Translations under genes and position numbers: made by a program
Origin: Botryllus schlosseri
Taxonomy: Eukaryota
Assembly: GCA_051294905.1 (NCBI GenBank)
Contig: CM119371.1
Coordinates: 5,086,001-5,150,000, forward strand
Length of the DNA stretch: 64,000 nucleotides
Reading direction: 5' to 3'
Shown here: positions 1-64,000 of the stretch, piece by piece
Layout: each line of letters begins with the position of its first letter
How positions within the stretch are numbered: position 1 is the stretch's first letter
The notes under the pieces: generated by a model
Databases searched by the model: none
The model's input: only the letters and a program-made list of their open reading frames with translations
Told to the model about the DNA's origin: nothing

Positions 1-2811
1 TCGAGTGGTCATAAACGCAACATACTTAACATGAGGTACAAACATGCACGCATATTACTGGAACTGACATATCTGTGAAGTCGTGATCCATCTACAGCAT
101 TGTCACAAAGTGCAATGAAATAGGTGTGGTCAGAGGGATAACAAATCATCCTTAATGTGATGTAGGACTGGCATTATATTGGTTGTAGTCGCGGAAAAGT
201 TATTTAAGTTATTTAAACTTTCCACTTCATCCACACTGGTATGGCATCATAATAAGCCATACCGTATTCGAAGACTTGACTCGAAGCCTGATACTCAATT
301 CAATTCCAAATCACCTAGGTACTTGATTTTTGGAAGCCCTACGTATAACAAGTCGAATATCAAAATGGGGCCATGAATTAAAATTTTTAATTAGAAAGGT
401 TTATCGGTTCAGAAAATTGGTTGTCGAATTTTACAGGCCCGTCGACTCAAAAAGGTTGAGAACCAATGATTTAGATTCCCAACAAATAATTTTGTTGTTT
501 TCATCCTGTCAATCCGATTACCTTTAATATGTGTTTTCAGTTGTGATGGAAGTTTACAAAACAGATGTGCCATCACAGAAGCAGAGACTCGTTATTAAAT
601 GCGACTGATTCTGATTAACGTCGTTATCTTCACGATTGTAAGATCATTTACAGAGGTATCAAGATAATAATTGTAGTGTAGGGATCTAATGAAACTAAAT
701 AGAGCTAGGCTGTAATCTAATTCTGTCCTGATTTGTCGAATTTATGAAATGCTCTCAATATTCTAATTTCTGCTTTTCCTGAAGTTGCTACAGGAGAACT
801 GTATCTTGTGAAACCAACGAAGCACGGTGTTACAGACACGTGCGGTCTAAAAATGCCGAATAATCTGTATTGTGATTCCACTGTTTTTGGTTGCATGAAA
901 GGACCTTATTTGAACTTTATACATCATTGATGCTTTTATCATGACATAATGAGTTTTACTGACATAGTCATCTTGATTCGAAGCCTAATACTCACTTCAG
1001 TTTCAAATCAGTCAGGTATTCGATTTTGCACAGCCCTACGTATAACAAGTCAAATATCAAAGTACCAGCGTGATATGAAGTTTCTAACTTGAAAGGATCA
1101 ACGATCTGCAAAATGTGATGTTGAATTTTTACCTGCACCCAAGCTCATTTTTATATTGACCCAACAAATAATGCTACTGATGTCATTCTATCAATCCGAT
1201 TAGCTTTGAATTTCGTTGACAGTGGCCGATGGATCTTGAGAAAGAAGACGAGTCATCGCAGAAGCAGAGACTCGATCTTACTTGCAACAGATTCTGGTTG
1301 GAGTCGTTTATATTCACGGCTGTGCGATCATTCACACGGATATCCAGGTGACATTGTTTGCAGTGGCTCCAGAGAGTGCAAACTGCTGGATTTTTAATAT
1401 GTTCAACTAGAACTAGAACTACTCAGTTTTCAGAACTAAAACTAGAACCAACGACCGTTACAAATCCGCAACTAACTAACTAAAATATAGCTAAGATGAG
1501 TAATAATTGATAATTTAACTTCTGAATTACATATGAGTTCAGAAACATTGGAGATAAAATCGGCATTTTAAACAAACGGGAAGTGTTTGCTTTTAAAATG
1601 TTAAAATATAAGACTAAAACTAGAACTAATCAAAACGGCAGCAGTTTCCGTAGTTGGCCATCATTTAACTGGAATGCTAGTATGCACAACTTTATATACT
1701 TTTGTAAGTCGATGTGAAGTTTGTATTGGCAGCTGGAGAAGATCTTCCCGAACAATATGGAGGTGAAGTTTGAAGATTTCTGTTGAGCTGCCACGGTCGA
1801 CTGTGACAGGTACACAATGAATACTCATTGCGGCTGTCCCGACTATTAATGACCCGGAAGTTCTCGGCAAGAATGCACATAGCTTCAAAGTGGACACCTT
1901 GTTGCTGGGTTCTGTTTCGTGAGTACGTTGCATCAATAGCACCATTGAATACAGATTTTTATAAAAGGAGATCGCAAGGGTCTTAAATGTAGATTGTAGG
2001 GTTTAGCTAAATCAAGTGACTCACTGATTCTATCCTGATCGGAGTATTAGGCTTTAAGTTGCGTATGCGAGTATCACCTCTTGTGACAGCAAAACGTTTT
2101 GAAAATGTTTGGAAGTTCAAATAGGTGACCAGAAATAATGTAATGCCGTTTATACACCACATGAAATGATTTCGTATTTTTTCAACCATCCATATCATGA
2201 CTTGATAAATAAGTCATTTCCACTCACACTGTACCTTTATACTACACATTTTATAAGCTATGATACGGCCAATTGAGGTTCACAGCCTTCCACGTTATAA
2301 AATGAGGGCAAAATCATAATTCTCATTGATGAAATTATCTGTTGGTGGCAAACAGCATATCATTTCAGAACTCGAAATGATCATCTCTCATTTCTCGATT
2401 GTGCCATCCCTAGCAACAAACATCCGACTCGGTAACTTGATGCATGTTTTCCTTTATCGTAGGTATATGCATTGTTGGTCGGTGAGCTACCGCTTATATG
2501 CCAGACGTTACAGGAAACTTTCATTGAAACGGAGAAGAATGAATACACGATTCCACAAAATAATCACCACCAGCTTGTGATCGTTTCTAAAAGGTATGTT
2601 ATAACTCTGACTTCGGGTTGATATTTTGCCTTTTTTCTTATGTGCTTTGCAGTATTGGGATGACCGCGTCAACTTTCTCAAGTGTCTTGACTTGTCTCGA
2701 GTCACATTAAAAAAATGGGGTAACTTGCCTCGAAAAATGAAGTAACTTGACTCGATTCAAAATGTGCAATGACTCGATATGACTTGCGACTCGAACATGA
2801 TGACTTGTTTC

Positions 2812-3349
2812 TAGGGCTGGGCACAATGATTCGAGTACTCGAATCTGAATCGAGTATTAATTTTAATGATTCGAGTCGAGTAGTAAAAGTCGATTTTTTC
2901 GAGGACTGAAATTATACGTTTCTCGCCACTGAAAGTTAATTTATCAACGAGAATTGTAGTTTAGATACTAATTTTCACTGTTGGAGCCTTGGAGCCCGTA
3001 TCGTACCATACGTAACATGTTGGAGCCCGTATCGTACCATACGTAACATGTAGTACAAAGCTACCAACGTTACTGGGAATAGCATGTTTCTGAAGTCATG
3101 ATCATCCCACGACATTGTCACCAAGTGCAATGAAATCGGTATGGTCGAATGATACCAAAGTATCTCTAATGTGATGGATAACAGGCATTATATTCTTTGA
3201 GATCGCATAAAAGGTACATATTAGAGCTTTGACATATTACATTCTATTATGACGTCATAACGAGTGATACTCGATGACTCGACTCGACTCGAAGCATATT
3301 ACATGATTCAGAATCGAATCACTCAGGTACTCGATTTTGCCCAGCCCTA
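2812..3349 (+). mobile_element. hAT-type MITE; intact copy of a family with many decayed copies across the window
   Basis: TIRs TAGGGCTGGGCA...TGCCCAGCCCTA; 8-bp TSD CTTGTTTC. The paralogous sites near 26048 and 62165 are empty. Related fragments occur at ~1-340, 11230-11480, 19556-20035, 26450-26900, 46090-46500 and 61742-62770. Confidence 0.88.
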
Positions 3350-4420
3350 CTTGTTTCCAACACTGACCTACCGTGATTTTCACAGTTTGTTGTCTATTGA
3401 TCCATTACAATGAACTACCGTGAATCACACACTGTGCAGTGAATCTTTCAATGCTACATTCCACAAAAACTGGCGACAACCTGCTTGGCTATCACGCCTA
3501 CAATATCGGAGAGTCAACTGGAGCCAAGTTTCAAAAGTGAGATTTTTACAAGTCTTTAATATGGTTATGAATTGGCAAAAGCGAGTGCTCGAGCCTTGAG
3601 TATTATTTTAGTACTGGAGAAAATCATCCCTCACTTGTCGACTTGAATCATTGGAATAAATACTCGATTCAAATTAGAGTACTTGAACCATCGTGCACAG
3701 CCCTAGTTACGATGAGAGCGCGACCTGTATTGGATCTTTGAGCCAAACCAGTGCCGTAATGACTTGATTCATGACTCGACTCAAGTCATTGCACATGACT
3801 CAACGAAGTCATATAACTTATGCCAAATCAACCAGAAAGTGTCTTATATCTGTTTGAATAAGCCAATTGAGAGTAGATGTGGTGAAAGTAGTCATCACTG
3901 GTACTCAAGCAGAAATAACGACGTAAATTGACACTCAAGTTAAGCTAAAGCTGGCGATTACCAAGTAGGTAAAAAGGCCAATATTCCAGGCCTAAGTTTG
4001 GATTGAGAACCGCAAATTGTGATGGAGAAATGGCATTTGTCTACAATCATAACTACTTGAGTAAGTATTGCAAGTAGACGAAACCTACTTGATTACTTTG
4101 ACAAAGTGAAAGTACTTCTTTGCCGACCATCTCTGGTTAAGAGTGAGATGAATGAGTGTATTTTGAATCCTAGGAGTTCGTTTTACTCTACTGGAGTTAG
4201 GAAAATGAGTTGGGCATGACTTGGGTTCGGACTCGAGTCTCAACACTATGACTTGGACTTGACTTGTTTGTGAATTGAATATGATTGGAGTCAATGACAT
4301 GGAAGAAAGATTGACTCATGACTCAGAATCTTGTGACTTGGTTCCAACCCTGGCCGATACCCATTAAACCGTAACTAGCACCAATCAAGCTGATATGTTC
4401 AGAAGAGATGGGATCTAGCT

Positions 4421-5639
4421 CAGGGGTTCTCAGCCCTTTCTTGGCTGCGGCCCATTTTCTGGTTTAAAAATGTGCTGTGGCCCACCTGATATCTTAGAGT
4501 CATAATCATGTTTAATGCGTGTCCATGGACAGCGCCTATATGCCCATTTCTCTAAAATATGCGCATTTTCTCTAACTGATGATATTTAAAACTCGGTCCC
4601 CGGGATATGAAATCGCGCGTAGCGCGGAAAAAAATTTCAAGTTGAATAAATATCCTCCAACAAACGACCAACGAAATAATCTTGGGCCCCTTCGAGTTCC
4701 CCAATTGGGGGTGTTGGTGCGGTAGTTACGGCCCTGGTAGATCATAAGCTAAAACTCCTAAGTAATAGATTATTTTCGTCCGCTGCTCCATTCGTGTCGC
4801 GATCAGATCCCCACACTGTGTGATTGGAACTTCAGTGATACTATTGTGGGAATATTATAGTCATTCGGGGCCAGCAGCGAACAATTCATTGGTGGGTGGG
4901 GTACTACAGAGAAGTGAAGAATGATTTTTCAATGTGCATGATGTACTTTGTAATGATTTTATGTCTTGTACCAAAGCAACTGAAGTTGTGATGTCAGAAT
5001 ATTCAATCCAATAATACAATCCATTCCTGTGACTTTTTCATTATGTACAATGATTTCCAGGCCGGACATTTTAAACCGATTTCAAAGATTAATGCGCTCC
5101 GATAAATTGTCAATCCATTAAGATACGTTAAAGTGGGTGCAGTATACATCCGCCAGAAGTTGCTAATAATTTGTAATTATGGTTATTTTTAGCTTACGAT
5201 AATACGGCCTGCCGAAGTACAGTAAATCTGTACATCAATTTCACTTCATTGAGAGTTCATTGCATACCCCTTTCAACGGCAAACGGCATATGACGCTGCC
5301 GGAATGCTTGCTTACTTCAACATTAGCTTCCAGTTATTATACGCTTGAAATTATTTTAGTTGCTGTTAGCCGTAGGTTGTCATAGCCAGTAGAAAAAGCC
5401 ACCGTTTCTCCCTAACGTTTTCGATTTGTACATGCAGACTTCATACGTGCCACTACGTCGAATCAGGTTAGGATGAAAAGCTTTGTAGCTATGTAGCCTA
5501 CGTATAATTATATAATACGAATATATTTCTAGCGAATAACATAAGAAATATAACTAAACTTATATTAATTCTGAAATTTTTTAAATGGCTCTGTGGCCCA
5601 CCTCAAAATGCTCTGTGGCCCACACTTTGAGAACCCTTG
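4421..5639 (+). mobile_element. Non-autonomous hAT (Charlie-like) element
   Basis: Ends CAGGGGTTCTCA...TGAGAACCCTTG; 8-bp TSD ATCTAGCT. The paralogous arm near 25020-25040 lacks it. Confidence 0.85.
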
Positions 5640-8600
5640 ATCTAGCTTATGGCGCGTTTTCAAAAGCACAGAGCATTTATTAGAACGGCTTTACAGCTCC
5701 TGTTTGGGCATGAAATGAGCTGGAAAAGCTGCACCCGGACACTTGTATGCAGCGATGCGTGTTTTTCAGCAGCGTATAGAGTAGCCTTGGACTTTTTATG
5801 AGGCCGTATAGATGAAAAGCTTACCAATCCAAAGTTTACCTGTTATATGTTTGCAAAGTAAAAGAAATTTTCCACCCCTTGTCGTAAGGGCAAGTGCTAT
5901 TATCACATAGTTGTATCAGCTTATTGTTTTACATGACAGGTGCCGCTAACACAGTAACCTGTCGGTGACAAGCCAGAGGCGTCCTATATATACAGTGACG
6001 AATCACCAGACTTCCATATGGCTGAACTTGAGGCTCAACTCCAGAAATTGGTCGATACCAATCTGACATCGAAGTCTGCTTTATATATGGGTGCGTATTT
6101 ATATTCTAATCACTACTTGCCCTTATTCTGAATAGACTTCCTCTTTGAAATGTAGGATACTTCTACGGGTCAGATACGTGATATATTAAAATTCCAATCC
6201 CGTAATGGCTCAAATCAATTCATGAGTGTTGCGACAGCTGAAGAATATCAGAAATTCTTTGAACAATGCCAGTTTGTAATATGATATTGATGCATATTTG
6301 TTCCATGTGTCGAAATTCAAATCGGTGCAAATCTCAAATTAAAACCGGTACAAATCAAAGCTATTAGGATTTCCATATCCATATCAAGTTCAACATGTAT
6401 CAGAAAATGACGCATAGAATATTCAAATTCAAAAAGGGTTGTTGAAATCCACAGTGATTAAGAGGTCCGTGTTTTCCAATCAGGCAGATATCATAGATCC
6501 AACTCACAACTCTAGCCAGTATGTGACACAACCAAAAAATGGTTAGCATTAGCTATATATTGCATTTCTGTACATCAAAACTGAGTTTGATTCAACAGAT
6601 GAGGCAGAAGATCCTGCAGCCTGCACCTGTGCATTGGATTGGTGGATCTGACAGATAAAGCAGAATTCAGTATGGCTATTTTTGTATCGTCATTATATAT
6701 GGATAAAAGGAGCTTACAATCTATTTCGATAGATACATCAACGGTCAAAGTAGTCAGCGCGACTACTCGAATAGAAGTAGAGGTAACGTTATACATTTCT
6801 ACTCGTTTGCAAGCAAAAGTTGCAATTTCCAGGACATGTCAAACTACTACATGCAGTAATAGAAGGTGGTCAAAGTAGTCGGTAATGCCACTCAAGTACA
6901 AGTAACATCAATCCAAGTACGACTAATTACAAGTAAATGTAGCGATTTCAAAGGCAGATCAAGACTAATTTATGTGGAAATAGATGGTAGCCAAAGTAGT
7001 CAGCAATGATACTTTAGTAGAACTATCCTAGTAAGTTACTACTTCATTACTGCAGTAGCAATTTCAAAGAGGATGCAAAATTAAGGATGTAAGTCCAAGT
7101 AGATGTAACACTGTAAATTTCAACTCAATTATAAGTAAAAGTGTCGATTTCGCTTATTGACTGGCTATGACATATTAAATACTTGTGCGGCTGTGCGCAC
7201 ATCACACTAGGACAACTATATAATTCTAGGTGTTTAATTAAACTAATCTAATCAAAATGGTAATCCATTTCTTATCTTATTATCGTGTGTTACAAGGCAA
7301 GCTCGATGTACAGGCATTTGTCATTCATGTGCTCATATGGGCTAACTTTTTGTTGGATTTCTTTCCACTTCACAATTGAATTCGATTTCTCAGTTTTTGT
7401 AAATCAAGTATGTCTAATTGTAATTCCAGAAAAGCTGTAGCCAGCATTCTACTTCTAATCCGTTAGATTTTCTAGGTGTCAAACTCTTGCGCCGACCGCC
7501 TTGTACAGATTAATACCTACTAATACTGAACGCGAATTAAAAACTAGGAATTGTGTCAATATGGAACTGCTTCCATATTATATCATACAACTCTGTCTTG
7601 TGTAATACATCTTGGCGTTTCACTGCTCAGGGATGTAGGTAAGTCTTTCAAAATTGTCCTGAATAAAGCAGGCCTTCGAAATTTCTGTAAAATATTCATT
7701 AAATTGAAATCAATTTCAATATTATCCGTACTATAGCAGGCATTCAAATATCTGCAGAATAATGATTTCCTTCAAATTTCAGGTTGTCAACTATGTGATA
7801 ACAACAACCGTGTACTTGTCAACGATAGCACGTGAAGACTTCTGTACGCAAACAACGAATAATGGCGGAGTCCTACTACACCCTCCAACAGTACCCGAGT
7901 ACTCTAAACAAGAAAGTAACCTAGCTCAAGTGTGTCCACAACTACATGTTCGAGCATTTGATCAAGGTTATTCGAATCATGTTATACTACTTGAATTGAA
8001 AATTTATGAAAGGGCTTGACTATTAACTAAAGTGTGACTTGACATTAAAATTGTTCAAACGACTTGATTTGACTCGACTCTAGTCTACATTTGTGTGACT
8101 TTACTTGAAAATTTATTAACTGACTCGAATACAGTCCGAATTTGCGTGATTTGACTTGAAAAATTTATGAAATGGCTTTACTGAAGTGTAGACTTCTAGT
8201 AGAGTAGCATAACTGACTACCTCAGCCACATATCTTCACTTCAAGTAGTTTGTGTCGTTGAAATAGTTACTTCGACTTGCAGTTGATTCGAAATTTATGA
8301 GGTTACTTCTTCTGTAACATCACCGACTGCCACGACGTAACTTCTACTTGCATAGAAACACTGATTAATTTGAAGACCCCCCTCCAACAAAATTGTAACT
8401 CCGTATAAATATTTGCCATTGCTTATCGTTTAAGTGGATGCTTTTACTTGCAGTTGATTTTAAATTTACAAGGTCCCTTAGGGATAGTTTGATCACCTCT
8501 TCTATTGTTTTAATGTTTGTTTTCGTCATCCAGGACCACACCAAAGTGATTCTGTTTCCTATGGTGGGAACCCGTGATTTATATCGACCGAGAACGTAAC

Positions 8601-9989
8601 CTCAGTACCGAAAAATTGGAACTGCTACAAAAATACGGATGCAATCAAAGCCTGGACGGTCGCTTAGGATACGCAGATGGCATCTTGCGAAAGACTACTT
8701 TAGAAGATGATTCGTGAAATGCTTGATACAACTGCAATTCATTTCTATTCGCAAATTGAATCGAGTAAAGCTTTGCAGCTGACTCTTTTGTTTAGCTTGG
8801 AGTGCACTAATCAATGAATGCATAATATGAATGTATTGCAATATTCCGAATCATCTGTACTGCGTGGATATCATGTGATTGAGTCCGTATAAAATGACTT
8901 CGGATCGTTGTGTGGGCATAAATCCAGTGTAATCTTGGCAGGCAAGTCTTTCGTAAACAGAGTTGATGTTATTTATCGAAATAGATGTGTTCAATTGAAT
9001 TTGTGCAATGAGATTTGTGTTTTGCGTTATAGTTTAGAGGCGTGCCGGTAAGATCAAAAGTAGTATGAACTTGTTACTCAATTTGAAGTAGAATTCGCGA
9101 GATATATCTTCAACAAATTATGGATGGAACTAGCAATATTGAAAACGTCTCGAAACTTCCAACAGAGGCAGATAATGAAAGACCCTGAAAGTGCTGGAGT
9201 TGCAGAGACTGAATATGGTTGAAGTGACCAGTAGGCTAGCCTACTATAAGCACTTGATCTGGACTGTCTATTGTCGGAATCGTAATAAAATACATCTTCA
9301 CGACTAACGTAAAATGACTACTGGCAGTACCAGGGTTCCAAGTCACAAGTCAATCTTACTTCTATAGTTTTGACTCAAGTCTAGTCATTCATAATTCACC
9401 ACCGAGTCCAACTAAGTTAGTAGAGGGACGAGTCACAGTGTTATGACTCAAATCCGACTCATCATATGTTAAGTTCAATCCGGATCAACTCACTTTTTCA
9501 ATTATGCTCGAGTGATATAGAATGGCTCGCATTCAATGTACCGTAATTTTCCTCAGTCTGAACACAAAATACCAATATTAGGTAACTTTACTTTTTTTCG
9601 AAGTGGTCGTCCTAGTCCCGAGTCATATTCCTTGGTTCGAGTCGCCATGCAAAATTAATTGAGTAGCCTACAAGTTAAGTCAATACAAAAATTGACTCGA
9701 GTCGAGTCATTACAACTCTGGACACCACGAACAGTTAAAATATTTGAAAATATATTCAGTTACCGTGATATAGGAAGTGTTTCACCCAGTTTTAATGACA
9801 ATGTCATTCATTAAATTGATGCCGACTCAGCATAAACTATGTTCTACTTCTCAAAATACTAAGTGTGTCAAGTAATTGGTGTTACTGAAAAATAGCTAAG
9901 TGAACGTAGTCTATAACAGAGCCTGAATTTCAAAGGACGTTTATTTGGGTTTGAAATGTGAAGGATTTCACACACACAAGACCCCGCAA

Positions 9990-10394
9990 TGCTGTTCAAA
10001 AATAACTTTTTTTTTCGCGATTCAACCCGGTCACTTTTTAAATCGTCAGGTTGCAGTAGAAAACCTTGCTCACCAAATTTCACTCGATTCCAACAAGATC
10101 TCCGCAATTTATCAACGAAAAACTCACATAACTCCGCTTCTACTGGTCGGAATTGAATCAAATTTGTTTTGCAACGTCTTTGAAGACAGCTCAACAATTT
10201 CATGTGGTTGGCAGGAAAATTTGGATTTTTTTTTTAATTTTCCATAATAAATTAAAATTTTTAATTGGATCTGCGGAGTCCTATACTTTTTAGAATCGAA
10301 CCAAATTTGGTGTGCAGCTTTTTTAGGGTAACCTGACAATTTAATCAGTGAATGGCTGAAATCCGAAAAATAAAGTTATTTTTGAACAGCCCTA
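9990..10394. mobile_element. MITE-like element, superfamily uncertain
   Basis: Terminal inverted repeat GCTGTTCAAAAATAACTTT...AAAGTTATTTTTGAACAGC; related sequence at ~46722-47020; no clear TSD. Confidence 0.65.
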
Positions 10395-12719
10395 ACCCGC
10401 ATACGCCACTCGAAATACTGAAGACCCTGAACTGATAATGCCTGCAGAAACATCACATAACAGCACACATGTAACACGATTCATGCCAAAGCACGATACG
10501 TGTTTCTTAGTTGTTTTACGACCAAATTTTCACTAAAATGCGCAACTACAACTACTCGAATACCTTAACATAGCAAGATATCGAGAGACACGAGGTAAAA
10601 TACATTTCAATGTTAGAGACGATCACTGGTAGGGTTGCATCAAACAAAAATCATTTTAGAACAGACATGTTTAAAACAAGGCCATAATTTAAAACGTGTT
10701 TTTTATTTAATTTATTTTTATCCATGACGTCACGAATATTCAATTGTGAATCATAGTGGATTGGCATAGACAATTGAAAATATAGGGTAAATATAGCTCC
10801 TTTGCCGAAATATCCGTACTATTAATGTTGAACCGACTATTTGCGCGTTCCAACCATCCCATATCGATATATCGACGTGTCGGCTATACCAGGTGGTAAT
10901 TGTCCGTAGGCAATCACTGGTCATAGCGAGAATCGAAACAAGGTATCGTTCTACTAATGCGCTTCGACGAGGTGGAACAGTGCCGGTCATAAAGTCACAT
11001 TTTCGCTGACTGCTGGTGATGGGAAGGGATGGGCAAAATGACTGGAGTATTCGAGTCGTGTAGTAAGACATTTTATTTCGAGTGTTGAAATTATGCACTC
11101 CTCCCCACCGAGAGTTAATTATAGTTTCGATACTTTCGAAACCTTTTAAACGTTGATTTGTCGTCGCAGTGTAAGAAACACGCAGTAGACTGCTACGCGC
11201 GTTAGACGTGACCGGGAAGAACATATCTATGAAGTAGTGATCCCTCCCTTGTCCTATGAAATGCAAAGTGCAATGAAAAAGGTAGGGCAGAAAAGTACTA
11301 AATACTCTTTAATGTGATGTAAAACCTACATTATACTCATTGCGGTCGTATAGAGGTACATAATTGCCACTTTCGGCATCAGTTGTGAAGTAAAATTGAA
11401 TAATTCTAGTACTCTACTCGAAGCCTGATACTCGATTCAGAATCGAATCACTCATATGTTCGATTTTGCACAACCCCTGTCATATGCTTCAACTTAATAT
11501 TGACATTTAACGTGACCAATTCGATTATATTGTTTCCAGCATATACGACATCAATGGTTTTCGACATCTCCACAGAAATACGCAAATTTATTTTGACGCC
11601 TTCCAATATTTCAAGTCTAGCACAACCATCCCTAGTTCAGAAATGATTAGTCAACTGGACTAGGCATTTCAAACGGAATGACACTTGAGGTTTAATTGTT
11701 CAGAGTAAACGTTTTGCAGGAATAATAAAAACATAATTAACGATTTCTGCATGCAGAGTGGTATGAAGCCTGTGTTATGTATATCCAAGTGAACGAATGT
11801 TTGCAGTTGCACCAACTCATTTAAATTATTGACAACAACTTAATATGACGCTGTTTAGACTAACTTAATTATTTCCTGCAAACATCAGTTATAACTATGG
11901 CGATTATATTACCTAAAAACGGGACATTTTCACCTAAAAAATAGAAATTTTAACATTTTTGACATTAAAAAACCTAATCTTGACCTCACGCATGTAAATT
12001 ATGTGCTTTGGAATTGTACTACTTATCTCCATTTTTGATTGGAACTGTCTGTCTTTACGAAGTAGTTTGACCTGAAAAAACTTTTTTGACTTGAAAACTG
12101 ACAAATTTTGACATAAAAGAAATTTATTTTAACGAAATCTGGACCAATGAAGAATTCCAGCCGTTACATCACGCATTATCGCACAAATAATAAAAATTAG
12201 TCGTAGTAGCCTACAACGATGGATACTTTCCTACATTCTCGAGAAGAAAGTGTTTGTCCTTACTGTACATTCTCGAGAAGAAAGTGTTTGTCCTTACTCA
12301 GTAGCTTGCCAAGAATGGTGAAAGAACGTTCAACAGTAGCAGTTGTTGGCTGACAACACTGACGTTGTGCATCCACTGCTGGTGACTCGCCATTCTGACA
12401 ATGCTGTCTACACTACATCACAATTTCCATCATGCGCTTCTTGATATAAGATCCAATGCCCACGCAGTCTTGCTTCAGTTAGGATATTGCAGTACGTTGA
12501 GCATAATACCATTTCAGCCTGTTTGTTTCATTTAACCGTTTATGATCTACAATAAGCAGACAACGGACCTTCTACAACGGTATGCTCATAGAGTAGGGTA
12601 CAGGCTGTAAAATGTCAATGATAAGTTCACAAAATTTTGACATGTCAAAAAATCAGCCTAGTTGTAACCGCCTGGATGCATATGAATATGATGGTTGAGG
12701 TGGGCATTCCTACTAAATG

Positions 12720-13060
12720 GTTTGGTGCCAGCATGTATATCCATATGACTCTTGAGATGACACATCGGAATGAATGCGTTCCCAATATCCCACATACTTC
12801 ACATAGATGTTTTTTGATTCAAGTATTCATAGACATATGAAGCTGGAGGCTACCTTTCTGAATGAATGCTTTCCCACGTACATGATTTCTAATTCCAACA
12901 TGCGTATCCATATGAAGCTTGAGGCTAGCCTTCTCAGTAAATAGGCACACATTCCCGCCAACATCACATTTATGATTTTTGATTCCAGCATGCATATCCA
13001 TGTGACGTTTGAGGACGTTCTTCAGCAAAAATGCTTTCCCGCATATACCACATTCATGAT
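12720..13060 (-). pseudogene. Degenerate out-of-frame zinc-finger tail of ZF gene 1
   Basis: Remnant fingers such as LKRHMDMHAGIKNHKCDV..FTEKASLKLHMDTH..GKAFIQKGSLQLHM, with indels and lost Cys residues. Confidence 0.75.
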
Positions 13061-14074
13061 TTTGATTTGAGCATGCGTGTCCATATGATGCTTGAGCCTA
13101 CCTTTATGATTGAATGCTTTCCCACATATATCACATTCATGATTTTTGATTCCAGCATGCATAGCCATATGATGCCTGAGGCTAGCTTTCTGAATGAATG
13201 TTTTCCCACATATCTCACATTCATGATTTTTTATTCCAGCATGCATATCCATATGACTCTTGAGGGTACCCTTCTCGGTGAATGCTTCACCACAGACATC
13301 ACATTCGTGACTTTTGATGCCAGCATGCTTATCCATATGAAGTTTGAGGGTACCCTTCTGAGTGAATGCTTTACCACATATAGCACAACAATGTCTGATT
13401 CCAGCATGCATTTTCAAATGCCGCTTGAGGTTACTCTTTATGATGAATGCCTTCCCACATACACCACAGTCATGATTTCTGATTCCGGCATGTATATCCA
13501 TATGACACTTGAGGGTACCCTTTTCAGTGTATGCTTTACCACATATAGCACAACAATATTTGATTCCAGCATGCATATCCATATGACGCTTGAGGTTACC
13601 TTTGTGAGTGAACGCTTTACCACATATAGCACAACAGTGTCTGATTCCTGCATGCATTTCCAAATGTCGCTTGAAATTACTCTTTATGATGAATGCCTTC
13701 CCACATACACCACAGTCATGATTTCTGATTCCAGCATGTATATCCATATGACACTTGAGGGTGCCCTTCTCACTGAATGCTTTACCACATATAGCACATG
13801 TATGATTTTTGATTCCAGCATGCTTATCCATATGACGCTTGAGGGTAACATTCCCAGTGTTTGCTTTACCACATATAGCACATGTATGATTCTTGATTCC
13901 AGCATGCTGATTCATATGAAGCTTTAGGGTACCCTTCTGAGTGAATTCTTTATCACATATAGCACAACAATGTTTGACTCCAGCGTGCATAGCCATATGA
14001 CGCTTCAGGACACCCTTTCTGCTGAATGCTTTCCCACATACATCACAGTCATGACTTTCAATTCCAGCATGCAT
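13022..14074 (-). CDS. Tandem C2H2 zinc-finger ORF 1 (12 fingers); 5' end abuts an L2 insertion and the 3' end is frameshifted, so possibly a pseudogene
   Basis: 350-aa ORF of repeated CxxC-x12-HxxxH units with AGIKNH-type linkers. The frame is lost near 13060 (one base missing in an A-run) although finger sequence continues. Confidence 0.9.
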   Translation of the reverse strand: MHAGIESHDCDVCGKAFSRKGVLKRHMAMHAGVKHCCAICDKEFTQKGTLKLHMNQHAGIKNHTCAICGKANTGNVTLKRHMDKHAGIKNHTCAICGKAFSEKGTLKCHMDIHAGIRNHDCGVCGKAFIIKSNFKRHLEMHAGIRHCCAICGKAFTHKGNLKRHMDMHAGIKYCCAICGKAYTEKGTLKCHMDIHAGIRNHDCGVCGKAFIIKSNLKRHLKMHAGIRHCCAICGKAFTQKGTLKLHMDKHAGIKSHECDVCGEAFTEKGTLKSHMDMHAGIKNHECEICGKTFIQKASLRHHMAMHAGIKNHECDICGKAFNHKGRLKHHMDTHAQIKIMNVVYAGKHFC

Positions 14075-14485
14075 AATAATTTATAGAGCACCGAATATAA
14101 AAATATATAATACTACACTAGAGCGCTGTACATAAAAGGCAATACAATATAAAAGTAAACGATATGTATAAAAGACGGAGTGCATAATTGTAGGGCGGAA
14201 TGAACACTACTTTAGTTCGAACGCTGGTGTGAATAAATCGGTCTTGATTCTGCATTTGAAAACATACAGTGAGTCACATGTAGTCTGATAGAAAATGGAA
14301 GATTGTTCCACAGAATGGCGGCCAAGTAAGTAAAGGTTCTCTCGCCGCATGTCGATGTTCTGACTCTTGGAACCGACAAGAGTTTTTGCGACTGAGAACG
14401 TGGCGTTCGTCCGGGATTATAGATCGTCACTAGCTCACGAAGATACGCTTGAGCACTATCCTTCATGCATTTGAAGACGTACAGA
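14075..14485 (-). mobile_element. L2-type LINE 3' remnant
   Basis: Translation AQAYLRELVTIYNPGRTPRSQSQKLLSVPRVRTSTCGERTFTYLAAILWNNLP matches the typical L2 ORF2 C-terminus. The 3' UTR ends ..GCTCTATAAATTATTAT directly at the ZF1 ORF start. Confidence 0.8.
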
Positions 14486-15439
14486 CGATGAGACGTATGA
14501 CACTAGAGACGATACCTACTGTCAACTCCTCAAGTACAATGTGATAGGGGGCAGATTTTCAAGAGCACATAAATTTTTAGCACATAAACTCAATGTACGT
14601 AAGTGTAGAAGCAATTTAAACTAAGAGCATTATTAGATTGTGGAGCAGTGGTTCTTACCCTTCACTAAGCCGCGTACGGAATCACAAATAGATTTAAAAA
14701 TCCACCACAATACATACTATGACGTTACAATCGATCCTACATGTGTACAAAATGACCTGTGCATCAAAAGTGAGTTAAAAGAACAAAACCATTAAAAGAT
14801 AATTTTCACAAAAAAATATTATAATGAATATATATTGCAAGTCAGGGTGATTTCTGGTGTTCCCTTTCAGAAATGAGAGGCTTCACCTTGGAAAGTGACA
14901 TCGTATTGTTCGGTCGAAATGCAACAGCGTGATACCAATTGCTCAATTACAAATGAGCTCAAAAGAATTGGAGATGGAATTATCACTGAGAATAGAGGAG
15001 TCTCAATTTAGGACCCCAACTTTTCTGCATACGCCCGACACGCGATGTATAATCAGGGCAATAACAATTCGAATATTAGTGATCGTGCCTCATTACCTGC
15101 AACTGCAACCCATGATGACCAAGACCGGCATATCATCCCCAATCATATGTATGAGTTCAGCGTGTCTCTTGAACAACGCGATATCCCTAGTGAACTTTCT
15201 CCAAATTTCCATTAAAGTGGAGTAATACAATGCAGCCATTTTACCATGATAGAAGAAACAAAAATAAATAACAAAAGAGCAGTCATGCTGAGTCAGAACT
15301 TTGATACTTTGAGCCTTTCCAGGAACACTATCCCAAAATTTTGATCCCATATAGCCTATTCGATAGACTGTTCTCTAGAGTTAATGCGGTGTACATATAG
15401 CTGACCGGATTAGATTCTGGTGATTCAGCAGCTAGAACA

Positions 15440-15965
15440 TCCAAGCACAGTACCAGATTGTACTTGGTACAAGTCTGGACAGCACTATTATCGCAATGCA
15501 AAACGTACCACATTAATCTATAACGAGCAGCCTGACTACTACTAACTGTCAACTCCCCATAATACCCAATTACCAGGCTGTGGTAATTTACAAACCTTAC
15601 TACACGCATCGCGCGCTTTCGTAACGGTTTCGAAAGTGCCGTATGTCTAGTACTCTAGTTTACAACAAGACAGACATCGATTCGCCGTTTTACGCATCGT
15701 GAATGGGTGCGATAGAGGTGTGTCTGTGCCGTGTACTCAATTCGATATACGGCGCTTTCGAAAGTTTGAACATCGCGCGTTGCATACTCAATGCTCGTTG
15801 TTAAGCTGTGACATTACGGTATTAGTTGAGCTTTGGACATTAGCACATATATTGGCAGGTGGGTATTATGGGAAATAAGGAAGTTGTTAGTCAGGCTTAT
15901 TCAGATAACTTAGTTTGTTGTATATTTTGCATTGGGATAATAGTGCTTCCCATACTTGTACAGAC
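15440..15965. promoter_or_regulatory. Putative shared bidirectional promoter / first-exon region at the inversion axis
   Basis: CpG-richer inverted repeat between the divergent ZF genes. The motif GATAT[AG]CGGC[GA]CTT[TC]CGAAAG is conserved at 15744-15764 (+) and 44381-44401 (+), with a close variant at 15627-15647 (-). Promoter function is inferred from position only. Confidence 0.5.
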
Positions 15966-17094
15966 TAACTGAGTACTGGAGTTTGAAAAAAACTTGACTT
16001 GAATTGGAACTAGCATTACTGACTGTGAATCGCAATCAGAACTAGGCTTTCTTCAGTAAAATCCGCAATCAGTTGACCATCAACTAACTAGGATCATAGT
16101 TCGTACAATCTACAAGTCTGGAGCTTTCTATAAAAATCAAGTTATCGTGATTTCAGAATCTAACAAATCGACATATTGTTTACTGAGGCCTCAGTCAGAT
16201 ATACTTTCGATGCAACCTGCCATTTTTTGTGTTAATCATCATTTATTAAAATACACCACAAAATTGCGATATAATGAAAAGATAGGATGGTGGTGAAACT
16301 ATTGAGAGCAATCTTTCGGTCAGACACCCACCTTGGCCTACATCATATCATGCAAATAATAAGCATGCACACTGCACACTGAATTTAAGAAAGGATATCC
16401 AGTGGTACTTTCAAAATATCATGTTAGATAGAACCTGATATTGTGCTGTGTCAGACAATTTGTCTATTCTTTTACTAGTTTGTGTATTTGGTGTTTGATT
16501 TTTTGAAGTTGTGTTTGCATTTTCTCAATGAATCCGTGTAAAGTGTGCTAAAATCTTGAAGTTTAGTCCCACCATCCTTTGAAGCCAGTGCTGGGATCAA
16601 GTAATATCTCCGAGTCTTTTCCAATTCATACCTACTTGATATCCATCACCAATCAGTGTTCCCCACAAATTAGTCGAAGTCATGATGCCGTTGCCAGCTG
16701 CAGAAAAACGGCTGGTGGTATTCCTTGCTTGAAACGTTGAATATCGATAAATTAAATGTTCGGCACGCAAGCTGATAAATATTTGACATTTTGGCACGCT
16801 GCACACAAAAGGATTCCGGCCCCTGGTGTATTAAGAATAGGGTCGTGGCAAGGGTATTGAATGCTTGTACAATAACCCAACCTTAAACCACTTATAACGG
16901 TAATAAATGATGACATGTTCGCGGAATTTGTTTTTGTATTTTCTCAATGATAATATGTACAATATGATAAAATCATTAGTAGCCAGCGCTGCGATCAGGT
17001 GTATACATTCAAGTCCTTTCCTATCCATATCAAAGTCATGCGCATTGCCAATCACCAATCAGTGTTCGTGTAGAAGTAATTATGTAGAAGTAAT

Positions 17095-17231
17095 CGATAT
17101 GTATAAAAGACGAAGTGCATACTTGTAGGGCGGAATGAATACTACTCTAGTTCGAACGCTCGTGTGAATAAAACGGTCTTGATCTTGCGTTTGAAAACAT
17201 ATAGCGAGTCGCATAGTCTGATAGAAAATGT
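17095..17231 (-). mobile_element. Second fragment of the same L2 family
   Basis: High identity, same orientation, to 14160-14297. Confidence 0.75.
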
Positions 17232-17327
17232 GATGTTATGGAGCAAAAGTAACGTCAGACTCGGATTCATCCCCCCCAAATTATTTGAGCATGATCAAAG
17301 CAAATCATAGCGCAAAAATCGGACGGA

Positions 17328-17588
17328 TGAGAGAGAGAGAGATGATATTATTTCTCGCCTGCACCATCGAGATGCTTTGGCGACGGAGTTGCGATACGGC
17401 CCCATGAGGTCATCTAGTCTGCGCCCCCGTTTTTTTTTTCTCCTCCATGCTATCCGTGATTGCTGAGCGCCTAGCAGGATAGCTGCGGATACCATTTTTC
17501 GAGTCTTTGGTATGACCCGGCCGGGGATCGAACCCACGACCTACCGCTCGAGAAGCCGGACGCACAACCATTACACTATCTCGCTCGG
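17328..17588 (-). mobile_element. tRNA-derived SINE
   Basis: Minus strand shows A box TAGTGTAATGG and B box GGTTCGATCCC, then GGTCATACCAAAGAC..AAAAATGGTA..CCTGCT.GGCGCTCAGCA, which from memory resembles a conserved MetaSINE-type central domain, then a (TC)n tail. Confidence 0.8.
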
Positions 17589-17836
17589 TGAGTGTTATCA
17601 AAATAGAATCGACAACAGTAATTTTCGTGCTGTTGATATTTTTTTATGTTGTACAATATCGCTGTATGACGATTGCTACACAGTCTAATGATACTCTTCG
17701 TTTAGATTAATTCTACTTTCATACATGGCCGATGTGGTCATATTGTCATTGAGATAAGCCTTATGCGCTGAATATTCGTTCAAGAATCAGATGGAAATTT
17801 GTTCCTCGCATATTCAACTTGAGCATTTGATTTTGA

Positions 17837-18995
17837 ATGTTGGACTTCCAACGCCATATTGATATGCAAGCGGGCATGAAAAATCACAACTGTGATATAT
17901 GTGGGAAAGTATTTACCAGGAAGGGTAGCATCAACCTTCATATTATGCGTATCCATGCTGGCGTTAAAAATTATAACTGTGATGTATGTGGGAAAGCATT
18001 TACACTGAAGGGAGACCTGATGCGTCATATGAAGATCCATGCTGGCGTCAAAAATCATAACTGCGATGTATGTGGGAAAGCATTTATTCAGCAGGGCAAT
18101 CTCATGCGTCATATGCATATTCATGCTGGCGTTAAGAATCATTTCTGTGATGCATGTGGAAAAGCATTTACACTGAAGGGAGACCTCAAACTTCATATGG
18201 ATATCCATGCTGGCGTTAAAAATCATATATGCGATGTATGTGGAAAAGCATTTGCTAGGAAGACAGATCTCATGCTTCATTTGGAGATCCATGCTGGCGT
18301 CAAAAATCACGACTGTGATGTATGTGGGAAAGCATTTACTAGGAAGCAAGACCTCATGCGTCATGTAGATATACATGCTAGCGTTAAAAGTCATTTATGT
18401 GATGTATGTGGGATTGCATTTACACAGAAGGGTAGCCTCAAGCTTCATATGGATATCCATGCTGGCGTCAAAAATCATAACTGCCATGTATGTGGGAAAG
18501 CATTTACTAGGAAGAGAGACCTCGTGCGTCATGTAGATATCCATGCTGGCGTTAAGAATCATTTCTGTGATATATGTGGGATAGCATTTACACAGAAGGA
18601 TAGCCTTAAGCTTCATATGGATATCCATGCTGGCTTCAAAAATCATACCTGCGATGTATGTGGGAAAGCATTTACTAGGAAGAGAGATCTCATGCGTCAT
18701 GTAGATATACATGCTGGCGTTAAGAATAATTTCTGTGATGTATGTGGGAAAGCATTTACTCGGAAGAGTAACCTCAAGCGACATATGTATGCATGCTGGC
18801 ATCAAAAATCATAAATGTGAAGTATGTGGGAAGGCGTTTACTGAGAAGGGATACCTCATGTGTCATATGGATATAAATGCTGGCATCAAACAGCATCGAT
18901 GCGACATCTGTAGGAAATCATATACTCAAAAATGCAACTTCAAGCGTCATATTTATATGCATCCAGACGTCAAAACTGATATTTGTGGGAAATAA
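17837..18995 (+). CDS. Tandem C2H2 zinc-finger ORF 2 (10 complete fingers, an 11th frameshifted near 18790, then 2-3 degenerate fingers)
   Basis: ORF 17837-18814 of CDVCGKAF..HMDIHAGVKNH repeats. The fingers continue in another frame (18711-18995: HAGIKNHKCEVCGKAFTEKG..CDICRKSYTQKCNFKRH). Confidence 0.9.
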
Positions 18996-21421
18996 TTACT
19001 ATAAGAAGCGTCATATTATGTTGGTGTCAATAATTAAAATGAAGGGGTGCGAAAAATATTTTACTGCTATGTACATAACAAAGGCTTAATACGGATATGT
19101 ATGGTGGAATCGTTAACTATGTTTGCATTTTTCTGCCAAAACATTTACTCTGTACCACTGTACAATTACCTCGAGTGTCATTCAGTTTGATATGTAAAGT
19201 TCTATTGATTGATCATTTCAAAATACTCGATGGTGCTGATAGAATCGCAAGACGGAGAGGACGTCGAAATAAATTGGTGTATTATTTCAATCAAACCTTG
19301 GTCTCGAATATGTAAAAAAGTGTGTACACTGTACAGTGTATACAGAGAAGCAGAGGATAACATAGAAGAAAAAGCAATTAAAACTATCAGACGTCAAAAT
19401 CGTAATGTCGTAAATGCAGGAGAGAATGTTGTCGAATTGGTCACCTTCAATGTTATGTGAATGATTATATTATTCATCCCAATAGCCATGAGTGTAACGT
19501 TTGTAACGAAATGTCAATCCTGAGTATAATCTTGAGTGCCAGCAAGTGAGGCATGCAGGGCTTGGTAAAATCAAGTATCGAAGTGATTCTATTCTGAATC
19601 GAGTATCAGGCTTCGAATCGTGTACTAAGCTATATTAATTCATTTTGACGTCAAAACAGCGTGAATGATGTGGAAAGCTCTAATAATGTACCTGTAATGC
19701 GACCGAAATGAATATCAGTCAGCTCTACATCACAATAAAGAGTATATGTTACTTTTTGACCGTGCCTATGTCATTGCACTTTATTGGGACACCGGTGTGG
19801 GTCACGACTTTACGGAAATGTTATTTCAACTAACGCGTGGACAGTTATTGGTTGTTTCGTATGCTGCAATACGACCAATCGAGGTTTACAATCCCCACAG
19901 TGGAAAACTATCAAAGGTGTAATTCTCTGCATAGATTAACTCACATAGAAGAGGAGTATTTGATTTCATTACACAAAAATATCACATCTCACTACTGGAC
20001 TAGAATCATTGAAGTTAATTCCTGAATCATTGTGCCCGCAGCCACACACGCAACCGCTCTGTGAAAACATGGTATCTACTCTGGTTCACATTTTGAGACC
20101 GTACAACATATTGCGATTACTTATCCGATGAATACATGTGAAAGAGCCAACCTTCGTTGTACATTCAGCTGTCAGGAAGAAAATGCACGCGGGAATGTTG
20201 TGTCTATTTTTTGTGGACAACCTATAAGCAGTCGTCCTTGATTTATGACCACCCAAGTGAAGATTATCTTCTACCAGACCAGTTACTTGATGGTCAAGTA
20301 GGCCTAGCTGTAGTTGCCAATTCTGAAAAGTGAGTAGTCGTAGTTGCGCATTTCAGTGCGATTTCGTGTTACCGGTGTTTTGGTATGTGATGGCATTGCA
20401 GCCATATTGTCAGCTTAGGGTCTTCGCTATTACCAGTGGCGTATCCAGGGCTTTGTGGGTGTGAGATCTCTCACATTTTGAACTCAAATTAACGTCCTTT
20501 GAAATTTGAACTCCGGACATATTCAATATTTTATAGGTCATTTACAATTTCTCACGCATAAGTTACGTATTCGTATACGTGGATTGACCTCACATCGGTG
20601 TACGAAATGAATCTCTCGCTCACATACAACGCTAAAGTTATAGAAAATGCAAGAAATCAACGTGGTACTTATCAAGCACCTTTAAACAGTGATATAGCCA
20701 TAATGGCTGTATGGGGAAGACTGTCTCAATCTTTATTCATTTTGCGTCATCATAGTCAGTAACGGATTAGCCTACTTCCACTTTTTCATTGTTGCCAATG
20801 AGGCATCGCGAGCACTTGCGCTACTTACTCAAGTGGCTCTGTTATTACTACTTTCCCTCATGTTTTTTGTGTTATTCGTGATGTCTGTCGACAGCTACGG
20901 TCATTTACACCAGGCCGATATTCTTCATGTTTTTTCCTCACGGCCCAATTCTAGCCTTTTTGTAAGACACCGCTTACGCTTAGGAATTCTAAAGTCGACC
21001 TCGGTCGGACTAGAACCAGCACCTTTTCATGCTGAAGCCGCGGATTATACCACTGCGCTACTAATGTATTTTGCGGCAACACTACTTACTATTTTGAAAA
21101 GTAGAGCGTAGTTTTAAGTTCAGTCTCTGTTTCGATCCTGATCAACCACATTCAATTTTAAAAACTACAGCACTTTTGTGGTCTTTCAATATCTCCCTCT
21201 GCAAGAAGTTTCGAGATGTCTTTAGAATCGCTAATTGCGCCCGTAATCCAATGAATAGGTACTCCGTGAATTCCACTTCAAATCGATTAACAAGGTCAGC
21301 CTATTTTTAAACCTTACCTGTTATACCTTACTGAGTGACCTTTTACTGTGACACCGACTACTGCAATAATTTAATCCGACACATGATCTATTATGATGAA
21401 TAGCATTAACTGGCTTTACAG

Positions 21422-21826
21422 TAGGCTTACCATACGTCCTCTTTTAAGAGGATTTGTCCTCTTTTTTGACTTTTTTGGAAGTGTCCTCGGAGGACGCCCT
21501 TTTGTCCTCTTTTTTAAAAATTTAGGTCTGATATGCCGCAAATTAGCACAGAAGTGACGGTCCGGCGGAAATTTCGGAGTGAAAAACGGTGAATATAACT
21601 CTGAGCGAAAAGATGACTTTTTTTTTCTTCTAGTCATCCATCTCGCAACGCGGAGAGAAAAACGGTAATTTGAGCTCTGAGCAGAAGTGAAGACCTTTTT
21701 TTTTTAGTCAACCGATCACAAAATGGGAAAAATTTACCGATTTTTGAGAATTCTACTGCGGTTTTGCATCTTGCAAATTTCTGAAAAAGTGTCCTCTTTA
21801 TGCATTTTCAAAATATGGTAAGCCTA
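21422..21826 (+). mobile_element. hAT-type MITE (405 bp)
   Basis: TIRs TAGGCTTACCATA...TATGGTAAGCCTA; 8-bp TSD CTTTACAG; repeated TGTCCTC subterminal motifs. Confidence 0.9.
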
Positions 21827-22039
21827 CTTTACAGAAGAAAGGTTTTCCTGACAAAGTAGCACTGGATTTATTCACACACAACGATCCGGAGTCATTTTAC
21901 ACAAAGTCAATCACATAATATCCATCCGGTCCGGATTCATTGGTTAACTCTAAGCTCAAAAAAGAGTCAGCTGCAGAGCTTAGAGCGATGCAATTTGCAA
22001 ATAGAAATATACTGCTCGTTGTATTGAGCGTTGCATGAA

Positions 22040-25000
22040 TCATCTTTGCATCTTCAAACATGAATCTTCGTAAGATGGCATCCGTATTTTTGTAGCAGTT
22101 TTAATTTGTAGGTTTTGAAGTGCCGTTATCGGTCGATGTAAATCACGGGTTCCCATCATAGGACACCGAATCACTTTGGCGGGGTCCTGGATAATGAAAA
22201 CGTACATAACAGTAGCACAGGTGCTCAAACTAGGCCCCATTGTAAGTGATATTGTAAATTTCAAATCAACTACGAGTAAAAGCAGAAATTTAAAGTAAAA
22301 TTAATGCCACATATCTATACTGAGTTACAACTTGGTAGGATGAGGTCATCAAATTAGTCAGTGTTGCTATGCAAGTAGAAGTAACGTCGTAAATTGAGAG
22401 TCAATTACAAGTGGAAATAGGAGGTGAGTTGAGCAGTCGGTGATGTTACAGATGAAGTAACCTCATAAATTTCTAATCAACTGCAAGTCGAAGTAACGAT
22501 TTCAAAGAAAAAAACTACTTGAAGCGAATGATTGTGGCTGAGGTAATCAGTGATGCTACTCGAGTAGAAGTCCAGACTTTCGTAGAGCCATTTCATAAAT
22601 TTTTCAAGTCAAGTCACGCAAATTCGGACTTTATCCAAGTCACTTGATATATTTTTCAAGTCAAATCACACAAATGTAGACTTTAGTCGATTCAAAGCAA
22701 GTCGTTTGATCAATTTTCATGTCAGGTAACACTTTAGTCAAGCCATTTCATAAATTTTCAATTCAAGTACAATAAAATGATTCCATCAAACTTGATCAAA
22801 TGCTCGCACATGTAGGTACAGAAATATTTGAGCAAGGTTTCCTTCTCGGTTTGCGTGCTCAGGCATTTTGTAGTAAGACTATGTCATGTCTCTGTCAATG
22901 TATTCCACTTGCACATCGTCTGTTTACAGAAGTATTAGCGTGCTACTGTTTAAAAGTACGTCGTTGCTATTGTCACATAGTTGCTAACCTGAAATCTGAA
23001 TAAAAACATCATTTTTGCAGGTATTGGAAGGCCTGCTATTGTAATGATAATATTAAATTTGGATTTGAATTAATGAATTCATTACCAAAATCCCGAGGCC
23101 GGTTTCATTCGGGACAATATTGAAATGCTTACATACATCCTTGAGCAGCGAAACGCCAAGATATATTTCACAAGACAGAATCATGCCATATAATATGGAA
23201 GCGGTTCTATATTGACACAATTCCCAGTTTTCAGTTCACGTTGAGTATTAGCGTGTATTAGTCTGTACAAGATGGCCACCAGAGTTTGACAGCTAGAAAA
23301 TCTTAAGTAGTTCCCTAATGAATTAGAAGTAGTCTGTACATTGAGCTTGGTTCGTTACACATGTTAGGGTTCTCCTGTAGCATTTTCAGGGAAACCATCT
23401 CACAGCAATCACAGCACAGCGATCACAGCAATCGCTTCTTTTACTTCTAATTGAGTTGAAATTTACGGCGTTACATCTACTTGTGCTAGGACACCAATTA
23501 TAACTACTTTCACTACCACTTCATGCCACGAGAAGTAATTTTCCCTCGTCGTTGAAATCGCTTATGCAGTAATTGAATAGAAATAATTTACTAGGATATT
23601 TCTATTCAAGTAGCATTGCTGACTACTTTGTCTACCTTCTATCTCCACATGAATGAGTTTTGATCTGTCTTTGAATCGATATATTTACTTGTAATTGACT
23701 AGTGCTTGGATTGATGTTACTTTTTTCGAGTAGCATTACCGAATACTTTGACTACCTTCTATCTCTGCATGAAATAAGATAGAGATGTCCTGGAAATTGC
23801 AACTTTTGCTCGAAATAGAGTGTCATTTTATGGCGCTACTTCTATTGGAGTGGTCTTGCGAACTGTTTTGACCACCGATGTATTTATTGAAATAGATTGT
23901 AAGCTCTTTTTGTCAGTGAGCTCCTTTTATCCAGACATAGTGAAAATACAAAAATAGCCTTACCGAATCCAGCTTTATCTGTCACATCCTCCAATCCAAT
24001 GCACAGGAGCAGGCTGCAGGGTCTTCTGCCTCATCTGTTGAATAAAACTCAGTTTTGATTTATAGAAATTAAATATATAGCTAATGCTAACCCTTTTTTG
24101 GTCGTGTCATATACTGGCTAGAGTTGTAATTTGGATCTATGATATCTGCTTGACTCGATATGCATACGGAGTTCTTAACCCCTGTGGATTTCAACGACCC
24201 TTTCTGAATTTGAGCCAAATTTGTACACAGGAATATTCTATGCACCATTCTCTGATACATGTTGAACACGATATATACATATATGGAAATCCAAATGGCT
24301 TTCATTTGTACCGACACTTTTTGAAATTAGGATTAGCACCAATTTGAATTTCGACACATCGGTCAACTTATACATCAATACCATATTACATATTGAATTT
24401 GTTGAAGAATTTCTGATATTATTTAGTTGTCGCGACACTCATAAATTGATTCGAGCCTGAGCCATTACGTGATTCGGATTTTAATATATGAAAGCTCTGA
24501 TTCGTAGAAGTAGCTAACATTTCACAGGGGAAGTCTATTCAGAATAAAGTCAAGTAGTGGTTAAAAGAAAATAAATACACACCCATATATATAGCAGACT
24601 CGTCGATCAATTTTTTGAGTTGACACTCAGGTTCTGCCGTAAGTTCTGGTGATTTGTAACTCTTTATGTAGATCGCCTCTTGCTTGTCACCAAAAGGTTT
24701 CTGTGTCTCCGTATTCGCGGCAACTGTCATGTAAAACAATAAGCTGATACAACTATTTGATAATAGCACTTGCCTTTGCGACAAGGGGTGGACAATTTCT
24801 TTTACTTTGCAAACAGATAACAGGATAAACTTTGGATTCGTAAGTTTTTCATCTATAAGACCTCATAAAAAGTCGAAGGCTACTCTATACTGTGGTACAA
24901 AAGACACATCCCTGCATACAAGTGTGCAGGTGCGGCTTTTCTAGTTTATTTCATATCCAAACATAACAAGAGCTGTAAATCTGTTCAAATAAATGCTCTG

Positions 25001-28000
25001 TACTTTGGAAAATGCGACTTACGCTACATGTCATATCTTCTGAATATAGGATTTATTGGTGAAGGTGCTAGTTACCGGTCTTATCGGTATCGGACAGTGT
25101 TTCAACAAGATTCTGAGTCACAAGTCAATCTTTCTTCTATGGTAATTACTCCAATCATATTCATTTCCCAAACAAGTCAAGTCCAAGTCAGAGTGCTGAG
25201 ACTCGAGTTACAACCCTAGTCATGTTCAGCTCCTAGGATTCTAAAAACACTCGTTTATCTCACTCTCAACCAGATATGCTCTGTAAAGAAGTACTTTTAC
25301 TTTGTCAAAGTACTCAAGTAGGTTTTGTCTACTTGCAATACTTACTCAAGTGATTATGATTGTAGACAAATGTCATTTGTCCATCACAATTTGCGGTTCT
25401 CAATCCAAACTACGCCTGGAATACTGACCTTTTAGGTGCTTGGTAATAGCTACTTTTAGCTTTACTTGAGTGTCAATTTACGTTGTTACTTCTACTTGAG
25501 TACCAGTGATGACTACTTTGACCGCCTCTACTCTCAATTGGCTTATTCAAACAGATATAAGACACTTTCTGACTTTATTTGCCGTAAGTTTTACGACTTC
25601 TCTAAGTCATGTGCAATGACTCGAGTCGAGTCATGACTCGCGTCCTTATGACCCCGGTACGGCTCAAAGATCCAATATCGGTCGTGCTCTCATCGTAACT
25701 AAGGCTGCGCACAATGGTTCAAGCAGTCTAATTTGAATCAAGTATTTATTCCAATGATTCCGGTCGACAAGTTAGAAATGATTCTCTCCAGTGCTAAAAT
25801 GATACTCAAGATGCTAACACTCGATTTTGACCATCCATAACGATATTAAAGACTTGTAAAAATCTCACTTTTGAAACTTGGCTCCAGTTGACTCTCCGAT
25901 ATTGTAGGCGTGATAGCCAAGCAGGTGACCGGCAGTTCTTGTGGAATGTCGCCTTGAAAGACGCATTTGACAGCGCGCGATCCACGGTAGTTCATTCTCA
26001 TGGGTCAATCGACAACAATCTGTGAAAATCATGGTAGGTCAGTGTTGGAAACGAGTCACTATGTTCAAGTCACAAGTCATATCGAGTCATTGCACATTTT
26101 GCATGGAGTCAAGTTACTCCATTTTTCGAGGCAAATCAAGTTACTTGATTTTTGAATGTGACTCGAGTTGAGTCAAGACACTTGACAAAGTTGACGCGGT
26201 CATTCCAATACTGTGGAGCACATTAGAAAAAAGGCAAAAGAGTTATAACATACCTTTTGATATGATCACAAGCTGGTGGTGATTATTTTGTAGAATCGTC
26301 AATTCATTCTTCTCCTAATGAAAGTTTCCTGCAACGTCTGGCATTCAAGCGGTAGCTCACCGACCAACAATGCATATACCTACGACAAAGAAAAACATGC
26401 ATCAACTTATCAAGTCGGATGTTTGTTGCTAATGCTGGCACAATGATTCGCGTCCAAAAGTAAGAAATGATTATTTCCAGCTCTGAAATGAAAGGCTACT
26501 TGCCACAATCAGTTAATTTTATGAACCAGAATTATGATTTTGCCGCCATTTTATAACGTGTAAGGCTGTAAACCTCGATTGACCGTATCGCAGCTTAAGA
26601 CATATGTAGTATTGAAGCGAGAGCTACAGTATAAAGGTACACGGTTAGTGGAAATGACATATATATCAAGTCGCGATCAAGTCACAGCAATGTCACATAG
26701 TACAATGAAATAGCAATGATTGAAACGATACCAAATTATTTTATGTGATGTAGAAATGGCATTACATTATTTGTGGTCGCATATTTGAACTATCCACAAT
26801 TTCCATAACGTCATGCCGTCACAATAGGTGATAGTCAAATACTCAACCTGTAGCCTAATACTCGGATCAGGATAAAATCAGTCAGGTACTCGATTTAGCC
26901 CAGAATTAGACCCTTGCGACCTATTTTTATAAAAATCCTTAATCAATAATGCTATGGGTGCATCATACTCACAAAACACAACCAAGGTGTCCACTTCGCA
27001 ACCGTGTCCATCCTTGCCGAGAACTTCCGGGTCGTCGATATAGTCGGGAGTGCCGCAAAGAGTATTCATTGTGTGGCTTTCACAGTCGACCTTGGTAGCT
27101 CAACTGAAATCTTCAAACTTTTCCATATTGTTCAGGAATAGGTTCTCCAGCTGTCAGTTAAAATTTTACATCAAGTTACACCAGTATATCAAGTTTCACA
27201 AACTACCAATCCAGTTAAATGATGGCGAACTACGGTAACTGCTGCTTTCTTGAGTAGTTCTAGTTTTAGTTGTATATTTGTGTATTTTAAAAGAAAGCAG
27301 TTCTAGCTCAAGTTGTGTATTTGACTAAAAATGTAGTCGCCAATATCTCCAATATTTCTTAGCTCACTTGTAATTCAAAAATTAAATTACCAGTTATTTG
27401 CTTAGCTACAGTTTAGTTAGTTAGTTGCAGATTTTCAACGGTCGTTGGTTATAGTTTTAGTTACGAGTTTTGAAAACTGAATACCTTAGTTCTAGTTGTA
27501 GTTGCACATGTCAAAAATCCAACAGTTTGCACTGTCTGTAACCACCGCAAACAATGCTACCTTGATAGCCGTGTGAATAATATTACAATCGTGAAGGTAA
27601 ACGACTCCAAGCAGAATCTGTTGCATGCAAGAGCGAGTCTCGGCTTCAGTCATGACGCGTCTTTATTTATCAATGCCCATCGACCACTGTCAATGAAAAT
27701 AAAATCTAACGGGGTTGATAGAATGAAATTATTAGCAGTATATGTTGGGCACATAAAAATCAGTTGTTCTCAACCGTTTTGAGCTCGGGGCAGGTAAAAA
27801 TTAATCTACAAATATTACAGATCAGTGAACCTTCATAGTTAGAAACTTCATATCACGCTGCTATTTTGATATTTGACTTGTTATACGTGGGGCTGTGCAA
27901 AATCGAATACCTGACTGATTTGAAACTGAACCGAGTATTAAGCTTCGAGTCACGTCGAGTATATTTTGCATCACACTGAAGATTATTTGACATTTGATGG

Positions 28001-31000
28001 ACCGCACTCTTTGACAATGCGCTGAGTTGACCAGGACTTCACAAATATGTGATTTTTCAGAAACCTGTGTATAGCTATGCTGCGTACGTCCGATTCAGGT
28101 TTACAGCCTTCCACGCTAATTCTCGTTGGTAAATTAACTCTCTGCTACGTTTATTAGTAATCATTTTGACTATTGTATCAGAGAGCTTATCATTCCAGTA
28201 CTCGAACAAAATTCATGGCTCACACCTTGACTCAAATCATTAGAATTGATACTCGATTCAGATCCGAGTGCTCGGCTGGATATTTTTCCAAATTAGATTA
28301 GAATGATAACTACCGTTTTTTTCTCAAATGTGCTCAAAATTAGAATTACAGCTACATCCTTTTTCACAATAAGACTAGAATTACAAAATTTGCAAAAGAA
28401 ATACACCAAAAATCGGTAAACTTATCAATTAGTTGTCAAAGTCTGCCAGAAATGAACCTTACAGAGCTGATGCAATTGCGAGCTCCACAGTTTGAGATAC
28501 ATTACAGTTGTAACAATGAAATGCTTTTACCCTTCTTTTGGACAACTCGAGAAACCTTGTCTTGGAAGAATCTGTAAAATCCAACGACATGCTTGTGATT
28601 CAAACTGCGATATTGATGATCTCTTGAGATATATTGTCTTTCTGGTGATCATACGCGAGCATTTGCCGATAATTCAGATACCAGGTACTAGTGTTAGTTG
28701 CGAATTTTGAAGAGTAGTTCTAGTTCTATTCATTCATTCAATAGAACTTTGGTTGTCGATCAACTAGAAAACGAATGTCAACATTTGGTGTGAGTCATGA
28801 TACCGGTGTTCTTGCAGCCAGCTCAGAGTCATCGCCACTATGAAAGAAGTAGCACCGGGGTGGTTTTACAATCGAACCCCTCTGATTTTAAACTCGAAAA
28901 CATGTCATACTGAAATGCCGATTCTATCTCTAATATTCATTAGCTCATATAAAATTCGGTATTTCGTATAATCAGTTGGGCCTATTAGTCAGTTAATAAA
29001 GGATGTTTACTACGCTTTCACCCGGACTTGAGAAGAATTGAGTTACTGAAACTGATCAAAAATGGTTATTCTACTTCAGCAGTTCCATATGCGGCCCTGT
29101 GGAATGTGTTTCGAGCTACGATAGAGATGAATTGTAGCATCAAAAATATTACCACTTCATCAATGTATGTAGCTGGTTTATTTTAACAAGGTGTAATGAT
29201 AGCCTGACCGATGATATCGTTTGGCTAATGATACCGGCTCTATAGTAGAGTTTGAACTAAATCGGCCATGAGAGTTAAAAATATCGGCAAATTTTGCGAC
29301 GTCACGACATGGTAGCAGGGAAAAGTATCATTTGCGATTGCTACATTGTGAATATTCATCTATTTCCCGTAACTTACAAGTGGTCACGTTGGTACTCCAG
29401 TATTGAAGTAGAAGTAACATTGTAAATGTCTACTCGAGCACAAGCACAAGTAGTGATTTCAAAGTAGGTACGGTAATACAGCGAAGTATTCTAGACCTGG
29501 TTTTGCCGAAAAACTGAACTGTTACATAGGAGCGTACAGATGCATCCTTTCTAGTATATTTCATGTCCAAGTCTAGCAATGTCCCCCAAGTTGTTCAAAT
29601 CAATGCTAGGAAGGTTTGGAAATGTGCCTTACGATAGTTGCCATATTGTTTCAATATAGGCCAAATATAGCGGGGTTTTCGGTGAAAGTGCTACTTATCG
29701 GTATTGGCTCAAAAATACGATATCGGTCGGGCTCTAGTTATGATGAATGAGACTCGAGTACGCGGCTAGAAACGTAATACTCGATTCAGAATAGAATCAA
29801 ACACGAACTCTAATTTGCTAAGAGCTTGAAAAAAATCTTACCGTTCAAACTCTATAGAGGTCGCCTTCGCTGTAGTTGGCTTTCCGAGAACCTGGGCGCC
29901 ATGGTCAAGCAGGCTGTGGGCAGTTTCTGTGACTCTGCTTACGTGTGGTCAGATGCATGATTTTTACCTTATTTCATATCCAAGTATAGCAACATCTGCG
30001 AAGTTCAAATAAATCCTCTGAAGGTTTGGAAACATGTCTAAAGCTAGTTGTCATACTATTTCAATATCAACCGAATATATTGTGGTTATCGGTGAAGGTG
30101 CTACTTATCGGTACTGGCTCAAAATACGATATCGGTCGGGATCTAATTATGATGAATGAGACTCGAGTACGCGACTTGAAACGTAATGCTCCATTCAGAG
30201 TCCAATTAGTCAGGAACTCGATTTTGCCAAGGCCTACAAAAAACTCACTGTTTAAACTATGCAGAGGGCGCCTTTGCTGTAGTTGGCTTTCTGAGAACTT
30301 AGGTTCCATGTTCAAGCAGGTTGCGGGTAGATTCCGTTAAAAAAACTCGCTCGCCAGCACTTCATTACAGAGGGTCGTTGACACGGGTCGCTTGCCAACA
30401 TTCCAGTGAGAAAATCACGGATATGATTCAGGATTTGTGGAATTAAAACTATAATACAAATCAAGATATGGATATCAAATATTCAACTATTTCCGTATTC
30501 GGACGGGAAGTATCAAGTATCAATATAAGACACATTGTCCATATCAAGTTCAGTTGATATCAAATCAGAGTTCATTCTCATACACACAAGAATGCCGAAT
30601 GTCTGTACAATAAGCTTGTCTCGTTTCGTGCTACACAGTCCTGTATAAACTTCAAGAAAATCAAAATTAAATTAGAATACAGACAATTTAATTAGACAAC
30701 TAGAGTTATCTGACCCGAGTGTTGTACTGACCACCTCCTACCTGCTACAATGCACTACTGCAAGCAACGTTACCTCGATATCCCAGTAAAGGATCTTACA
30801 ATGGCGAAGATAAACAACTTCAGCAGAATCAGTTGCATGCAATAATGTGCCTCTTGTCAAGTTTCATCACCGACTGACAATAAAATAAAAAGATAATAGG
30901 ATTGCTAGAATGAAATTATTGATCTTATTTGTTGGGAATTGCTAAATGAAGATGGATTAGAATTAGAATTATGACTTGACTCCATATTCTTCCAAATTTG

Positions 31001-32693
31001 ACCAGAAGTTGAAAGATAGCTAGATGATATTTCCAAATCAGATTAGCAAAATTCTTAAAAGACATAAACAAAAATTAAGGTCATTACATCAATTGTAATT
31101 CATACACAATAATACATGATAGCCTGCTGTTAACACACATAGCACTACCATGTCATGTGTAATTTTCCTGGATGGAATTGCCATCCTATTAAATTCTATG
31201 CACCCGACACTTTAAAATTCATAGTGATAGCCCGACAGCATTCTTGCGTTATAGTAGCATACCAATAGCATACTGTTGATTGGCATTCTTGAAACCGTCA
31301 ATGGTATGTAACTTTTGTCTTTGTGACCCTACATAACAGCCAAACGAACCCAGTGTGCTTCTGACTTAGATTAGATTTGACCGCTTGTTCTCATTGGACA
31401 GTCTGCTAGTACCGAGCCCTACAAGGCTGATACAATTGCGCTACAGTTTGAGAGACATTGCATTTGTAACATGGAAATGCTGTTACCCTTCTTTCGCACA
31501 ACTCGAGAACGATGTGAACAAAATCCTTGTCTTGAAACATCCGGGAAATCCAACGAGGTGCTTGTGATTCAAACTGCAATGGAGACTGATCTCTTGACAC
31601 ATGTTGTCTTTCGCATGTTGCTTCACGAGTAGTGCCTGAAATTTAGATAGTAGGCCTAGTACTGGTTGCAGATTACGAAAAGTGAGTAGGCCTATGTGTA
31701 ATTCTAATTCAAGTTGCACATTTAAAAAAAAAACAGTTGAGAAACAACTAGAAACGCGTACCAGTGTACTGTCGTGATATAGATTACTATCCTACCCATT
31801 CGAAATTTCATGCCTGTGATGTCATATCTGGTTAATGTAATAGTATTTAGTAGCCTAGTTAATGAAACTCGTGATATACAAATTCTTTTGAATTCTCTAC
31901 TAGTTGCTGACGATTACCCCTGACCAGTGTGGGCCAAATGCTGGTTCATTTTTTAATATTAATATGTTATTCGATTTTACCAAGGAAATATTGCGGTCAG
32001 TTCACCTGCAATAATACTACCGTATCCGTTTACCAAGAGACCACAAAATCGATGTTGTTATCTGAGTGAACAGCTGCACAGTCAAATGTTTCTCATCTAT
32101 ATGTAGGTGGGTTATTTATATTCTCACACAGCAGCTAAAACTTGCAGTTAGAAGAAATTCACCATTCCTGCTAATTAATTATATTTCGCAAATTCTATGC
32201 TTGTATCAAAACAAACCACATATTACTAAAGTATAATAAAATAGTAGAATTAGTTTAACCACATAGGTGGAATAGGTGGAATCTGTTTTTCAAGTAGGAC
32301 TAGAAGTCGAGCTGAGAATCAAGAGATATTACCAATGCACAATTGTCAAGAGGTGGTCCAATTTAATGTGATACATCAGCTTCAAAAAGTATATGAGAAT
32401 GACAACTTACAAGCTTTAGACCGAATCCTTGTTTTCACTCGTAAGGGTTTCACAGAAGCAGGCGTTGGTGCATACGACAACTGCAGTCGCATAGATTCCT
32501 TGTGTTAACAAACTTGACACTTTTGGTACAATTTTGTAAGCGAAAACTTGTTACGTTCCGTGCTCCAAGATTTCAAATCATTTCGAGAATCCCTCTTTGC
32601 CAAGAAATGGACGTTTGTGTATCGTTTACTGGTAGAGTCATCTCACACGAAATCGGGATTCTCTCTAGTAGCAATGTGAACGTTATCACACAT
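22040..32693 (-). pseudogene. PLK1: Unprocessed Polo-like kinase 1 pseudogene, copy 2 (near full length, two exons duplicated internally)
   Basis: Minus-strand exons in PLK1 order: 32521-32693 (ENPDFV*D..KRY..FL/GKEGFSK*FEI..QVFAYKIVPK); 31487-31635 (ALLVKQHAKDNMCQEISLHCSLNHKHLVGF..QDKDFVHIVLELCERR); 30774-30873; a second pair at 28531-~28666 and 27561-27686 (RRVMTEAETRSCMQQILLGVVYLHDCNIIHTAIK); 26973-27150 (NTLCGTPDYIDDPEVLGKDGHGCEVD); 26254-26379; 25869-26019; 24583-24723; ~23960-24034; 22791-22988; 22040-22186 (DPAKVIRCPMMG). Disabled by stops and frameshifts. Confidence 0.9.
29540..30335 (+). repeat. Local tandem duplication, ~410-bp unit
   Basis: 29540-29930 aligns with 29953-30335; for example GTGCTACTTATCGGTA..GGCTCAAAA..TACGATATCGGTCGGG..ATGATGAATGAGACTCGAGTACGCG occurs in both. 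Confidence 0.85.
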
Positions 32694-34235
32694 TATCGTG
32701 AAATCAAATACAAATCAATCTGCAAAACAAAATATTTTCATTGACAGACGGACTGACAAAAATAACTTATTTTGTCAAATTTCACTGGCCAGTTGATAAA
32801 ATGCTAGGATTTTTACAAAATATTTGTAACAACCTTAATAACTTGCAGTTGGTAGCCAAGAAGACGGGAAATAGAACTAATGACACAACAAACTAACTAG
32901 ATTGAATTACGAAGCAGCTCGTAAATTTGTATATTATCAGAATCAGATCGATTTTCCACAAGAACATCGGTACAAGTTTGAAATGGGAGAATATTTGTCC
33001 CCAAAACCCACCTATTGGCTACACCACTGTTCGTAGTGATGACTCTAGGCTAGCAATGGCTGCAACTGCAAGAACATCACACAACAGAACATCGTAATCA
33101 CGATTCACACCAAACGACGACACGCCTTTTCTAGTGGTTCGGCAACTAAGTATAACTAATCCCTTCACTAAATCTTCAACTAGAACTAGAACTAGTCACA
33201 AAACCATCCATTATAGTTGATTGTCAACTAACTAATTGATAGTTTGCATAAGTCTACATAGAAGTGATAGAACCTCTACGTCCTCTAGTAAAACAAACAG
33301 ACAAAAATAGAATAGCATACCAGATATTTAGCAATGAAGAAACCGTGATTTATAAGTACTGTACCAATACCAAAGACATCAACGATAATGCAACAAAGAA
33401 TGCAAAACTAACCTGTATAAGTTCCTGAACTGCCCTTGAACAAACGAGCAAAGAACGACGTATGATTCTGATATCCCGTTGTGTAGTCCAGCTCCAGAGA
33501 TATAATTTGATATTCCACAACTTGCTAATCACACGGCGTGTGCGAGAATGGTCACCATTCTACGACACCCTTAATATGTGTTATCCAAACAGAAGCACAG
33601 CACTGACATATTACTTTTTTTTACCAATAAAAAATCTAATCAGAGAGGGGGAGTCCCCGATCAACATTGTCGCCGAAGTCAACGAACTGTGAACGTATAG
33701 AGTAGAATGATATTTTATTTATTTTGTCGATCAAGCAACACAGAATGTGTTGTTAACAAGCTTCTATGATGTCGAATAAGATTTTTTTCCAATTACTAAA
33801 CTAGCATTATATCAGCAGTTAGTAACCTTTACTGACATGGCGACCGATTAACGCAAATCTCCAAGCCTTCTGCGGCCCATAATATTCCTCCAAAAATATG
33901 GTAGGGTTACCATACGTCCTCTTTATTGACTTTATTTCAAAGTGTCCTCGAAGGACGTCCAAATGTCCTCTTTTTTTGAGAAATTGTCCTCTGTTTTGAA
34001 AATTCTGGCTAAAAATAGGTTTAAATTCAACTGAAATATAGCAAATTAGTGCCCAAGAAACGTTCCGGGTGTTGTTTTGTGAATTGAGCGGGAAAGTTGA
34101 CCTCTTCTTCATTTTTTTTAGTCAACCAACGGAGAATACGACAAAAGGAGTCGGGTCGGAAAAATGACTTTTTTAGCGCAGAGCGAATGTTTGTAGTTGT
34201 ATAATTGTATATCTGACTCCAAGATGTATTCTTGA

Positions 34236-37200
34236 TGTGCAACTTTGCATTTATTCATAGGTTAAATACCGTAATAAATGATCAAACTGAAATACAAAAG
34301 AACAGTTGCATCGACTAGCCTAATCCCTATTGCTCCAACAACTCACAAGACGTGGGTGCTAATACATACATGCACGCACGTCGCACAATCACAACAACAA
34401 GACTAGATCGCTCATGCGTTTAGGGAAACTACTAGAGAGAGATTGTAGTAAGAGATAATCACACATCCCCCCCAACTCCTAACGAAATCAACGAGCATTG
34501 AGTGAGGAGTTTAAAATACAGCGTGTAGAGAACGTCCAACCAAATACTCTAATGGCGATTGAAGCGGGAATCAACATAAACTTTGTGCCCCAATAACGTA
34601 GTCCTTGTGCCATACTGGCGGGGTAACATTTCTGCCTGAGCGCTGGCGTCTATCGTCAGACGGTGCGGGTACACTAGTGTCGTCGATCGGTACTTCAACT
34701 GGTAGATGATCTTCTGCACTCGATTCGGTGGATCTCAGCAAGCCAGGGTCTACCTCATTCGACTGTCCACTTAGAGCGGGTGGCGAAACGACTAGAGGTG
34801 ACGTAGCTGTGCCGGGAGACGAGACCGTTGGCTGAAAATATGTGTGCTTTTGGTTCGGAAAGTACGGCTCAATCTTGCGTAGAAATTTCCTGTTACGTAG
34901 CGTCAATCTGGCGGAACCGTCCACTTTCACGAGGTACTGGTCATGGTCTCGGCACTGAACCACAGTGCCGGTTCTGTCCCAGCGAAGGGGATAACGACCG
35001 TTTTGGTTTTGAATGCGACAGACATCACCTTCAAGAAGTGGTGATAATGGCTTAGTGTTCAACGACAGAGATTCCAGCTGCTTCGCAAATCTGGTACGTA
35101 ACGTGTGCTCGCGACTCTGCCAGAGGTTCCTCCATAATGGCCTGATGTTGCGCTGGGTGAAAACTGGGACCCATGCTTTGATCGGCAACGCATCTTTCAA
35201 AGTCCTGCCAAATACTATTTCTGCAGGGGAGAGTCCATTCGCGGGGTCGGGGCAATTGCGAAACTGTAGCAATGCCCGAGTAATTGCATCGGTCCGGATG
35301 CTGCCATCCTGCGAAATGTTGCCGAGAAGGAGTCGTTTCATCGATTTCACCGCAGCCTCCGCGCGACCATTTGACCTGGAGTGGTAGGCTGACGACAGCC
35401 TGTGGCGCACCCCCCATTTTCGAAAAAATTCCCGAGTGCTGTGCGCAGCAAATTCGGGTCCCCCGTCACTGCTAAGTTCTTCGGCCACACCAAACGTGCC
35501 GAAGTAACTTCGTAATGCATCTTGGAGTCCGAGGGCTCCAGACGTTTGGCCACCGTGCTTCACATGGAATATCTCTGGCCAGTTGCTGAAGCGGTCAACG
35601 ACGACTAAATAGTGGTGGCCTGCGGCGGTGCAATAATCAGCGGCAACAGCTTGGAAAGGGTAGGTCGGTATGAATGGCTCGGCCGGAGGCATGTATGCTT
35701 GACTCGGTGCCATTTTACTGCAGTTGTCACAACGTGCTCGTGTACGTGCTATACACTCAGTCATCCCAGGCCAAAATACTGTGGCCTGCGCCCTCTGTGA
35801 CATGGCAGCAGTCCCTTGGTGTGCCGAGTGTAAGATTTCACAGATAACCCCTCGCAGCGGCGGGGGAACGACAATCCGGTCATTATACATGACAACATCG
35901 TCTACGATCGAAAGGTCGTCGCGGTACCGCCAATATGATTGTAGTTGAAAAGGCAGTTTGTCCGATTTGTCTGGGAATCCTGATATGATGTGATTTTTTA
36001 ACTCACTGAGAATAGGATCGTATGCAGTACTGCGCTTTACATCGTCCCAGGAGACAACTTCAATGGCATTCAATGATGCTCGGGAGGCAGCCACGATGCT
36101 GATTTCAATCAGATTGGTGTCCTCATGAGAAGCCACGATACTGTCGCAGTGATCCAACGGCATGTCATCCACTGGAGTCGAGGAAGCAGGGTGCCTGGAG
36201 AACGCATCAGATGCAGGAATGAGTTTGCCAGGAACATGGACGACACGGAAGCGCCATGACAATGTGCGCTGCTTCAGGCGAAAAATCCTTGTGTTAGTAA
36301 TTTCATCAAGGGAGCGGTCCCCAAAGATTTTTACCAAAGGTTTGTGGTCAGTGCAGATGATAAGATCGTCACATCCGAGGGTGAAGAACTTCGTATCTTC
36401 TAATGCCCATGCGATTCCAAGCGCCTCGCCCTCTATAGAACAATATCGTTGTTCGGCGGATCGGAGGAACCTTGAGCCAGCGAGAGTGATTTTCCACCCA
36501 TGGACGCAACAGTCAGGGGTCAAGGAAACGCATTTGCAGTACTTCTGTCGCAGCCAGTAGCCAATGCCGGACCTTGACCAGTCCGGGGTCAGGCACGTTC
36601 TTCTAGTGGGGTCAAAGATACGTACTCCATCTTTGATTGCGTTGATGAGCTCGAGCTTGGAGTTCGCGAATGCATCATCAAGTTCGGAAGTCCAGCAAAA
36701 TGGAGTTTTCACGCTTAGTAACGGTTTGAATGGTGCCATAATGGTAGAAAGCCGGCCATAATGAGAAACCTGGTTGACCAGCCCAAACCATGCACGTATA
36801 TCTGCTATTTTTGTTGGCCGTGGGAAGCACTGTATTGCTTCCAAGTATTTGGGCAGAGGGCGAACATTCTCGGCAGTAATTTCGAAGCCGGCGAACTCGA
36901 TATGTCTGCGGCAGAACTGGAACTTGGAGGCGTTTAGGATGATACCTTCACGGCCCATTAATTCTAGATAGTCAATCATCCTCCACCAGTGCGTGGCAAG
37001 ATCATCGTCCCAGAGGACCGTGTCGTCCACGCACTTCGTTTTGCGTGGTGTGTCGGCAATGATGCTGTCGTAGCGGTAAGCGTACCCGTCGCCACTGGCC
37101 AGGTATCCCTGCGGGGCCACTCTATACCGATATCTCCCGAACTCAGTGATGAATGTCAGAAGGTGTCTATCCTCTTCACGCACGGGCACGGAATGGTAGC

Positions 37201-39436
37201 CATTCCAGGCATCTGTGACAGACCTGTAAGTGTTTGGAGGTATCGAGCGTGCTTGTTTGAAAGGAGGCACAACATGGTGTGTTTCTCGAGAGCAAAAGCG
37301 GTTCAGCGATTGGAAGTCAACAACTCTCCTCGGGCTGCCATCTGCCTTGCGCACCCATATGGCCCTATGACACCAGGTCGTTGGCGTGTTCGGCTCCACT
37401 TTTTCAATCACCCCCAATTTTACGTCCGCCTCCAACTGCTTCTCGATTTCCTCTTTCCAATGAAGTGGAATGGGAGCCGGTGTGTGGACTGCAGTCGGTG
37501 TCGCCGACGGATCGATATGAATGGAAATAGGCGGCCCAGTCATGGTTGGTAGTGGGCTGTGTTTGCACTTGTTGAATGTGGATGATGCATACCTCTCAAG
37601 TAACCACTGCTTCATTTTATCCACATTCTCCGCACAAGGCTGGAATGGCAGCTGCTGGGGTCGTGAAGGAGGCGTGGACCTCCGTGGGCAGCTACATGTT
37701 TGATGTGGGTTACCCTCAAGGGTTGACTCTCGTGTCGCGTGGAGTGCTGCTGCCCCAATCTGAGGAAAATCGGGCCCAATGATGCCCAACTTCTGCATGG
37801 CATCTCGGCTAAGGTAGAAGAGTTTCGTAGAATCCGTAATGTATACCATCTCAGCGGTTTCTATGACATCGCCAGAAACTGCTGCACCCGAAAGTCGCAG
37901 AAACACAGCGCCCAGGATGTGGATACACTCATCATTAGCTGCAACCAAGCGTTTCTTTACCGGGATGAGATGCTGGTCCTTGAAGCCGCATGCTCGAAAC
38001 AGTTTCAATCCCATCAAGGATGATTGTGCACCAGTGTCTGATATCGCCTTTACCTTCTTGGGCGATATTTTGGGACGCTGGATATTGAACTGGGCATAAT
38101 CGGCTTGCCGGGTGGAGACCAAAAGATCAATGGTCGGTTGTGCCTTGCAGTCTTTCAGCAACCATCCGTATGTGCCATCAAATATGTGATGGTCTAATAT
38201 GACTTCCGAAGCATGAGATTCTACAGTGTTTTTGGTACGGTTTGATACTGAAGCGATATTGATACTAGAAGCGGTGCCAGTACTAGGTGTCTCCGATTGG
38301 TTGCTTTGTCTCCAGCAGGCTAGACATTGTTTAAACTCGCGCAACCTCGGCTTACCAAACTTCCCATGCAAGAATTTATACTTCTTCATGACACTGCCAC
38401 ATTTGCCACATTTGATGACTTGAGAGAGATCGGGCAACGGCTTGCCAGTAGAAGTGCTGGCCGCAACGCTAGATTCATGCTGATTTCTCAATGTGGGGGA
38501 GGTGGCACGTAGAGCTAATTCCTTGTTTTCAATAATCTGGACAGTTTCGTCTAGCGATTTTGCATCGAGATTTGCAACACTAAGGACTTGCCGCTGAACC
38601 TCATCATCAGCCAGGCCGGCGATGACAATATGCTTAACAATTCTATCAGAAAAGTCATTGACTTGGGTGCAGCCAGGCTTCGTGCAATTCATTTGAAATG
38701 AGCAAATTCTTGCAGACGCTTTCACCTCGGCTAGAAATGCACTGAAGGACTGTCCTTGATCCTGCTGGGCCGAAAATAGAGCAACGGTGCGCATGCTTGT
38801 GGCGATTTTGACAACTGCTAGAGATTCAATAGCTTTCAGCATATCACCTTCACTGACCTGATTGAAGTCACAGACTTGTTTGAAGAGGTCGTTCGATAAA
38901 GTTATCTCGCAGCATTGCCAAAGGTGGCTCTTGATTAGCTTGTCGGGTATCTCGGTCCCTTTTTTAAAATCGTCCCATTTTCTGAGGAATATTTGCCATT
39001 CCTCGGCAGTGGAGCCACGCGAAATGACGGGTCGTTCCATGACAGGTGGTCTCGAACGCGAGACATGAGGACATGTTGTGTGGATTGTAGCATGGATATT
39101 GAGCTGTGTGACGGCGCCGGCCGTATCTTCGGATTCAGTCTCATAATTGCAGTCTTGGATTGGGCAAGAAAGCTTCGGCATGGTTAATCCGTATTAAGTT
39201 TGATCATGTGCAACTTTGCATTTATTCATAGGTTAAATACCGTAATAAATGATCAAACTGAAATACAAAAGAACAGTTGCATCGACTAGCCTAATCCCTA
39301 TTGCTCCAACAACTCACAAGACGTGGGTGCTAATACATACATGCACGCACGTCGCACAATCACAACAACAAGACTAGATCGCTCATGCGTTTAGGGAAAC
39401 TACTAGAGAGAGATTGTAGTAAGAGATAATCACACA
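34236..39436 (-). mobile_element. Intact Ty3/Gypsy LTR retrotransposon (Mag-like features), very recent insertion
   Basis: Identical 230-bp TG...CA LTRs at 34236-34465 and 39207-39436; 5-bp TSD CTTGA (34231-34235, 39437-39441); PPT GGAGTTGGGGGGGA next to the 3' LTR; a single uninterrupted gag-pol ORF. Confidence 0.97.
34571..39181 (-). CDS. Gag-Pol polyprotein (Gag, protease, RT, RNase H, integrase), 1536 aa
   Basis: Protease DTGAQSS; RT motifs VDFQSLN, TDAWNGYH, APQGY, CVDD; RNase H PDWSRSGIG, IEGEAL, TDHKPL; integrase LHSAHQG..CDNC, ADY, SDGGPEF, SNGRAE. Domain order PR-RT-RH-IN is the Gypsy order. Confidence 0.97.
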   Translation of the reverse strand: MPKLSCPIQDCNYETESEDTAGAVTQLNIHATIHTTCPHVSRSRPPVMERPVISRGSTAEEWQIFLRKWDDFKKGTEIPDKLIKSHLWQCCEITLSNDLFKQVCDFNQVSEGDMLKAIESLAVVKIATSMRTVALFSAQQDQGQSFSAFLAEVKASARICSFQMNCTKPGCTQVNDFSDRIVKHIVIAGLADDEVQRQVLSVANLDAKSLDETVQIIENKELALRATSPTLRNQHESSVAASTSTGKPLPDLSQVIKCGKCGSVMKKYKFLHGKFGKPRLREFKQCLACWRQSNQSETPSTGTASSINIASVSNRTKNTVESHASEVILDHHIFDGTYGWLLKDCKAQPTIDLLVSTRQADYAQFNIQRPKISPKKVKAISDTGAQSSLMGLKLFRACGFKDQHLIPVKKRLVAANDECIHILGAVFLRLSGAAVSGDVIETAEMVYITDSTKLFYLSRDAMQKLGIIGPDFPQIGAAALHATRESTLEGNPHQTCSCPRRSTPPSRPQQLPFQPCAENVDKMKQWLLERYASSTFNKCKHSPLPTMTGPPISIHIDPSATPTAVHTPAPIPLHWKEEIEKQLEADVKLGVIEKVEPNTPTTWCHRAIWVRKADGSPRRVVDFQSLNRFCSRETHHVVPPFKQARSIPPNTYRSVTDAWNGYHSVPVREEDRHLLTFITEFGRYRYRVAPQGYLASGDGYAYRYDSIIADTPRKTKCVDDTVLWDDDLATHWWRMIDYLELMGREGIILNASKFQFCRRHIEFAGFEITAENVRPLPKYLEAIQCFPRPTKIADIRAWFGLVNQVSHYGRLSTIMAPFKPLLSVKTPFCWTSELDDAFANSKLELINAIKDGVRIFDPTRRTCLTPDWSRSGIGYWLRQKYCKCVSLTPDCCVHGWKITLAGSRFLRSAEQRYCSIEGEALGIAWALEDTKFFTLGCDDLIICTDHKPLVKIFGDRSLDEITNTRIFRLKQRTLSWRFRVVHVPGKLIPASDAFSRHPASSTPVDDMPLDHCDSIVASHEDTNLIEISIVAASRASLNAIEVVSWDDVKRSTAYDPILSELKNHIISGFPDKSDKLPFQLQSYWRYRDDLSIVDDVVMYNDRIVVPPPLRGVICEILHSAHQGTAAMSQRAQATVFWPGMTECIARTRARCDNCSKMAPSQAYMPPAEPFIPTYPFQAVAADYCTAAGHHYLVVVDRFSNWPEIFHVKHGGQTSGALGLQDALRSYFGTFGVAEELSSDGGPEFAAHSTREFFRKWGVRHRLSSAYHSRSNGRAEAAVKSMKRLLLGNISQDGSIRTDAITRALLQFRNCPDPANGLSPAEIVFGRTLKDALPIKAWVPVFTQRNIRPLWRNLWQSREHTLRTRFAKQLESLSLNTKPLSPLLEGDVCRIQNQNGRYPLRWDRTGTVVQCRDHDQYLVKVDGSARLTLRNRKFLRKIEPYFPNQKHTYFQPTVSSPGTATSPLVVSPPALSGQSNEVDPGLLRSTESSAEDHLPVEVPIDDTSVPAPSDDRRQRSGRNVTPPVWHKDYVIGAQSLC

Positions 39437-41473
39437 CTTGACTCCAAGAAGGTTGCGTTTACAATTCGCTGCGTGTTTCTTCTTTCGTTCGACGAACCGG
39501 CGTAACCGCGCCGTACGGCCTTGTTGGCTGACGTACCACGAAGCCTGTCTATTGGACACGTATTCGATGGATCACACTGACGAATATATTTGTTTCCGTC
39601 TCCACGACTTGTAACTTTATTGAATCACGTACGACAAAGTAACGGACTTCCGAATCAGCGAAATATCATGAATTGAATGACCGTCTCTCATAGCCACGAG
39701 AGAGTACATATGCACACATTGTTATCTACGTTCACACGACAAAATATACGACTCACAAAAGTCTTATCAGGTTTCAGTTCAGGGAATTACGTAAGGTCTA
39801 CCAACTCCTTATCGACTAATATTTAAATGGCGTTATACCAATATACTCCGTTAAAAGTTCCCCCTTCCCACCAAAATAACTTGGTGTAAAAAAAACGAGT
39901 ATATTGGTCAAAATCTCAAACCTAGGGTCATACAACATATGGACTGGGGCTAATCATAGGGACTGGAGACAGGAAACGATTTTATATGCAGGGGCAAAAG
40001 TAAACTAAAGAAACGAAATACCATACAAGCGTGGCAGCGTGGCAAGCGTGTCAAGCGTGGCAAGCGGAAACCCTATTTTACATAACCATCTCGGAACGAC
40101 TCGCAATATCATCGTTCCGTCCTACTGGCAACTGAAACTCAGATCAACAATAGTTAGCGCTCAAACAAAACAAAGAAATAAAATACATAATTAAACCAGC
40201 ACAAAAGCGTTACAACCGTGACATTACAGATCACTTCGCATGCACTAACAACAAATTAATGAAAATGTATAATAAAGAGCAACAAAAACTAGAAAATGCA
40301 ATGCAATTCACAGACGTAACCAGTCTAAACCAGTCTATATGCACTGACGAATACCATCTACGTGTATGCAAGGTCAACACCATAATTCATCCAGCAATCA
40401 TGCTTCAAAACCCACAGAACATGCCATTCACCGTCATCAATCACTTCTTCTACTTTCTCATTATTACTGTCAACCCGTCCAGCGGGCGCAGCAATCATTC
40501 CTACCAAATCCGTGTTGTCTGTACACAACAACAGAGGGCTTATAACAATCCAACAACCATTCTACAATCTGCAGTGACCATCTCAAACATGACGCAAGCG
40601 ACTACAAACGGGCCTACACGAGACTAACATATATTACTACAACGCATACTTCAGCAACGAGCTTCGGTGATCCCACGTTACATTCTACGACGGGGAGTCA
40701 CAACATGATGCAGCAATCCTGCATTTACATAATATATCAATGCGCAAATCACGCTTTTCACTACGCATATCTTTACTTTACGCGATTCAACAATCGATGA
40801 AGCAGCAATCCTGCATTTAAGCAACATATTAATGCACAAGGCATTTCTCATCACGCATATCTTTATTCTACGCGATTTAATGCAACACGTAATCATTCAA
40901 ATGTCTTGGTCTAACAATTCGTCTCCCTCTGGACGTATATCTTGGACTTGACTCGGTGATATTTCTGCAATCACGAGATATCACGTCGGGGTCACCATTT
41001 AACGCAGAGCGAATGTTTGTAGTTGTATAATTGTATATCTGACTCCAAGATGTATTCTTGACTCCAAGAAGGTTGCGTTTACAATTCGCTGCGTGTTTCT
41101 TCTTTCGTTCGACGAACCGGCGTAACCGCGCCGTACGGCCTTGTTGGCTGACGTACCACGAAGCCTGTCTATTGGACACGTATTCGATGGATCACACTGA
41201 CGAATATATTTGTTTCCGTCTCCACGACTTGTAACTTTATTGAATCACGTACGACAAAGTAACGGACTTCCGAATCAGCGAAATATCATGAATTGAATGA
41301 CCGTCTCTCATAGCCACGAGAGAGTACATGCACACATTGTTATCTACGTTCACACGACAAAATATACGACTCACAAAAGTCTTATCAGGTTTCAGTTCAG
41401 GGAATTACGTAAGGTCTACCAACTCCTTATCGACTAATATTTAAATGGCGTTATACCAATATACTCCGTTAAA

Positions 41474-44130
41474 TCAACCATCCACAAAGGCAACGCATAC
41501 TCCAACGCCGTCAAATCCGCCGGTCTCTACCAAATGATCACCGAGCCTACACGCATAACCGAAAAGTCAAGGACTTTGATCGACCACATATATACCAACT
41601 CGCGCGACATGGAAATCATTCCATTTGTCATTTCGGCAAAAATCAGTGACCACAACCATATTGGTTTTCTATCACAAGAACAACAAAGGACACCCCCCGA
41701 AACATATCACCTCTGCAGACGACGAGAGATAGTGGACGAAGAAGCGATCGATGATGCCGCATTCAATCAATTTAAAACATCAGCCATCCCCCACATCTCG
41801 GTAAACAACTTTGACGAAAAATTTGTTGAGTTTATGTCTGCTATCAAATCACTGCTGGAACAATTTGCACCTCTACAGCGCCTTTCGAGAAGTCAAAGAA
41901 AATTGAAGCGAAATCCGTGGATGACCACAAAGCTGATTCAACTTATCCGTAAAAGTAACCGGTGGCATAACCGAATAGACACCAAGAACTGCCCAGAACA
42001 TGAACGAGAAAGATTTCGACGTTTCAGGAATCGCACCGTGCATCTTATTTCCAAGGCAAAAGCAAAGTACAATGAGAGATTTTTCAACAGACACATAAAG
42101 GACACTCGAAAAACATGGTCAGGACTTAACTCTCTCCTACATCGAAAAAAAGGCCATAAATCTGTTTCGGAAATTGTGAATTCGGACACCGGAAACAAAC
42201 TTTCAGACCCGGCGGCCATCGCGAATCACTTCAATGAATATTTTTGTAACGTAGGCCCAAATATTGCTTCTTCTATTACAAAACCTGTGTCGGCCAGGTC
42301 AGAGGTGAGATCGATATCCCAGTCAATTGTGCTTGAACCTATACGACCAAATACGAAGTAGAAGTAGCCATCCACAAACTGAAATCGCACAAGGCCGACG
42401 GCTATGACCAAATCCCATCATGGTTTTTAAAAATGATAAGCCTGCATATCGCTCAATATATGGCCCATTTTTTCAACTTCATGATAGCAAATGGAGTCTA
42501 CCCAAGCTATTTAAAAAAAGCCAGAGTAGTCCCTGTACACAAAGCTGGGGATAGAACTAATGTCACCGACTACCGTCCGATATCCGTTCTCCCATGCATC
42601 GGGATTGTATTCGAAAAGTTGCTCCTCTCCCGCCTGTCCTCATTCCTCGCCAAAATGTCTGTCATTTCCCCTCAACAATTTGGCTTCCGAAACAAACACC
42701 AAACCGCTCATGCCCTCCTAACAGTGGCCGAACAGTACTATGATATCTCAGAGAAGCGAAATGTGGGATGTAGCATTTTTCTCGACCTAAAAAAAGCGTT
42801 TGACTGCGTAGATCATAAAATTCTCATCTCGAAATTGGCGCGTTACGGACTTCGGGGCCCACAACTTGAGCTCATGAAAAGTTACCTCACTGGACGCCAA
42901 CAAATGGTTGCGATCTCAGACACCTTGTCCTCTCCTCACCCGGTGACCTGTGGTGTGCCCCAGGGCTCAGTACTTGGACCGGTCCTTTTCACCTTATATG
43001 TCAACGACATTTTTGAAACCTCCTCATTGAACACCACACTGTTCGCTGATGATACTCACCTCCTCTCTTCCGCATCTTCGACGGCAGAGCTGGATGCCCT
43101 GACTGGTGACCAAATGCCCAAAGTCCATGAGTGGACGGCCCAGAACAACCTTTGCATAAACGCCTCGAAATCGCAATTGCTGACAGTAAATTCAAAAAAT
43201 AACCTAACCGTTAATATCGCTGGTCAGCCCGTTTCCAACACAGATAATGCCAAATATCTCGGAGTTTTACTGGACTCGAACATGTCCTGGAAGAGTCATA
43301 TTCAGTCCCTAGAAACTAAATTATCACCGAAGTGCGGCCTGTTCTACAGCCTTAAGCGCTTCATGCCAGCATGGGTTCTTCTGATACTCTTTACATCCTT
43401 AATCCAATCGAAGTTACATTATGGCATCCTCTGTTGGGGGGGCTGCCAGTAAAACTGCACTCAAGCCACTGCAGAAACTACAGCATAAAGTACTCCGAAT
43501 CATAGCTAGGGCCCCAAAGGGGCCTGGCTGCCCATCCAATAAGTCGCTGCTGAAGAGATTCGGCGTCCTAAACATAGAAGATATGCGGAAACTAGAAATC
43601 GCCAAGTTTATGTATCAGTTTCACTGCGGTCGTTGCCCCGAATATTTCAATGACTTCTTTACCTCTGAATCAAAAGCGCACAAGTACAACACACGCGCGT
43701 CCACGTCGTCCAAATATCATATGATCGACCGAAAAGATCATCGCTCCATCAAATATGCCGGACCTGATGTGTGGAACAGTATCCCGCCGGCCATCCGACA
43801 GTCGACGAGCATGTCCACATTCAAGTCGAAATACAAGCAATTACTACTAAATAAATACAGTCCATCCTCAAGATTACCGGACCACGACTGACCTATCGAT
43901 CTCGCTTCCCATGACATGCCGCCCTATTTCTTGTCGCATTCTTTTTCTATATCTTCTTTACTTTCATTCAGTGTGCATGCCTCCTCTTTACATCGCCTAG
44001 GCCAAGGTGGGTGTCAGATTCCATAGACTACTCCTTGTCGCTTCGACATCTTCCTGTCTTTTCATTGTATCGCATTTTTGTGGTGTATTGAACTGATAAA
44101 ATTGCTAATAAACCAATGATGATGATGATG
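41474..44130 (+). mobile_element. 5'-truncated CR1-group (CR1/L2/Crack-like) LINE; ORF2 broken by two frameshifts
   Basis: ORF pieces 41534-42361 (EN end: ITEPTR..LIDHIY..SDH, NPWMT), 42433-43452 (RT: YRPISVLP, QFGFR, DLKKAFD, GVPQGSVLGP, LFADD, KYLG) and 43421-43891 (C-terminus ..GPDVWNSIP). 3' UTR ends in AATAAA and a (GAT)n tail near 44130. Confidence 0.92.
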
Positions 44131-46648
44131 AAGTCGGGGGAAATTTACCGGTTTTTACTCCAGTATTGCAAGTTGAAATTAAGTGTCCTCTTTTCACGTT
44201 TTCAAATTACTGTAACCCTAAAATATGGTCATAATCGGACGTCGTGCACAACAAATCGGTAAGCGCGCCGTGAAAATAATGTCGCGACCCCTGCCCGGGT
44301 TAGTTCAGCCTCTGTTCTGGTTTACGCAGTCAATGGGTGTGACAAGGGTGTGTCTGAAGCCTGTGCCGGGTTGTAAAATCGATATGCGGCACTTCCGAAA
44401 GCGATACAAAGGCGCGCGTGTAGTAACAACAGTAGTACAGACAGTGTTACGTGTGCATTTTGGGTGCTGTCGGATGATAGTAGTCAGGCTAATTCAGATA
44501 GCTTAGGATGCGGTATATTATGCATGGGATAATAATGCCTTGTATGGTTCAATCTGTCAGGATTCCAGAATCTCATCTATGAATTGTACATGTTAACGAC
44601 GCTTGCCTTATACTAATTGCTATTTTTTCGAGTTGGCCATTCGAGGCACGCCTTTAAGACAGTAAACTTGTACAAGCTAGCAATTTTGTTAGTCAAGTTA
44701 AAGCGATATACTGTCCTTTTGAGTTGTTCTAGTTCTTTGGTTGCGCATTTTAAAAAGTGAGTAGTTATAGTTGTGTATTTCCAAGCTTGGTTCACAAAAT
44801 CTGAGTTTTTAACAGCATTGAAATGATGTAGGTCTATTCATTCTTATTGTCTAAAAGCAAGATGTGCTAAAATCTTGAAGTTTAGTCCTGCCATCTTTTG
44901 TAGCCCGGAATGGAATTGGTGGCAACGTCACACAGGATTTTCTGTTTATTTGCTTAATTATTCTATACAGAAAAGCTCTCATCTCGCAGGATTTATTTCA
45001 TAAAATGAACCGAGATTCCATATAGGACCTATTATAGGTGTAGCCAGTGCTGGGATCAATTCAACACCTTTGAGTCCTTTCCTATGGATAACAACATGAC
45101 CATCACCAATCAGTTCTACCCCAGAACTTCAACGTTAATGAATTTCAATATTTATGACTTGGACTTGGACAACTAGAAAACTTTTTCAAATTGAATTAGG
45201 TTTGGGATTACTGTACACGCGAATAATAATCCAAGTTGATTCTGATCAGCATGAGAATGGCAAATGCCTGTACACCAAGTTTGGATCGTTTCACACGATG
45301 CAGTTCTTTGTAGGAATTTCAGGAAAACCAGATATTAGATTAGAATTAAAATAAGAGCATAGACAGTAGACACATGTCTCAAATTATATTAAAATTAGAG
45401 CAAAGAAACATTTTAGGAAGTTGTCTAAATATTTTCAAATCTCCAATCAATATAAAGTCAAGTAGTATTATAGTCAAGTCAGTATTGTTTAATTTAATGT
45501 TTGGGTGTATAGGGCCTATATGCATCATGCATAATTATGTATGGGATTCCCCAGTGGTTCTCAACCTTTTTATTCTCGCGGCACCCTTTGGAAATGAAAA
45601 AATTGTTCGAGGCAAACCAGCACAGTGGATCTGAACTTTTTTGGCTTACGGCTTACTATTCTTCAAAATTTCAATGTAACTTTTGGCCGCCTGAGTCTCT
45701 CGTCATATGACTTGGTTTGAGTCATGCGCAAGTCGAGTCAATACCCAGTCATTTCTGTATTTCTAGAAAATGACTCAGGTCCAGTTGAGTCGTCAGAAAA
45801 TCGTGACTCGAGTCATTACAACCCTGGCGTATGCTCTATTAAAATGCGTAGGTATTATTGAATGTAAAATCTTTGTTTATTATCTGAAATTCTGCATCAA
45901 GGTTATAAACATACAGAATAAAAGCGTCATTGATCTCATATTTGTGTACAAGGGAAAATGAATATTGAGGGAAATGCTGTCACCAAATTCCGTAGTAATT
46001 GCAAAGAAGGAACCAATTGTAGGTTATATACACTCAATTGAATATTGATTATTTACAAATCTCAATAACAATATTATACTTGGATCTATTCACACACAAT
46101 GATTCGAGGACTGGAATATGACACGAGTATTAACTCTATTGATTTGAGTCGAGTGGTGAGATATCATTTTTTATCACGGAAATTTTACGCTCTTTGACAC
46201 GCAACATACAAAACATGTACGATAGTATAAATTTTTCCGCTCTTTACTGGAACTGACATTTTTTCGAACCGATGAACAGCAGTGTTATAAGCTGCAGTGA
46301 AATGGATGACAGTAAAATACCAAGTAATCTTTACTGCAAAGTAGGCCTGGCAATATGATCACATAACATGTGCATATTTGAACTATCGACAGCTTTCATA
46401 TTGTTGTGACGTCAAAATGAGGGATACTCGAATGCTTGACTCAGCTCCAAGCCCAATACTCGATTCGGAATGTAATCACTCAAGTACTGGAGTTTGGCCC
46501 GCCAGTTTAGGCTATTATCTGATTTGTCTGTGATGCCAGATGACACTGCATGCCGATGGAACTAACCATATCGACAGCATAAACAAAAGTGAACTTCAGT
46601 GAATAAAGGATTGATGTTAATCACAACGCTTTCCAAAGTAGACTAGGC

Positions 46649-47913
46649 CAGTGCTCTTCAACCTTTTTCGACGTGGTACACCCTTTTAACGTTTGCTCAA
46701 AACTCGTACACCCCTGTTCATTAGGGGTCTTCAAAAATGACTTTTTTTCTCAAATCGTACTGGCTACTTGATAAAATTGTTAGGTTACCTAACTTAAGCC
46801 TGCACAACAAATTTGGTTCAATTCCAACCCGCAGCCGGATTGCTACGGGAGAAGAAAATTTCTATTTATTAGATAAAATAAATACCGAAAAATTGGAAAT
46901 TTTTCTGTTCACCCATGAAAGTATGAGATTATCTATGAAAACGATGTTCTTCAAATTTGGTTCAATTCCAACCAGTAGAAGCGGAGTTATTGCCGTCAAA
47001 AAATTTGGATTTGAATAAAATAGTATTTGGTCACAGAGTCTATTCGCACTTCGCAGCCAGTTAAGCCGCCCGCCACGCAAATTGGAATTTATTCCGTGTC
47101 AGCCCAAAAACAGCATGACATTACGAACGATAATTCAACCTAAATGTAACAGTGTTGTGGAGGGAGTAGGTAAAGTTACTGCTGCAGAAGCGGTAATTCA
47201 GATCAGCGATGATAGCAGGCGCACCAGCCTACTACGTATCAGGCCTGCCCCACACCACACACAGTCGATAGTAGCACTTGGGCTGCAAGAGATGTCAGTA
47301 ACCTCAGATCGTATGCCGCTATATACAGTCTATTTTTCGCTGATTTGCATCACTAATAACAAAATACTAAATTGCAAATGTACTGCGAAATATTGGACAT
47401 AAAATCGGCATTTTAACACAAAAGGGTTTCGATTTCAACATGGAAGCTGTTTCGAACCTGGCTGGCTACGTCACTTCATTTATGTGCATTGCGGTATTTG
47501 TTAACGTCGGTTGGAAGTACCGATTCAAGAAGTCTCAGCTATCGCGGCGGTTCCCGCCAAAATCACTAAAAGACAAATGACTAGCTGAACACATGTTTGT
47601 TAACTGCATACTTTCCAACACCAACCGGAACCATTGGTCTATTGCCGACGGCTAAATGAATAGGAGAAATATTTGCCTATGACATCACAATCAAGCGGTG
47701 TACAGTATTACACTTGAGATAACATCGTACCATATTGCTCATTAACCTGTGCGTCAACCTGTACTGGCCCATAAACCTGCCTTTGTGATAGCTAGCCATC
47801 GGCTCATTGTAATTCGAATCTGGTACACCCCTGTACACCCCATCCGAGTGGTACACCCTTTGCAAATTCTGGTACACCCTAGGGTGTACGACAACCCCGG
47901 TTGAAGAGCACTG
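46649..47913 (+). mobile_element. Non-autonomous hAT element containing a fragment of another MITE (~46722-47020)
   Basis: TIRs CAGTGCTCTTCAACC...GGTTGAAGAGCACTG; 8-bp TSD GACTAGGC; repeated GTACACCC subterminal motifs. Confidence 0.9.
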
Positions 47914-49263
47914 GACTAGGCTATTTCATGACTTGAAATTTGACTCAAAAATTTGCTTCCGAGTCATGAGCAGTCTGGGCAAAGTACGGTATTATTGTTC
48001 AGTCATTTCAGTATGAATGACAAATAAAATTCAAAATATGTATCCTTTTCGCCGCCACACAGAATATACTGCCAGTTCAACATCACATTCAAAATTATTG
48101 TGCATTTTGTGACAAAGCTGTAGGTTGATCACCATTTCCCAGATATGTCATTTCACAATCGTGTAGCTTTGTACTATCGGTATTAGTGGCAAAGAGGCTA
48201 TAATTTTAGTACAGTACTCAACGGGATCATCTCACTCGATTCTTTAGAATTAATACTCGGGAGTCGGGATCGTTGTGCATGGCCGTACTTGCCAGTAACA
48301 CAGTTCTCAGTATGAAATCTCTCGAAAATTTATATTAGATGTCGTCTGTCTCGAAAAAATCGATTTGTCTATTCACTGGAAATTGGTGGTGGTCAGTCAC
48401 TCGGTATTTCTACTTTTTGACAGTAGACTACTCAAGTAGGTTTTGGCTACTTGCACTACATAATCAACTGTTTATGTGTTTTGACTACTTCCTCTTCTAC
48501 ATGAACAGATACTAGCAAAACTACTTAGTTCGTACTTGAAAAGTAGAAAGTAGTTTGGCGATAAGTATGCGCCACTTTTAGGTGTGAAGTGTTATAAGAA
48601 CTCGGAAAAATATACCATCGTAAAAGATTATATCTTGGTAAATTGTATCTATTCCTCTGTCATTATTCCAGGGACAGGGGTCACCAGCCTTTTTCGAGCC
48701 AAGAGCTACTACTACTTGTACTTGTACTTTCACTTCACTGAAATGCAGAATGGGAATTAGCAATAGGACGTCATGTGACGTCACAAGATTCACGTTCGCG
48801 TTCAAACAGAACCTGAACCTTTCAGAGATTTCACACCCATTCCTAGTTGCTTGACCCATGCTCAACTGCTGTTCATATCGAACTCTTCTCCACTAAAGCC
48901 TTTGCACCTTTGAAGCTCTTTTTTTGAATATTTGCTACTGTCACAGCAGGCAATTCATTAATATCTCACATGTCATAAAGTTTGAGGCAGTGAGGGTCAA
49001 AATTATCATCGTTTATACTCGATTAGAAGTAGAATAGCGATTTCTGAGTAAGTAAAGAAGCAAGTATTCTAGGCCTAGTTTTGCCTAGAATACTCAGTCA
49101 TTAGTGCAAGAAATCAAAACCTACTTAAGTACTCTGAAAAAGTAGTAGTAGTTGCAGGTATGTTCAGATGCAGGTATTTTAGTTTATTTCATGTAAAACA
49201 CAGCAATGGCTGTAAAGTTGAATCAGTGCTGTATCTTTTGTATATCGGCTGAATGCACTGGGG

Positions 49264-50929
49264 CAGTGGTTCCCAACCTTTATGACCTCGCGGCACACTT
49301 TGAAAATGAAAAAGAGTTCGCGGCATACTAGCACAGTGGTTCTGAACTCTTTTGGCTTACGGCAAAAGCAAACTACCAGAATGCGTATAGCAGCAACCAC
49401 AGTATTATATAGGTGATCACTGGTCACTGACGAAATATTTCTGCCTTTTCGGTGTACTCAAGTAGGCTTTTCGATGCTTCAAAGAAGAAATTAAGTTTTC
49501 TTTTATCTCTGCGGACATGTCACAAATACGTCTACGAATGGTATAATTTGACATGGGGGTCGTTTTCAATTCTTCTTTTTTTTTTAAATTTTATTGCAGG
49601 CAGGAATAAGGACTTTCTCTCAATCCGTGTGAGGTTTTGAATTATCAACCATTACCTCTGTTGCCACATAACTTGCCTGCTGAGACCTCGTTCAAACTTC
49701 AGGCTGAGGTTAATTTCATAAGATTGGCTTGACAACAAAGTCTGCCCACTACCTCGTTGTCGATGTAATTAACCGTCGCATGAAAGAGTCTAATCGCGAT
49801 CGTCACTAACAAATACAGACGCGTATAGAGGTGTCTATACTGTGAAGCCAAACGCTTTTCCATGCAGATCGTGTAATAGCTTCTGTGAGGATAGCAATAC
49901 CTCTGTCAAGAGTCTTACTGGCAGCCAGCTTCTGTTCAATTGCAGTTCCAACAAACCGGGATGATAAACCTCAGGACCGGTGAAATTTGTTAACTGAATA
50001 ATTTGATCAACATTGCTTCTCAATTCTCAAATTTGTCGCCTGCAACATTACGTTGCGCCCTGAGCCTACTTTTACCTGCAATGCTGGCACGCTACCTAAA
50101 AATCACAATGTGAATGGCTATGTCGGCAATTCTAATTTGTAAACGTGAACGTCACTTCCAAATAAGTATACATTTCTCGTTGGTGGGAATGCCTTCCTAG
50201 GTGTTGGCTCCTACTCGTCCTCGGCTCTGCAAAAGCAGTGTCTTACAAAAAGTGGACCGTGCAATAAGTTGGCATCTTAGGAATCAAAATATGTTATATT
50301 GGCATAGTATAAGATTATCATCGATAACGAAGACATGGCAAGAATACGACTACAAATAGAAACAGAAAAAGGTCAACTACGTCACGTCCCTGTTCTGCCT
50401 CCGGTTCGGATGGGGTGACAAGTAAAAGGTCACCTTCGGCCACACCTCAACATCACGGTCCAATAGCCCGAGTCTAGTTATCTATCTTTCATCGTCCTAA
50501 ATGCTACTATATGTGGGCAAACTAGTGCATCACACCCATTGACGGTGGAGGCCCCACTTTCATTCATGGCAGTGCAGTAGCAAGTTACGAAGCGTCGCAG
50601 ATTAATGAGATTCTCCGACCATATACGTTGCAATGCTCAGAGTGTCTTTACAATAAAAGCCAGAAAAAGACCCAATCCATGACGTGATGGGGATGCCTAA
50701 TTGAGATAACGTCACTATGGCCGTCGCGATATCCTTGTATCTGTTCACTGCATCGGATTGTACATCGCGTGTCTTGATGTAGTAAATTCAATAGAAACTC
50801 CAACAATGACACACTCAAAATTTAGATTTTTGTTATACTTTGACCCAGTTTAGCGCATTTTCTCGCGGCACACCTGAGCAGCCCAATTGGCACACTAGTG
50901 TGCCACGGCACACCGGTTGGGAACCACTG
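49264..50929 (+). mobile_element. Non-autonomous hAT (Charlie-like) element
   Basis: TIRs CAGTGGTTCCCAACC...GGTTGGGAACCACTG; 8-bp TSD CACTGGGG; repeated GCGGCACAC subterminal motifs. Confidence 0.9.
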
Positions 50930-53381
50930 CACTGGGGTAATCGGTAAAATAGTAGTTATATATGTTATTGGCATTGGCTTGTGCAGTGCCGATGTAATTT
51001 AAGCCATACATCACACAGATTACCAAAGTAAATTCCTATCCAGACAAGGCAGTGCAGTCCCCACAAAATCACCCACAAAGATTAAAACCGAAGTTGTTCC
51101 TAATACTTGCAATACTGTGTATACTTGGTCAACTAGGTTAATCTAGTTGTCTAATCAGAGTAAAAAGCAAATGCAGGAAATCTAAATATAATTTAATTTG
51201 TGAAAAGTTTCTCTGTTTTATTTTATTTTCAATCTCATTTCTGCTTTTCCTAAAAATGCTATAAGACTACTGTACAGTACGATACGCGCCATACTCGTGC
51301 TTAGAAGAATTAACTCCGATTTGATATGAACTGAACTTGATTCAATTTCTTAGTTTTCAATATTTCTAATTCTAATCTAATTCAGGAAAAGCTGTATAGC
51401 TATAATATTATTTCTAATCCAATATGAAAACACTGGTACTGTGAAACAGAGACATTGACATTTAAGAATTTAAAACAGGGATGCTGGACTCTTTTTCAGA
51501 GTAAATACCATTTCATTGTAATTTCGAAGCCAACACACTATTGGGATATCGTTTGTTGGTACTGGTGCTTGAAAATGCGACCAGGAACTGCTAAAAGTGA
51601 GGAAAATTGATATATTATAAATGCGAACCATTCCATATCACCAAACAAAGTTAAAAAGTGGGCTTAGGAAGACTTTAACAGGAAGCTGAGCAGTCAACAC
51701 AATGACTTGGACTCGGATTCGAGTCATAATACCATGACTCGGACTCGATCCTCTGTTCGCTGACTTGGACTCGAACTTGACTCAGTGGGAATTGAAAATG
51801 ACTCGAGTTGAAAATATAAAAATGAGATTGACTTGTGACTCGGAGCCTTGTGACTTGGTTACAACCCTTGTAGATACTACTCAATGCTTGTACGTTGTTC
51901 ATTCTTAGTTATAAGTCCTCAACGTACTTGTTCTTTTTCGCACGTTGATTGTGAGTGTCTGTAACTCAACTGTTATGTGTTTCATATATTCGTTGTTATT
52001 GCTGCTATTGCTTTTTGTAAGATACATTCCGTATTAGCTTACCCTGGTTCGGTATTATGTTATGTGGTTATCTAATTTAAATAACCATTTACCCTGGTTC
52101 TGGCTGACACGAAGATCGTCATGATCATATCGTCGGCACCAGTCAATACCGATAAACCACTCTCTCTCTCTCTGACACCGAGTGTTCACTGTTTTATAGT
52201 AATGCACCTGGACAAAGTTTAGTAGTAGCCTTTCAGGATTCTGTAATTTCAATTCTATTACATGCCTGTCTCATATCATTTTTCACACAATCAGATTTAC
52301 CGGTAGAGCTGAGTGAGGCGTCTTGGAAACTGTAGGGCCCCATTGGTATGACTCCGTAACATGATGTTATTTCATGAACTCCTTGTCTGCTATATCAAAA
52401 AATATAGAATCGCCCAAACGCAGGCTACTAAGATAAAAGACACACATGATTTCAAATTGGAGATTCTTCAGATTGCCAAGACAGAAACATTCGGCGCCAG
52501 ACATTTAGGCGCCTATGGACAATTAAACCTATATGTATTTTGTAAGTTTTCGGTCAGAATAAGGGCAGCCCTTTTCGGTCAAGGTTTTCGTGCTACCGAT
52601 CGTTCTGGCACACTTCTTGGAGTCACATGTAAAATGGCTTAAAACTGTATGTGTCTTTGTGCATCGTGGCGCGGTAATGGCCAAAATATATGCCCATTTC
52701 TATAAATCTTGCATATTTTAACTTGGGGGAAGAATACCCTAAAATCAAGATATTTGGCTTTTTTTTTAAATCGCGTAAATTTACAAAAAATACTTTATAA
52801 TTTAGGCTAATTCTGGAAATAATTTTGGGCCCCCTTCGAGCTCGCCCCCCCCCCCAATTGGGGGGTTTGGGGTGCGGCAGTTAAGGTCCTGCGCGCACTA
52901 TATTCGGAAAATTACAGTACTTTTCAAAACTTGTACCTAGGATTAAATTTTCAACTGTCAACCTTCATAAATTGTCAATTAACTAACTTACATCGAAATA
53001 GATTCAGTTCCGAAACAACACACCAATTTTTATTATATCGGAATCGAAATGTCTTTCGAAAGAATTGTAGTGGGAGGAGTGTTGACCCCTGAAACCAACC
53101 CCTGGATACGCTTACCTAGCAATGGCTGTGAAAACATCGTACACCAGAACACCAGTCTCATGATCACTCCATATGACTACAGTGTTTTCATAGTTTTTAT
53201 GCAACCTATTTTTTCTTAAACTGACGACTCAAATCCGATATACCAGTATTGCAAATATGCTGTTTACATATTAATGATGCAATTTGTGTAGATTTATTCA
53301 ACACTATAACTATAATACATAGCAGGTGGTGTAATAAATAAAATCATTTTGTCAACTTCTGATGAGTACTTTCACAATAAG

Positions 53382-54689
53382 ATGAAAGATTGTCCGTGCG
53401 ATATGGCCAAGAATCCGTTTTCTCAAAAAGTTAACCGCAAGCTTCACACTTATGCGCATGCTGGCATCAAAAATCATAGATGTGCTACATGTGGGAAAGC
53501 ATTCTTTCGAAAGGGTGATCTCAAATGTGATATATGTGGGAAGGCATTCACTCAGAACGGTCACTTCAAGCAACATATGGATATTCATGCTGGCGTCAAA
53601 ACTCATAACTGTGGTATATGTGGGAAAGCATTCTCTCATAAGGTAAACTTCAAGCGTCATATGGATAAACATGCTGGTAACAAAGATCATAAATGTGATA
53701 TATGTGGGAAAGCATTCACTCAGAAAAGTTACCTCAAGAAGCATACGGCATGGCATGTCGGTGACAAAAATCATAAATGTGATATTTGTGGGAACACATT
53801 TACATGCAAGGGTGGCCTCAAGAAACATAGGGATATCCATGCTGGCATAAAAAATCATAAATGTGATACATGTGGGAAAGCATTGTCACGAAAGAGTGAT
53901 CTCAAGCAACATATGGATATGCACGCCGGTAAGAAAGATCATGAATGTGATATATGTGGAAAGGCATTCAGTCAGAGTGGTCACCTCAAGCAGCATATGG
54001 ATATTCATGCTGGCGTCAAAAATTATAAATGTGATATATGTGGAAAAGCATTCACTCAGAAGGGTTACCTCAAGAAGCATACGGCACGGCATGCCGGTGA
54101 CAAAAATCATAAATGTGATATTTGTGGGAGCACATTTACATGCAAGGGTGGCCTCAAGAAACATATGGATATTCATGCTGGCGTCAAAAATCATATATGT
54201 GATATATGTGGGAAAGCATTCTTTCATAAGGTAACCCTCAAGCTTCATATGAATACACATGCAGGTATCAAAGATTATAAATGTGATATATGTGGGAAAT
54301 CATTCAGTCAGAAGGTTCACCTCAAGTACCATATGGATGCCCATGCTGGCGTCAAAAACGAGAAATGTGATATATGTGGGAAAGCATTCATTCAGAAGGT
54401 TTACCTCGAGCATCATATGGACATGCATGCCGGTAACAAATATCATAAATGTGATATATGTGGGAATACATTTATGTGGAAGGTTAGCCTGAAACAACAT
54501 ATTAATATCCATGCTGGTGTTAAAAATCATGAATGTGATGTATGTGGGAAAGTATTCACTCATAGGAGTAACCTTAAGTGTCATATGGATATACATGTTG
54601 GTGGCAAAGATCATAAATGTGATATATGTGGGAAAGCATTCACTCGTAAGGATAAGCTCAAGACTCACATTAATAGCCATACTGGATGA
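53382..54689 (+). CDS. Tandem C2H2 zinc-finger ORF 3 (14 complete fingers plus one truncated in frame), apparently intact
   Basis: Open frame 53349-54689 with first in-frame ATG at 53382. Regular 28-aa CDICGKAF..H-x3-H-AG[VI]KNH repeats ending HTG*. No KRAB, ZAD or BTB domain recognisable; upstream exons are possible. Confidence 0.92.
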   Translation: MKDCPCDMAKNPFSQKVNRKLHTYAHAGIKNHRCATCGKAFFRKGDLKCDICGKAFTQNGHFKQHMDIHAGVKTHNCGICGKAFSHKVNFKRHMDKHAGNKDHKCDICGKAFTQKSYLKKHTAWHVGDKNHKCDICGNTFTCKGGLKKHRDIHAGIKNHKCDTCGKALSRKSDLKQHMDMHAGKKDHECDICGKAFSQSGHLKQHMDIHAGVKNYKCDICGKAFTQKGYLKKHTARHAGDKNHKCDICGSTFTCKGGLKKHMDIHAGVKNHICDICGKAFFHKVTLKLHMNTHAGIKDYKCDICGKSFSQKVHLKYHMDAHAGVKNEKCDICGKAFIQKVYLEHHMDMHAGNKYHKCDICGNTFMWKVSLKQHINIHAGVKNHECDVCGKVFTHRSNLKCHMDIHVGGKDHKCDICGKAFTRKDKLKTHINSHTG

Positions 54690-57600
54690 TGCATAATGGC
54701 ATCTTCCACTATGTATGCGGAATTTTAGCAGCAATATTGACTCTGAACATTAAACTTCCGTTTGATATGTTGAGTTCAGCTCACGATTTCACAGATCTGT
54801 CATTTCTAATAGCTTGTATTGCTTTGTACTGCATATTTCCTATGCTGCAATACCAATGATCGAGGTTTACAGCGTTCCGCAATGGAAAAGAGTACGAAAC
54901 TAAACCCTTGATAAATTAACTCTCATGGGTAAGGAGGATTTAATTTGCACCACATACTCGTATGTCACCACTAACTCAAATAATTGAATATAATTCTTGA
55001 ATCATTGTGTGTTATTGTGCCCACCCATACAAGTAACCAGTCGACAAAAGGGTGGTTGGAAATATTTGTGACGTGATAATGGACACTGTTCAACTCCGTT
55101 GAGACGCATTGGTACAATGATAGCTGTGCGTGTGACAGATACCACATGCTTTTGCTGGTCTCTGTGCTCATTGATGTTCTTGAACATTGGACGTATTCTA
55201 CTGCACATCTCTTGTTATCATGATAAAGAATCCTACGTATCTCTGGTGCACATGCGCATTAGTTAAACTCTTATTAAAGTGCTTATTAAAGTAACTTATC
55301 CGATCAATACATGTGAAAAGGCAACTTGTCGTGGTACATTTGTTCAAGCTGCCGGGGCAAGAACGCGTGACTGTTGCCTTCGATTAATGCTGACAAACTA
55401 TAAGCAGTGGTTCGTCGCGACCCAATCCTGGATTGTGAAGAAGAGTTGAATGTAGGAAAGTATACTAGGCCTACTAACAGCAGGTCCTGGCTCCTCAGGT
55501 CTGCACAAAACAATTGAATATAGTCGTTTCTCGATCAAGTTATGATAATTTCCGATCACGACACACATCAGGTAGCGACCGCACCAGAGTAGACTTGAAC
55601 GCACTATTAATCTAGTTTGTTTTGTTGATGGGCCACTAAATATTGGTTTTTGAGTAGTTCTAGTTGCACATTTGAGAAAAGATTCCTAATGCTAGGCTGA
55701 TTTGTACAAACTAGCGATCAAGTTGGTCGACTGTCAACTAACTGCTAGTTTTTTTGTGTAGCTCTATTTCAAGTTGCGCCTTTTGAAAAAATATTAATTT
55801 TCAAACAACTAGAAACACGTGTCGTCGTTTGACATGAATCGTGATACCGGTTTTCCGTTGTTTGATGTGCTTACAGTTACAGGGATTGTCAGCTTGGAGT
55901 CATCACACAGCTAACAGTGGCGTAGCCAGGGAGTCAGTTTGTTGTGGCCGAAACTTATCTTATTTCAATTTCGATAAGCCCGTCCTTTGTATATGCCAAT
56001 TTTATCTAATTTGTACTTAACTAATTCTTCGGAGTTGAATCTTAGTCAGTTGTGTTTGAGTAACACTTGCGGGCGGAAAGGTCGTTGTTTCTAGTTTTAG
56101 TTTCTATTTTTTTAAATTGAGTAATTACCGTATTTTTCAAGTAAGTTGTGAGTTTTTAAGAGAAAGTAGTTTTAGTTTCGAGTTATGTAAAATGAGTCTA
56201 GTTCTAGCTTTTGTTACTCATTGTGGAAATTCATTAGAATGTTCTTTGCATCCTACATTGCACAAGGGCCCCTATTTTTGTTCAATATTAGTTTTTTAAA
56301 CTGAATCGTCCATCCCAGTGACTCAAGATTCTGTGAGATTGAATGAAAGGGTCTGAACCCTGAAGCCATTGATGTACGCATGCCGGACAATACAAAATGT
56401 TGCGCAATATCAATATTACGAAAGAAACATTTTAGCGACGTCAAAATCACCGAATCGATGAGCTATTTAATCGTGTTTCATCCAACTGCGTAGCGCACAA
56501 CTGATTGTCCGCATAGGCCGGGGTCAAACTATTTATAGTTGGTACTTAAGTAAAAGTAGATAAAGTTTAGCGCCGTAAATTTCCCAAAATATATCCTGGA
56601 ACTAGTGAAAGTGGAAATTATATTAAAAGTACATCCTGGAAGTATATTCAGTAATCGCGATGCCACGGGCATTAATCACCAAGTAGTAAGGAGTCTGAAA
56701 CATTAGAAGTAGGCTACTTCGTTTCTGAATACGTCAAGAAAGGATTGAGGATTCACCGTTATCGCAAGTTTTCAGCACAGCGCGAAACAACAGCGTAATG
56801 CGCTCCTATTTATTATTTCCAGCCCGAATAGCGCGGTATATTACATACAATATTGTCCAACTCTGAGTCTCGTATCTTTAAACTCACCGACTCCAAACAT
56901 TCACCTCACACAACTACTACAACTGTACTTCGATAAATAATGATAGGCCATTGGGACGGTGACATGATTTTCATGTCATCTGCTGCCACTAGTAGGCTGG
57001 TCATGACATGTCTTGAAAATCGCATGTCCTGCTTGTAATTCAGTAGAAATGTAGGCTATGCAGCGACCTTCCCTCTTAAGTATTGACGCCGAATACTTTG
57101 GACCACCCCTTGTAAGGCTATGCTTAAAAACTCCTTTTCTGACTATCTCTGGTTAAGGGTGAGACATATGAACATATTATGAATGCGGGAGACTCTATTC
57201 ACCCAGGCCGACTATTCTAGCATGACTTGAACTCGAGACTGGCCAGTAATACCAGGGATATCTAGACTATACACTCCTTAGCAACCCACAGTTGGAGCTG
57301 GAATCAGACTTGACTCGTGAGCGAATCGAAAACGACTCAAGTCAAAACCACAAACGTAAGACGGACTTGTGACTCACAACCTTGTGTCTTGCTACACCCC
57401 TGCGGAAAAGACAATCAACAGCAAAGCATAGGGATTTCATTCGCGAATGTATGAATGTAATGAAAAAGGCAATTACACAATCACACAAAGTTGAAACAAG
57501 AGTATCACGAATCGTCTTCTGAAGTAGATGGAATATTCATGTACGGGCTTTCCAACATACAGTGTTGGTATTGTAAGCGAGCTCCCAGACTATGATTGCA

Positions 57601-57844
57601 ACCGTATTTTGCAGCAGTTGCAATTAGTAGGTTGTGAAGTTACGTTGCTGGTCGCTGTAAGTCAGGCATCCCATCAGAGGACACAGGATCACTTTCGGTG
57701 TGGTCCTGTATGATAAAAAGATAGATTGAAACAACCGCACTCGTGTAAATTTATAATCAATTACAAGTACTAATAACATTTTGGTATTATTCGATAGACG
57801 TACTCAGTATAAAAGTACAAGAGTACTTGAATAGGTTGGAGTAC

Positions 57845-58670
57845 TTATTGGCTGATGACGTGTTCAGGGTAACCGTTATCAGCCGTGGCATAGAGAGGAA
57901 ATGAGCGCAATTCAACACAGAAAAACAGAGCCCACCGAACGAACAAGAAAAGATGTTTACATCCATCTACCTTGAATTGGCCCCATTTCCACCCGCTTTG
58001 AAAAACAATTGATTTCTGCGGCCAGTAAGTGTTACGACTCAGTCAAAACCAATGTGATTTTTACAACAACACAACTGCGCCCCTTCAACACGCAAAGACG
58101 TTCTCCCTGCACTTCAAGAAAGTAATGTAGTGTACGAATATAAGTGCCACTGTGATTGTGGCTACGTGGGAAGAACGTCAAAACGTCTGCAGGAATGCAT
58201 AAACCAACATGTCCCCAGATTTATCAGAACACGTGCATCACGCTCAGTGAAAAGCTCACCCTTGACTCATCTGCTTAAGATTGATGCTGATCGATCAAAG
58301 GCCATTAATTCTGCCATTGGCAAACATCTGTTAGATAATCCGATCTGTGCGAATAATATAGAGACGACCGATTTCGAATCGTTTGGCGGGGCCGTTCACA
58401 ATTCCATTTGTGTGCCTCGAAGTCGACTTTTATCAAAATACACCAACCAAAACTCTGTCAACAAAAAGAGTTCGTGTACCACCTAAAAATAGTACATTGA
58501 ACGCTCTCTCATTCGATATTTCATGCTGGTGACGTCATATTTTGTGATACGATTTTTGATATACTATGTTCTTTCCAATTCTCTACTAGTTGCTGACGAT
58601 TATCCCTGAGGAGTGTCAGTCGAAAATATTCGGGTTCATTTCAATATGAATATACTATTCAATTGTATAT
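57845..58670 (+). mobile_element. Penelope-like element 3' remnant (GIY-YIG endonuclease and pLTR region) with an inverted 5' piece
   Basis: Plus strand reads ..VYIHLP*IG..KDVLPALQESNVVYEYKCHCDCGYVGRTSKRLQECINQH..SAIGKHL, a PLE GIY-YIG signature. Minus strand ~57845-57915 reads DNGYPEHVISQ, the PLE thumb motif. Related 3' sequence occurs at ~31875-31985. Confidence 0.82.
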
Positions 58671-59127
58671 TGAAGTTCTGTACCTCAAGAAGCTCTTCAA
58701 ATATACAGAAATGTAACATATAGCGAGTGGTAACAAATTTTTGTTACTGTCACATACGTCACAATTTGGGTCTACGATATCTGCTGATCCTGATACGCAT
58801 ATGGGGTTCCTTTTCACTTTGAACATTACATTTTGAATTTGAGATTAGAGTAAATGTGGATTCCTAGACGTCGACCAGATCCGAATCTCTGTCATTTTGG
58901 AAACTGGATTCAGACAAAAAAATTCTGATATGCTTTAGAGTTGTCGCGACACACATGAATTGATTTGAGCCATTGTCAGAGTTGGATTTCTAACATGACA
59001 TCTCTGATTTGTAGAATTATCCTAAATTTCAAAGAGCAAGTTTTTTTAAAATAAAATCAATTAGTGGTTATATAAATAAGGACTCACCCATATTCATAGA
59101 AGACTTCAAAGTTGGATTGGTATCGAT

Positions 59128-60772
59128 TAGGGTTAGTTCGGATATCAATAATTTCCACTATCCGGATAACGGATATATCCGTATATTTGGAATTTAGCTA
59201 ACCGGTTAACCGGATAGTGAATCCTAAGTGAGATAATCGATTTCACGAGGTCTGCATGAAAAATGGATCGCAAAATCATTACCCAGTGTAATTGCAGCTC
59301 TCTCCTCACACCGCATCAATAGTGGCATCCTGTAGCCGGGACCGTAGTTTTGTAACAAAGAGTCCACACGTATGAAATGCTCTTTCTGCTTCCACAAAAT
59401 GGGCTGAATTATAGTAAGCAATGATGTCCAGTACTGGAAGGAAGAGTAGCTGATACCAGAATTGAGGCCGACATGATAGCTCGCTCTAATTCCTCCATGA
59501 GAAATTCACATGATCAGGCCCGTAGCGAGCCGAAAAATAAAAGGGCGTTTTAAATAAAACGAGGTGGTTTCGATTTTTTTTTTCGAATTTAGTATCTGCG
59601 GAAATCAAATACGCTTACACGCACGAACATGTTTCGGAAATGCGAACATTCGATGTCATTCAGTTTCGCAATGTCACTCATTAATCACAATCGCTGTTCA
59701 AAATAATCTCAGCGGCATATTGTCTCCAAGCCACCAGTGATAGGAGCCAACGCATGCCAGGCCCGAGACTATGGTTACGCCAGCGATGATATCGTTCGTA
59801 CCATGCCTATTGCAGATGCGATTGCGCAGGCTAGCGATAAGATCGTGAGCACCAAGCCAATGGAGATGCGATTATGTAGGCCAGTGATGGTATAATGTCC
59901 ACAGAGCCTATTGCAGATGTGATTCTGCCAGCGAAACAGCGGCTTGTTGAAGACTCGAAAAACCAGGCCAGCAACGATAGCCGAGTTCGCGGCAATCAAT
60001 GACCTAATTTGGCGATCTTCTCAGCGGGAGATTGCGTCGCGTTCAGTGATGAGCATCGGGGCGGAGTGGATTCGGAGCGGAGTTTTGCCGATTTTGTGAC
60101 AGTCGGAGCGTTGTCGGAGTTTACAACAAATATTTTTTCGGAAAATTTCGGAGTATTGTAACTTTTGTCTCCGATATCTTTGGATAGCTCTGACCTGAAT
60201 ACACTCTTGATTAGGATTACAAACCAAAACACAGACAGTTGACACCTTGTAAAGTTTTAATATGGCAAGTAACATGCGAAAATGATTACCAAGTGCATAA
60301 AAATCAGCCATCTGCACTGCAATTGGGGACTGGAGAGTAGACAATACTATGACGACAACCATATTATCACATTAATTTACTAACACACATTACCAAGTGT
60401 ACCATGCTTGCTACTGTTTCGGATACTTGACGAGATTCGTCGGAGTCTGGGATTGCGCTGTTCGGAGTCGGAGGGAGTTTTCCTCAGACTCTAAAGTTGT
60501 CGGAGGGATTCGGAGTCTCGAAAAGCACTATCTGCTCATCACTGGTCGCGTTACACAGTGCATTGACGTATCCCGCTAACTGGGGACACGCTTCTCTCTA
60601 ATTAGCCGCGTGAAACACTGATAATACGACTTATTGAAGCTTCCTAAAAGTTTAAAACACATTATTAACGATACTATTTTATCTGGTTAACCGGCAGATG
60701 TATATCCGGATATCGGATGATCAAAAAACCTGCGTTTAACCGGTTAACCGTTATCCGGATAATCCAACCCTA
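59128..60772 (-). mobile_element. Deleted hAT transposon with a transposase C-terminal remnant, inserted in a PLK1 pseudo-exon
   Basis: Ends TAGGGTT...AACCCTA with repeated CCGGATA/AACCGGTT subterminal motifs; 8-bp TSD GTATCGAT. Minus strand ~59310-59405 reads VEAERAFHTCGLFVTKLRSRLQDATIDA, resembling the hAT dimerisation region. Confidence 0.88.
60044..60544 (+). mobile_element. hAT-type MITE nested in the 59128-60772 element
   Basis: TIRs CAGTGATGAGCA...TGCTCATCACTG; 8-bp TSD GTCGCGTT; repeated TCGGAG subterminal motifs. Confidence 0.9.
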
Positions 60773-63700
60773 GTATCGATCGATTTTTTTGGTTAAGCAT
60801 CCAGTTCTGTCATATGGAAGTGTGCTGATTCGTTACTGAGAATAATGGTCGCCTATGGCTTGTCACCAACAGGTATCTGTGTCTCTTTATTAATAGCACC
60901 TGAAAAGTAAAACGGTAAGCTGACATAACTGCTCGATAATAGCACTGAGTTTTCGATAAGGGGTCAAAAATTTATTTGACTTTGCTAACATATAACAAGT
61001 TGAACTTTTGGCTTGTTAGGTTTTTCAACTATATGATCTCATAAAAGTCGTAGGCTACTGTATATTCAGCATGTAACGAGTCAAGTACAGTTGGCGACTT
61101 CCTTAAGCGTTGCAAAGTATCACTGACAATAAATCAACAATTAAATTATAGTACATACCTTAAACCAGGTAAATCACAAGTAATTTCATAGTGAAGGTAA
61201 TTTACCTGAAGTATTTGTTGCAAGCTTATCTTCTTCAAAGATTGCTGGTACAACACAAACTATGAAATATACTGCAGCAATTTCAAGTGATTAAATTTGC
61301 CATCGTTGCAGCTTGATATTTTTTCACACATTGCATTCTACGTTGAAACCAGGGCTTCGGACCAGCCGTAAATTTAAACTGCCCCGGCTCCGGAGGTCTC
61401 TTCTATCATACATTAGCTCCGGCTCCAGCTCCGGAGCCGCATTATTACCACTGCTCCGGCTCTGAAATTATCGAATGGGCCTAGCTATATCAGGGGTGGC
61501 CAACCCGCGGGCCAAATGTGGTGAGTACTCTGTTACTGACCATCCATACATACAAGTGTTTGGGTGCAGCCTGTCTAGTTTATTTCATATCGAACGATGC
61601 GCAACGACTCGCGTACAAGCCCAGTCCATACACAAATTGACTCGAGTGACTGCGAAATTGTGATTCAAGTCGATTCATGACTCAACTCATTACAAGCTGG
61701 CTGGGCACCAAATTCCAATATTGCGCGTACTCTTATCGTAACTAGGGCCGGGTACAATGATGCAAGTACTCAAATCTAAATCGAGTATGAATTTGAATGA
61801 TTCTAGTCAAGTAATGAATTATTATTATTTCCAGTACTGAAATGGTACACCCCTTGACACTAAGAAGTCTATGAGTCGTGTTCAACCCTCAGCATTGTCA
61901 CGAACTGTCATGAAGTAGGTATGGTCGAATATTTTCTTCTAAATTATCTTGATTGTGATGTGGAACTGGCATTACATTTTCAGCGGTAGCCTAATTCAAC
62001 TTTCCACAGTTTTCACCCTATATGACGTCATTATCGTTGGTACTCGCATACTCGACTCGATGTCTAATACTCGATCCATAATGAAGTCAGTGAAGTACTC
62101 GATTTTGTCAGCCGTAAACATGTTATACAACATGCTATGAAAAATCATGGTAGGTCAGCATTGGAAACGAGTCACCATGTTCGACTCGCAAGTCATATCG
62201 AGTCATTGCATATTTTGAATTGATTCAAGTTACTCGATTTTTCCAGGCCATGTCAAAAGTAGGAGTCTAGAGTCAGGGAAAGTCACTCATTTTTTTATTG
62301 TGACTTGAGTCAAGGTAAGTCTCTCGATATTTCAAGGAGACTTGGGTCAGATGAAGTCACTGGAGTTAAGACAAAACACCTAAAATTGCTCACCAAGAGT
62401 TAAATTATTAACGAGAATTATCGCTTTGATATTATTTTTCCTTGAGGAAAGCTGTAAACCTTGATTTGTGGTATCGCAGCGTAAGAAACATGTGGTATAA
62501 AGGCACAGCATTACTGGAAACAACATATCTATGAAGTCGTGGTCCAGCCACGTATTGTCACCAACTGCAATGAAATAGGTATGGTTGAAAAATACAAATT
62601 ATGTAATGTGGTGTAGAAATGGCATTACGTTATTTGTGGTCGCATAGTTGAACTTTCCAAAATTTTCACAATGGTATGCAGTCACAAGAGGTTATACTCA
62701 AATACTCAACTTGAAGCTTAATACTTGGATCAGGTTAGAATTTGTCAGCTACTCGATTCTGCTCAGCCCTACACCTAATACCCTCGCAGCCTCCTTTTAC
62801 AAAAATTCCTTATCAATGTTGGCTGATACTCACAAACACAACTCAGTGACCAGGCGTTCACTTTGAAGCTGTGTCCATACTTGCCGACAACTTCCGGGGC
62901 AATATACTTACTTTCGTGTGCTGCAAAAAGTATTCTTTTTGTGGCTGTCAAAGTCGACCTTGGCAGCTTGAGCGAACTCTCCGATCTTCACAACTATATT
63001 GTTCACGGATAGGTTCCACAGCTGTCAATACAAATTTCACATTCAGATACACAAGTTTACAAACTTGTACAAACTAATAATCTAGCTAATTTATGACCAG
63101 CTTGGTACTTTTTTTTGAGTAGTTCAAGTTTTAGTAGCGGATTTGAAAAGCGAGTAGTTCTAGTTGTAGTTATGAAAAGTGCATGGTTATTGATATGCGT
63201 TTCCAAAGCAATTTCCGTACATCTAGAAAACATGAGTCGTCGTTTGGCGGGAATCGTGATACCGGTGTTCAGTTGTTTGATGTTTTTGCAGCCATCGCTA
63301 GATCACAGTCATAACTAGAAACAGTGGCGTAGCCAGTGAGTGGGTTTTGGGGGTTGACACACCTGTCATTTTTAAATAAAACGCCGGTCATTTTGAAATA
63401 CTGATTCTATCTTCGAATTTCCTAGTTCATTTGTTATTCAGTAATTTGTGTCATCAGTTATTAATTAGTGGCAGAATCTTCATGGTCATTAACTCCGGTT
63501 TAGAATTTTGAAAAGTGAGTAGTTTGTAGAAGTCTGACACTACTGCCAGAAATGTTACCTTGATATCCATGTGAACCATCTTACAATCGTGAAGATGAAA
63601 AACTACAAGCAGAAAATGTTGCACTTAGCAACGAGTCTCTTGTTCTGTGATGGCACACCTTCTTTAGTAAACTTTCATCAGTAATGAAAACAAATGGAAA

Positions 63701-64000
63701 GGTATAAAGGATTGATGGCATCAAAACATAAATATCATCTGTTGGACAAGTCTAAATCAGTTGTTGTCAACCTTTTTGCGGTCGCAGGCCAGTACAATTC
63801 TGCAACAAATTTTGTGGACCAGTGAAACTACATTTAATTTAAACTACATAAATTGGAAACTACATTTATTGCTTCCTTTTTGATATCGGACGTACTATAC
63901 CCAGAGCTCGGCAAGATCAAGTTAATGAGTGATTTCGTTCTAAATCGAGTATTAGGCTTCTTTTCGAGTATTTGGGTATCCCCAATTATGATGTCACACC

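What the first reader, a model, noticed from the sequence alone, without database searches (positions are those of the whole stretch)
541..63684. A duplication unit couples a C2H2 zinc-finger gene tail-to-tail with a PLK1 gene copy, three times in 64 kb
Seen: three exon-intron PLK1 pseudogenes (541-8717 +, 22040-32693 -, 57505-63684 -) each converge on a tandem ZF gene, with collinear introns and spacers. PLK1 is normally a conserved low-copy mitotic kinase. Inference: a ZF-family expansion carried a neighbouring PLK1 along; the kinase copies decayed while long ZF frames stayed open. PLK1 remnants could serve as a neutral clock and marker for the whole cluster.
Basis: partly seen in the sequence, partly recalled or inferred. 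Interest (0 to 1): 0.7.

Follow-up and report, generated by a model that had tools for sequence, protein, structure and literature searches.

The report
Zinc-finger genes with dead PLK1 passengers
A block of DNA holding a zinc-finger gene and a broken copy of the cell-division kinase gene PLK1 was copied three times here; the kinase pieces are decaying passengers, so this is a neat but ordinary case of gene-cluster growth.

Summary
Observation confirmed. Three intron-bearing PLK1 relics (A +, B -, C -; 29 exon-sized pieces) each end 2.9-4.0 kb from the 3' end of a tandem C2H2 gene. The shared block is larger than reported: it includes a 5' element upstream of each zinc-finger (ZF) gene, and A/B form a fold-back centred at about 15,713. 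For A-C and B-C the PLK1 side and ZF side are equally diverged (75-77% identity), as co-duplication predicts. The PLK1 relics are kinase-dead and evolve neutrally; the fingers show purifying selection at zinc ligands. Three corrections: (1) the A and B PLK1 halves are much younger (84.6%) than their ZF-side flanks (75.8%) and share stops and frameshifts, so the relics are not a simple clock; (2) B is two partial copies, A has an extra exon, and C shows 4 of 11 exons; (3) only ZF3 looks intact, and expression was not shown. The scan's earlier notes report ZF-PLK1 debris and PLK1 exon arrays on other DNA of this genome (-750 kb to +1.3 Mb; unchecked here). Verdict: block duplication with a pseudogene passenger, a new member of a known kind.

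The parts
524..678 (+). Extra, older PLK1 exon copy A1 (residues ~127-168), not the sister of A2
   Evidence: in the tree A2 pairs with B2 (99/97), A1 does not
1205..8780 (+). PLK1 pseudogene A: 9 of 11 exon types (residues 127-580), about 4 stops and 6 frameshifts
8700..12655 (.). Spacer A, collinear in inverted orientation with spacer B; about 40% interspersed repeat
12676..14080 (-). ZF1: 12 fingers in an open frame (13025-14080), then 5 frameshifted finger remnants; head replaced by about 510 bp of other sequence
15448..15978 (.). Degraded palindrome (arms 75% identical, centre about 15,713): two back-to-back copies of the ZF 5' element, the fold-back point of units A and B. Promoter or first-exon role is inferred
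17686..18998 (+). ZF2: head with a stop and frameshift relative to ZF3; open frame 17837-18811 with 10 complete fingers; frameshift in the 11th, then 2-3 remnants
18995..22070 (.). Spacer B
21969..28699 (-). PLK1 pseudogene B2: residues 77-563, sister of A; shares stops and frameshifts with A
29800..32729 (-). Partial PLK1 copy B1: exons for residues 28-76, 77-126, 127-168 and two copies of the 274-325 exon
34236..39436 (-). Recent LTR retrotransposon between units B and C (identical LTRs of about 230 bp, 5-bp target duplication, 1540-codon open frame); not part of the unit
40998..43888 (+). LINE-type element with RT domain between units B and C; not part of the unit
44321..45129 (+). 5' element of unit C, collinear with 15689-16671 of unit B, about 9 kb upstream of ZF3
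53272..54689 (+). ZF3: apparently intact; ATG at 53382, one finger shortened in frame, 14 complete fingers, stop directly after the last finger
54690..57545 (.). Spacer C, thinly collinear with spacers A and B
57450..63700 (-). PLK1 pseudogene C: 4 of 11 exon types in the window (residues 127-168, 169-230, linker exon split by an insertion, 528-579); runs towards the window end

Best explanation
Local block duplication with a dead passenger, later reshuffled. (1) Shown: a block [5' element - ZF exon ->, 3-4 kb spacer, <- intron-bearing PLK1 copy] exists three times; B and C are in direct orientation, and A is a fold-back of B around the 5' element. (2) Shown: the three blocks split at about the same depth (JC 0.27-0.30) on the ZF side, and on the PLK1 side for A-C and B-C. 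(3) Shown: the PLK1 parts have evolved neutrally since and are kinase-dead. Inferred: the copied PLK1 died at or shortly before the first split. (4) Shown: the PLK1 halves of A and B are younger (JC 0.17) and share lesions. Inferred: about 8 kb of one inverted arm overwrote the other by ectopic gene conversion, or a crossover near the PLK1 3' end made a chimeric unit. (5) Shown: finger arrays were remodelled inside each gene after the split, with zinc ligands conserved. Inferred: they worked as sequence-specific DNA-binding proteins of a lineage-specific family; ZF3 probably still does, while ZF1 and ZF2 are truncated or decaying. (6) Inferred: selection on new ZF genes retained the duplicates, and PLK1 DNA rode along because it lay next door; the tail-to-tail geometry has no function of its own.
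For: Equal identity of both halves: B-C 0.767 (PLK1 side) vs 0.774 (ZF side), A-C 0.754 vs 0.761; A-B 0.846 vs 0.758, P=3e-10. Neutrality: mismatches by codon position 39/36/41, 35/32/31 and 24/21/19; dN/dS 0.69 (CI 0.47-1.08), 1.11 and 0.98; A-B exon identity 0.842 vs intron 0.847. HRD reads HTD/HTA/HMD and DFG reads DFC/DFS/EFA. A and B share stops near residues 187 and 281 and frameshifts near 397 and 540. At 56 near-invariant PLK1 columns covered in all three, 23 are kept by all and only 1 has the same change in all three. Fingers: 0 amino-acid changes at Cys/His ligands against 11.6, 8.1 and 15.3 expected at the synonymous rate (6, 4 and 7 disjoint pairs; P=9e-6, 3e-4, 2e-7); fingers cluster by gene. 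Shared 5' element and head sequence.
Against: C's spacer shares only one unique block with each of A and B. ZF-side blocks are short and BLAST-selected (926, 672 and 297 columns). PLK1 pieces also duplicated without ZF (A1, B1), and earlier notes describe arrays of 26-34 PLK1 exons elsewhere (unchecked), so ZF as the driver is not shown. The ligand test left out finger units beyond the frameshifts and three irregular units, which favours constraint; absence of stops alone is significant only for ZF3 (P=0.023; ZF1 0.078, ZF2 0.22). The parent PLK1 was not seen.
Confidence: 0.7

Rival explanations
1. PLK1-centred amplicon: an unstable region rich in PLK1 fragments amplified by its own recombination, and ZF genes were swept along in some copies. 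Same blocks, opposite driver.
For: Partial tandem PLK1 copies without ZF inside A and B; late homogenisation is confined to the PLK1 halves; earlier notes of arrays of about 26-34 PLK1 exons 137-750 kb upstream (unchecked).
Against: PLK1 parts show no constraint while the fingers do. All three PLK1 last exons in the window have a convergent ZF gene (3 of 3).
Confidence: 0.18
2. The PLK1 relic has a non-coding job: a convergent or antisense transcript or small-RNA source that regulates the ZF gene or the true PLK1, kept and homogenised for that reason.
For: Orientation and a 2.9-4.0 kb distance are kept in 3 of 3 blocks; 14 of 15 splice dinucleotides are identical in A and B against 71% of 459 intronic AG/GT (P=0.04); contigs of a run guessed to be RNA cover the last exon of A and of B.
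Against: Exons are no more conserved than introns. The splice-site excess is weak: some sites were picked by eye, and the background includes non-ancestral AG/GT. The same run has spacer contigs at like depth, and none of the 15 joints shown matches a PLK1 intron.
Confidence: 0.06
3. The block is cargo of a large DNA transposon (Helitron- or Pack-MULE-like capture).
For: Repeated multi-gene block in a transposon-rich region.
Against: No shared terminal repeats at block ends in self-BLAST; copies are adjacent, one as a fold-back and one in direct tandem; no transposase or helicase frame of 120 codons or more among those listed. Termini this old could be eroded, and I ran no dedicated terminus search.
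Confidence: 0.04
4. Assembly artefact (uncollapsed haplotypes).
For: The species looks polymorphic: the best DNA run shares 0.55 of sampled words, another sample 0.29.
Against: Copies are only 75-85% identical, with different large insertions and inverted orientation.
Confidence: 0.02

Closest known systems
Block-duplication units with passenger pseudogenes in the primate MHC class I region (PMC12674619, passages read)
   Same: A selected gene family grows by copying blocks that carry flanking pseudogenes and fragments of other gene families in a repeating pattern.
   Different: Here the family is tandem C2H2 ZF and the passenger is an intron-bearing copy of the mitotic kinase PLK1; one copy is a fold-back.
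Clustered tandem C2H2 ZF families: mouse KRAB-ZFP clusters (PMC5363842, passages) and zebrafish FiNZ-ZNF genes (PMC10547256, passages)
   Same: Clustered, segmentally duplicated poly-ZF genes and pseudogenes, with finger duplications and deletions inside each array and variable base-contacting residues.
   Different: No effector domain found (no KRAB, SCAN, BTB or ZAD hit among 85 upstream frames); linkers start Ala-Gly in 31 of 36 fingers rather than Thr-Gly; the nearest database proteins are at most 49% and 52% identical; positive selection at contact residues not shown.
Partial PLK1 copies POLO-F to POLO-K of Daphnia pulex (PMC2680839, passages read; lead from earlier scan notes)
   Same: Truncated, rearranged or stop-bearing PLK1 duplicates read as pseudogenes or remnants of partial duplication.
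   Different: Six copies, with no ZF linkage in the passages read; here 29 exon pieces in 64 kb, tied to ZF genes.
Conversion between paralogues in gene clusters (PMC3161012, abstract only)
   Same: Conversion makes part of two paralogous segments look younger and misleads trees and dates.
   Different: Here conversion is inferred from an identity step in one pair of three; a chimeric crossover fits equally.

Membership tests
Polo-like kinase 1 (origin of the relics) | Kinase domain closest to PLK1 | tested here: met
   (PLK1 > PLK2 > PLK3 > PLK4 > others); one search is a near tie with PLK2
Polo-like kinase 1 (origin of the relics) | C-terminal polo-box domain of PLK1 type, downstream of the kinase exons | tested here: met
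   C keeps only the last polo-box exon
Polo-like kinase 1 (working gene) | Open frame with intact HRD and DFG motifs | tested here: not met
   about 4/6, 11/11 and 5/3 stops/frameshifts; motifs altered in all three
Duplicated (unprocessed) pseudogene | Introns retained with GT-AG ends at shared positions | tested here: met
Duplicated (unprocessed) pseudogene | Neutral evolution | tested here: met
   all three dN/dS intervals include 1 but are wide
Duplicated (unprocessed) pseudogene | Intact parent gene elsewhere in the genome | not testable with these tools
   no genome held
Block (segmental) duplication unit | Collinear homology across both genes, spacer and 5' flank | tested here: met
   strong for A-B, thin in the spacer of C
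Block (segmental) duplication unit | Same divergence along the whole unit | tested here: inconclusive
   met for B-C and A-C, not met for A-B
Block (segmental) duplication unit | Shared breakpoints at both ends | tested here: inconclusive
   5' end defined near 15,689 and 44,321; the PLK1-side ends of A and C run off the window
Clustered tandem C2H2 ZF genes (KRAB/FiNZ-like) | Tandem C2H2 array in one exon with conserved ligands | tested here: met
Clustered tandem C2H2 ZF genes (KRAB/FiNZ-like) | N-terminal effector domain on an upstream exon | tested here: not met
   no such Pfam hit in 85 sense frames of 35-40 codons or more; short exons or unmodelled domains would be missed
Clustered tandem C2H2 ZF genes (KRAB/FiNZ-like) | Canonical TGEKP-type linker | tested here: not met
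   31 of 36 start AG, 1 TG (the last); in 237 database hits TG 1443 vs AG 69
Clustered tandem C2H2 ZF genes (KRAB/FiNZ-like) | Positive selection at base-contacting residues | tested here: inconclusive
   pN/pS 1.22, 0.76, 1.14; none differs from 1
Clustered tandem C2H2 ZF genes (KRAB/FiNZ-like) | Expressed, spliced transcript | tested here: inconclusive

The most novel reading that the evidence does not exclude
The ZF-PLK1 block is the growth unit of a megabase-scale, undescribed ZF family in which both halves matter: the PLK1 relic is kept convergent and homogenised because it yields regulatory RNA acting on the ZF gene or on true PLK1, and the ZF proteins, whose Ala-Gly linkers lack the threonine that TOPK phosphorylates to release C2H2 proteins from mitotic chromatin (PMC4359306), stay bound through mitosis.
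Probability: 0.05. Interest if true: 0.75.

Novelty: new member of a known kind. Interest (0 to 1): 0.28.

Why it matters
As it stands it is a clear worked example of how a ZF cluster grows in an invertebrate-type genome, and a warning: the passenger pseudogene is neutral yet misdates one of three duplications by about 40%. The intron-bearing relics remain useful as markers of block identity, since finger arrays lose orthology quickly. The ZF family itself, with no close database relative and non-canonical linkers, is the part most worth following. If the relics proved transcribed and regulatory, it would be a new link between a ZF cluster and a core mitotic kinase.

Tried and rejected
Whole-genome search: no genome held, so parent PLK1 and genome-wide pair counts were not obtained. 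Protein searches with ZF2 and ZF3 found only generic ZF proteins (best 120 listed each). The metagenome scan gave 26 unrelated loci (28-42% identity), none with a PLK1 hit. Run search: no RNA holder listed among indexed runs; this is no evidence on expression. RNA lay on 7700-27699 with 4 of the 24 listed runs (3-13% of three raw runs read, plus one contig set): 6129 of 6166, 3827 of 3861 and 6616 of 7500 laid reads fit only partly (repeat-derived); depth over ZF2 was 2 or less; none of the 15 joints shown (95 not shown) matches a PLK1 or ZF intron. Effector-domain scan: 85 frames, 2 weak hits below curated cut-offs. The gene-model script placed spurious exons in C (residues 230-507) and in the linker of A; these were dropped after DNA-level checks. 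A candidate B1 copy of the 231-273 exon was rejected (45-52% identity). Ranking PLK1 proteins by fit put vertebrates above cnidarians and nematodes, but the set is vertebrate-heavy, so I draw no taxonomy from it. Literature: 'PLK1 pseudogene' 0 papers; the five-term search on polo-like kinase, pseudogenes, zinc finger, segmental duplication and cluster 0 papers; some searches gave listings only, with nothing on a ZF-PLK1 block in titles or abstract starts. The library lacks most subscription papers, and no supplements were read.
Full report
Setting. The window is 64 kb of animal-type DNA, mostly 36-41% GC outside the retroelements, with three 84-bp-period arrays. No genome was held. Residue numbers follow chicken PLK1 (P0331).

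PLK1 relics are real. One kinase exon of copy B matches PLK1 best among solved structures (41.2 bits; PLK2 36.5, PLK3 31.1, PLK4 27.9, others 22.7 or less). Another is a near tie with PLK2. Polo-box exons from B, C and A match only PLK1/Polo below E=0.1. A profile of 24 PLK1/Polo proteins and tblastn place exons in order in all three regions. My frameshift-aware spliced alignment gives about 4 stops and 6 frameshifts in A, 11 and 11 in B, and 5 and 3 in the three confident exons of C; HRD and DFG are altered in all. DNA profiles built from the copies find 29 exon-sized pieces of 11 types: A 10, B 15, C 4. These profiles match their own members by construction, and the three linker-exon pieces rest on position only. 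B is a partial copy B1 (32729-29800) followed by B2 (28699-21969). A has an extra exon at 524-678 that is not the sister of A2, whereas A2 pairs with B2 (99/97).

The block. Each PLK1 last exon faces the 3' end of a ZF array across 3956, 3076 and 2856 bp. The A-B spacers chain collinearly at 822 bits (256 after masking repeats), above all 56 control windows. B-C and A-C keep one unique block each (67 and 41 bits; 0 of 56 controls reach them), and unmasked A-C is reached by 1 of 56. New here: the block extends 5' of the ZF gene. A degraded palindrome at 15448-15978 lies between ZF1 and ZF2, and each arm matches 44321-44538 upstream of ZF3; further pieces at 16544-16671 and 17686-17926 are collinear with 44863-45129 and 53272-53516. 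A and B are therefore a fold-back around about 15,713. B and C are direct copies separated mainly by a young LTR element and a LINE. That the 5' element is a promoter or first exon is inference.

Ages. Gap-free identity, PLK1 side against ZF side: B-C 0.767 vs 0.774, A-C 0.754 vs 0.761, A-B 0.846 vs 0.758 (5519 vs 926 columns; Fisher P=3e-10). Two of three pairs show the equal ages that co-duplication predicts. The third shows that the PLK1 halves of A and B were made alike later; identity stays near 0.8 to about 9,090 and then falls. A and B2 share stops near residues 187 and 281 and frameshifts near 397 and 540; C lacks the two of these that fall in exons it retains. So the sequence that spread between A and B was already dead. 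Gene conversion between inverted arms or a chimeric crossover would both explain this. Conversion is known to mislead cluster dating (PMC3161012, abstract only). ZF-side blocks are short and BLAST-selected, which should inflate their identity and so make the A-B gap conservative.

Selection. PLK1 exons: mismatches are even across codon positions; dN/dS 0.69 (0.47-1.08; 253 codons), 1.11 (135) and 0.98 (111); exon identity equals intron identity in A-B (0.842 vs 0.847). Of 56 near-invariant columns covered in A2, B2 and C, 23 are kept in all, 1 has the same change in all, and the copies keep 32, 39 and 36. I infer a near-canonical source that died around the first split. Fingers: in 17 disjoint within-gene pairs from 35 units there is no amino-acid change at Cys/His ligands, against 11.6, 8.1 and 15.3 expected; overall pN/pS is 0.59, 0.40 and 0.63; contact positions give 1.22, 0.76 and 1.14, none different from 1. 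Units beyond the frameshifts (5 in ZF1, 2-3 in ZF2) and three irregular units were left out, which favours constraint. Fingers cluster by gene (5 label changes vs 16.5 shuffled; 63 columns, weak support), so arrays were remodelled after duplication.

State of the ZF genes. ZF3 is open from its head through 14 complete fingers to a stop right after the last. ZF2's head has a stop and frameshift relative to ZF3, and its 11th finger is frameshifted. ZF1's head is replaced by about 510 bp of other sequence and its tail is frameshifted. Both could still make finger-only proteins from an ATG at the array start. Linkers start Ala-Gly in 31 of 36 fingers; among 237 database hits Thr-Gly outnumbers Ala-Gly 1443 to 69. 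The canonical first Ser/Thr is the mitotic phosphorylation site that releases C2H2 proteins from chromatin (PMC4359306, abstract and passages); any consequence here is speculation. No effector domain was found upstream and no close relative in databases.

Expression. Four runs from four studies were laid on 7700-27699 at 90% likeness. Nearly all reads fit only in part and pile on repeats; depth over ZF2 is 2 or less; no listed joint matches an intron. Contigs of run X8 (RNA only guessed) cover the last exons of A and B with 18 and 23 differences, but cover spacer DNA at similar depth.

Context. Earlier notes of this scan (AI notes, unchecked) report PLK1 exon arrays and ZF-PLK1 debris from 750 kb upstream to 1.3 Mb downstream, and an array running into bases 1-1918 of this window. 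If right, the tidy three-fold unit here is one corner of a larger field in which PLK1 pieces also multiplied alone, which leaves open which half drove the expansion.

Comparison and verdict. It works like MHC-type block duplication with passenger pseudogenes (PMC12674619, passages) inside a tandem ZF cluster (PMC5363842 and PMC10547256, passages). Partial PLK1 pseudogenes are known from Daphnia (PMC2680839, passages). I found no paper on a ZF-PLK1 block (searches gave 0 papers; other searches, listings only), within a library that lacks most subscription papers. Observation confirmed; interpretation partly supported; new member of a known kind; interest 0.28.

Noticed in passing
window 34236-39436 (-): Very recent LTR retrotransposon: LTRs 100% identical, 5-bp target duplication, single 1540-codon frame with RT, RNase H and integrase domains.
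   Followed up: partly
window 34172-34235 plus 39437-39855, against 40998-41473: The LTR element sits inside a 98-99.5% identical upstream duplicate of a 480-bp piece of the neighbouring LINE; origin of the duplicate unexplained.
   Followed up: partly
window 15448-15978: Old fold-back junction with the two ZF 5' elements back to back; could act as a bidirectional promoter for ZF1 and ZF2. An X8 contig covers 15879-16148.
   Followed up: partly
ZF1, ZF2, ZF3: Ala-Gly-Ile/Val-Lys-Asn-His-type linkers replace TGEKPY; three ZF1 linkers are one residue short.
   Followed up: partly
window 2463-2593 against 26256-26379: One PLK1 exon is 93% identical between A and B, against 86% in its flanks; a possible later short conversion tract.
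   Followed up: no
window 17500-17590 and 21430-21520: Multi-copy elements that draw most RNA reads in the laid stretch; the first looks like a tRNA-derived SINE by eye (recalled resemblance, not tested).
   Followed up: no
window 58058-58483 and 59127-60743: Insertions inside copy C: an unassigned 142-codon frame with no Pfam hit, and about 1.6 kb splitting the linker exon.
   Followed up: no

Follow-up and report, generated by a model that had tools for sequence, protein, structure and literature searches.

Our analysis suggests that an intact Ty3/gypsy retrotransposon of Botryllus schlosseri primes its minus-strand DNA synthesis with its own RNA, in the manner of Tf1, and not with a tRNA. 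We consider this the best explanation of the sequence patterns described here and assign it a probability of roughly 0.8. The element lies within the 64,000 nt stretch of DNA analysed here (in the following called the window, to which all coordinates refer), and the sequence next to its 5′ LTR pairs with a tract of its own terminal repeat. Since this pairing occurs in the element and also in the majority of its remote relatives, the lineage probably uses the end of its own RNA to begin copying.

The element occupies positions 34236-39436 on the minus strand (5,201 bp). Its 5′ LTR (39207-39436, minus strand) and its 3′ LTR (34236-34465, minus strand; TG...CA termini) are each 230 bp long and 100% identical over this length. 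The insertion is flanked by a 5-bp target-site duplication that reads CTTGA on the plus strand, at 34231-34235 beside the 3′ LTR and at 39437-39441 beside the 5′ LTR, and TCAAG on the strand of the element. At 40998-41473, a paralogue of the target is preserved without interruption (“empty site”). It matches both flanks (98.4% over 64 nt of the left and 99.5% over 419 nt of the right flank) and contains a single copy of CTTGA at 41057-41061, and because of this uninterrupted copy the ends of the element are fixed exactly. RNA reads that fuse both flanks without the element were found at 39438 and 39439. A polypurine tract, AGGAGTTGGGGGGGA (34466-34480, minus strand), adjoins the 3′ LTR, and the same G-rich tract adjoins the 3′ LTR in relatives.

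A single open gag-PR-RT-RNase H-IN reading frame (34571-39181, minus strand) encodes 1,536 amino acids with the Pfam domains RVT_1, RT_RNaseH, RT_RNaseH_2, Integrase_H2C2 and rve; its translation contains CVDD in the RT and DWS in the RNase H. The best PDB match of the protein is Ty3 (1e-41 over about 800 amino acids, a distant similarity). The order PR-RT-RNase H-IN, the gypsy-type RT-RNase H, the H2C2 integrase, the LTRs, the polypurine tract and the target duplication identify the element as a member of the Ty3/gypsy elements (Metaviridae), intact and recently inserted. The chromodomain by which Tf1/sushi elements are recognised was found neither in the window protein (no Pfam match at E ≤ 0.01) nor in the Pfam assignments of the 120 relatives listed. 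In these respects the first-pass annotation of this DNA holds: its coordinates and sequences are all as described, and so are the identical LTRs with an open reading frame, the 5-bp duplication, the two catalytic motifs and the lack of a chromodomain.

The final CA of the 5′ LTR is followed by TGATCAAACTTAATAC, and the gag start codon (ATG, 39181) lies 25 nt further on. At the primer-binding-site (PBS) position stands TGATCAAACT (39197-39206, minus strand) and not TGG, hence a tRNA-type PBS is absent next to the 5′ LTR; both this and the short distance to gag had been noted before. Within the LTR, the putative self-primer tract AGTTTGATCAT (39249-39259, minus strand) is the exact complement of 39207-39197, that is, of the last LTR base and the 10 nt of the candidate PBS, with 41 nt in the loop. 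Apart from both LTRs and, in opposite orientation, the PBS, the window contains no further exact copy of the 11-mer. A stem of at least 11 bp at the same geometry appeared in 0.15% of mononucleotide shuffles of the upstream 300 nt, and the hairpin folds with a dG of -15.0 kcal/mol (z -3.8).

To place this arrangement among related elements, we used 80 metagenome loci with 36-59% protein identity. A recognisable gag start was present in 53 loci (window element included), 48 of them had at least 130 nt upstream, and these represented 39 families. We defined the canonical stem as an LTR tract ending in ..AT whose partner lies 20-130 nt downstream and runs from the last LTR base (A), followed by T and usually TG. 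Such a stem of at least 9 bp was found in 33 of the 39 families and one of at least 11 bp in 30 (range 9-17 bp), compared with 1.6% and 0.15%, respectively, of shuffles at the same geometry, which were mononucleotide and not dinucleotide shuffles. The minimum-free-energy fold contains the terminal stem in 30 of the 33 families.

Six families lack a canonical stem of at least 9 bp (L003, L057, L048, L039, L043 and L038). Inspected by eye, L003 and L057 seem to have the canonical arrangement apart from one mismatch; L039 is degenerate, the gag start of L043 is spurious and L038 has 8 bp only. Among 18 loci outside the main count, 12 have no stem, nine of which have less than 150 nt of upstream sequence or a gag start that is unreliable; the remaining three are L020, L022 and L044, of which L022 is a degenerate copy. 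Two candidates for a two-LTR reference were rejected, L001 for its internal repeat and L022 for its degeneration and mutated tract. Protein names among the relatives are generic (e.g., “K02A2.6-like”, “Ty3-I Gag-Pol”) and taxa sparse. Some of the metagenome contigs are marine by name. The families nearest to the window element include proteins P0001-P0004, which are 68-92% identical. A scan of IMG/VR found no relative.

The sequences engaged in the stem differ from family to family. Checked for a TGG PBS, none of the 33 families with a stem begins with TGG at this position (0/33). Their PBS 10-mers are all distinct (33 in 33 families), and between-family identity at PBS positions 3-12 averages 3.1 of 10. 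Anchored pairing of the PBS with the LTR tract of its own family averages 12.3 bp (range 8-17, n = 32), whereas between families the mean is 3.4 bp (maximum 9, n = 992). Stem positions 6-11 and position 5 each show all four types of Watson-Crick pair, and position 4 shows three. Compensatory changes can be seen even among close copies (L011 versus L013/L049 and L056 versus L054/L055). The covariation between PBS and LTR tract that had been named as a test of self-priming is therefore present, and these comparisons indicate that the pairing is not due to chance.

The boundaries of the stem were examined by counting pairs position by position with a script on the anchored stems, in which positions 1-9 are paired by construction because the stems of the main count were found by a best-complement search. 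All 33 families have a pair at position 11; of 31 families, 17-20 have one at positions 12-15 and 8-9 at positions 16-18. Immediately inside the stem, none of the 33 families shows a pair, and the stem always ends at the last LTR base. The first-pass annotation had reported 11 perfect base pairs, which proved exact, extended by AATAC beyond a small internal loop. This 5-bp extension (AATAC/GTATT) does exist across a 1×2 internal loop, upstream of an initiator-like A and probably upstream of the transcript start, but the relatives do not continue pairing into the extension region, and we rejected it as part of the functional duplex. Judged by this conservation, the functional duplex comprises the 11 bp between 39259-39249 and 39207-39197.

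The 5′ edge of the LTR tract coincides with a putative start motif. The initiator-like TCAGTT (39256-39261, minus strand) has its A at 39259, where the primer tract begins and the transcript is predicted to start. A YAG motif has its A precisely on the complement's 5′ edge in 13 of 33 families (0.87 expected) and within -2 to +4 of that edge in 25 of 33 (5.6 expected); TCAGT was found near this edge in nine of 33 families (0.44 expected). We therefore infer a start at 39259, and not anywhere across the interval 39259-39266 that had been proposed.

We further inspected raw RNA runs of the same species label (X21, X22 and X23), whose depth profile is as in 3′-tag libraries. No pile-up of molecule starts is listed in these reads, and few reads cover the PBS and gag (depth about 1 in X23, about 6-14 in X22). 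Read cover of the LTR is strongly biased to the sense strand (X21, up to 421 versus 7), and loose read ends at 39436 run from the LTR into the polypurine tract. The poly(A) addition site maps to the terminal CA of the LTR (39207-39208, minus strand), where the loose ends before 39207 include poly-T (26 reads in X22 and 29 in X21); because their agreement is 0.57-0.59, these ends are a mixture with other sequences. An AATAAA poly(A) signal is located at 39221-39226 (minus strand), 14 nt before the LTR end and inside the loop that separates the primer tract from the PBS. Sense transcripts are thus polyadenylated at the LTR end, from which it follows that R spans the whole hairpin and that U5 measures about 0 nt. 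Within the primer tract (39249-39259) no variant of at least 10% is listed at an RNA depth above 100, while positions 39244, 39267 and 39271 vary.

These features can be combined into a priming cycle of the Tf1 type. Transcription would begin at the A of the initiator-like TCAGTT (39259), and the first 10-11 nt of the RNA (AGUUUGAUCAU) would fold back over the 41-nt loop to pair with 39207-39197. The element's RNase H would then cleave the RNA at the inner end of the duplex, near 39249/39250, to leave a free 3′-OH, from which the RT would extend through 39207-39248, yielding a strong-stop DNA of about 42 nt. This DNA would be transferred to the 3′ R copy of the RNA. Later, plus-strand synthesis from the polypurine tract would copy the RNA primer and rewrite the PBS; such copying back would explain why primer tract and PBS stay complementary in every family. 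The tRNA-free, Tf1-like mechanism put forward in the first-pass annotation is supported by the family-specific pairing in 33 of 39 families together with the compensatory changes.

The main alternative is that the stem is a structural RNA element, such as a 5′-specific hairpin that conceals the promoter-proximal poly(A) site or a signal for packaging, dimerisation or translation, and that priming occurs otherwise. Several features fit this reading. The loop holds a poly(A) signal (A[AT]TAAA) in 15 of 33 families; the poly(A) site coincides with the last LTR base, itself paired in the stem; and no more than 11-56 nt separate the stem from the gag ATG in about half of the families. Furthermore, only the 5′ end of the RNA provides the PBS partner, and the stem could thereby distinguish the 5′ from the 3′ copy of R. 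On the other hand, this leaves the element with no alternative primer site, as nothing TGG-like follows the LTR in the 33 families. The duplex is anchored at the junction of LTR and internal region, with no pair further in, as a primer would need but a mere hairpin would not, and the canonical poly(A) signal is missing from the loop in 18 of the 33 families. A hairpin function could also coexist with priming, and we regard a purely structural role as unlikely.

A second possibility is that a host RNA, either an internal tRNA fragment as in copia/Ty5 or another small RNA, primes at this site and that the LTR complement is incidental. Priming by half-tRNAs is known in Ty1/copia lineages, as described in PMC6317226. 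A tRNA scan found none in the window nor in 12 large loci, and an Rfam scan of the window found no family. PBSs that are primed by host RNAs stay conserved between families, as exemplified by the 12-nt Steamer PBS across bivalve subfamilies in the account of PMC8905726. Here, in contrast, 33 different PBSs occur in 33 families, each matching its own LTR, and an incidental complement would not covary, which makes a host primer very improbable. Finally, a chance inverted repeat in an AT-rich LTR is refuted for practical purposes. Shuffling 300-nt sequences does produce short stems of 8-11 bp if the geometry is left free (shuffle maxima 8-14), but the fixed geometry gives at least 11 bp so rarely in shuffles and so often in the families, and the pairing is family-specific.

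Self-priming by the element's own RNA would resemble that of Tf1 and Tf2 of Schizosaccharomyces pombe and Tj1 of S. japonicus, which are described as self-primed Ty3/gypsy chromoviruses, with experimental evidence for Tf1 (PMC7175516, PMC4600332). According to the same accounts, these elements likewise have no tRNA PBS, and their own tract of ~11 nt, with which their RNA begins, complements the sequence that adjoins the 5′ LTR. Cleavage by RNase H falls between bases 11 and 12 in Tf1 (PMC7175516, PMC4600332), and the minimum conserved duplex of the window lineage is also 11 bp, its start and cleavage site being predicted from sequence. Unlike Tf1, Tf2 and Tj1, the window lineage has no detected chromodomain, its host is an animal and R apparently extends to the LTR end without a U5. 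A PBS complementary to the own LTR has been deduced from sequence alone in other elements (PMC6934838, PMC6317226). The Ty3/gypsy cases described there are all chromoviruses of the Tf1/sushi/Tcn1 branch, and TAR belongs to Ty1/copia; the window clade differs from them in having no chromodomain, in having CVDD in place of YxDD and in its occurrence in an animal genome and metagenome contigs. The Dictyostelium chromovirus Skipper is similar to the window element in having no TGG PBS, but in its description (PMC5006619) it has no LTR tract complementary to the PBS position, the defining feature of the window element.

In general layout, the element resembles the Mag/SURL/Steamer group, sharing a length near 5 kb, LTRs that are short at about 180-230 bp, one gag-pol reading frame and a 5-bp duplication; Steamer-like elements are given as 4.7-5 kb with LTRs of 153-219 bp (PMC8905726, PMC11046912). 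The label “Mag-like” that the element had received is nevertheless unsupported. Compared by eye, its LTR termini (TGTGTGAT...TTGCACA) differ from the terminal motifs given for Mag A and for Mag C in Table 3 of PMC3601003, as do those of the relatives, often TAGA...TTTA. Steamer, a Mag-clade element, is described with a TGG PBS for tRNA-Leu and the LTR termini TGTAACA...AAACA (PMC8905726), and MchSLE1 with a YxDD box and a tRNA-Asn PBS (PMC8905726, PMC11046912).

Self-priming is a known mechanism. To our knowledge, it has been shown experimentally only in fission-yeast Tf1. In the open-access literature, we found no report of self-priming in a chromodomain-less animal Ty3/gypsy lineage, and no match for CVDD together with retrotransposon. 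More tentatively, and with somewhat less than even confidence, we suggest that a large, chromodomain-less and deeply diverged Ty3/gypsy lineage, which is present in an animal genome and metagenome contigs and of which at least 1,900 proteins can be detected, has abandoned tRNA priming entirely. Its RNA would form a compact R-only hairpin without U5, with the initial 11-17 nt reaching across the poly(A) signal to pair with the PBS, and this one stem would serve both for priming and for masking the promoter-proximal poly(A) site.

Annotation pipelines will mis-score such elements if they require a tRNA PBS; in a recent survey of animal errantiviruses, tRNA PBSs are given for 1,151 of 1,512 (PMC13524379). 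As the window copy is intact and transcribed, the predicted start at 39259 and the predicted strong-stop DNA of ~42 nt are directly testable. Should the lineage prove not to be the sister of Tf1/sushi, self-priming has either evolved repeatedly or is the ancestral state of LTR elements, as speculated in PMC3601003. A signature across the whole chromodomain-less gypsy clade, with clear covariation, would widen the known range of tRNA-independent priming and bear on whether hairpin priming is ancestral or convergent.

The window element, an intact Ty3/gypsy retrotransposon of 5,201 bp, occupies 34236-39436 on the minus strand. Its 5′ LTR (39207-39436) and 3′ LTR (34236-34465) are 230 bp each, start with TG, end with CA and, as the first-pass annotation had stated, are 100% identical; the 5-bp target duplication it described is TCAAG (element strand), flanking both LTRs. 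A G-rich polypurine tract adjoins the 3′ LTR on the minus strand. The window also contains a paralogue of the target without the insertion (40998-41473), matching the left flank at 98.4% over 64 nt and the right flank at 99.5% over 419 nt. Because both matches share a single CTTGA as overlap, both element ends are known to the base, and RNA reads from such paralogues that join the flanks without the element (at 39438 and 39439) agree with them. The open reading frame noted earlier is a single frame of 1,536 amino acids (34571-39181, minus strand) with the Pfam domains RVT_1, RT_RNaseH, RT_RNaseH_2, Integrase_H2C2 and rve, and the best match among solved structures is Ty3 Gag-Pol (1e-41). Consistent with its earlier description as a non-chromodomain element, Pfam detected no chromodomain in this protein, nor does one appear among the Pfam matches of the 120 relatives listed. 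The extreme N-terminus of Gag (residues 1-35; 39077-39181, minus strand) carries a conserved M-x(1-7)-C-x(2-6)-C-x-aromatic motif and, after it, two histidines (H30 and H34) that hardly vary, in the relatives as well, a putative C2H2-like finger. The nucleocapsid region has CxxC...CxxC, not a CCHC knuckle.

The insertion target is a repeated unit (39437-39855 and 40998-41473) recurring about 1,620 bp away. Its transcripts run in the same sense, and poly-T at loose read ends (44 reads of RNA run X21, 26 of run X22) marks a poly(A) site at 39589. Two adjoining open frames lie on the plus strand (41438-43452), the second of which (42337-43452) encodes a reverse transcriptase (RVT_1, 1.3e-35) probably belonging to a non-LTR retrotransposon. 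Three ORFs with 9-10 C2H2 zinc fingers each (13022-14080, minus; 17837-18814, plus; 53316-54689, plus) look like a zinc-finger gene cluster. These ORFs and the non-LTR reverse transcriptase make the surroundings animal-like.

Directly after the 5′ LTR, at the PBS (39206-39197), the element carries TGATCAAACTTAATAC in place of TGG, and the gag ATG follows 25 nt beyond. The proposed pairing with its own LTR is exact over 11 bp: 39207-39197, comprising the last LTR base and the next 10 nt, is complementary to the primer tract at 39259-39249, separated from it by 41 nt. Within the window, this 11-mer has no occurrence besides those in the two LTR copies and, on the opposite strand, the PBS. The hairpin has a dG of -15.0 kcal/mol (z -3.8). 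No variant of at least 10% is listed in the RNA reads for the primer tract; positions 39244, 39267 and 39271 vary.

A protein-profile scan of metagenome contigs yielded 80 loci with 36-59% identity. A gag start was recognisable in 53 loci, including the window element, 48 of which had at least 130 nt upstream and were grouped into 39 families according to how similar their upstream 300 nt are. The geometry was fixed as a tract ending in ..AT inside the LTR and a partner 20-130 nt downstream, beginning at the last LTR base (A), then T, usually TG. Of the 39 families, 33 have a perfect stem of 9 bp or more, and 30 have one of 11 bp or more. Loci with two LTRs, in which the LTR end marks the PBS independently, show the same arrangement with unrelated sequences (L012, L015, L052, L056, L062/L065, L069/L074). 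Six families lack such a stem: L003 and L057 look canonical by eye save for one mismatch, L038 has 8 bp, L039 is degenerate, the gag start of L043 is spurious, and the sixth is L048. A second pass over 18 loci outside the main count gave canonical stems in six (L016, L033, L036, L061, L068, L076). In nine of the remaining 12, the upstream sequence is shorter than 150 nt or the gag start is unreliable, which is not so for L020, L022 (a degenerate copy) and L044. One metagenome contig (L059:1-9859) repeats 4,497 nt at 5,362-nt spacing with 99.98% identity and holds a related element that is either in tandem or assembled as a circle.

The pairing is specific to each family. Tracts pair with their own PBS over a mean of 12.3 bp (range 8-17, n = 32), against 3.4 bp (maximum 9, n = 992) when tract and PBS come from different families. 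The compensatory covariation suggested as a check was found between close relatives, with paired changes in L011 versus L013/L049 and L056 versus L054/L055. Counted from the junction, all four Watson-Crick pair types occur at stem positions 6-11 and three at position 4. Positions 1-9 are paired by construction, which does not apply to position 10 onward or to the inner boundary: 30 of 33 families pair at position 10 (with a G-U in one more) and 33/33 at position 11; at positions 12-15 the count is 17-20 of 31, and at positions 16-18 it is 8-9 of 31, the background level. The position just inside the stem is paired in 0/33 families and is a pyrimidine-pyrimidine mismatch in 30/33. L053 (deletion) and L060 (mismatch), two copies of one family, have PBS lesions of the kind that post-insertion decay would leave; their sister copies L054-L056 retain 15 perfect pairs. 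Many families (e.g., L011, L014, L017, L024, L029, L071) share a pyrimidine-rich LTR end (..TTCTTCA / ..TTATTTA), often preceded within the last 10-20 nt by GAGGAG or GAAGAG, so placed that a small hairpin is possible just before the PBS. This end, lacking in the window element, may be an integrase site or U5-IR stem analogue.

In 13 of 33 families (expected 0.87) the complement has the A of a YAG exactly at its 5′ edge, and in 25 (expected about 5.6) the A lies within -2 to +4 of that edge. The full TCAGT, which resembles the animal initiator consensus, is near this edge in nine families (expected 0.44), among them the window element. Should this A be +1, the RNA would begin with the 11-nt primer, as it does in Tf1, and the additional AATAC/GTATT pairs reported earlier, although present in the sequence, would fall upstream of the transcript start. 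RNA reads over the LTR, from runs with the same species label, are strongly sense-biased (X21: up to 421 versus 7), show no pile-up of 5′ ends in the window element, and are of low depth over the PBS and gag. Loose read ends at 39436 run on into the polypurine tract and hence derive from 3′ LTRs. Poly-T is among the loose ends at 39207 (26 reads in X22, 29 in X21; agreement 0.57-0.59, mixed with other flanks), so that poly(A) addition appears to occur on the terminal CA, 14 nt past AATAAA (39226-39221). R would thus span the hairpin, with essentially no U5. Common LTR variants in the RNA reads, located in U3 and just upstream of the primer tract (a 1-nt deletion at 39267, GAG inserted behind 39369, AG behind 39404, and T>G at 39375 in most reads) indicate that several diverged copies of this family are transcribed. 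In the bulk RNA run X23, three reads have adapter read-through at exactly 39259, the inferred +1 base; these fragments end on the U3 side, the wrong direction for a sense start, and were given no weight.

Self-priming of the Tf1 type is the best reading of the PBS/LTR pairing, with a probability of roughly 0.8. The RNA 5′ end would fold onto the PBS, RNase H would release a 3′-OH at the junction end of the duplex, and reverse transcriptase would copy 39207-39248 into a short strong-stop DNA for transfer to the 3′ R. Later plus-strand synthesis would copy the RNA primer and rewrite the PBS, which alone would yield family-specific complementarity and compensatory changes. The terminal stem belongs to the minimum-free-energy fold in 30/33 families. 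A[AT]TAAA lies within the loop in 15/33. A purely structural hairpin, perhaps masking the 5′ poly(A) site, is unlikely as the whole explanation, and such masking may well be a function added to priming. Priming by a host small RNA is very improbable, since the 33 families have 33 different PBS 10-mers, 30 beginning with TG, three with TC and none with TGG, with between-family identity averaging 3.1/10 over positions 3-12. Chance pairing is scarcely credible, mononucleotide shuffles with the same geometry giving at least 9 bp in 1.6% and at least 11 bp in 0.15%.

In Tf1, the PBS pairs with the first 11 bases, and the RNase H cut falls between bases 11 and 12 (PMC7175516); Tj1 has the same layout (PMC4600332). 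The signature has also been reported in the Tf1/sushi group, in the Tcn1 clade and in the TAR lineage of copia elements (PMC6317226), the reported Ty3/gypsy cases being all chromoviruses. The label "Mag-like" found no support: the Mag A and Mag C terminal motifs (PMC3601003) do not fit the window element. Steamer, which belongs to the Mag group, has a TGG PBS for tRNA-Leu and LTR termini unlike those seen here (PMC8905726), and MchSLE1 has YxDD and a tRNA-Asn PBS (PMC11046912). In the open-access literature, we found no assignment of self-priming to a chromodomain-less animal gypsy lineage. The window element, a probable user of this known mechanism, is not a member of the Tf1/sushi family where the chromodomain serves to define it.

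Follow-up and report, generated by a model that had tools for sequence, protein, structure and literature searches.

The window, a stretch of 64,000 nucleotides of Botryllus schlosseri DNA, contains a copy of an LTR retrotransposon with the hallmarks of this class: two direct LTRs, a primer-binding site (PBS) at the 5' LTR and a polypurine tract at the 3' LTR (Table 1). The plus strand reads in the sense of the primer tRNA, which places the element on the minus strand. Its 3' LTR is split by a nested, unrelated Ty3/gypsy element, which inserted exactly between the two units of the tRNA-like tract that is the subject of this analysis. The internal region gave 77 matches of 76-100% identity, and these adjoin the 3' LTRs of other copies (L061 contains an example). 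Hence, the internal region is the 3'-terminal part of the family, and the window copy is a deletion derivative without gag-pol. No target-site duplication surrounds the window element, as the flanks at 34167-34171 and 41474-41478 differ, and the copy may have arisen by recombination between two insertions. We also considered whether the internal region beside the PBS repeats the tract and rejected this, as local alignments against the LTR and the tRNA gave matches of 7-16 nt (raw scores of 24, 25 and 14, unshuffled), none of them in the tract.

Table 1. Features of the window element and of the element nested in its 3' LTR; positions are those of the window.
Feature	Positions	Strand	Observation
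3' LTR, remaining 64 nt	34172..34235	-	contains tract unit 1 at 34212-34221; cut off from the larger part by the nested insertion
Nested unrelated Ty3/gypsy element	34236..39436	-	identical 231-nt LTRs; 5-bp target duplication CTTGA
3' LTR, larger part	39437..39855	-	contains tract unit 2 at 39439-39458
Internal region (1.1 kb)	39856..40979	-	homologous to the 3'-terminal region of family members
Polypurine tract GGTGGGAAGGGGGAA (minus strand)	39858..39872	-	directly 5' of the 3' LTR; read directly
Primer-binding site	40980..40997	-	plus strand equals tRNA-Trp nt 59-76 including CCA, 18/18
5' LTR (476 nt)	40998..41473	-	from repeat families; LTR start set by comparison of 3'-LTR flanks; termini TTTAACG...CGTTAAA, not TG...CA
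U5 (211 nt)	40998..41208	-	poly(A) addition site to LTR end
40-nt spacer, tract to PBS	40998..41037	-	without similarity to tRNA
19-nt tandem duplication, source of both tracts	41032..41069 (units 41032-41050 and 41051-41069)	-	restricted to one subfamily; single-unit LTRs in L064, L066, L068, L080 and L081
Tract unit 1	41038..41050	-	plus strand equals tRNA-Trp nt 27-36, then AGA
Tract unit 2	41059..41078	-	plus strand equals tRNA-Trp nt 29-36 and 41-52; complement in element RNA
Degenerate colinear continuation	41079..41102	-	ungapped against tRNA nt 53-76; 11/19 first positions, 11/24 overall
U3 and R, undivided	41209..41473	-	read depth 200-1450 here (run X21, 3'-end-biased) against 4-30 in U5

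A sequence-only reading of this DNA had claimed that the LTR is complementary to the same tRNA as the PBS at two further places. When we read the plus strand directly, the PBS was ATCACGTCGGGGTCACCA (40980-40997), tract 1 was TCTGACTCCA (41038-41047) and tract 2 was TGACTCCAAGAAGGTTGCGT (41059-41078), all three at the positions originally reported. We then searched the host genome (495 Mb in 219 contigs), in which the 3'-terminal 15-mer of tRNA-Trp occurs 128 times. ARAGORN found tRNA-Trp(CCA) genes in two of the 29 loci scanned. Both genes are 72 nt long and identical, include TCTGACTCCAGATCAGAAGGTTGCGT and end in ATCACGTCGGGGTCA, and the stretch cited in the sequence-only reading is present in them. 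The tRNA form of the TCTGACTCCAGATCAGAAGGTTGCGT stretch stands at 22 genomic sites, and the 64-kb window itself contains no tRNA gene. On the host sequence, tract 1 corresponds to nt 27-36 of tRNA-Trp in standard numbering, and tract 2 is a 20-nt match in which only G37-C40 (GATC) is skipped, as had been described. The shared identity of the tRNA matched by the PBS and by the tracts thus holds on the host's own genes. Both tracts are real, but they do not count as independent matches because they are the units of a 19-nt tandem duplication.

The 20-mer TGACTCCAAGAAGGTTGCGT matches the window twice, once in each LTR, against an expectation of 0.00 from 100 shuffles. Local alignment of U5 with nt 1-58 of tRNA-Trp gave scores of 31-35 against a null of 14 +/- 2, and none of 300 shuffles scored as high, while the reversed tRNA-Trp, tRNA-Gln and tRNA-Asn controls scored at the level of the null. 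The complementarity beyond the PBS therefore targets the PBS's own tRNA species above chance, and a chance match of the tract to the host tRNA-Trp is excluded. The best alignment spans nt 27-58 of the tRNA only; the 5' part of the tRNA is missing. Beyond the tract, a degenerate tail continues colinearly through the T loop into the acceptor strand, to about nt 71. The empirical P of this tail (41079-41102) was 0.002 over 19 nt and 0.019 over 24 nt, values for a length that was picked post hoc. As judged from the alignment, the tail may be the remnant of a former PBS.

To place the tract on the transcript, we mapped RNA reads labelled as the same species on the LTR, at the level of the family (likeness at least 92%). 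A poly(A) site at plus-strand coordinate 41209 was marked by a T-run in 75 reads of run X21 and in 6 reads of run X23 (bulk). Poly(A) is added 26 nt after an AATAAA, which is the reverse complement of 41249-41254, and the deep read coverage in X21 (Table 1) extends over 41222-41480. Polyadenylation of the family's transcripts at 41209 puts the tract within U5 and on the genomic RNA, in agreement with the U5 location first proposed. Its distance to the PBS, which is on its 3' side, is 41-81 nt, and each genomic RNA has one copy of it.

The LTR family comprises 528 candidates, and the 40 of them that were scored are 94-100% identical. Copies of about 6.8 kb have a gag frame (244 to about 300 aa), an in-frame TGA-CTA and a pol of 1140 aa. 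The pol domains follow the order RT, RNase H, integrase (in L063), which assigns the family to Ty3/gypsy. Lack of conservation of the tract in other family members had been named as a ground against the original claim, and we found the tract in all the subfamilies that we looked at, among them copies with long gag-pol frames. The other subfamilies have one unit, TCTGACTCCAAGAAGGTTGCGT (L064, L066, L068). The match begins at tRNA nt 27 in the TCTGACTCC forms; the L080 lineage has lost nt 27-28 of the match, and the diverged copies L067 and L072 have mutations within the tract. Indels at the centre of the tract generate the variants CCAGAAGG, CCAAGAAGG and CCAAGAAAGG. The CCAGAAGG form is the tRNA sequence minus exactly one AGA-TC unit of an AGA-TC-AGA repeat around G37, a skip of 5 nt, and the CCAAGAAGG form is CCAGAAGG with one additional A, which regains the pair with A41. 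We counted these forms with a genome pattern anchored on the adjoining flank, which gave 270 matches, and merged the first 100 of them by eye into 74 places. Among these, the CCAAGAAGG form was found at 47 places (six of them mutated or indel variants) and the CCAGAAGG form at 27 (11 mutated). With the larger share of its copies decayed, the CCAGAAGG form looks older, and it probably is the older of the two. Wobble-preserving and disruptive transitions in the mutated copies, scored by eye, were too few for a ratio.

We compared the conservation of the tract with that of the rest of the LTR in 31 non-redundant LTR copies of the window's subfamily, a top-scoring sample that is hence biased towards the window. 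Within this sample, the deviation from the column majority was 0.000 in tract unit 2, 0.010 in tract unit 1, 0.018 in the spacer, 0.001 in 41079-41102, 0.005 in the rest of U5 and 0.032 in R and U3. As many as 33 of the 456 20-nt windows in these copies are as invariant as the tract. The sequence-only reading had asked whether the tract is more conserved than the remaining LTR, and this comparison does not set it apart from the rest of U5; the adjoining 41079-41102 is nearly as invariant. The tract is thus family-wide, but its conservation matches that of the remaining U5. Little divergence has accumulated in the family: its LTRs share at least about 80% identity, full-length RT matches are 90-100% identical, a few shorter, stop-containing RT fragments of the family are 69-89% identical, and the next families (A, B and D) follow at 37-38%. 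Because the family is young, perfect retention of the tract may reflect only too little elapsed time. We looked for relatives in other species among metagenome and viral contigs, where neither the 20-mer nor the 18-mer of the first form had a match. For the second form, the 19-mer gave six metagenome matches and one viral match, all in unrelated contexts without the LTR flank and at about chance level.

Three other gypsy families of the same genome (A, B and D) also have a tRNA-Trp PBS, and their U5 has no similarity to tRNA-Trp above shuffles. We rejected D-arm matches in the U5 of these sister families as chance, since they were likewise not above shuffles. Because families A, B and D prime with tRNA-Trp without the tract, the tract is no general requirement of tRNA-Trp priming.

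The anatomy of the match suggests that the tract is a reverse-transcribed copy of the mature primer tRNA that was later enclosed in U5. An origin as a cDNA copy is indicated by the match to the primer's own tRNA, by the abrupt beginning of the match at nt 27, adjacent to G26, by the direct repeats that flank the indel at G37 and by the colinear degenerate tail. Plus-strand strong-stop DNA usually terminates at m1A58 or m5Um54 of the primer. The modified bases m2,2G and m1G, which are methylated on the Watson-Crick face, also stall reverse transcriptases. We take G37 of tRNA-Trp to be m1G, and the modifications of G26 and G37 in the host are assumed from other organisms. During plus-strand strong-stop synthesis, reverse transcriptase would have copied the mature primer tRNA and read beyond position 58, slipped over G37 between the AGA repeats at 36-38 and 41-43, and halted at G26, so that the copy begins at nt 27. 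Continuation of plus-strand synthesis into the tRNA when tRNA stop sites are lacking is described in PMC8599865, and m2,2G26 is described for human tRNA-Trp in PMC9072684.

The outcome of such read-through would be a complement of nt 58 to 27 directly on the 3' side of the PBS. The copy and the former PBS would later have been enclosed in U5 by a rearrangement of the leader, or by relocation of the PBS downstream, and the former PBS would then have decayed. The 17 PBS contexts that we compared include three perfect 18-mers in otherwise different leaders, seven PBSs of 12-13 nt and seven interrupted ones. In L066, the order is LTR, 18-nt PBS, 21-nt copy of the U5 end and old PBS, and in L063 a copy of the U5 end lies 141 nt into the leader. 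The 18-mer PBSs in different leaders and the arrangements in L066 and L063 indicate that the raw material for PBS relocation exists in the family. The family does take up tRNA-templated sequence, as these PBS contexts show. One prediction failed: no duplication of the older U5 end was detectable in the 40-nt spacer, the score being 8 against a null of 10.3 and reached by 1987 of 2000 shuffles.

We next considered what the tract could do on the genomic RNA. Predicted duplexes with tRNA-Trp, calculated with parameters for unmodified RNA, which leave out tRNA modifications as well as the energy needed to open the tRNA, had energies of -35.4 kcal/mol for the single-unit tract, -31.0 kcal/mol for window unit 2, -17.9 kcal/mol for window unit 1, -36.3 kcal/mol for the 18-nt PBS, and -25 to -28 kcal/mol for the PBSs of the long-frame copies, which are 12-13 nt long or interrupted. 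These values are for short segments, which we used instead of whole leaders because RNAduplex gave meaningless long pairings on the latter. At -31 to -35 kcal/mol, the predicted tract duplex surpasses in stability the short PBSs found in the long-frame copies, which makes a bipartite primer site, composed of the tract and the PBS, plausible. Cofolding with tRNA-Trp, by a program that handles one contact at a time, had been put forward as a check on pairing through the tract and gave a divided answer: at the minimum, the L064 leader pairs through the tract rather than the PBS, and the window leader, with its 18-nt PBS, pairs through the PBS.

According to this model, the genomic RNA could hold tRNA-Trp at two places, the short 3'-end PBS and the tract. 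At the tract, a duplex of 21-22 bp would form, to which the tRNA would contribute its anticodon, its variable loop and the 5' strands of its anticodon and T stems. The T-stem strand (nt 49-52) becomes free as the PBS engages its partner strand and occupies nt 64-76, and a two-site grip with a part in unwinding is therefore mechanically reasonable. Together, the two contacts would form a bipartite PBS that captures the primer and helps to unwind it, and reverse transcriptase would displace the tract duplex after copying about 40 nt. The tract may have a role in primer unwinding or packaging. Our preferred reading, to which we give somewhat less than an even chance, is that the tract is an antisense copy of nt 27-52 of the primer tRNA-Trp in U5 that functions as a second primer site.

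The main competitor is a neutral fossil: a cDNA of the primer tRNA, whole or fragmentary, would have been captured without gaining a role, and its perfect state would be owed solely to the youth of the family. This is a serious contender, though we tend to doubt it. It agrees with the conservation of the tract, which is no greater than that of the rest of U5, with the sister families A, B and D that share the primer and lack the tract, and with the decayed copies, in which the tract mutates like other sequence. Indels are tolerated at the centre of the tract (CCAGAAGG, CCAAGAAGG, CCAAGAAAGG) and at its 5' edge. Also in its favour, the tract 18-mer has fewer copies than an 18-mer of the adjoining flank: 155 genomic matches less 22 tRNA genes leave 133 exact LTR copies of the tract 18-mer, whereas the flank 18-mer stands in the genome 235 times, an excess that is largely due to the second indel form. 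What a fossil explains poorly is the contrast between the tract and its tail. If nt 27-76 came in together, 21-22 perfect positions next to a tail with 11/24 matches are hard to explain without selection, as uniform neutral decay of one copy would not give both. Unless the similarity of the tail is spurious, this juxtaposition points to selection for the tract or against the former PBS. Moreover, the short or interrupted PBSs in the long-frame copies fit compensation by a second site, and it was the anticodon-complementary part that the most abundant young subfamily duplicated. The more specific proposal, that the family gained a second, thermodynamically dominant PBS by capturing the cDNA of its own primer tRNA and that the copy records how a reverse transcriptase read the modified tRNA, stopping at G26 and jumping across G37 between the AGA repeats, is possible but on the unlikely side.

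The tract could also stem from an unrelated tRNA-derived insertion, such as the head of a SINE, a tRNA retro-pseudogene or a Pol III promoter like that of Helenus, with tRNA-Trp involved by coincidence. LTRs with tRNA-like sequences are known from the Helenus TRIMs (Kojima 2024, PMC10886601), some insect members of which have a tRNA-Trp PBS, and the window copy is non-autonomous. However, the tRNA-like unit of Helenus is nearly complete, has both an A and a B box and is interpreted as a Pol III promoter, whereas the sequence here is partial, antisense to the element and derived from the primer tRNA. Only nt 27 to about 71 are present, without the 5' part and the A box and with a degenerate B-box region. 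The alignment being confined to nt 27-58, we rejected a Helenus-type TRIM with a Pol III promoter. For the Helenus unit, the account in PMC10886601 describes a tRNA-like sequence unrelated to the PBS and reports no complementarity to it, whereas the tract matches the tRNA that also serves as primer. In addition, the long gag-pol copies carry the tract as well, and among 100 listed genomic matches to the tract, with the flanks inspected for part of them, each had the form of the tRNA gene or the gapless form of the LTR. Hence, we consider an unrelated insertion very improbable.

An equally slim prospect is that the tract serves as a target or decoy for tRNA-Trp-derived small RNAs, in host silencing or titration, instead of docking the full-length primer. 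The PBS sequences of LTR elements are described as targets of 3'-tRNA fragments (PMC7472051, PMC12853362), but the match here spans the anticodon loop, the place at which tRNA halves are cleaved, and a silencing target brings the element no benefit, which leaves the retention of the tract unexplained. Similarity by chance has practically no probability, given that 0 of 300 shuffles reached the alignment score, that the control tRNAs stayed at the null and that no match of the 20-mer was expected.

Primer tRNAs are known to contact leaders outside the PBS as well, but through short stretches whose origin is obscure. The U5 of Rous sarcoma virus contacts the T-psi-C loop of its tRNA-Trp primer, and this avian retrovirus thus has the same primer tRNA as the family described here. 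In HIV-1, an A-rich loop pairs with the anticodon and the primer activation signal with the T arm (PMC7793103, PMC1865047, PMC3185550). These retroviral U5 and leader contacts share with the tract a position on the 5' side of the PBS, the strand topology and the pairing partner, which is the anticodon or T arm of the primer. They are 4-8 nt long and seemingly evolved stepwise, whereas the tract is a single block of 21-22 nt with a skip of 4-5 nt that is colinear with the tRNA.

The nearest known system is Gypsy of Drosophila, an insect element that likewise belongs to Ty3/gypsy and has a second site for its primer tRNA. Parts of two stems of tRNA-Lys,2, those of the anticodon and T arms, are complementary to this 11-nt site (Gabus et al. 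2006, PMC1635307), which is located close to the genomic RNA's 3' end and is described there as dispensable for cDNA synthesis. The tract, in contrast, covers 21-22 nt, is positioned in U5 40 nt 5' of the PBS, includes the anticodon and resembles a copy of the tRNA. The extended interactions of Ty1 and the 5'-3' bipartite PBS of Ty3 also combine a short PBS with further complementarity to the same tRNA (PMC1635307, PMC5371799). However, the Ty1 boxes, whose partners are the T and D arms, are located on the 3' side of the PBS, and the second half-site of Ty3 is at the 3' end of the RNA, whereas the tract is 5' of the PBS and in U5. The sequence-only reading had likened the tract to Ty1, Ty3 and the retroviruses; the likeness stands as regards the extra complementarity to the primer, but the anatomy indicates a captured cDNA and not contacts that evolved stepwise. 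Complementarity to the anticodon arm is also found in the half-tRNA priming of copia and Ty5 (PMC10886601), where the complement is itself the PBS and abuts the LTR. We rejected a half-tRNA PBS for the element described here, as the tract lies 40 nt inside the LTR and a canonical 18-nt PBS for the tRNA 3' end abuts it. In a full-text literature search, with subscription journals and supplements outside its scope, we found no description of a primer-tRNA copy inside U5.

Overall, this is a transcribed and abundant gypsy family of the insect type with a block of 21-22 nt plainly copied from its primer. It offers a natural allelic series of single, duplicated and edge-trimmed tracts and of tracts with a 4-nt or a 5-nt skip, combined with PBSs of 9 to 18 nt, which allows testing whether extra complementarity to the primer aids initiation. 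The family also provides a concrete model for the birth of extended primer sites. Should the model of its origin be wrong, the tract would still mark an aberrant strand transfer in the family. If the model is true, bipartite PBSs can arise in one step via capture of the primer, which would explain why the long-frame copies manage with PBSs of 9-13 nt.

In the window copy of the tRNA-Trp-primed gypsy family, the outer element, LTRs are 97-99% identical despite flanks without a target-site duplication (34167-34171 compared with 41474-41478), and this copy may have arisen by recombination between two insertions. The gypsy-type element nested within it is bounded by 231-nt LTRs (TGTG...CACA) that are 100% identical, and its target duplication is CTTGA. 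One 1540-aa frame, free of interruptions, encodes its RT, RNase H, and integrase domains. The sequence adjoining the 5′ LTR of this nested element lacks an initial TGG, so no primer can readily be assigned to it.

Gag and pol of the outer element's family share one frame and are separated by TGA followed by CTA, a context that favors stop-codon readthrough. Within the genome of the window, tRNA-Trp gene matches number 22, and 16 of these are clustered on contig C15 (17.82-18.19 Mb), among them a 7-copy run with a spacing of 169 bp. Two other gypsy families primed by tRNA-Trp, A and B, carry tandem repeats in the leader, and every repeat contains a partial PBS-like motif that corresponds to tRNA nucleotides 57-68, without the acceptor end.

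Features and their locations in the window and in host loci (L numbers)
Feature	Location	Strand or orientation	Content or position
Nested gypsy-type element	window 34236-39436	minus	LTR pair, target duplication, pol domains
TGA-CTA between gag and pol	L063 2588-2593; L061 2635-2640		
Family A leader repeats	L006-L011, L020-L028	element sense	directly 3′ of PBS
Family B leader repeats	L013, L023, L027, L029	element sense	directly 3′ of PBS
L066 leader rearrangement	L066 2860-2960	tRNA-sense coordinates	18-nt PBS, U5-end copy, older PBS
L063 leader rearrangement	L063 7430-7460	tRNA-sense coordinates	U5-end copy

The deletion junction of the outer element's window copy (within 40969-40997) falls exactly at the PBS: the internal sequence ends in AATCACGAGAT, and ATCACG opens the perfect 18-nt PBS. 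This arrangement is consistent with a plus-strand transfer to an internal stretch of microhomology in which the tRNA was the template for rewriting the PBS. Leaders are also rearranged at two other loci of this family: in L066 a perfect 18-nt PBS comes first, next a 21-nt copy of the U5 end, and finally the older, imperfect PBS, and in L063 a 22-nt U5-end copy lies 141 nt into the leader. Both rearrangements resemble traces left by aberrant strand transfer.
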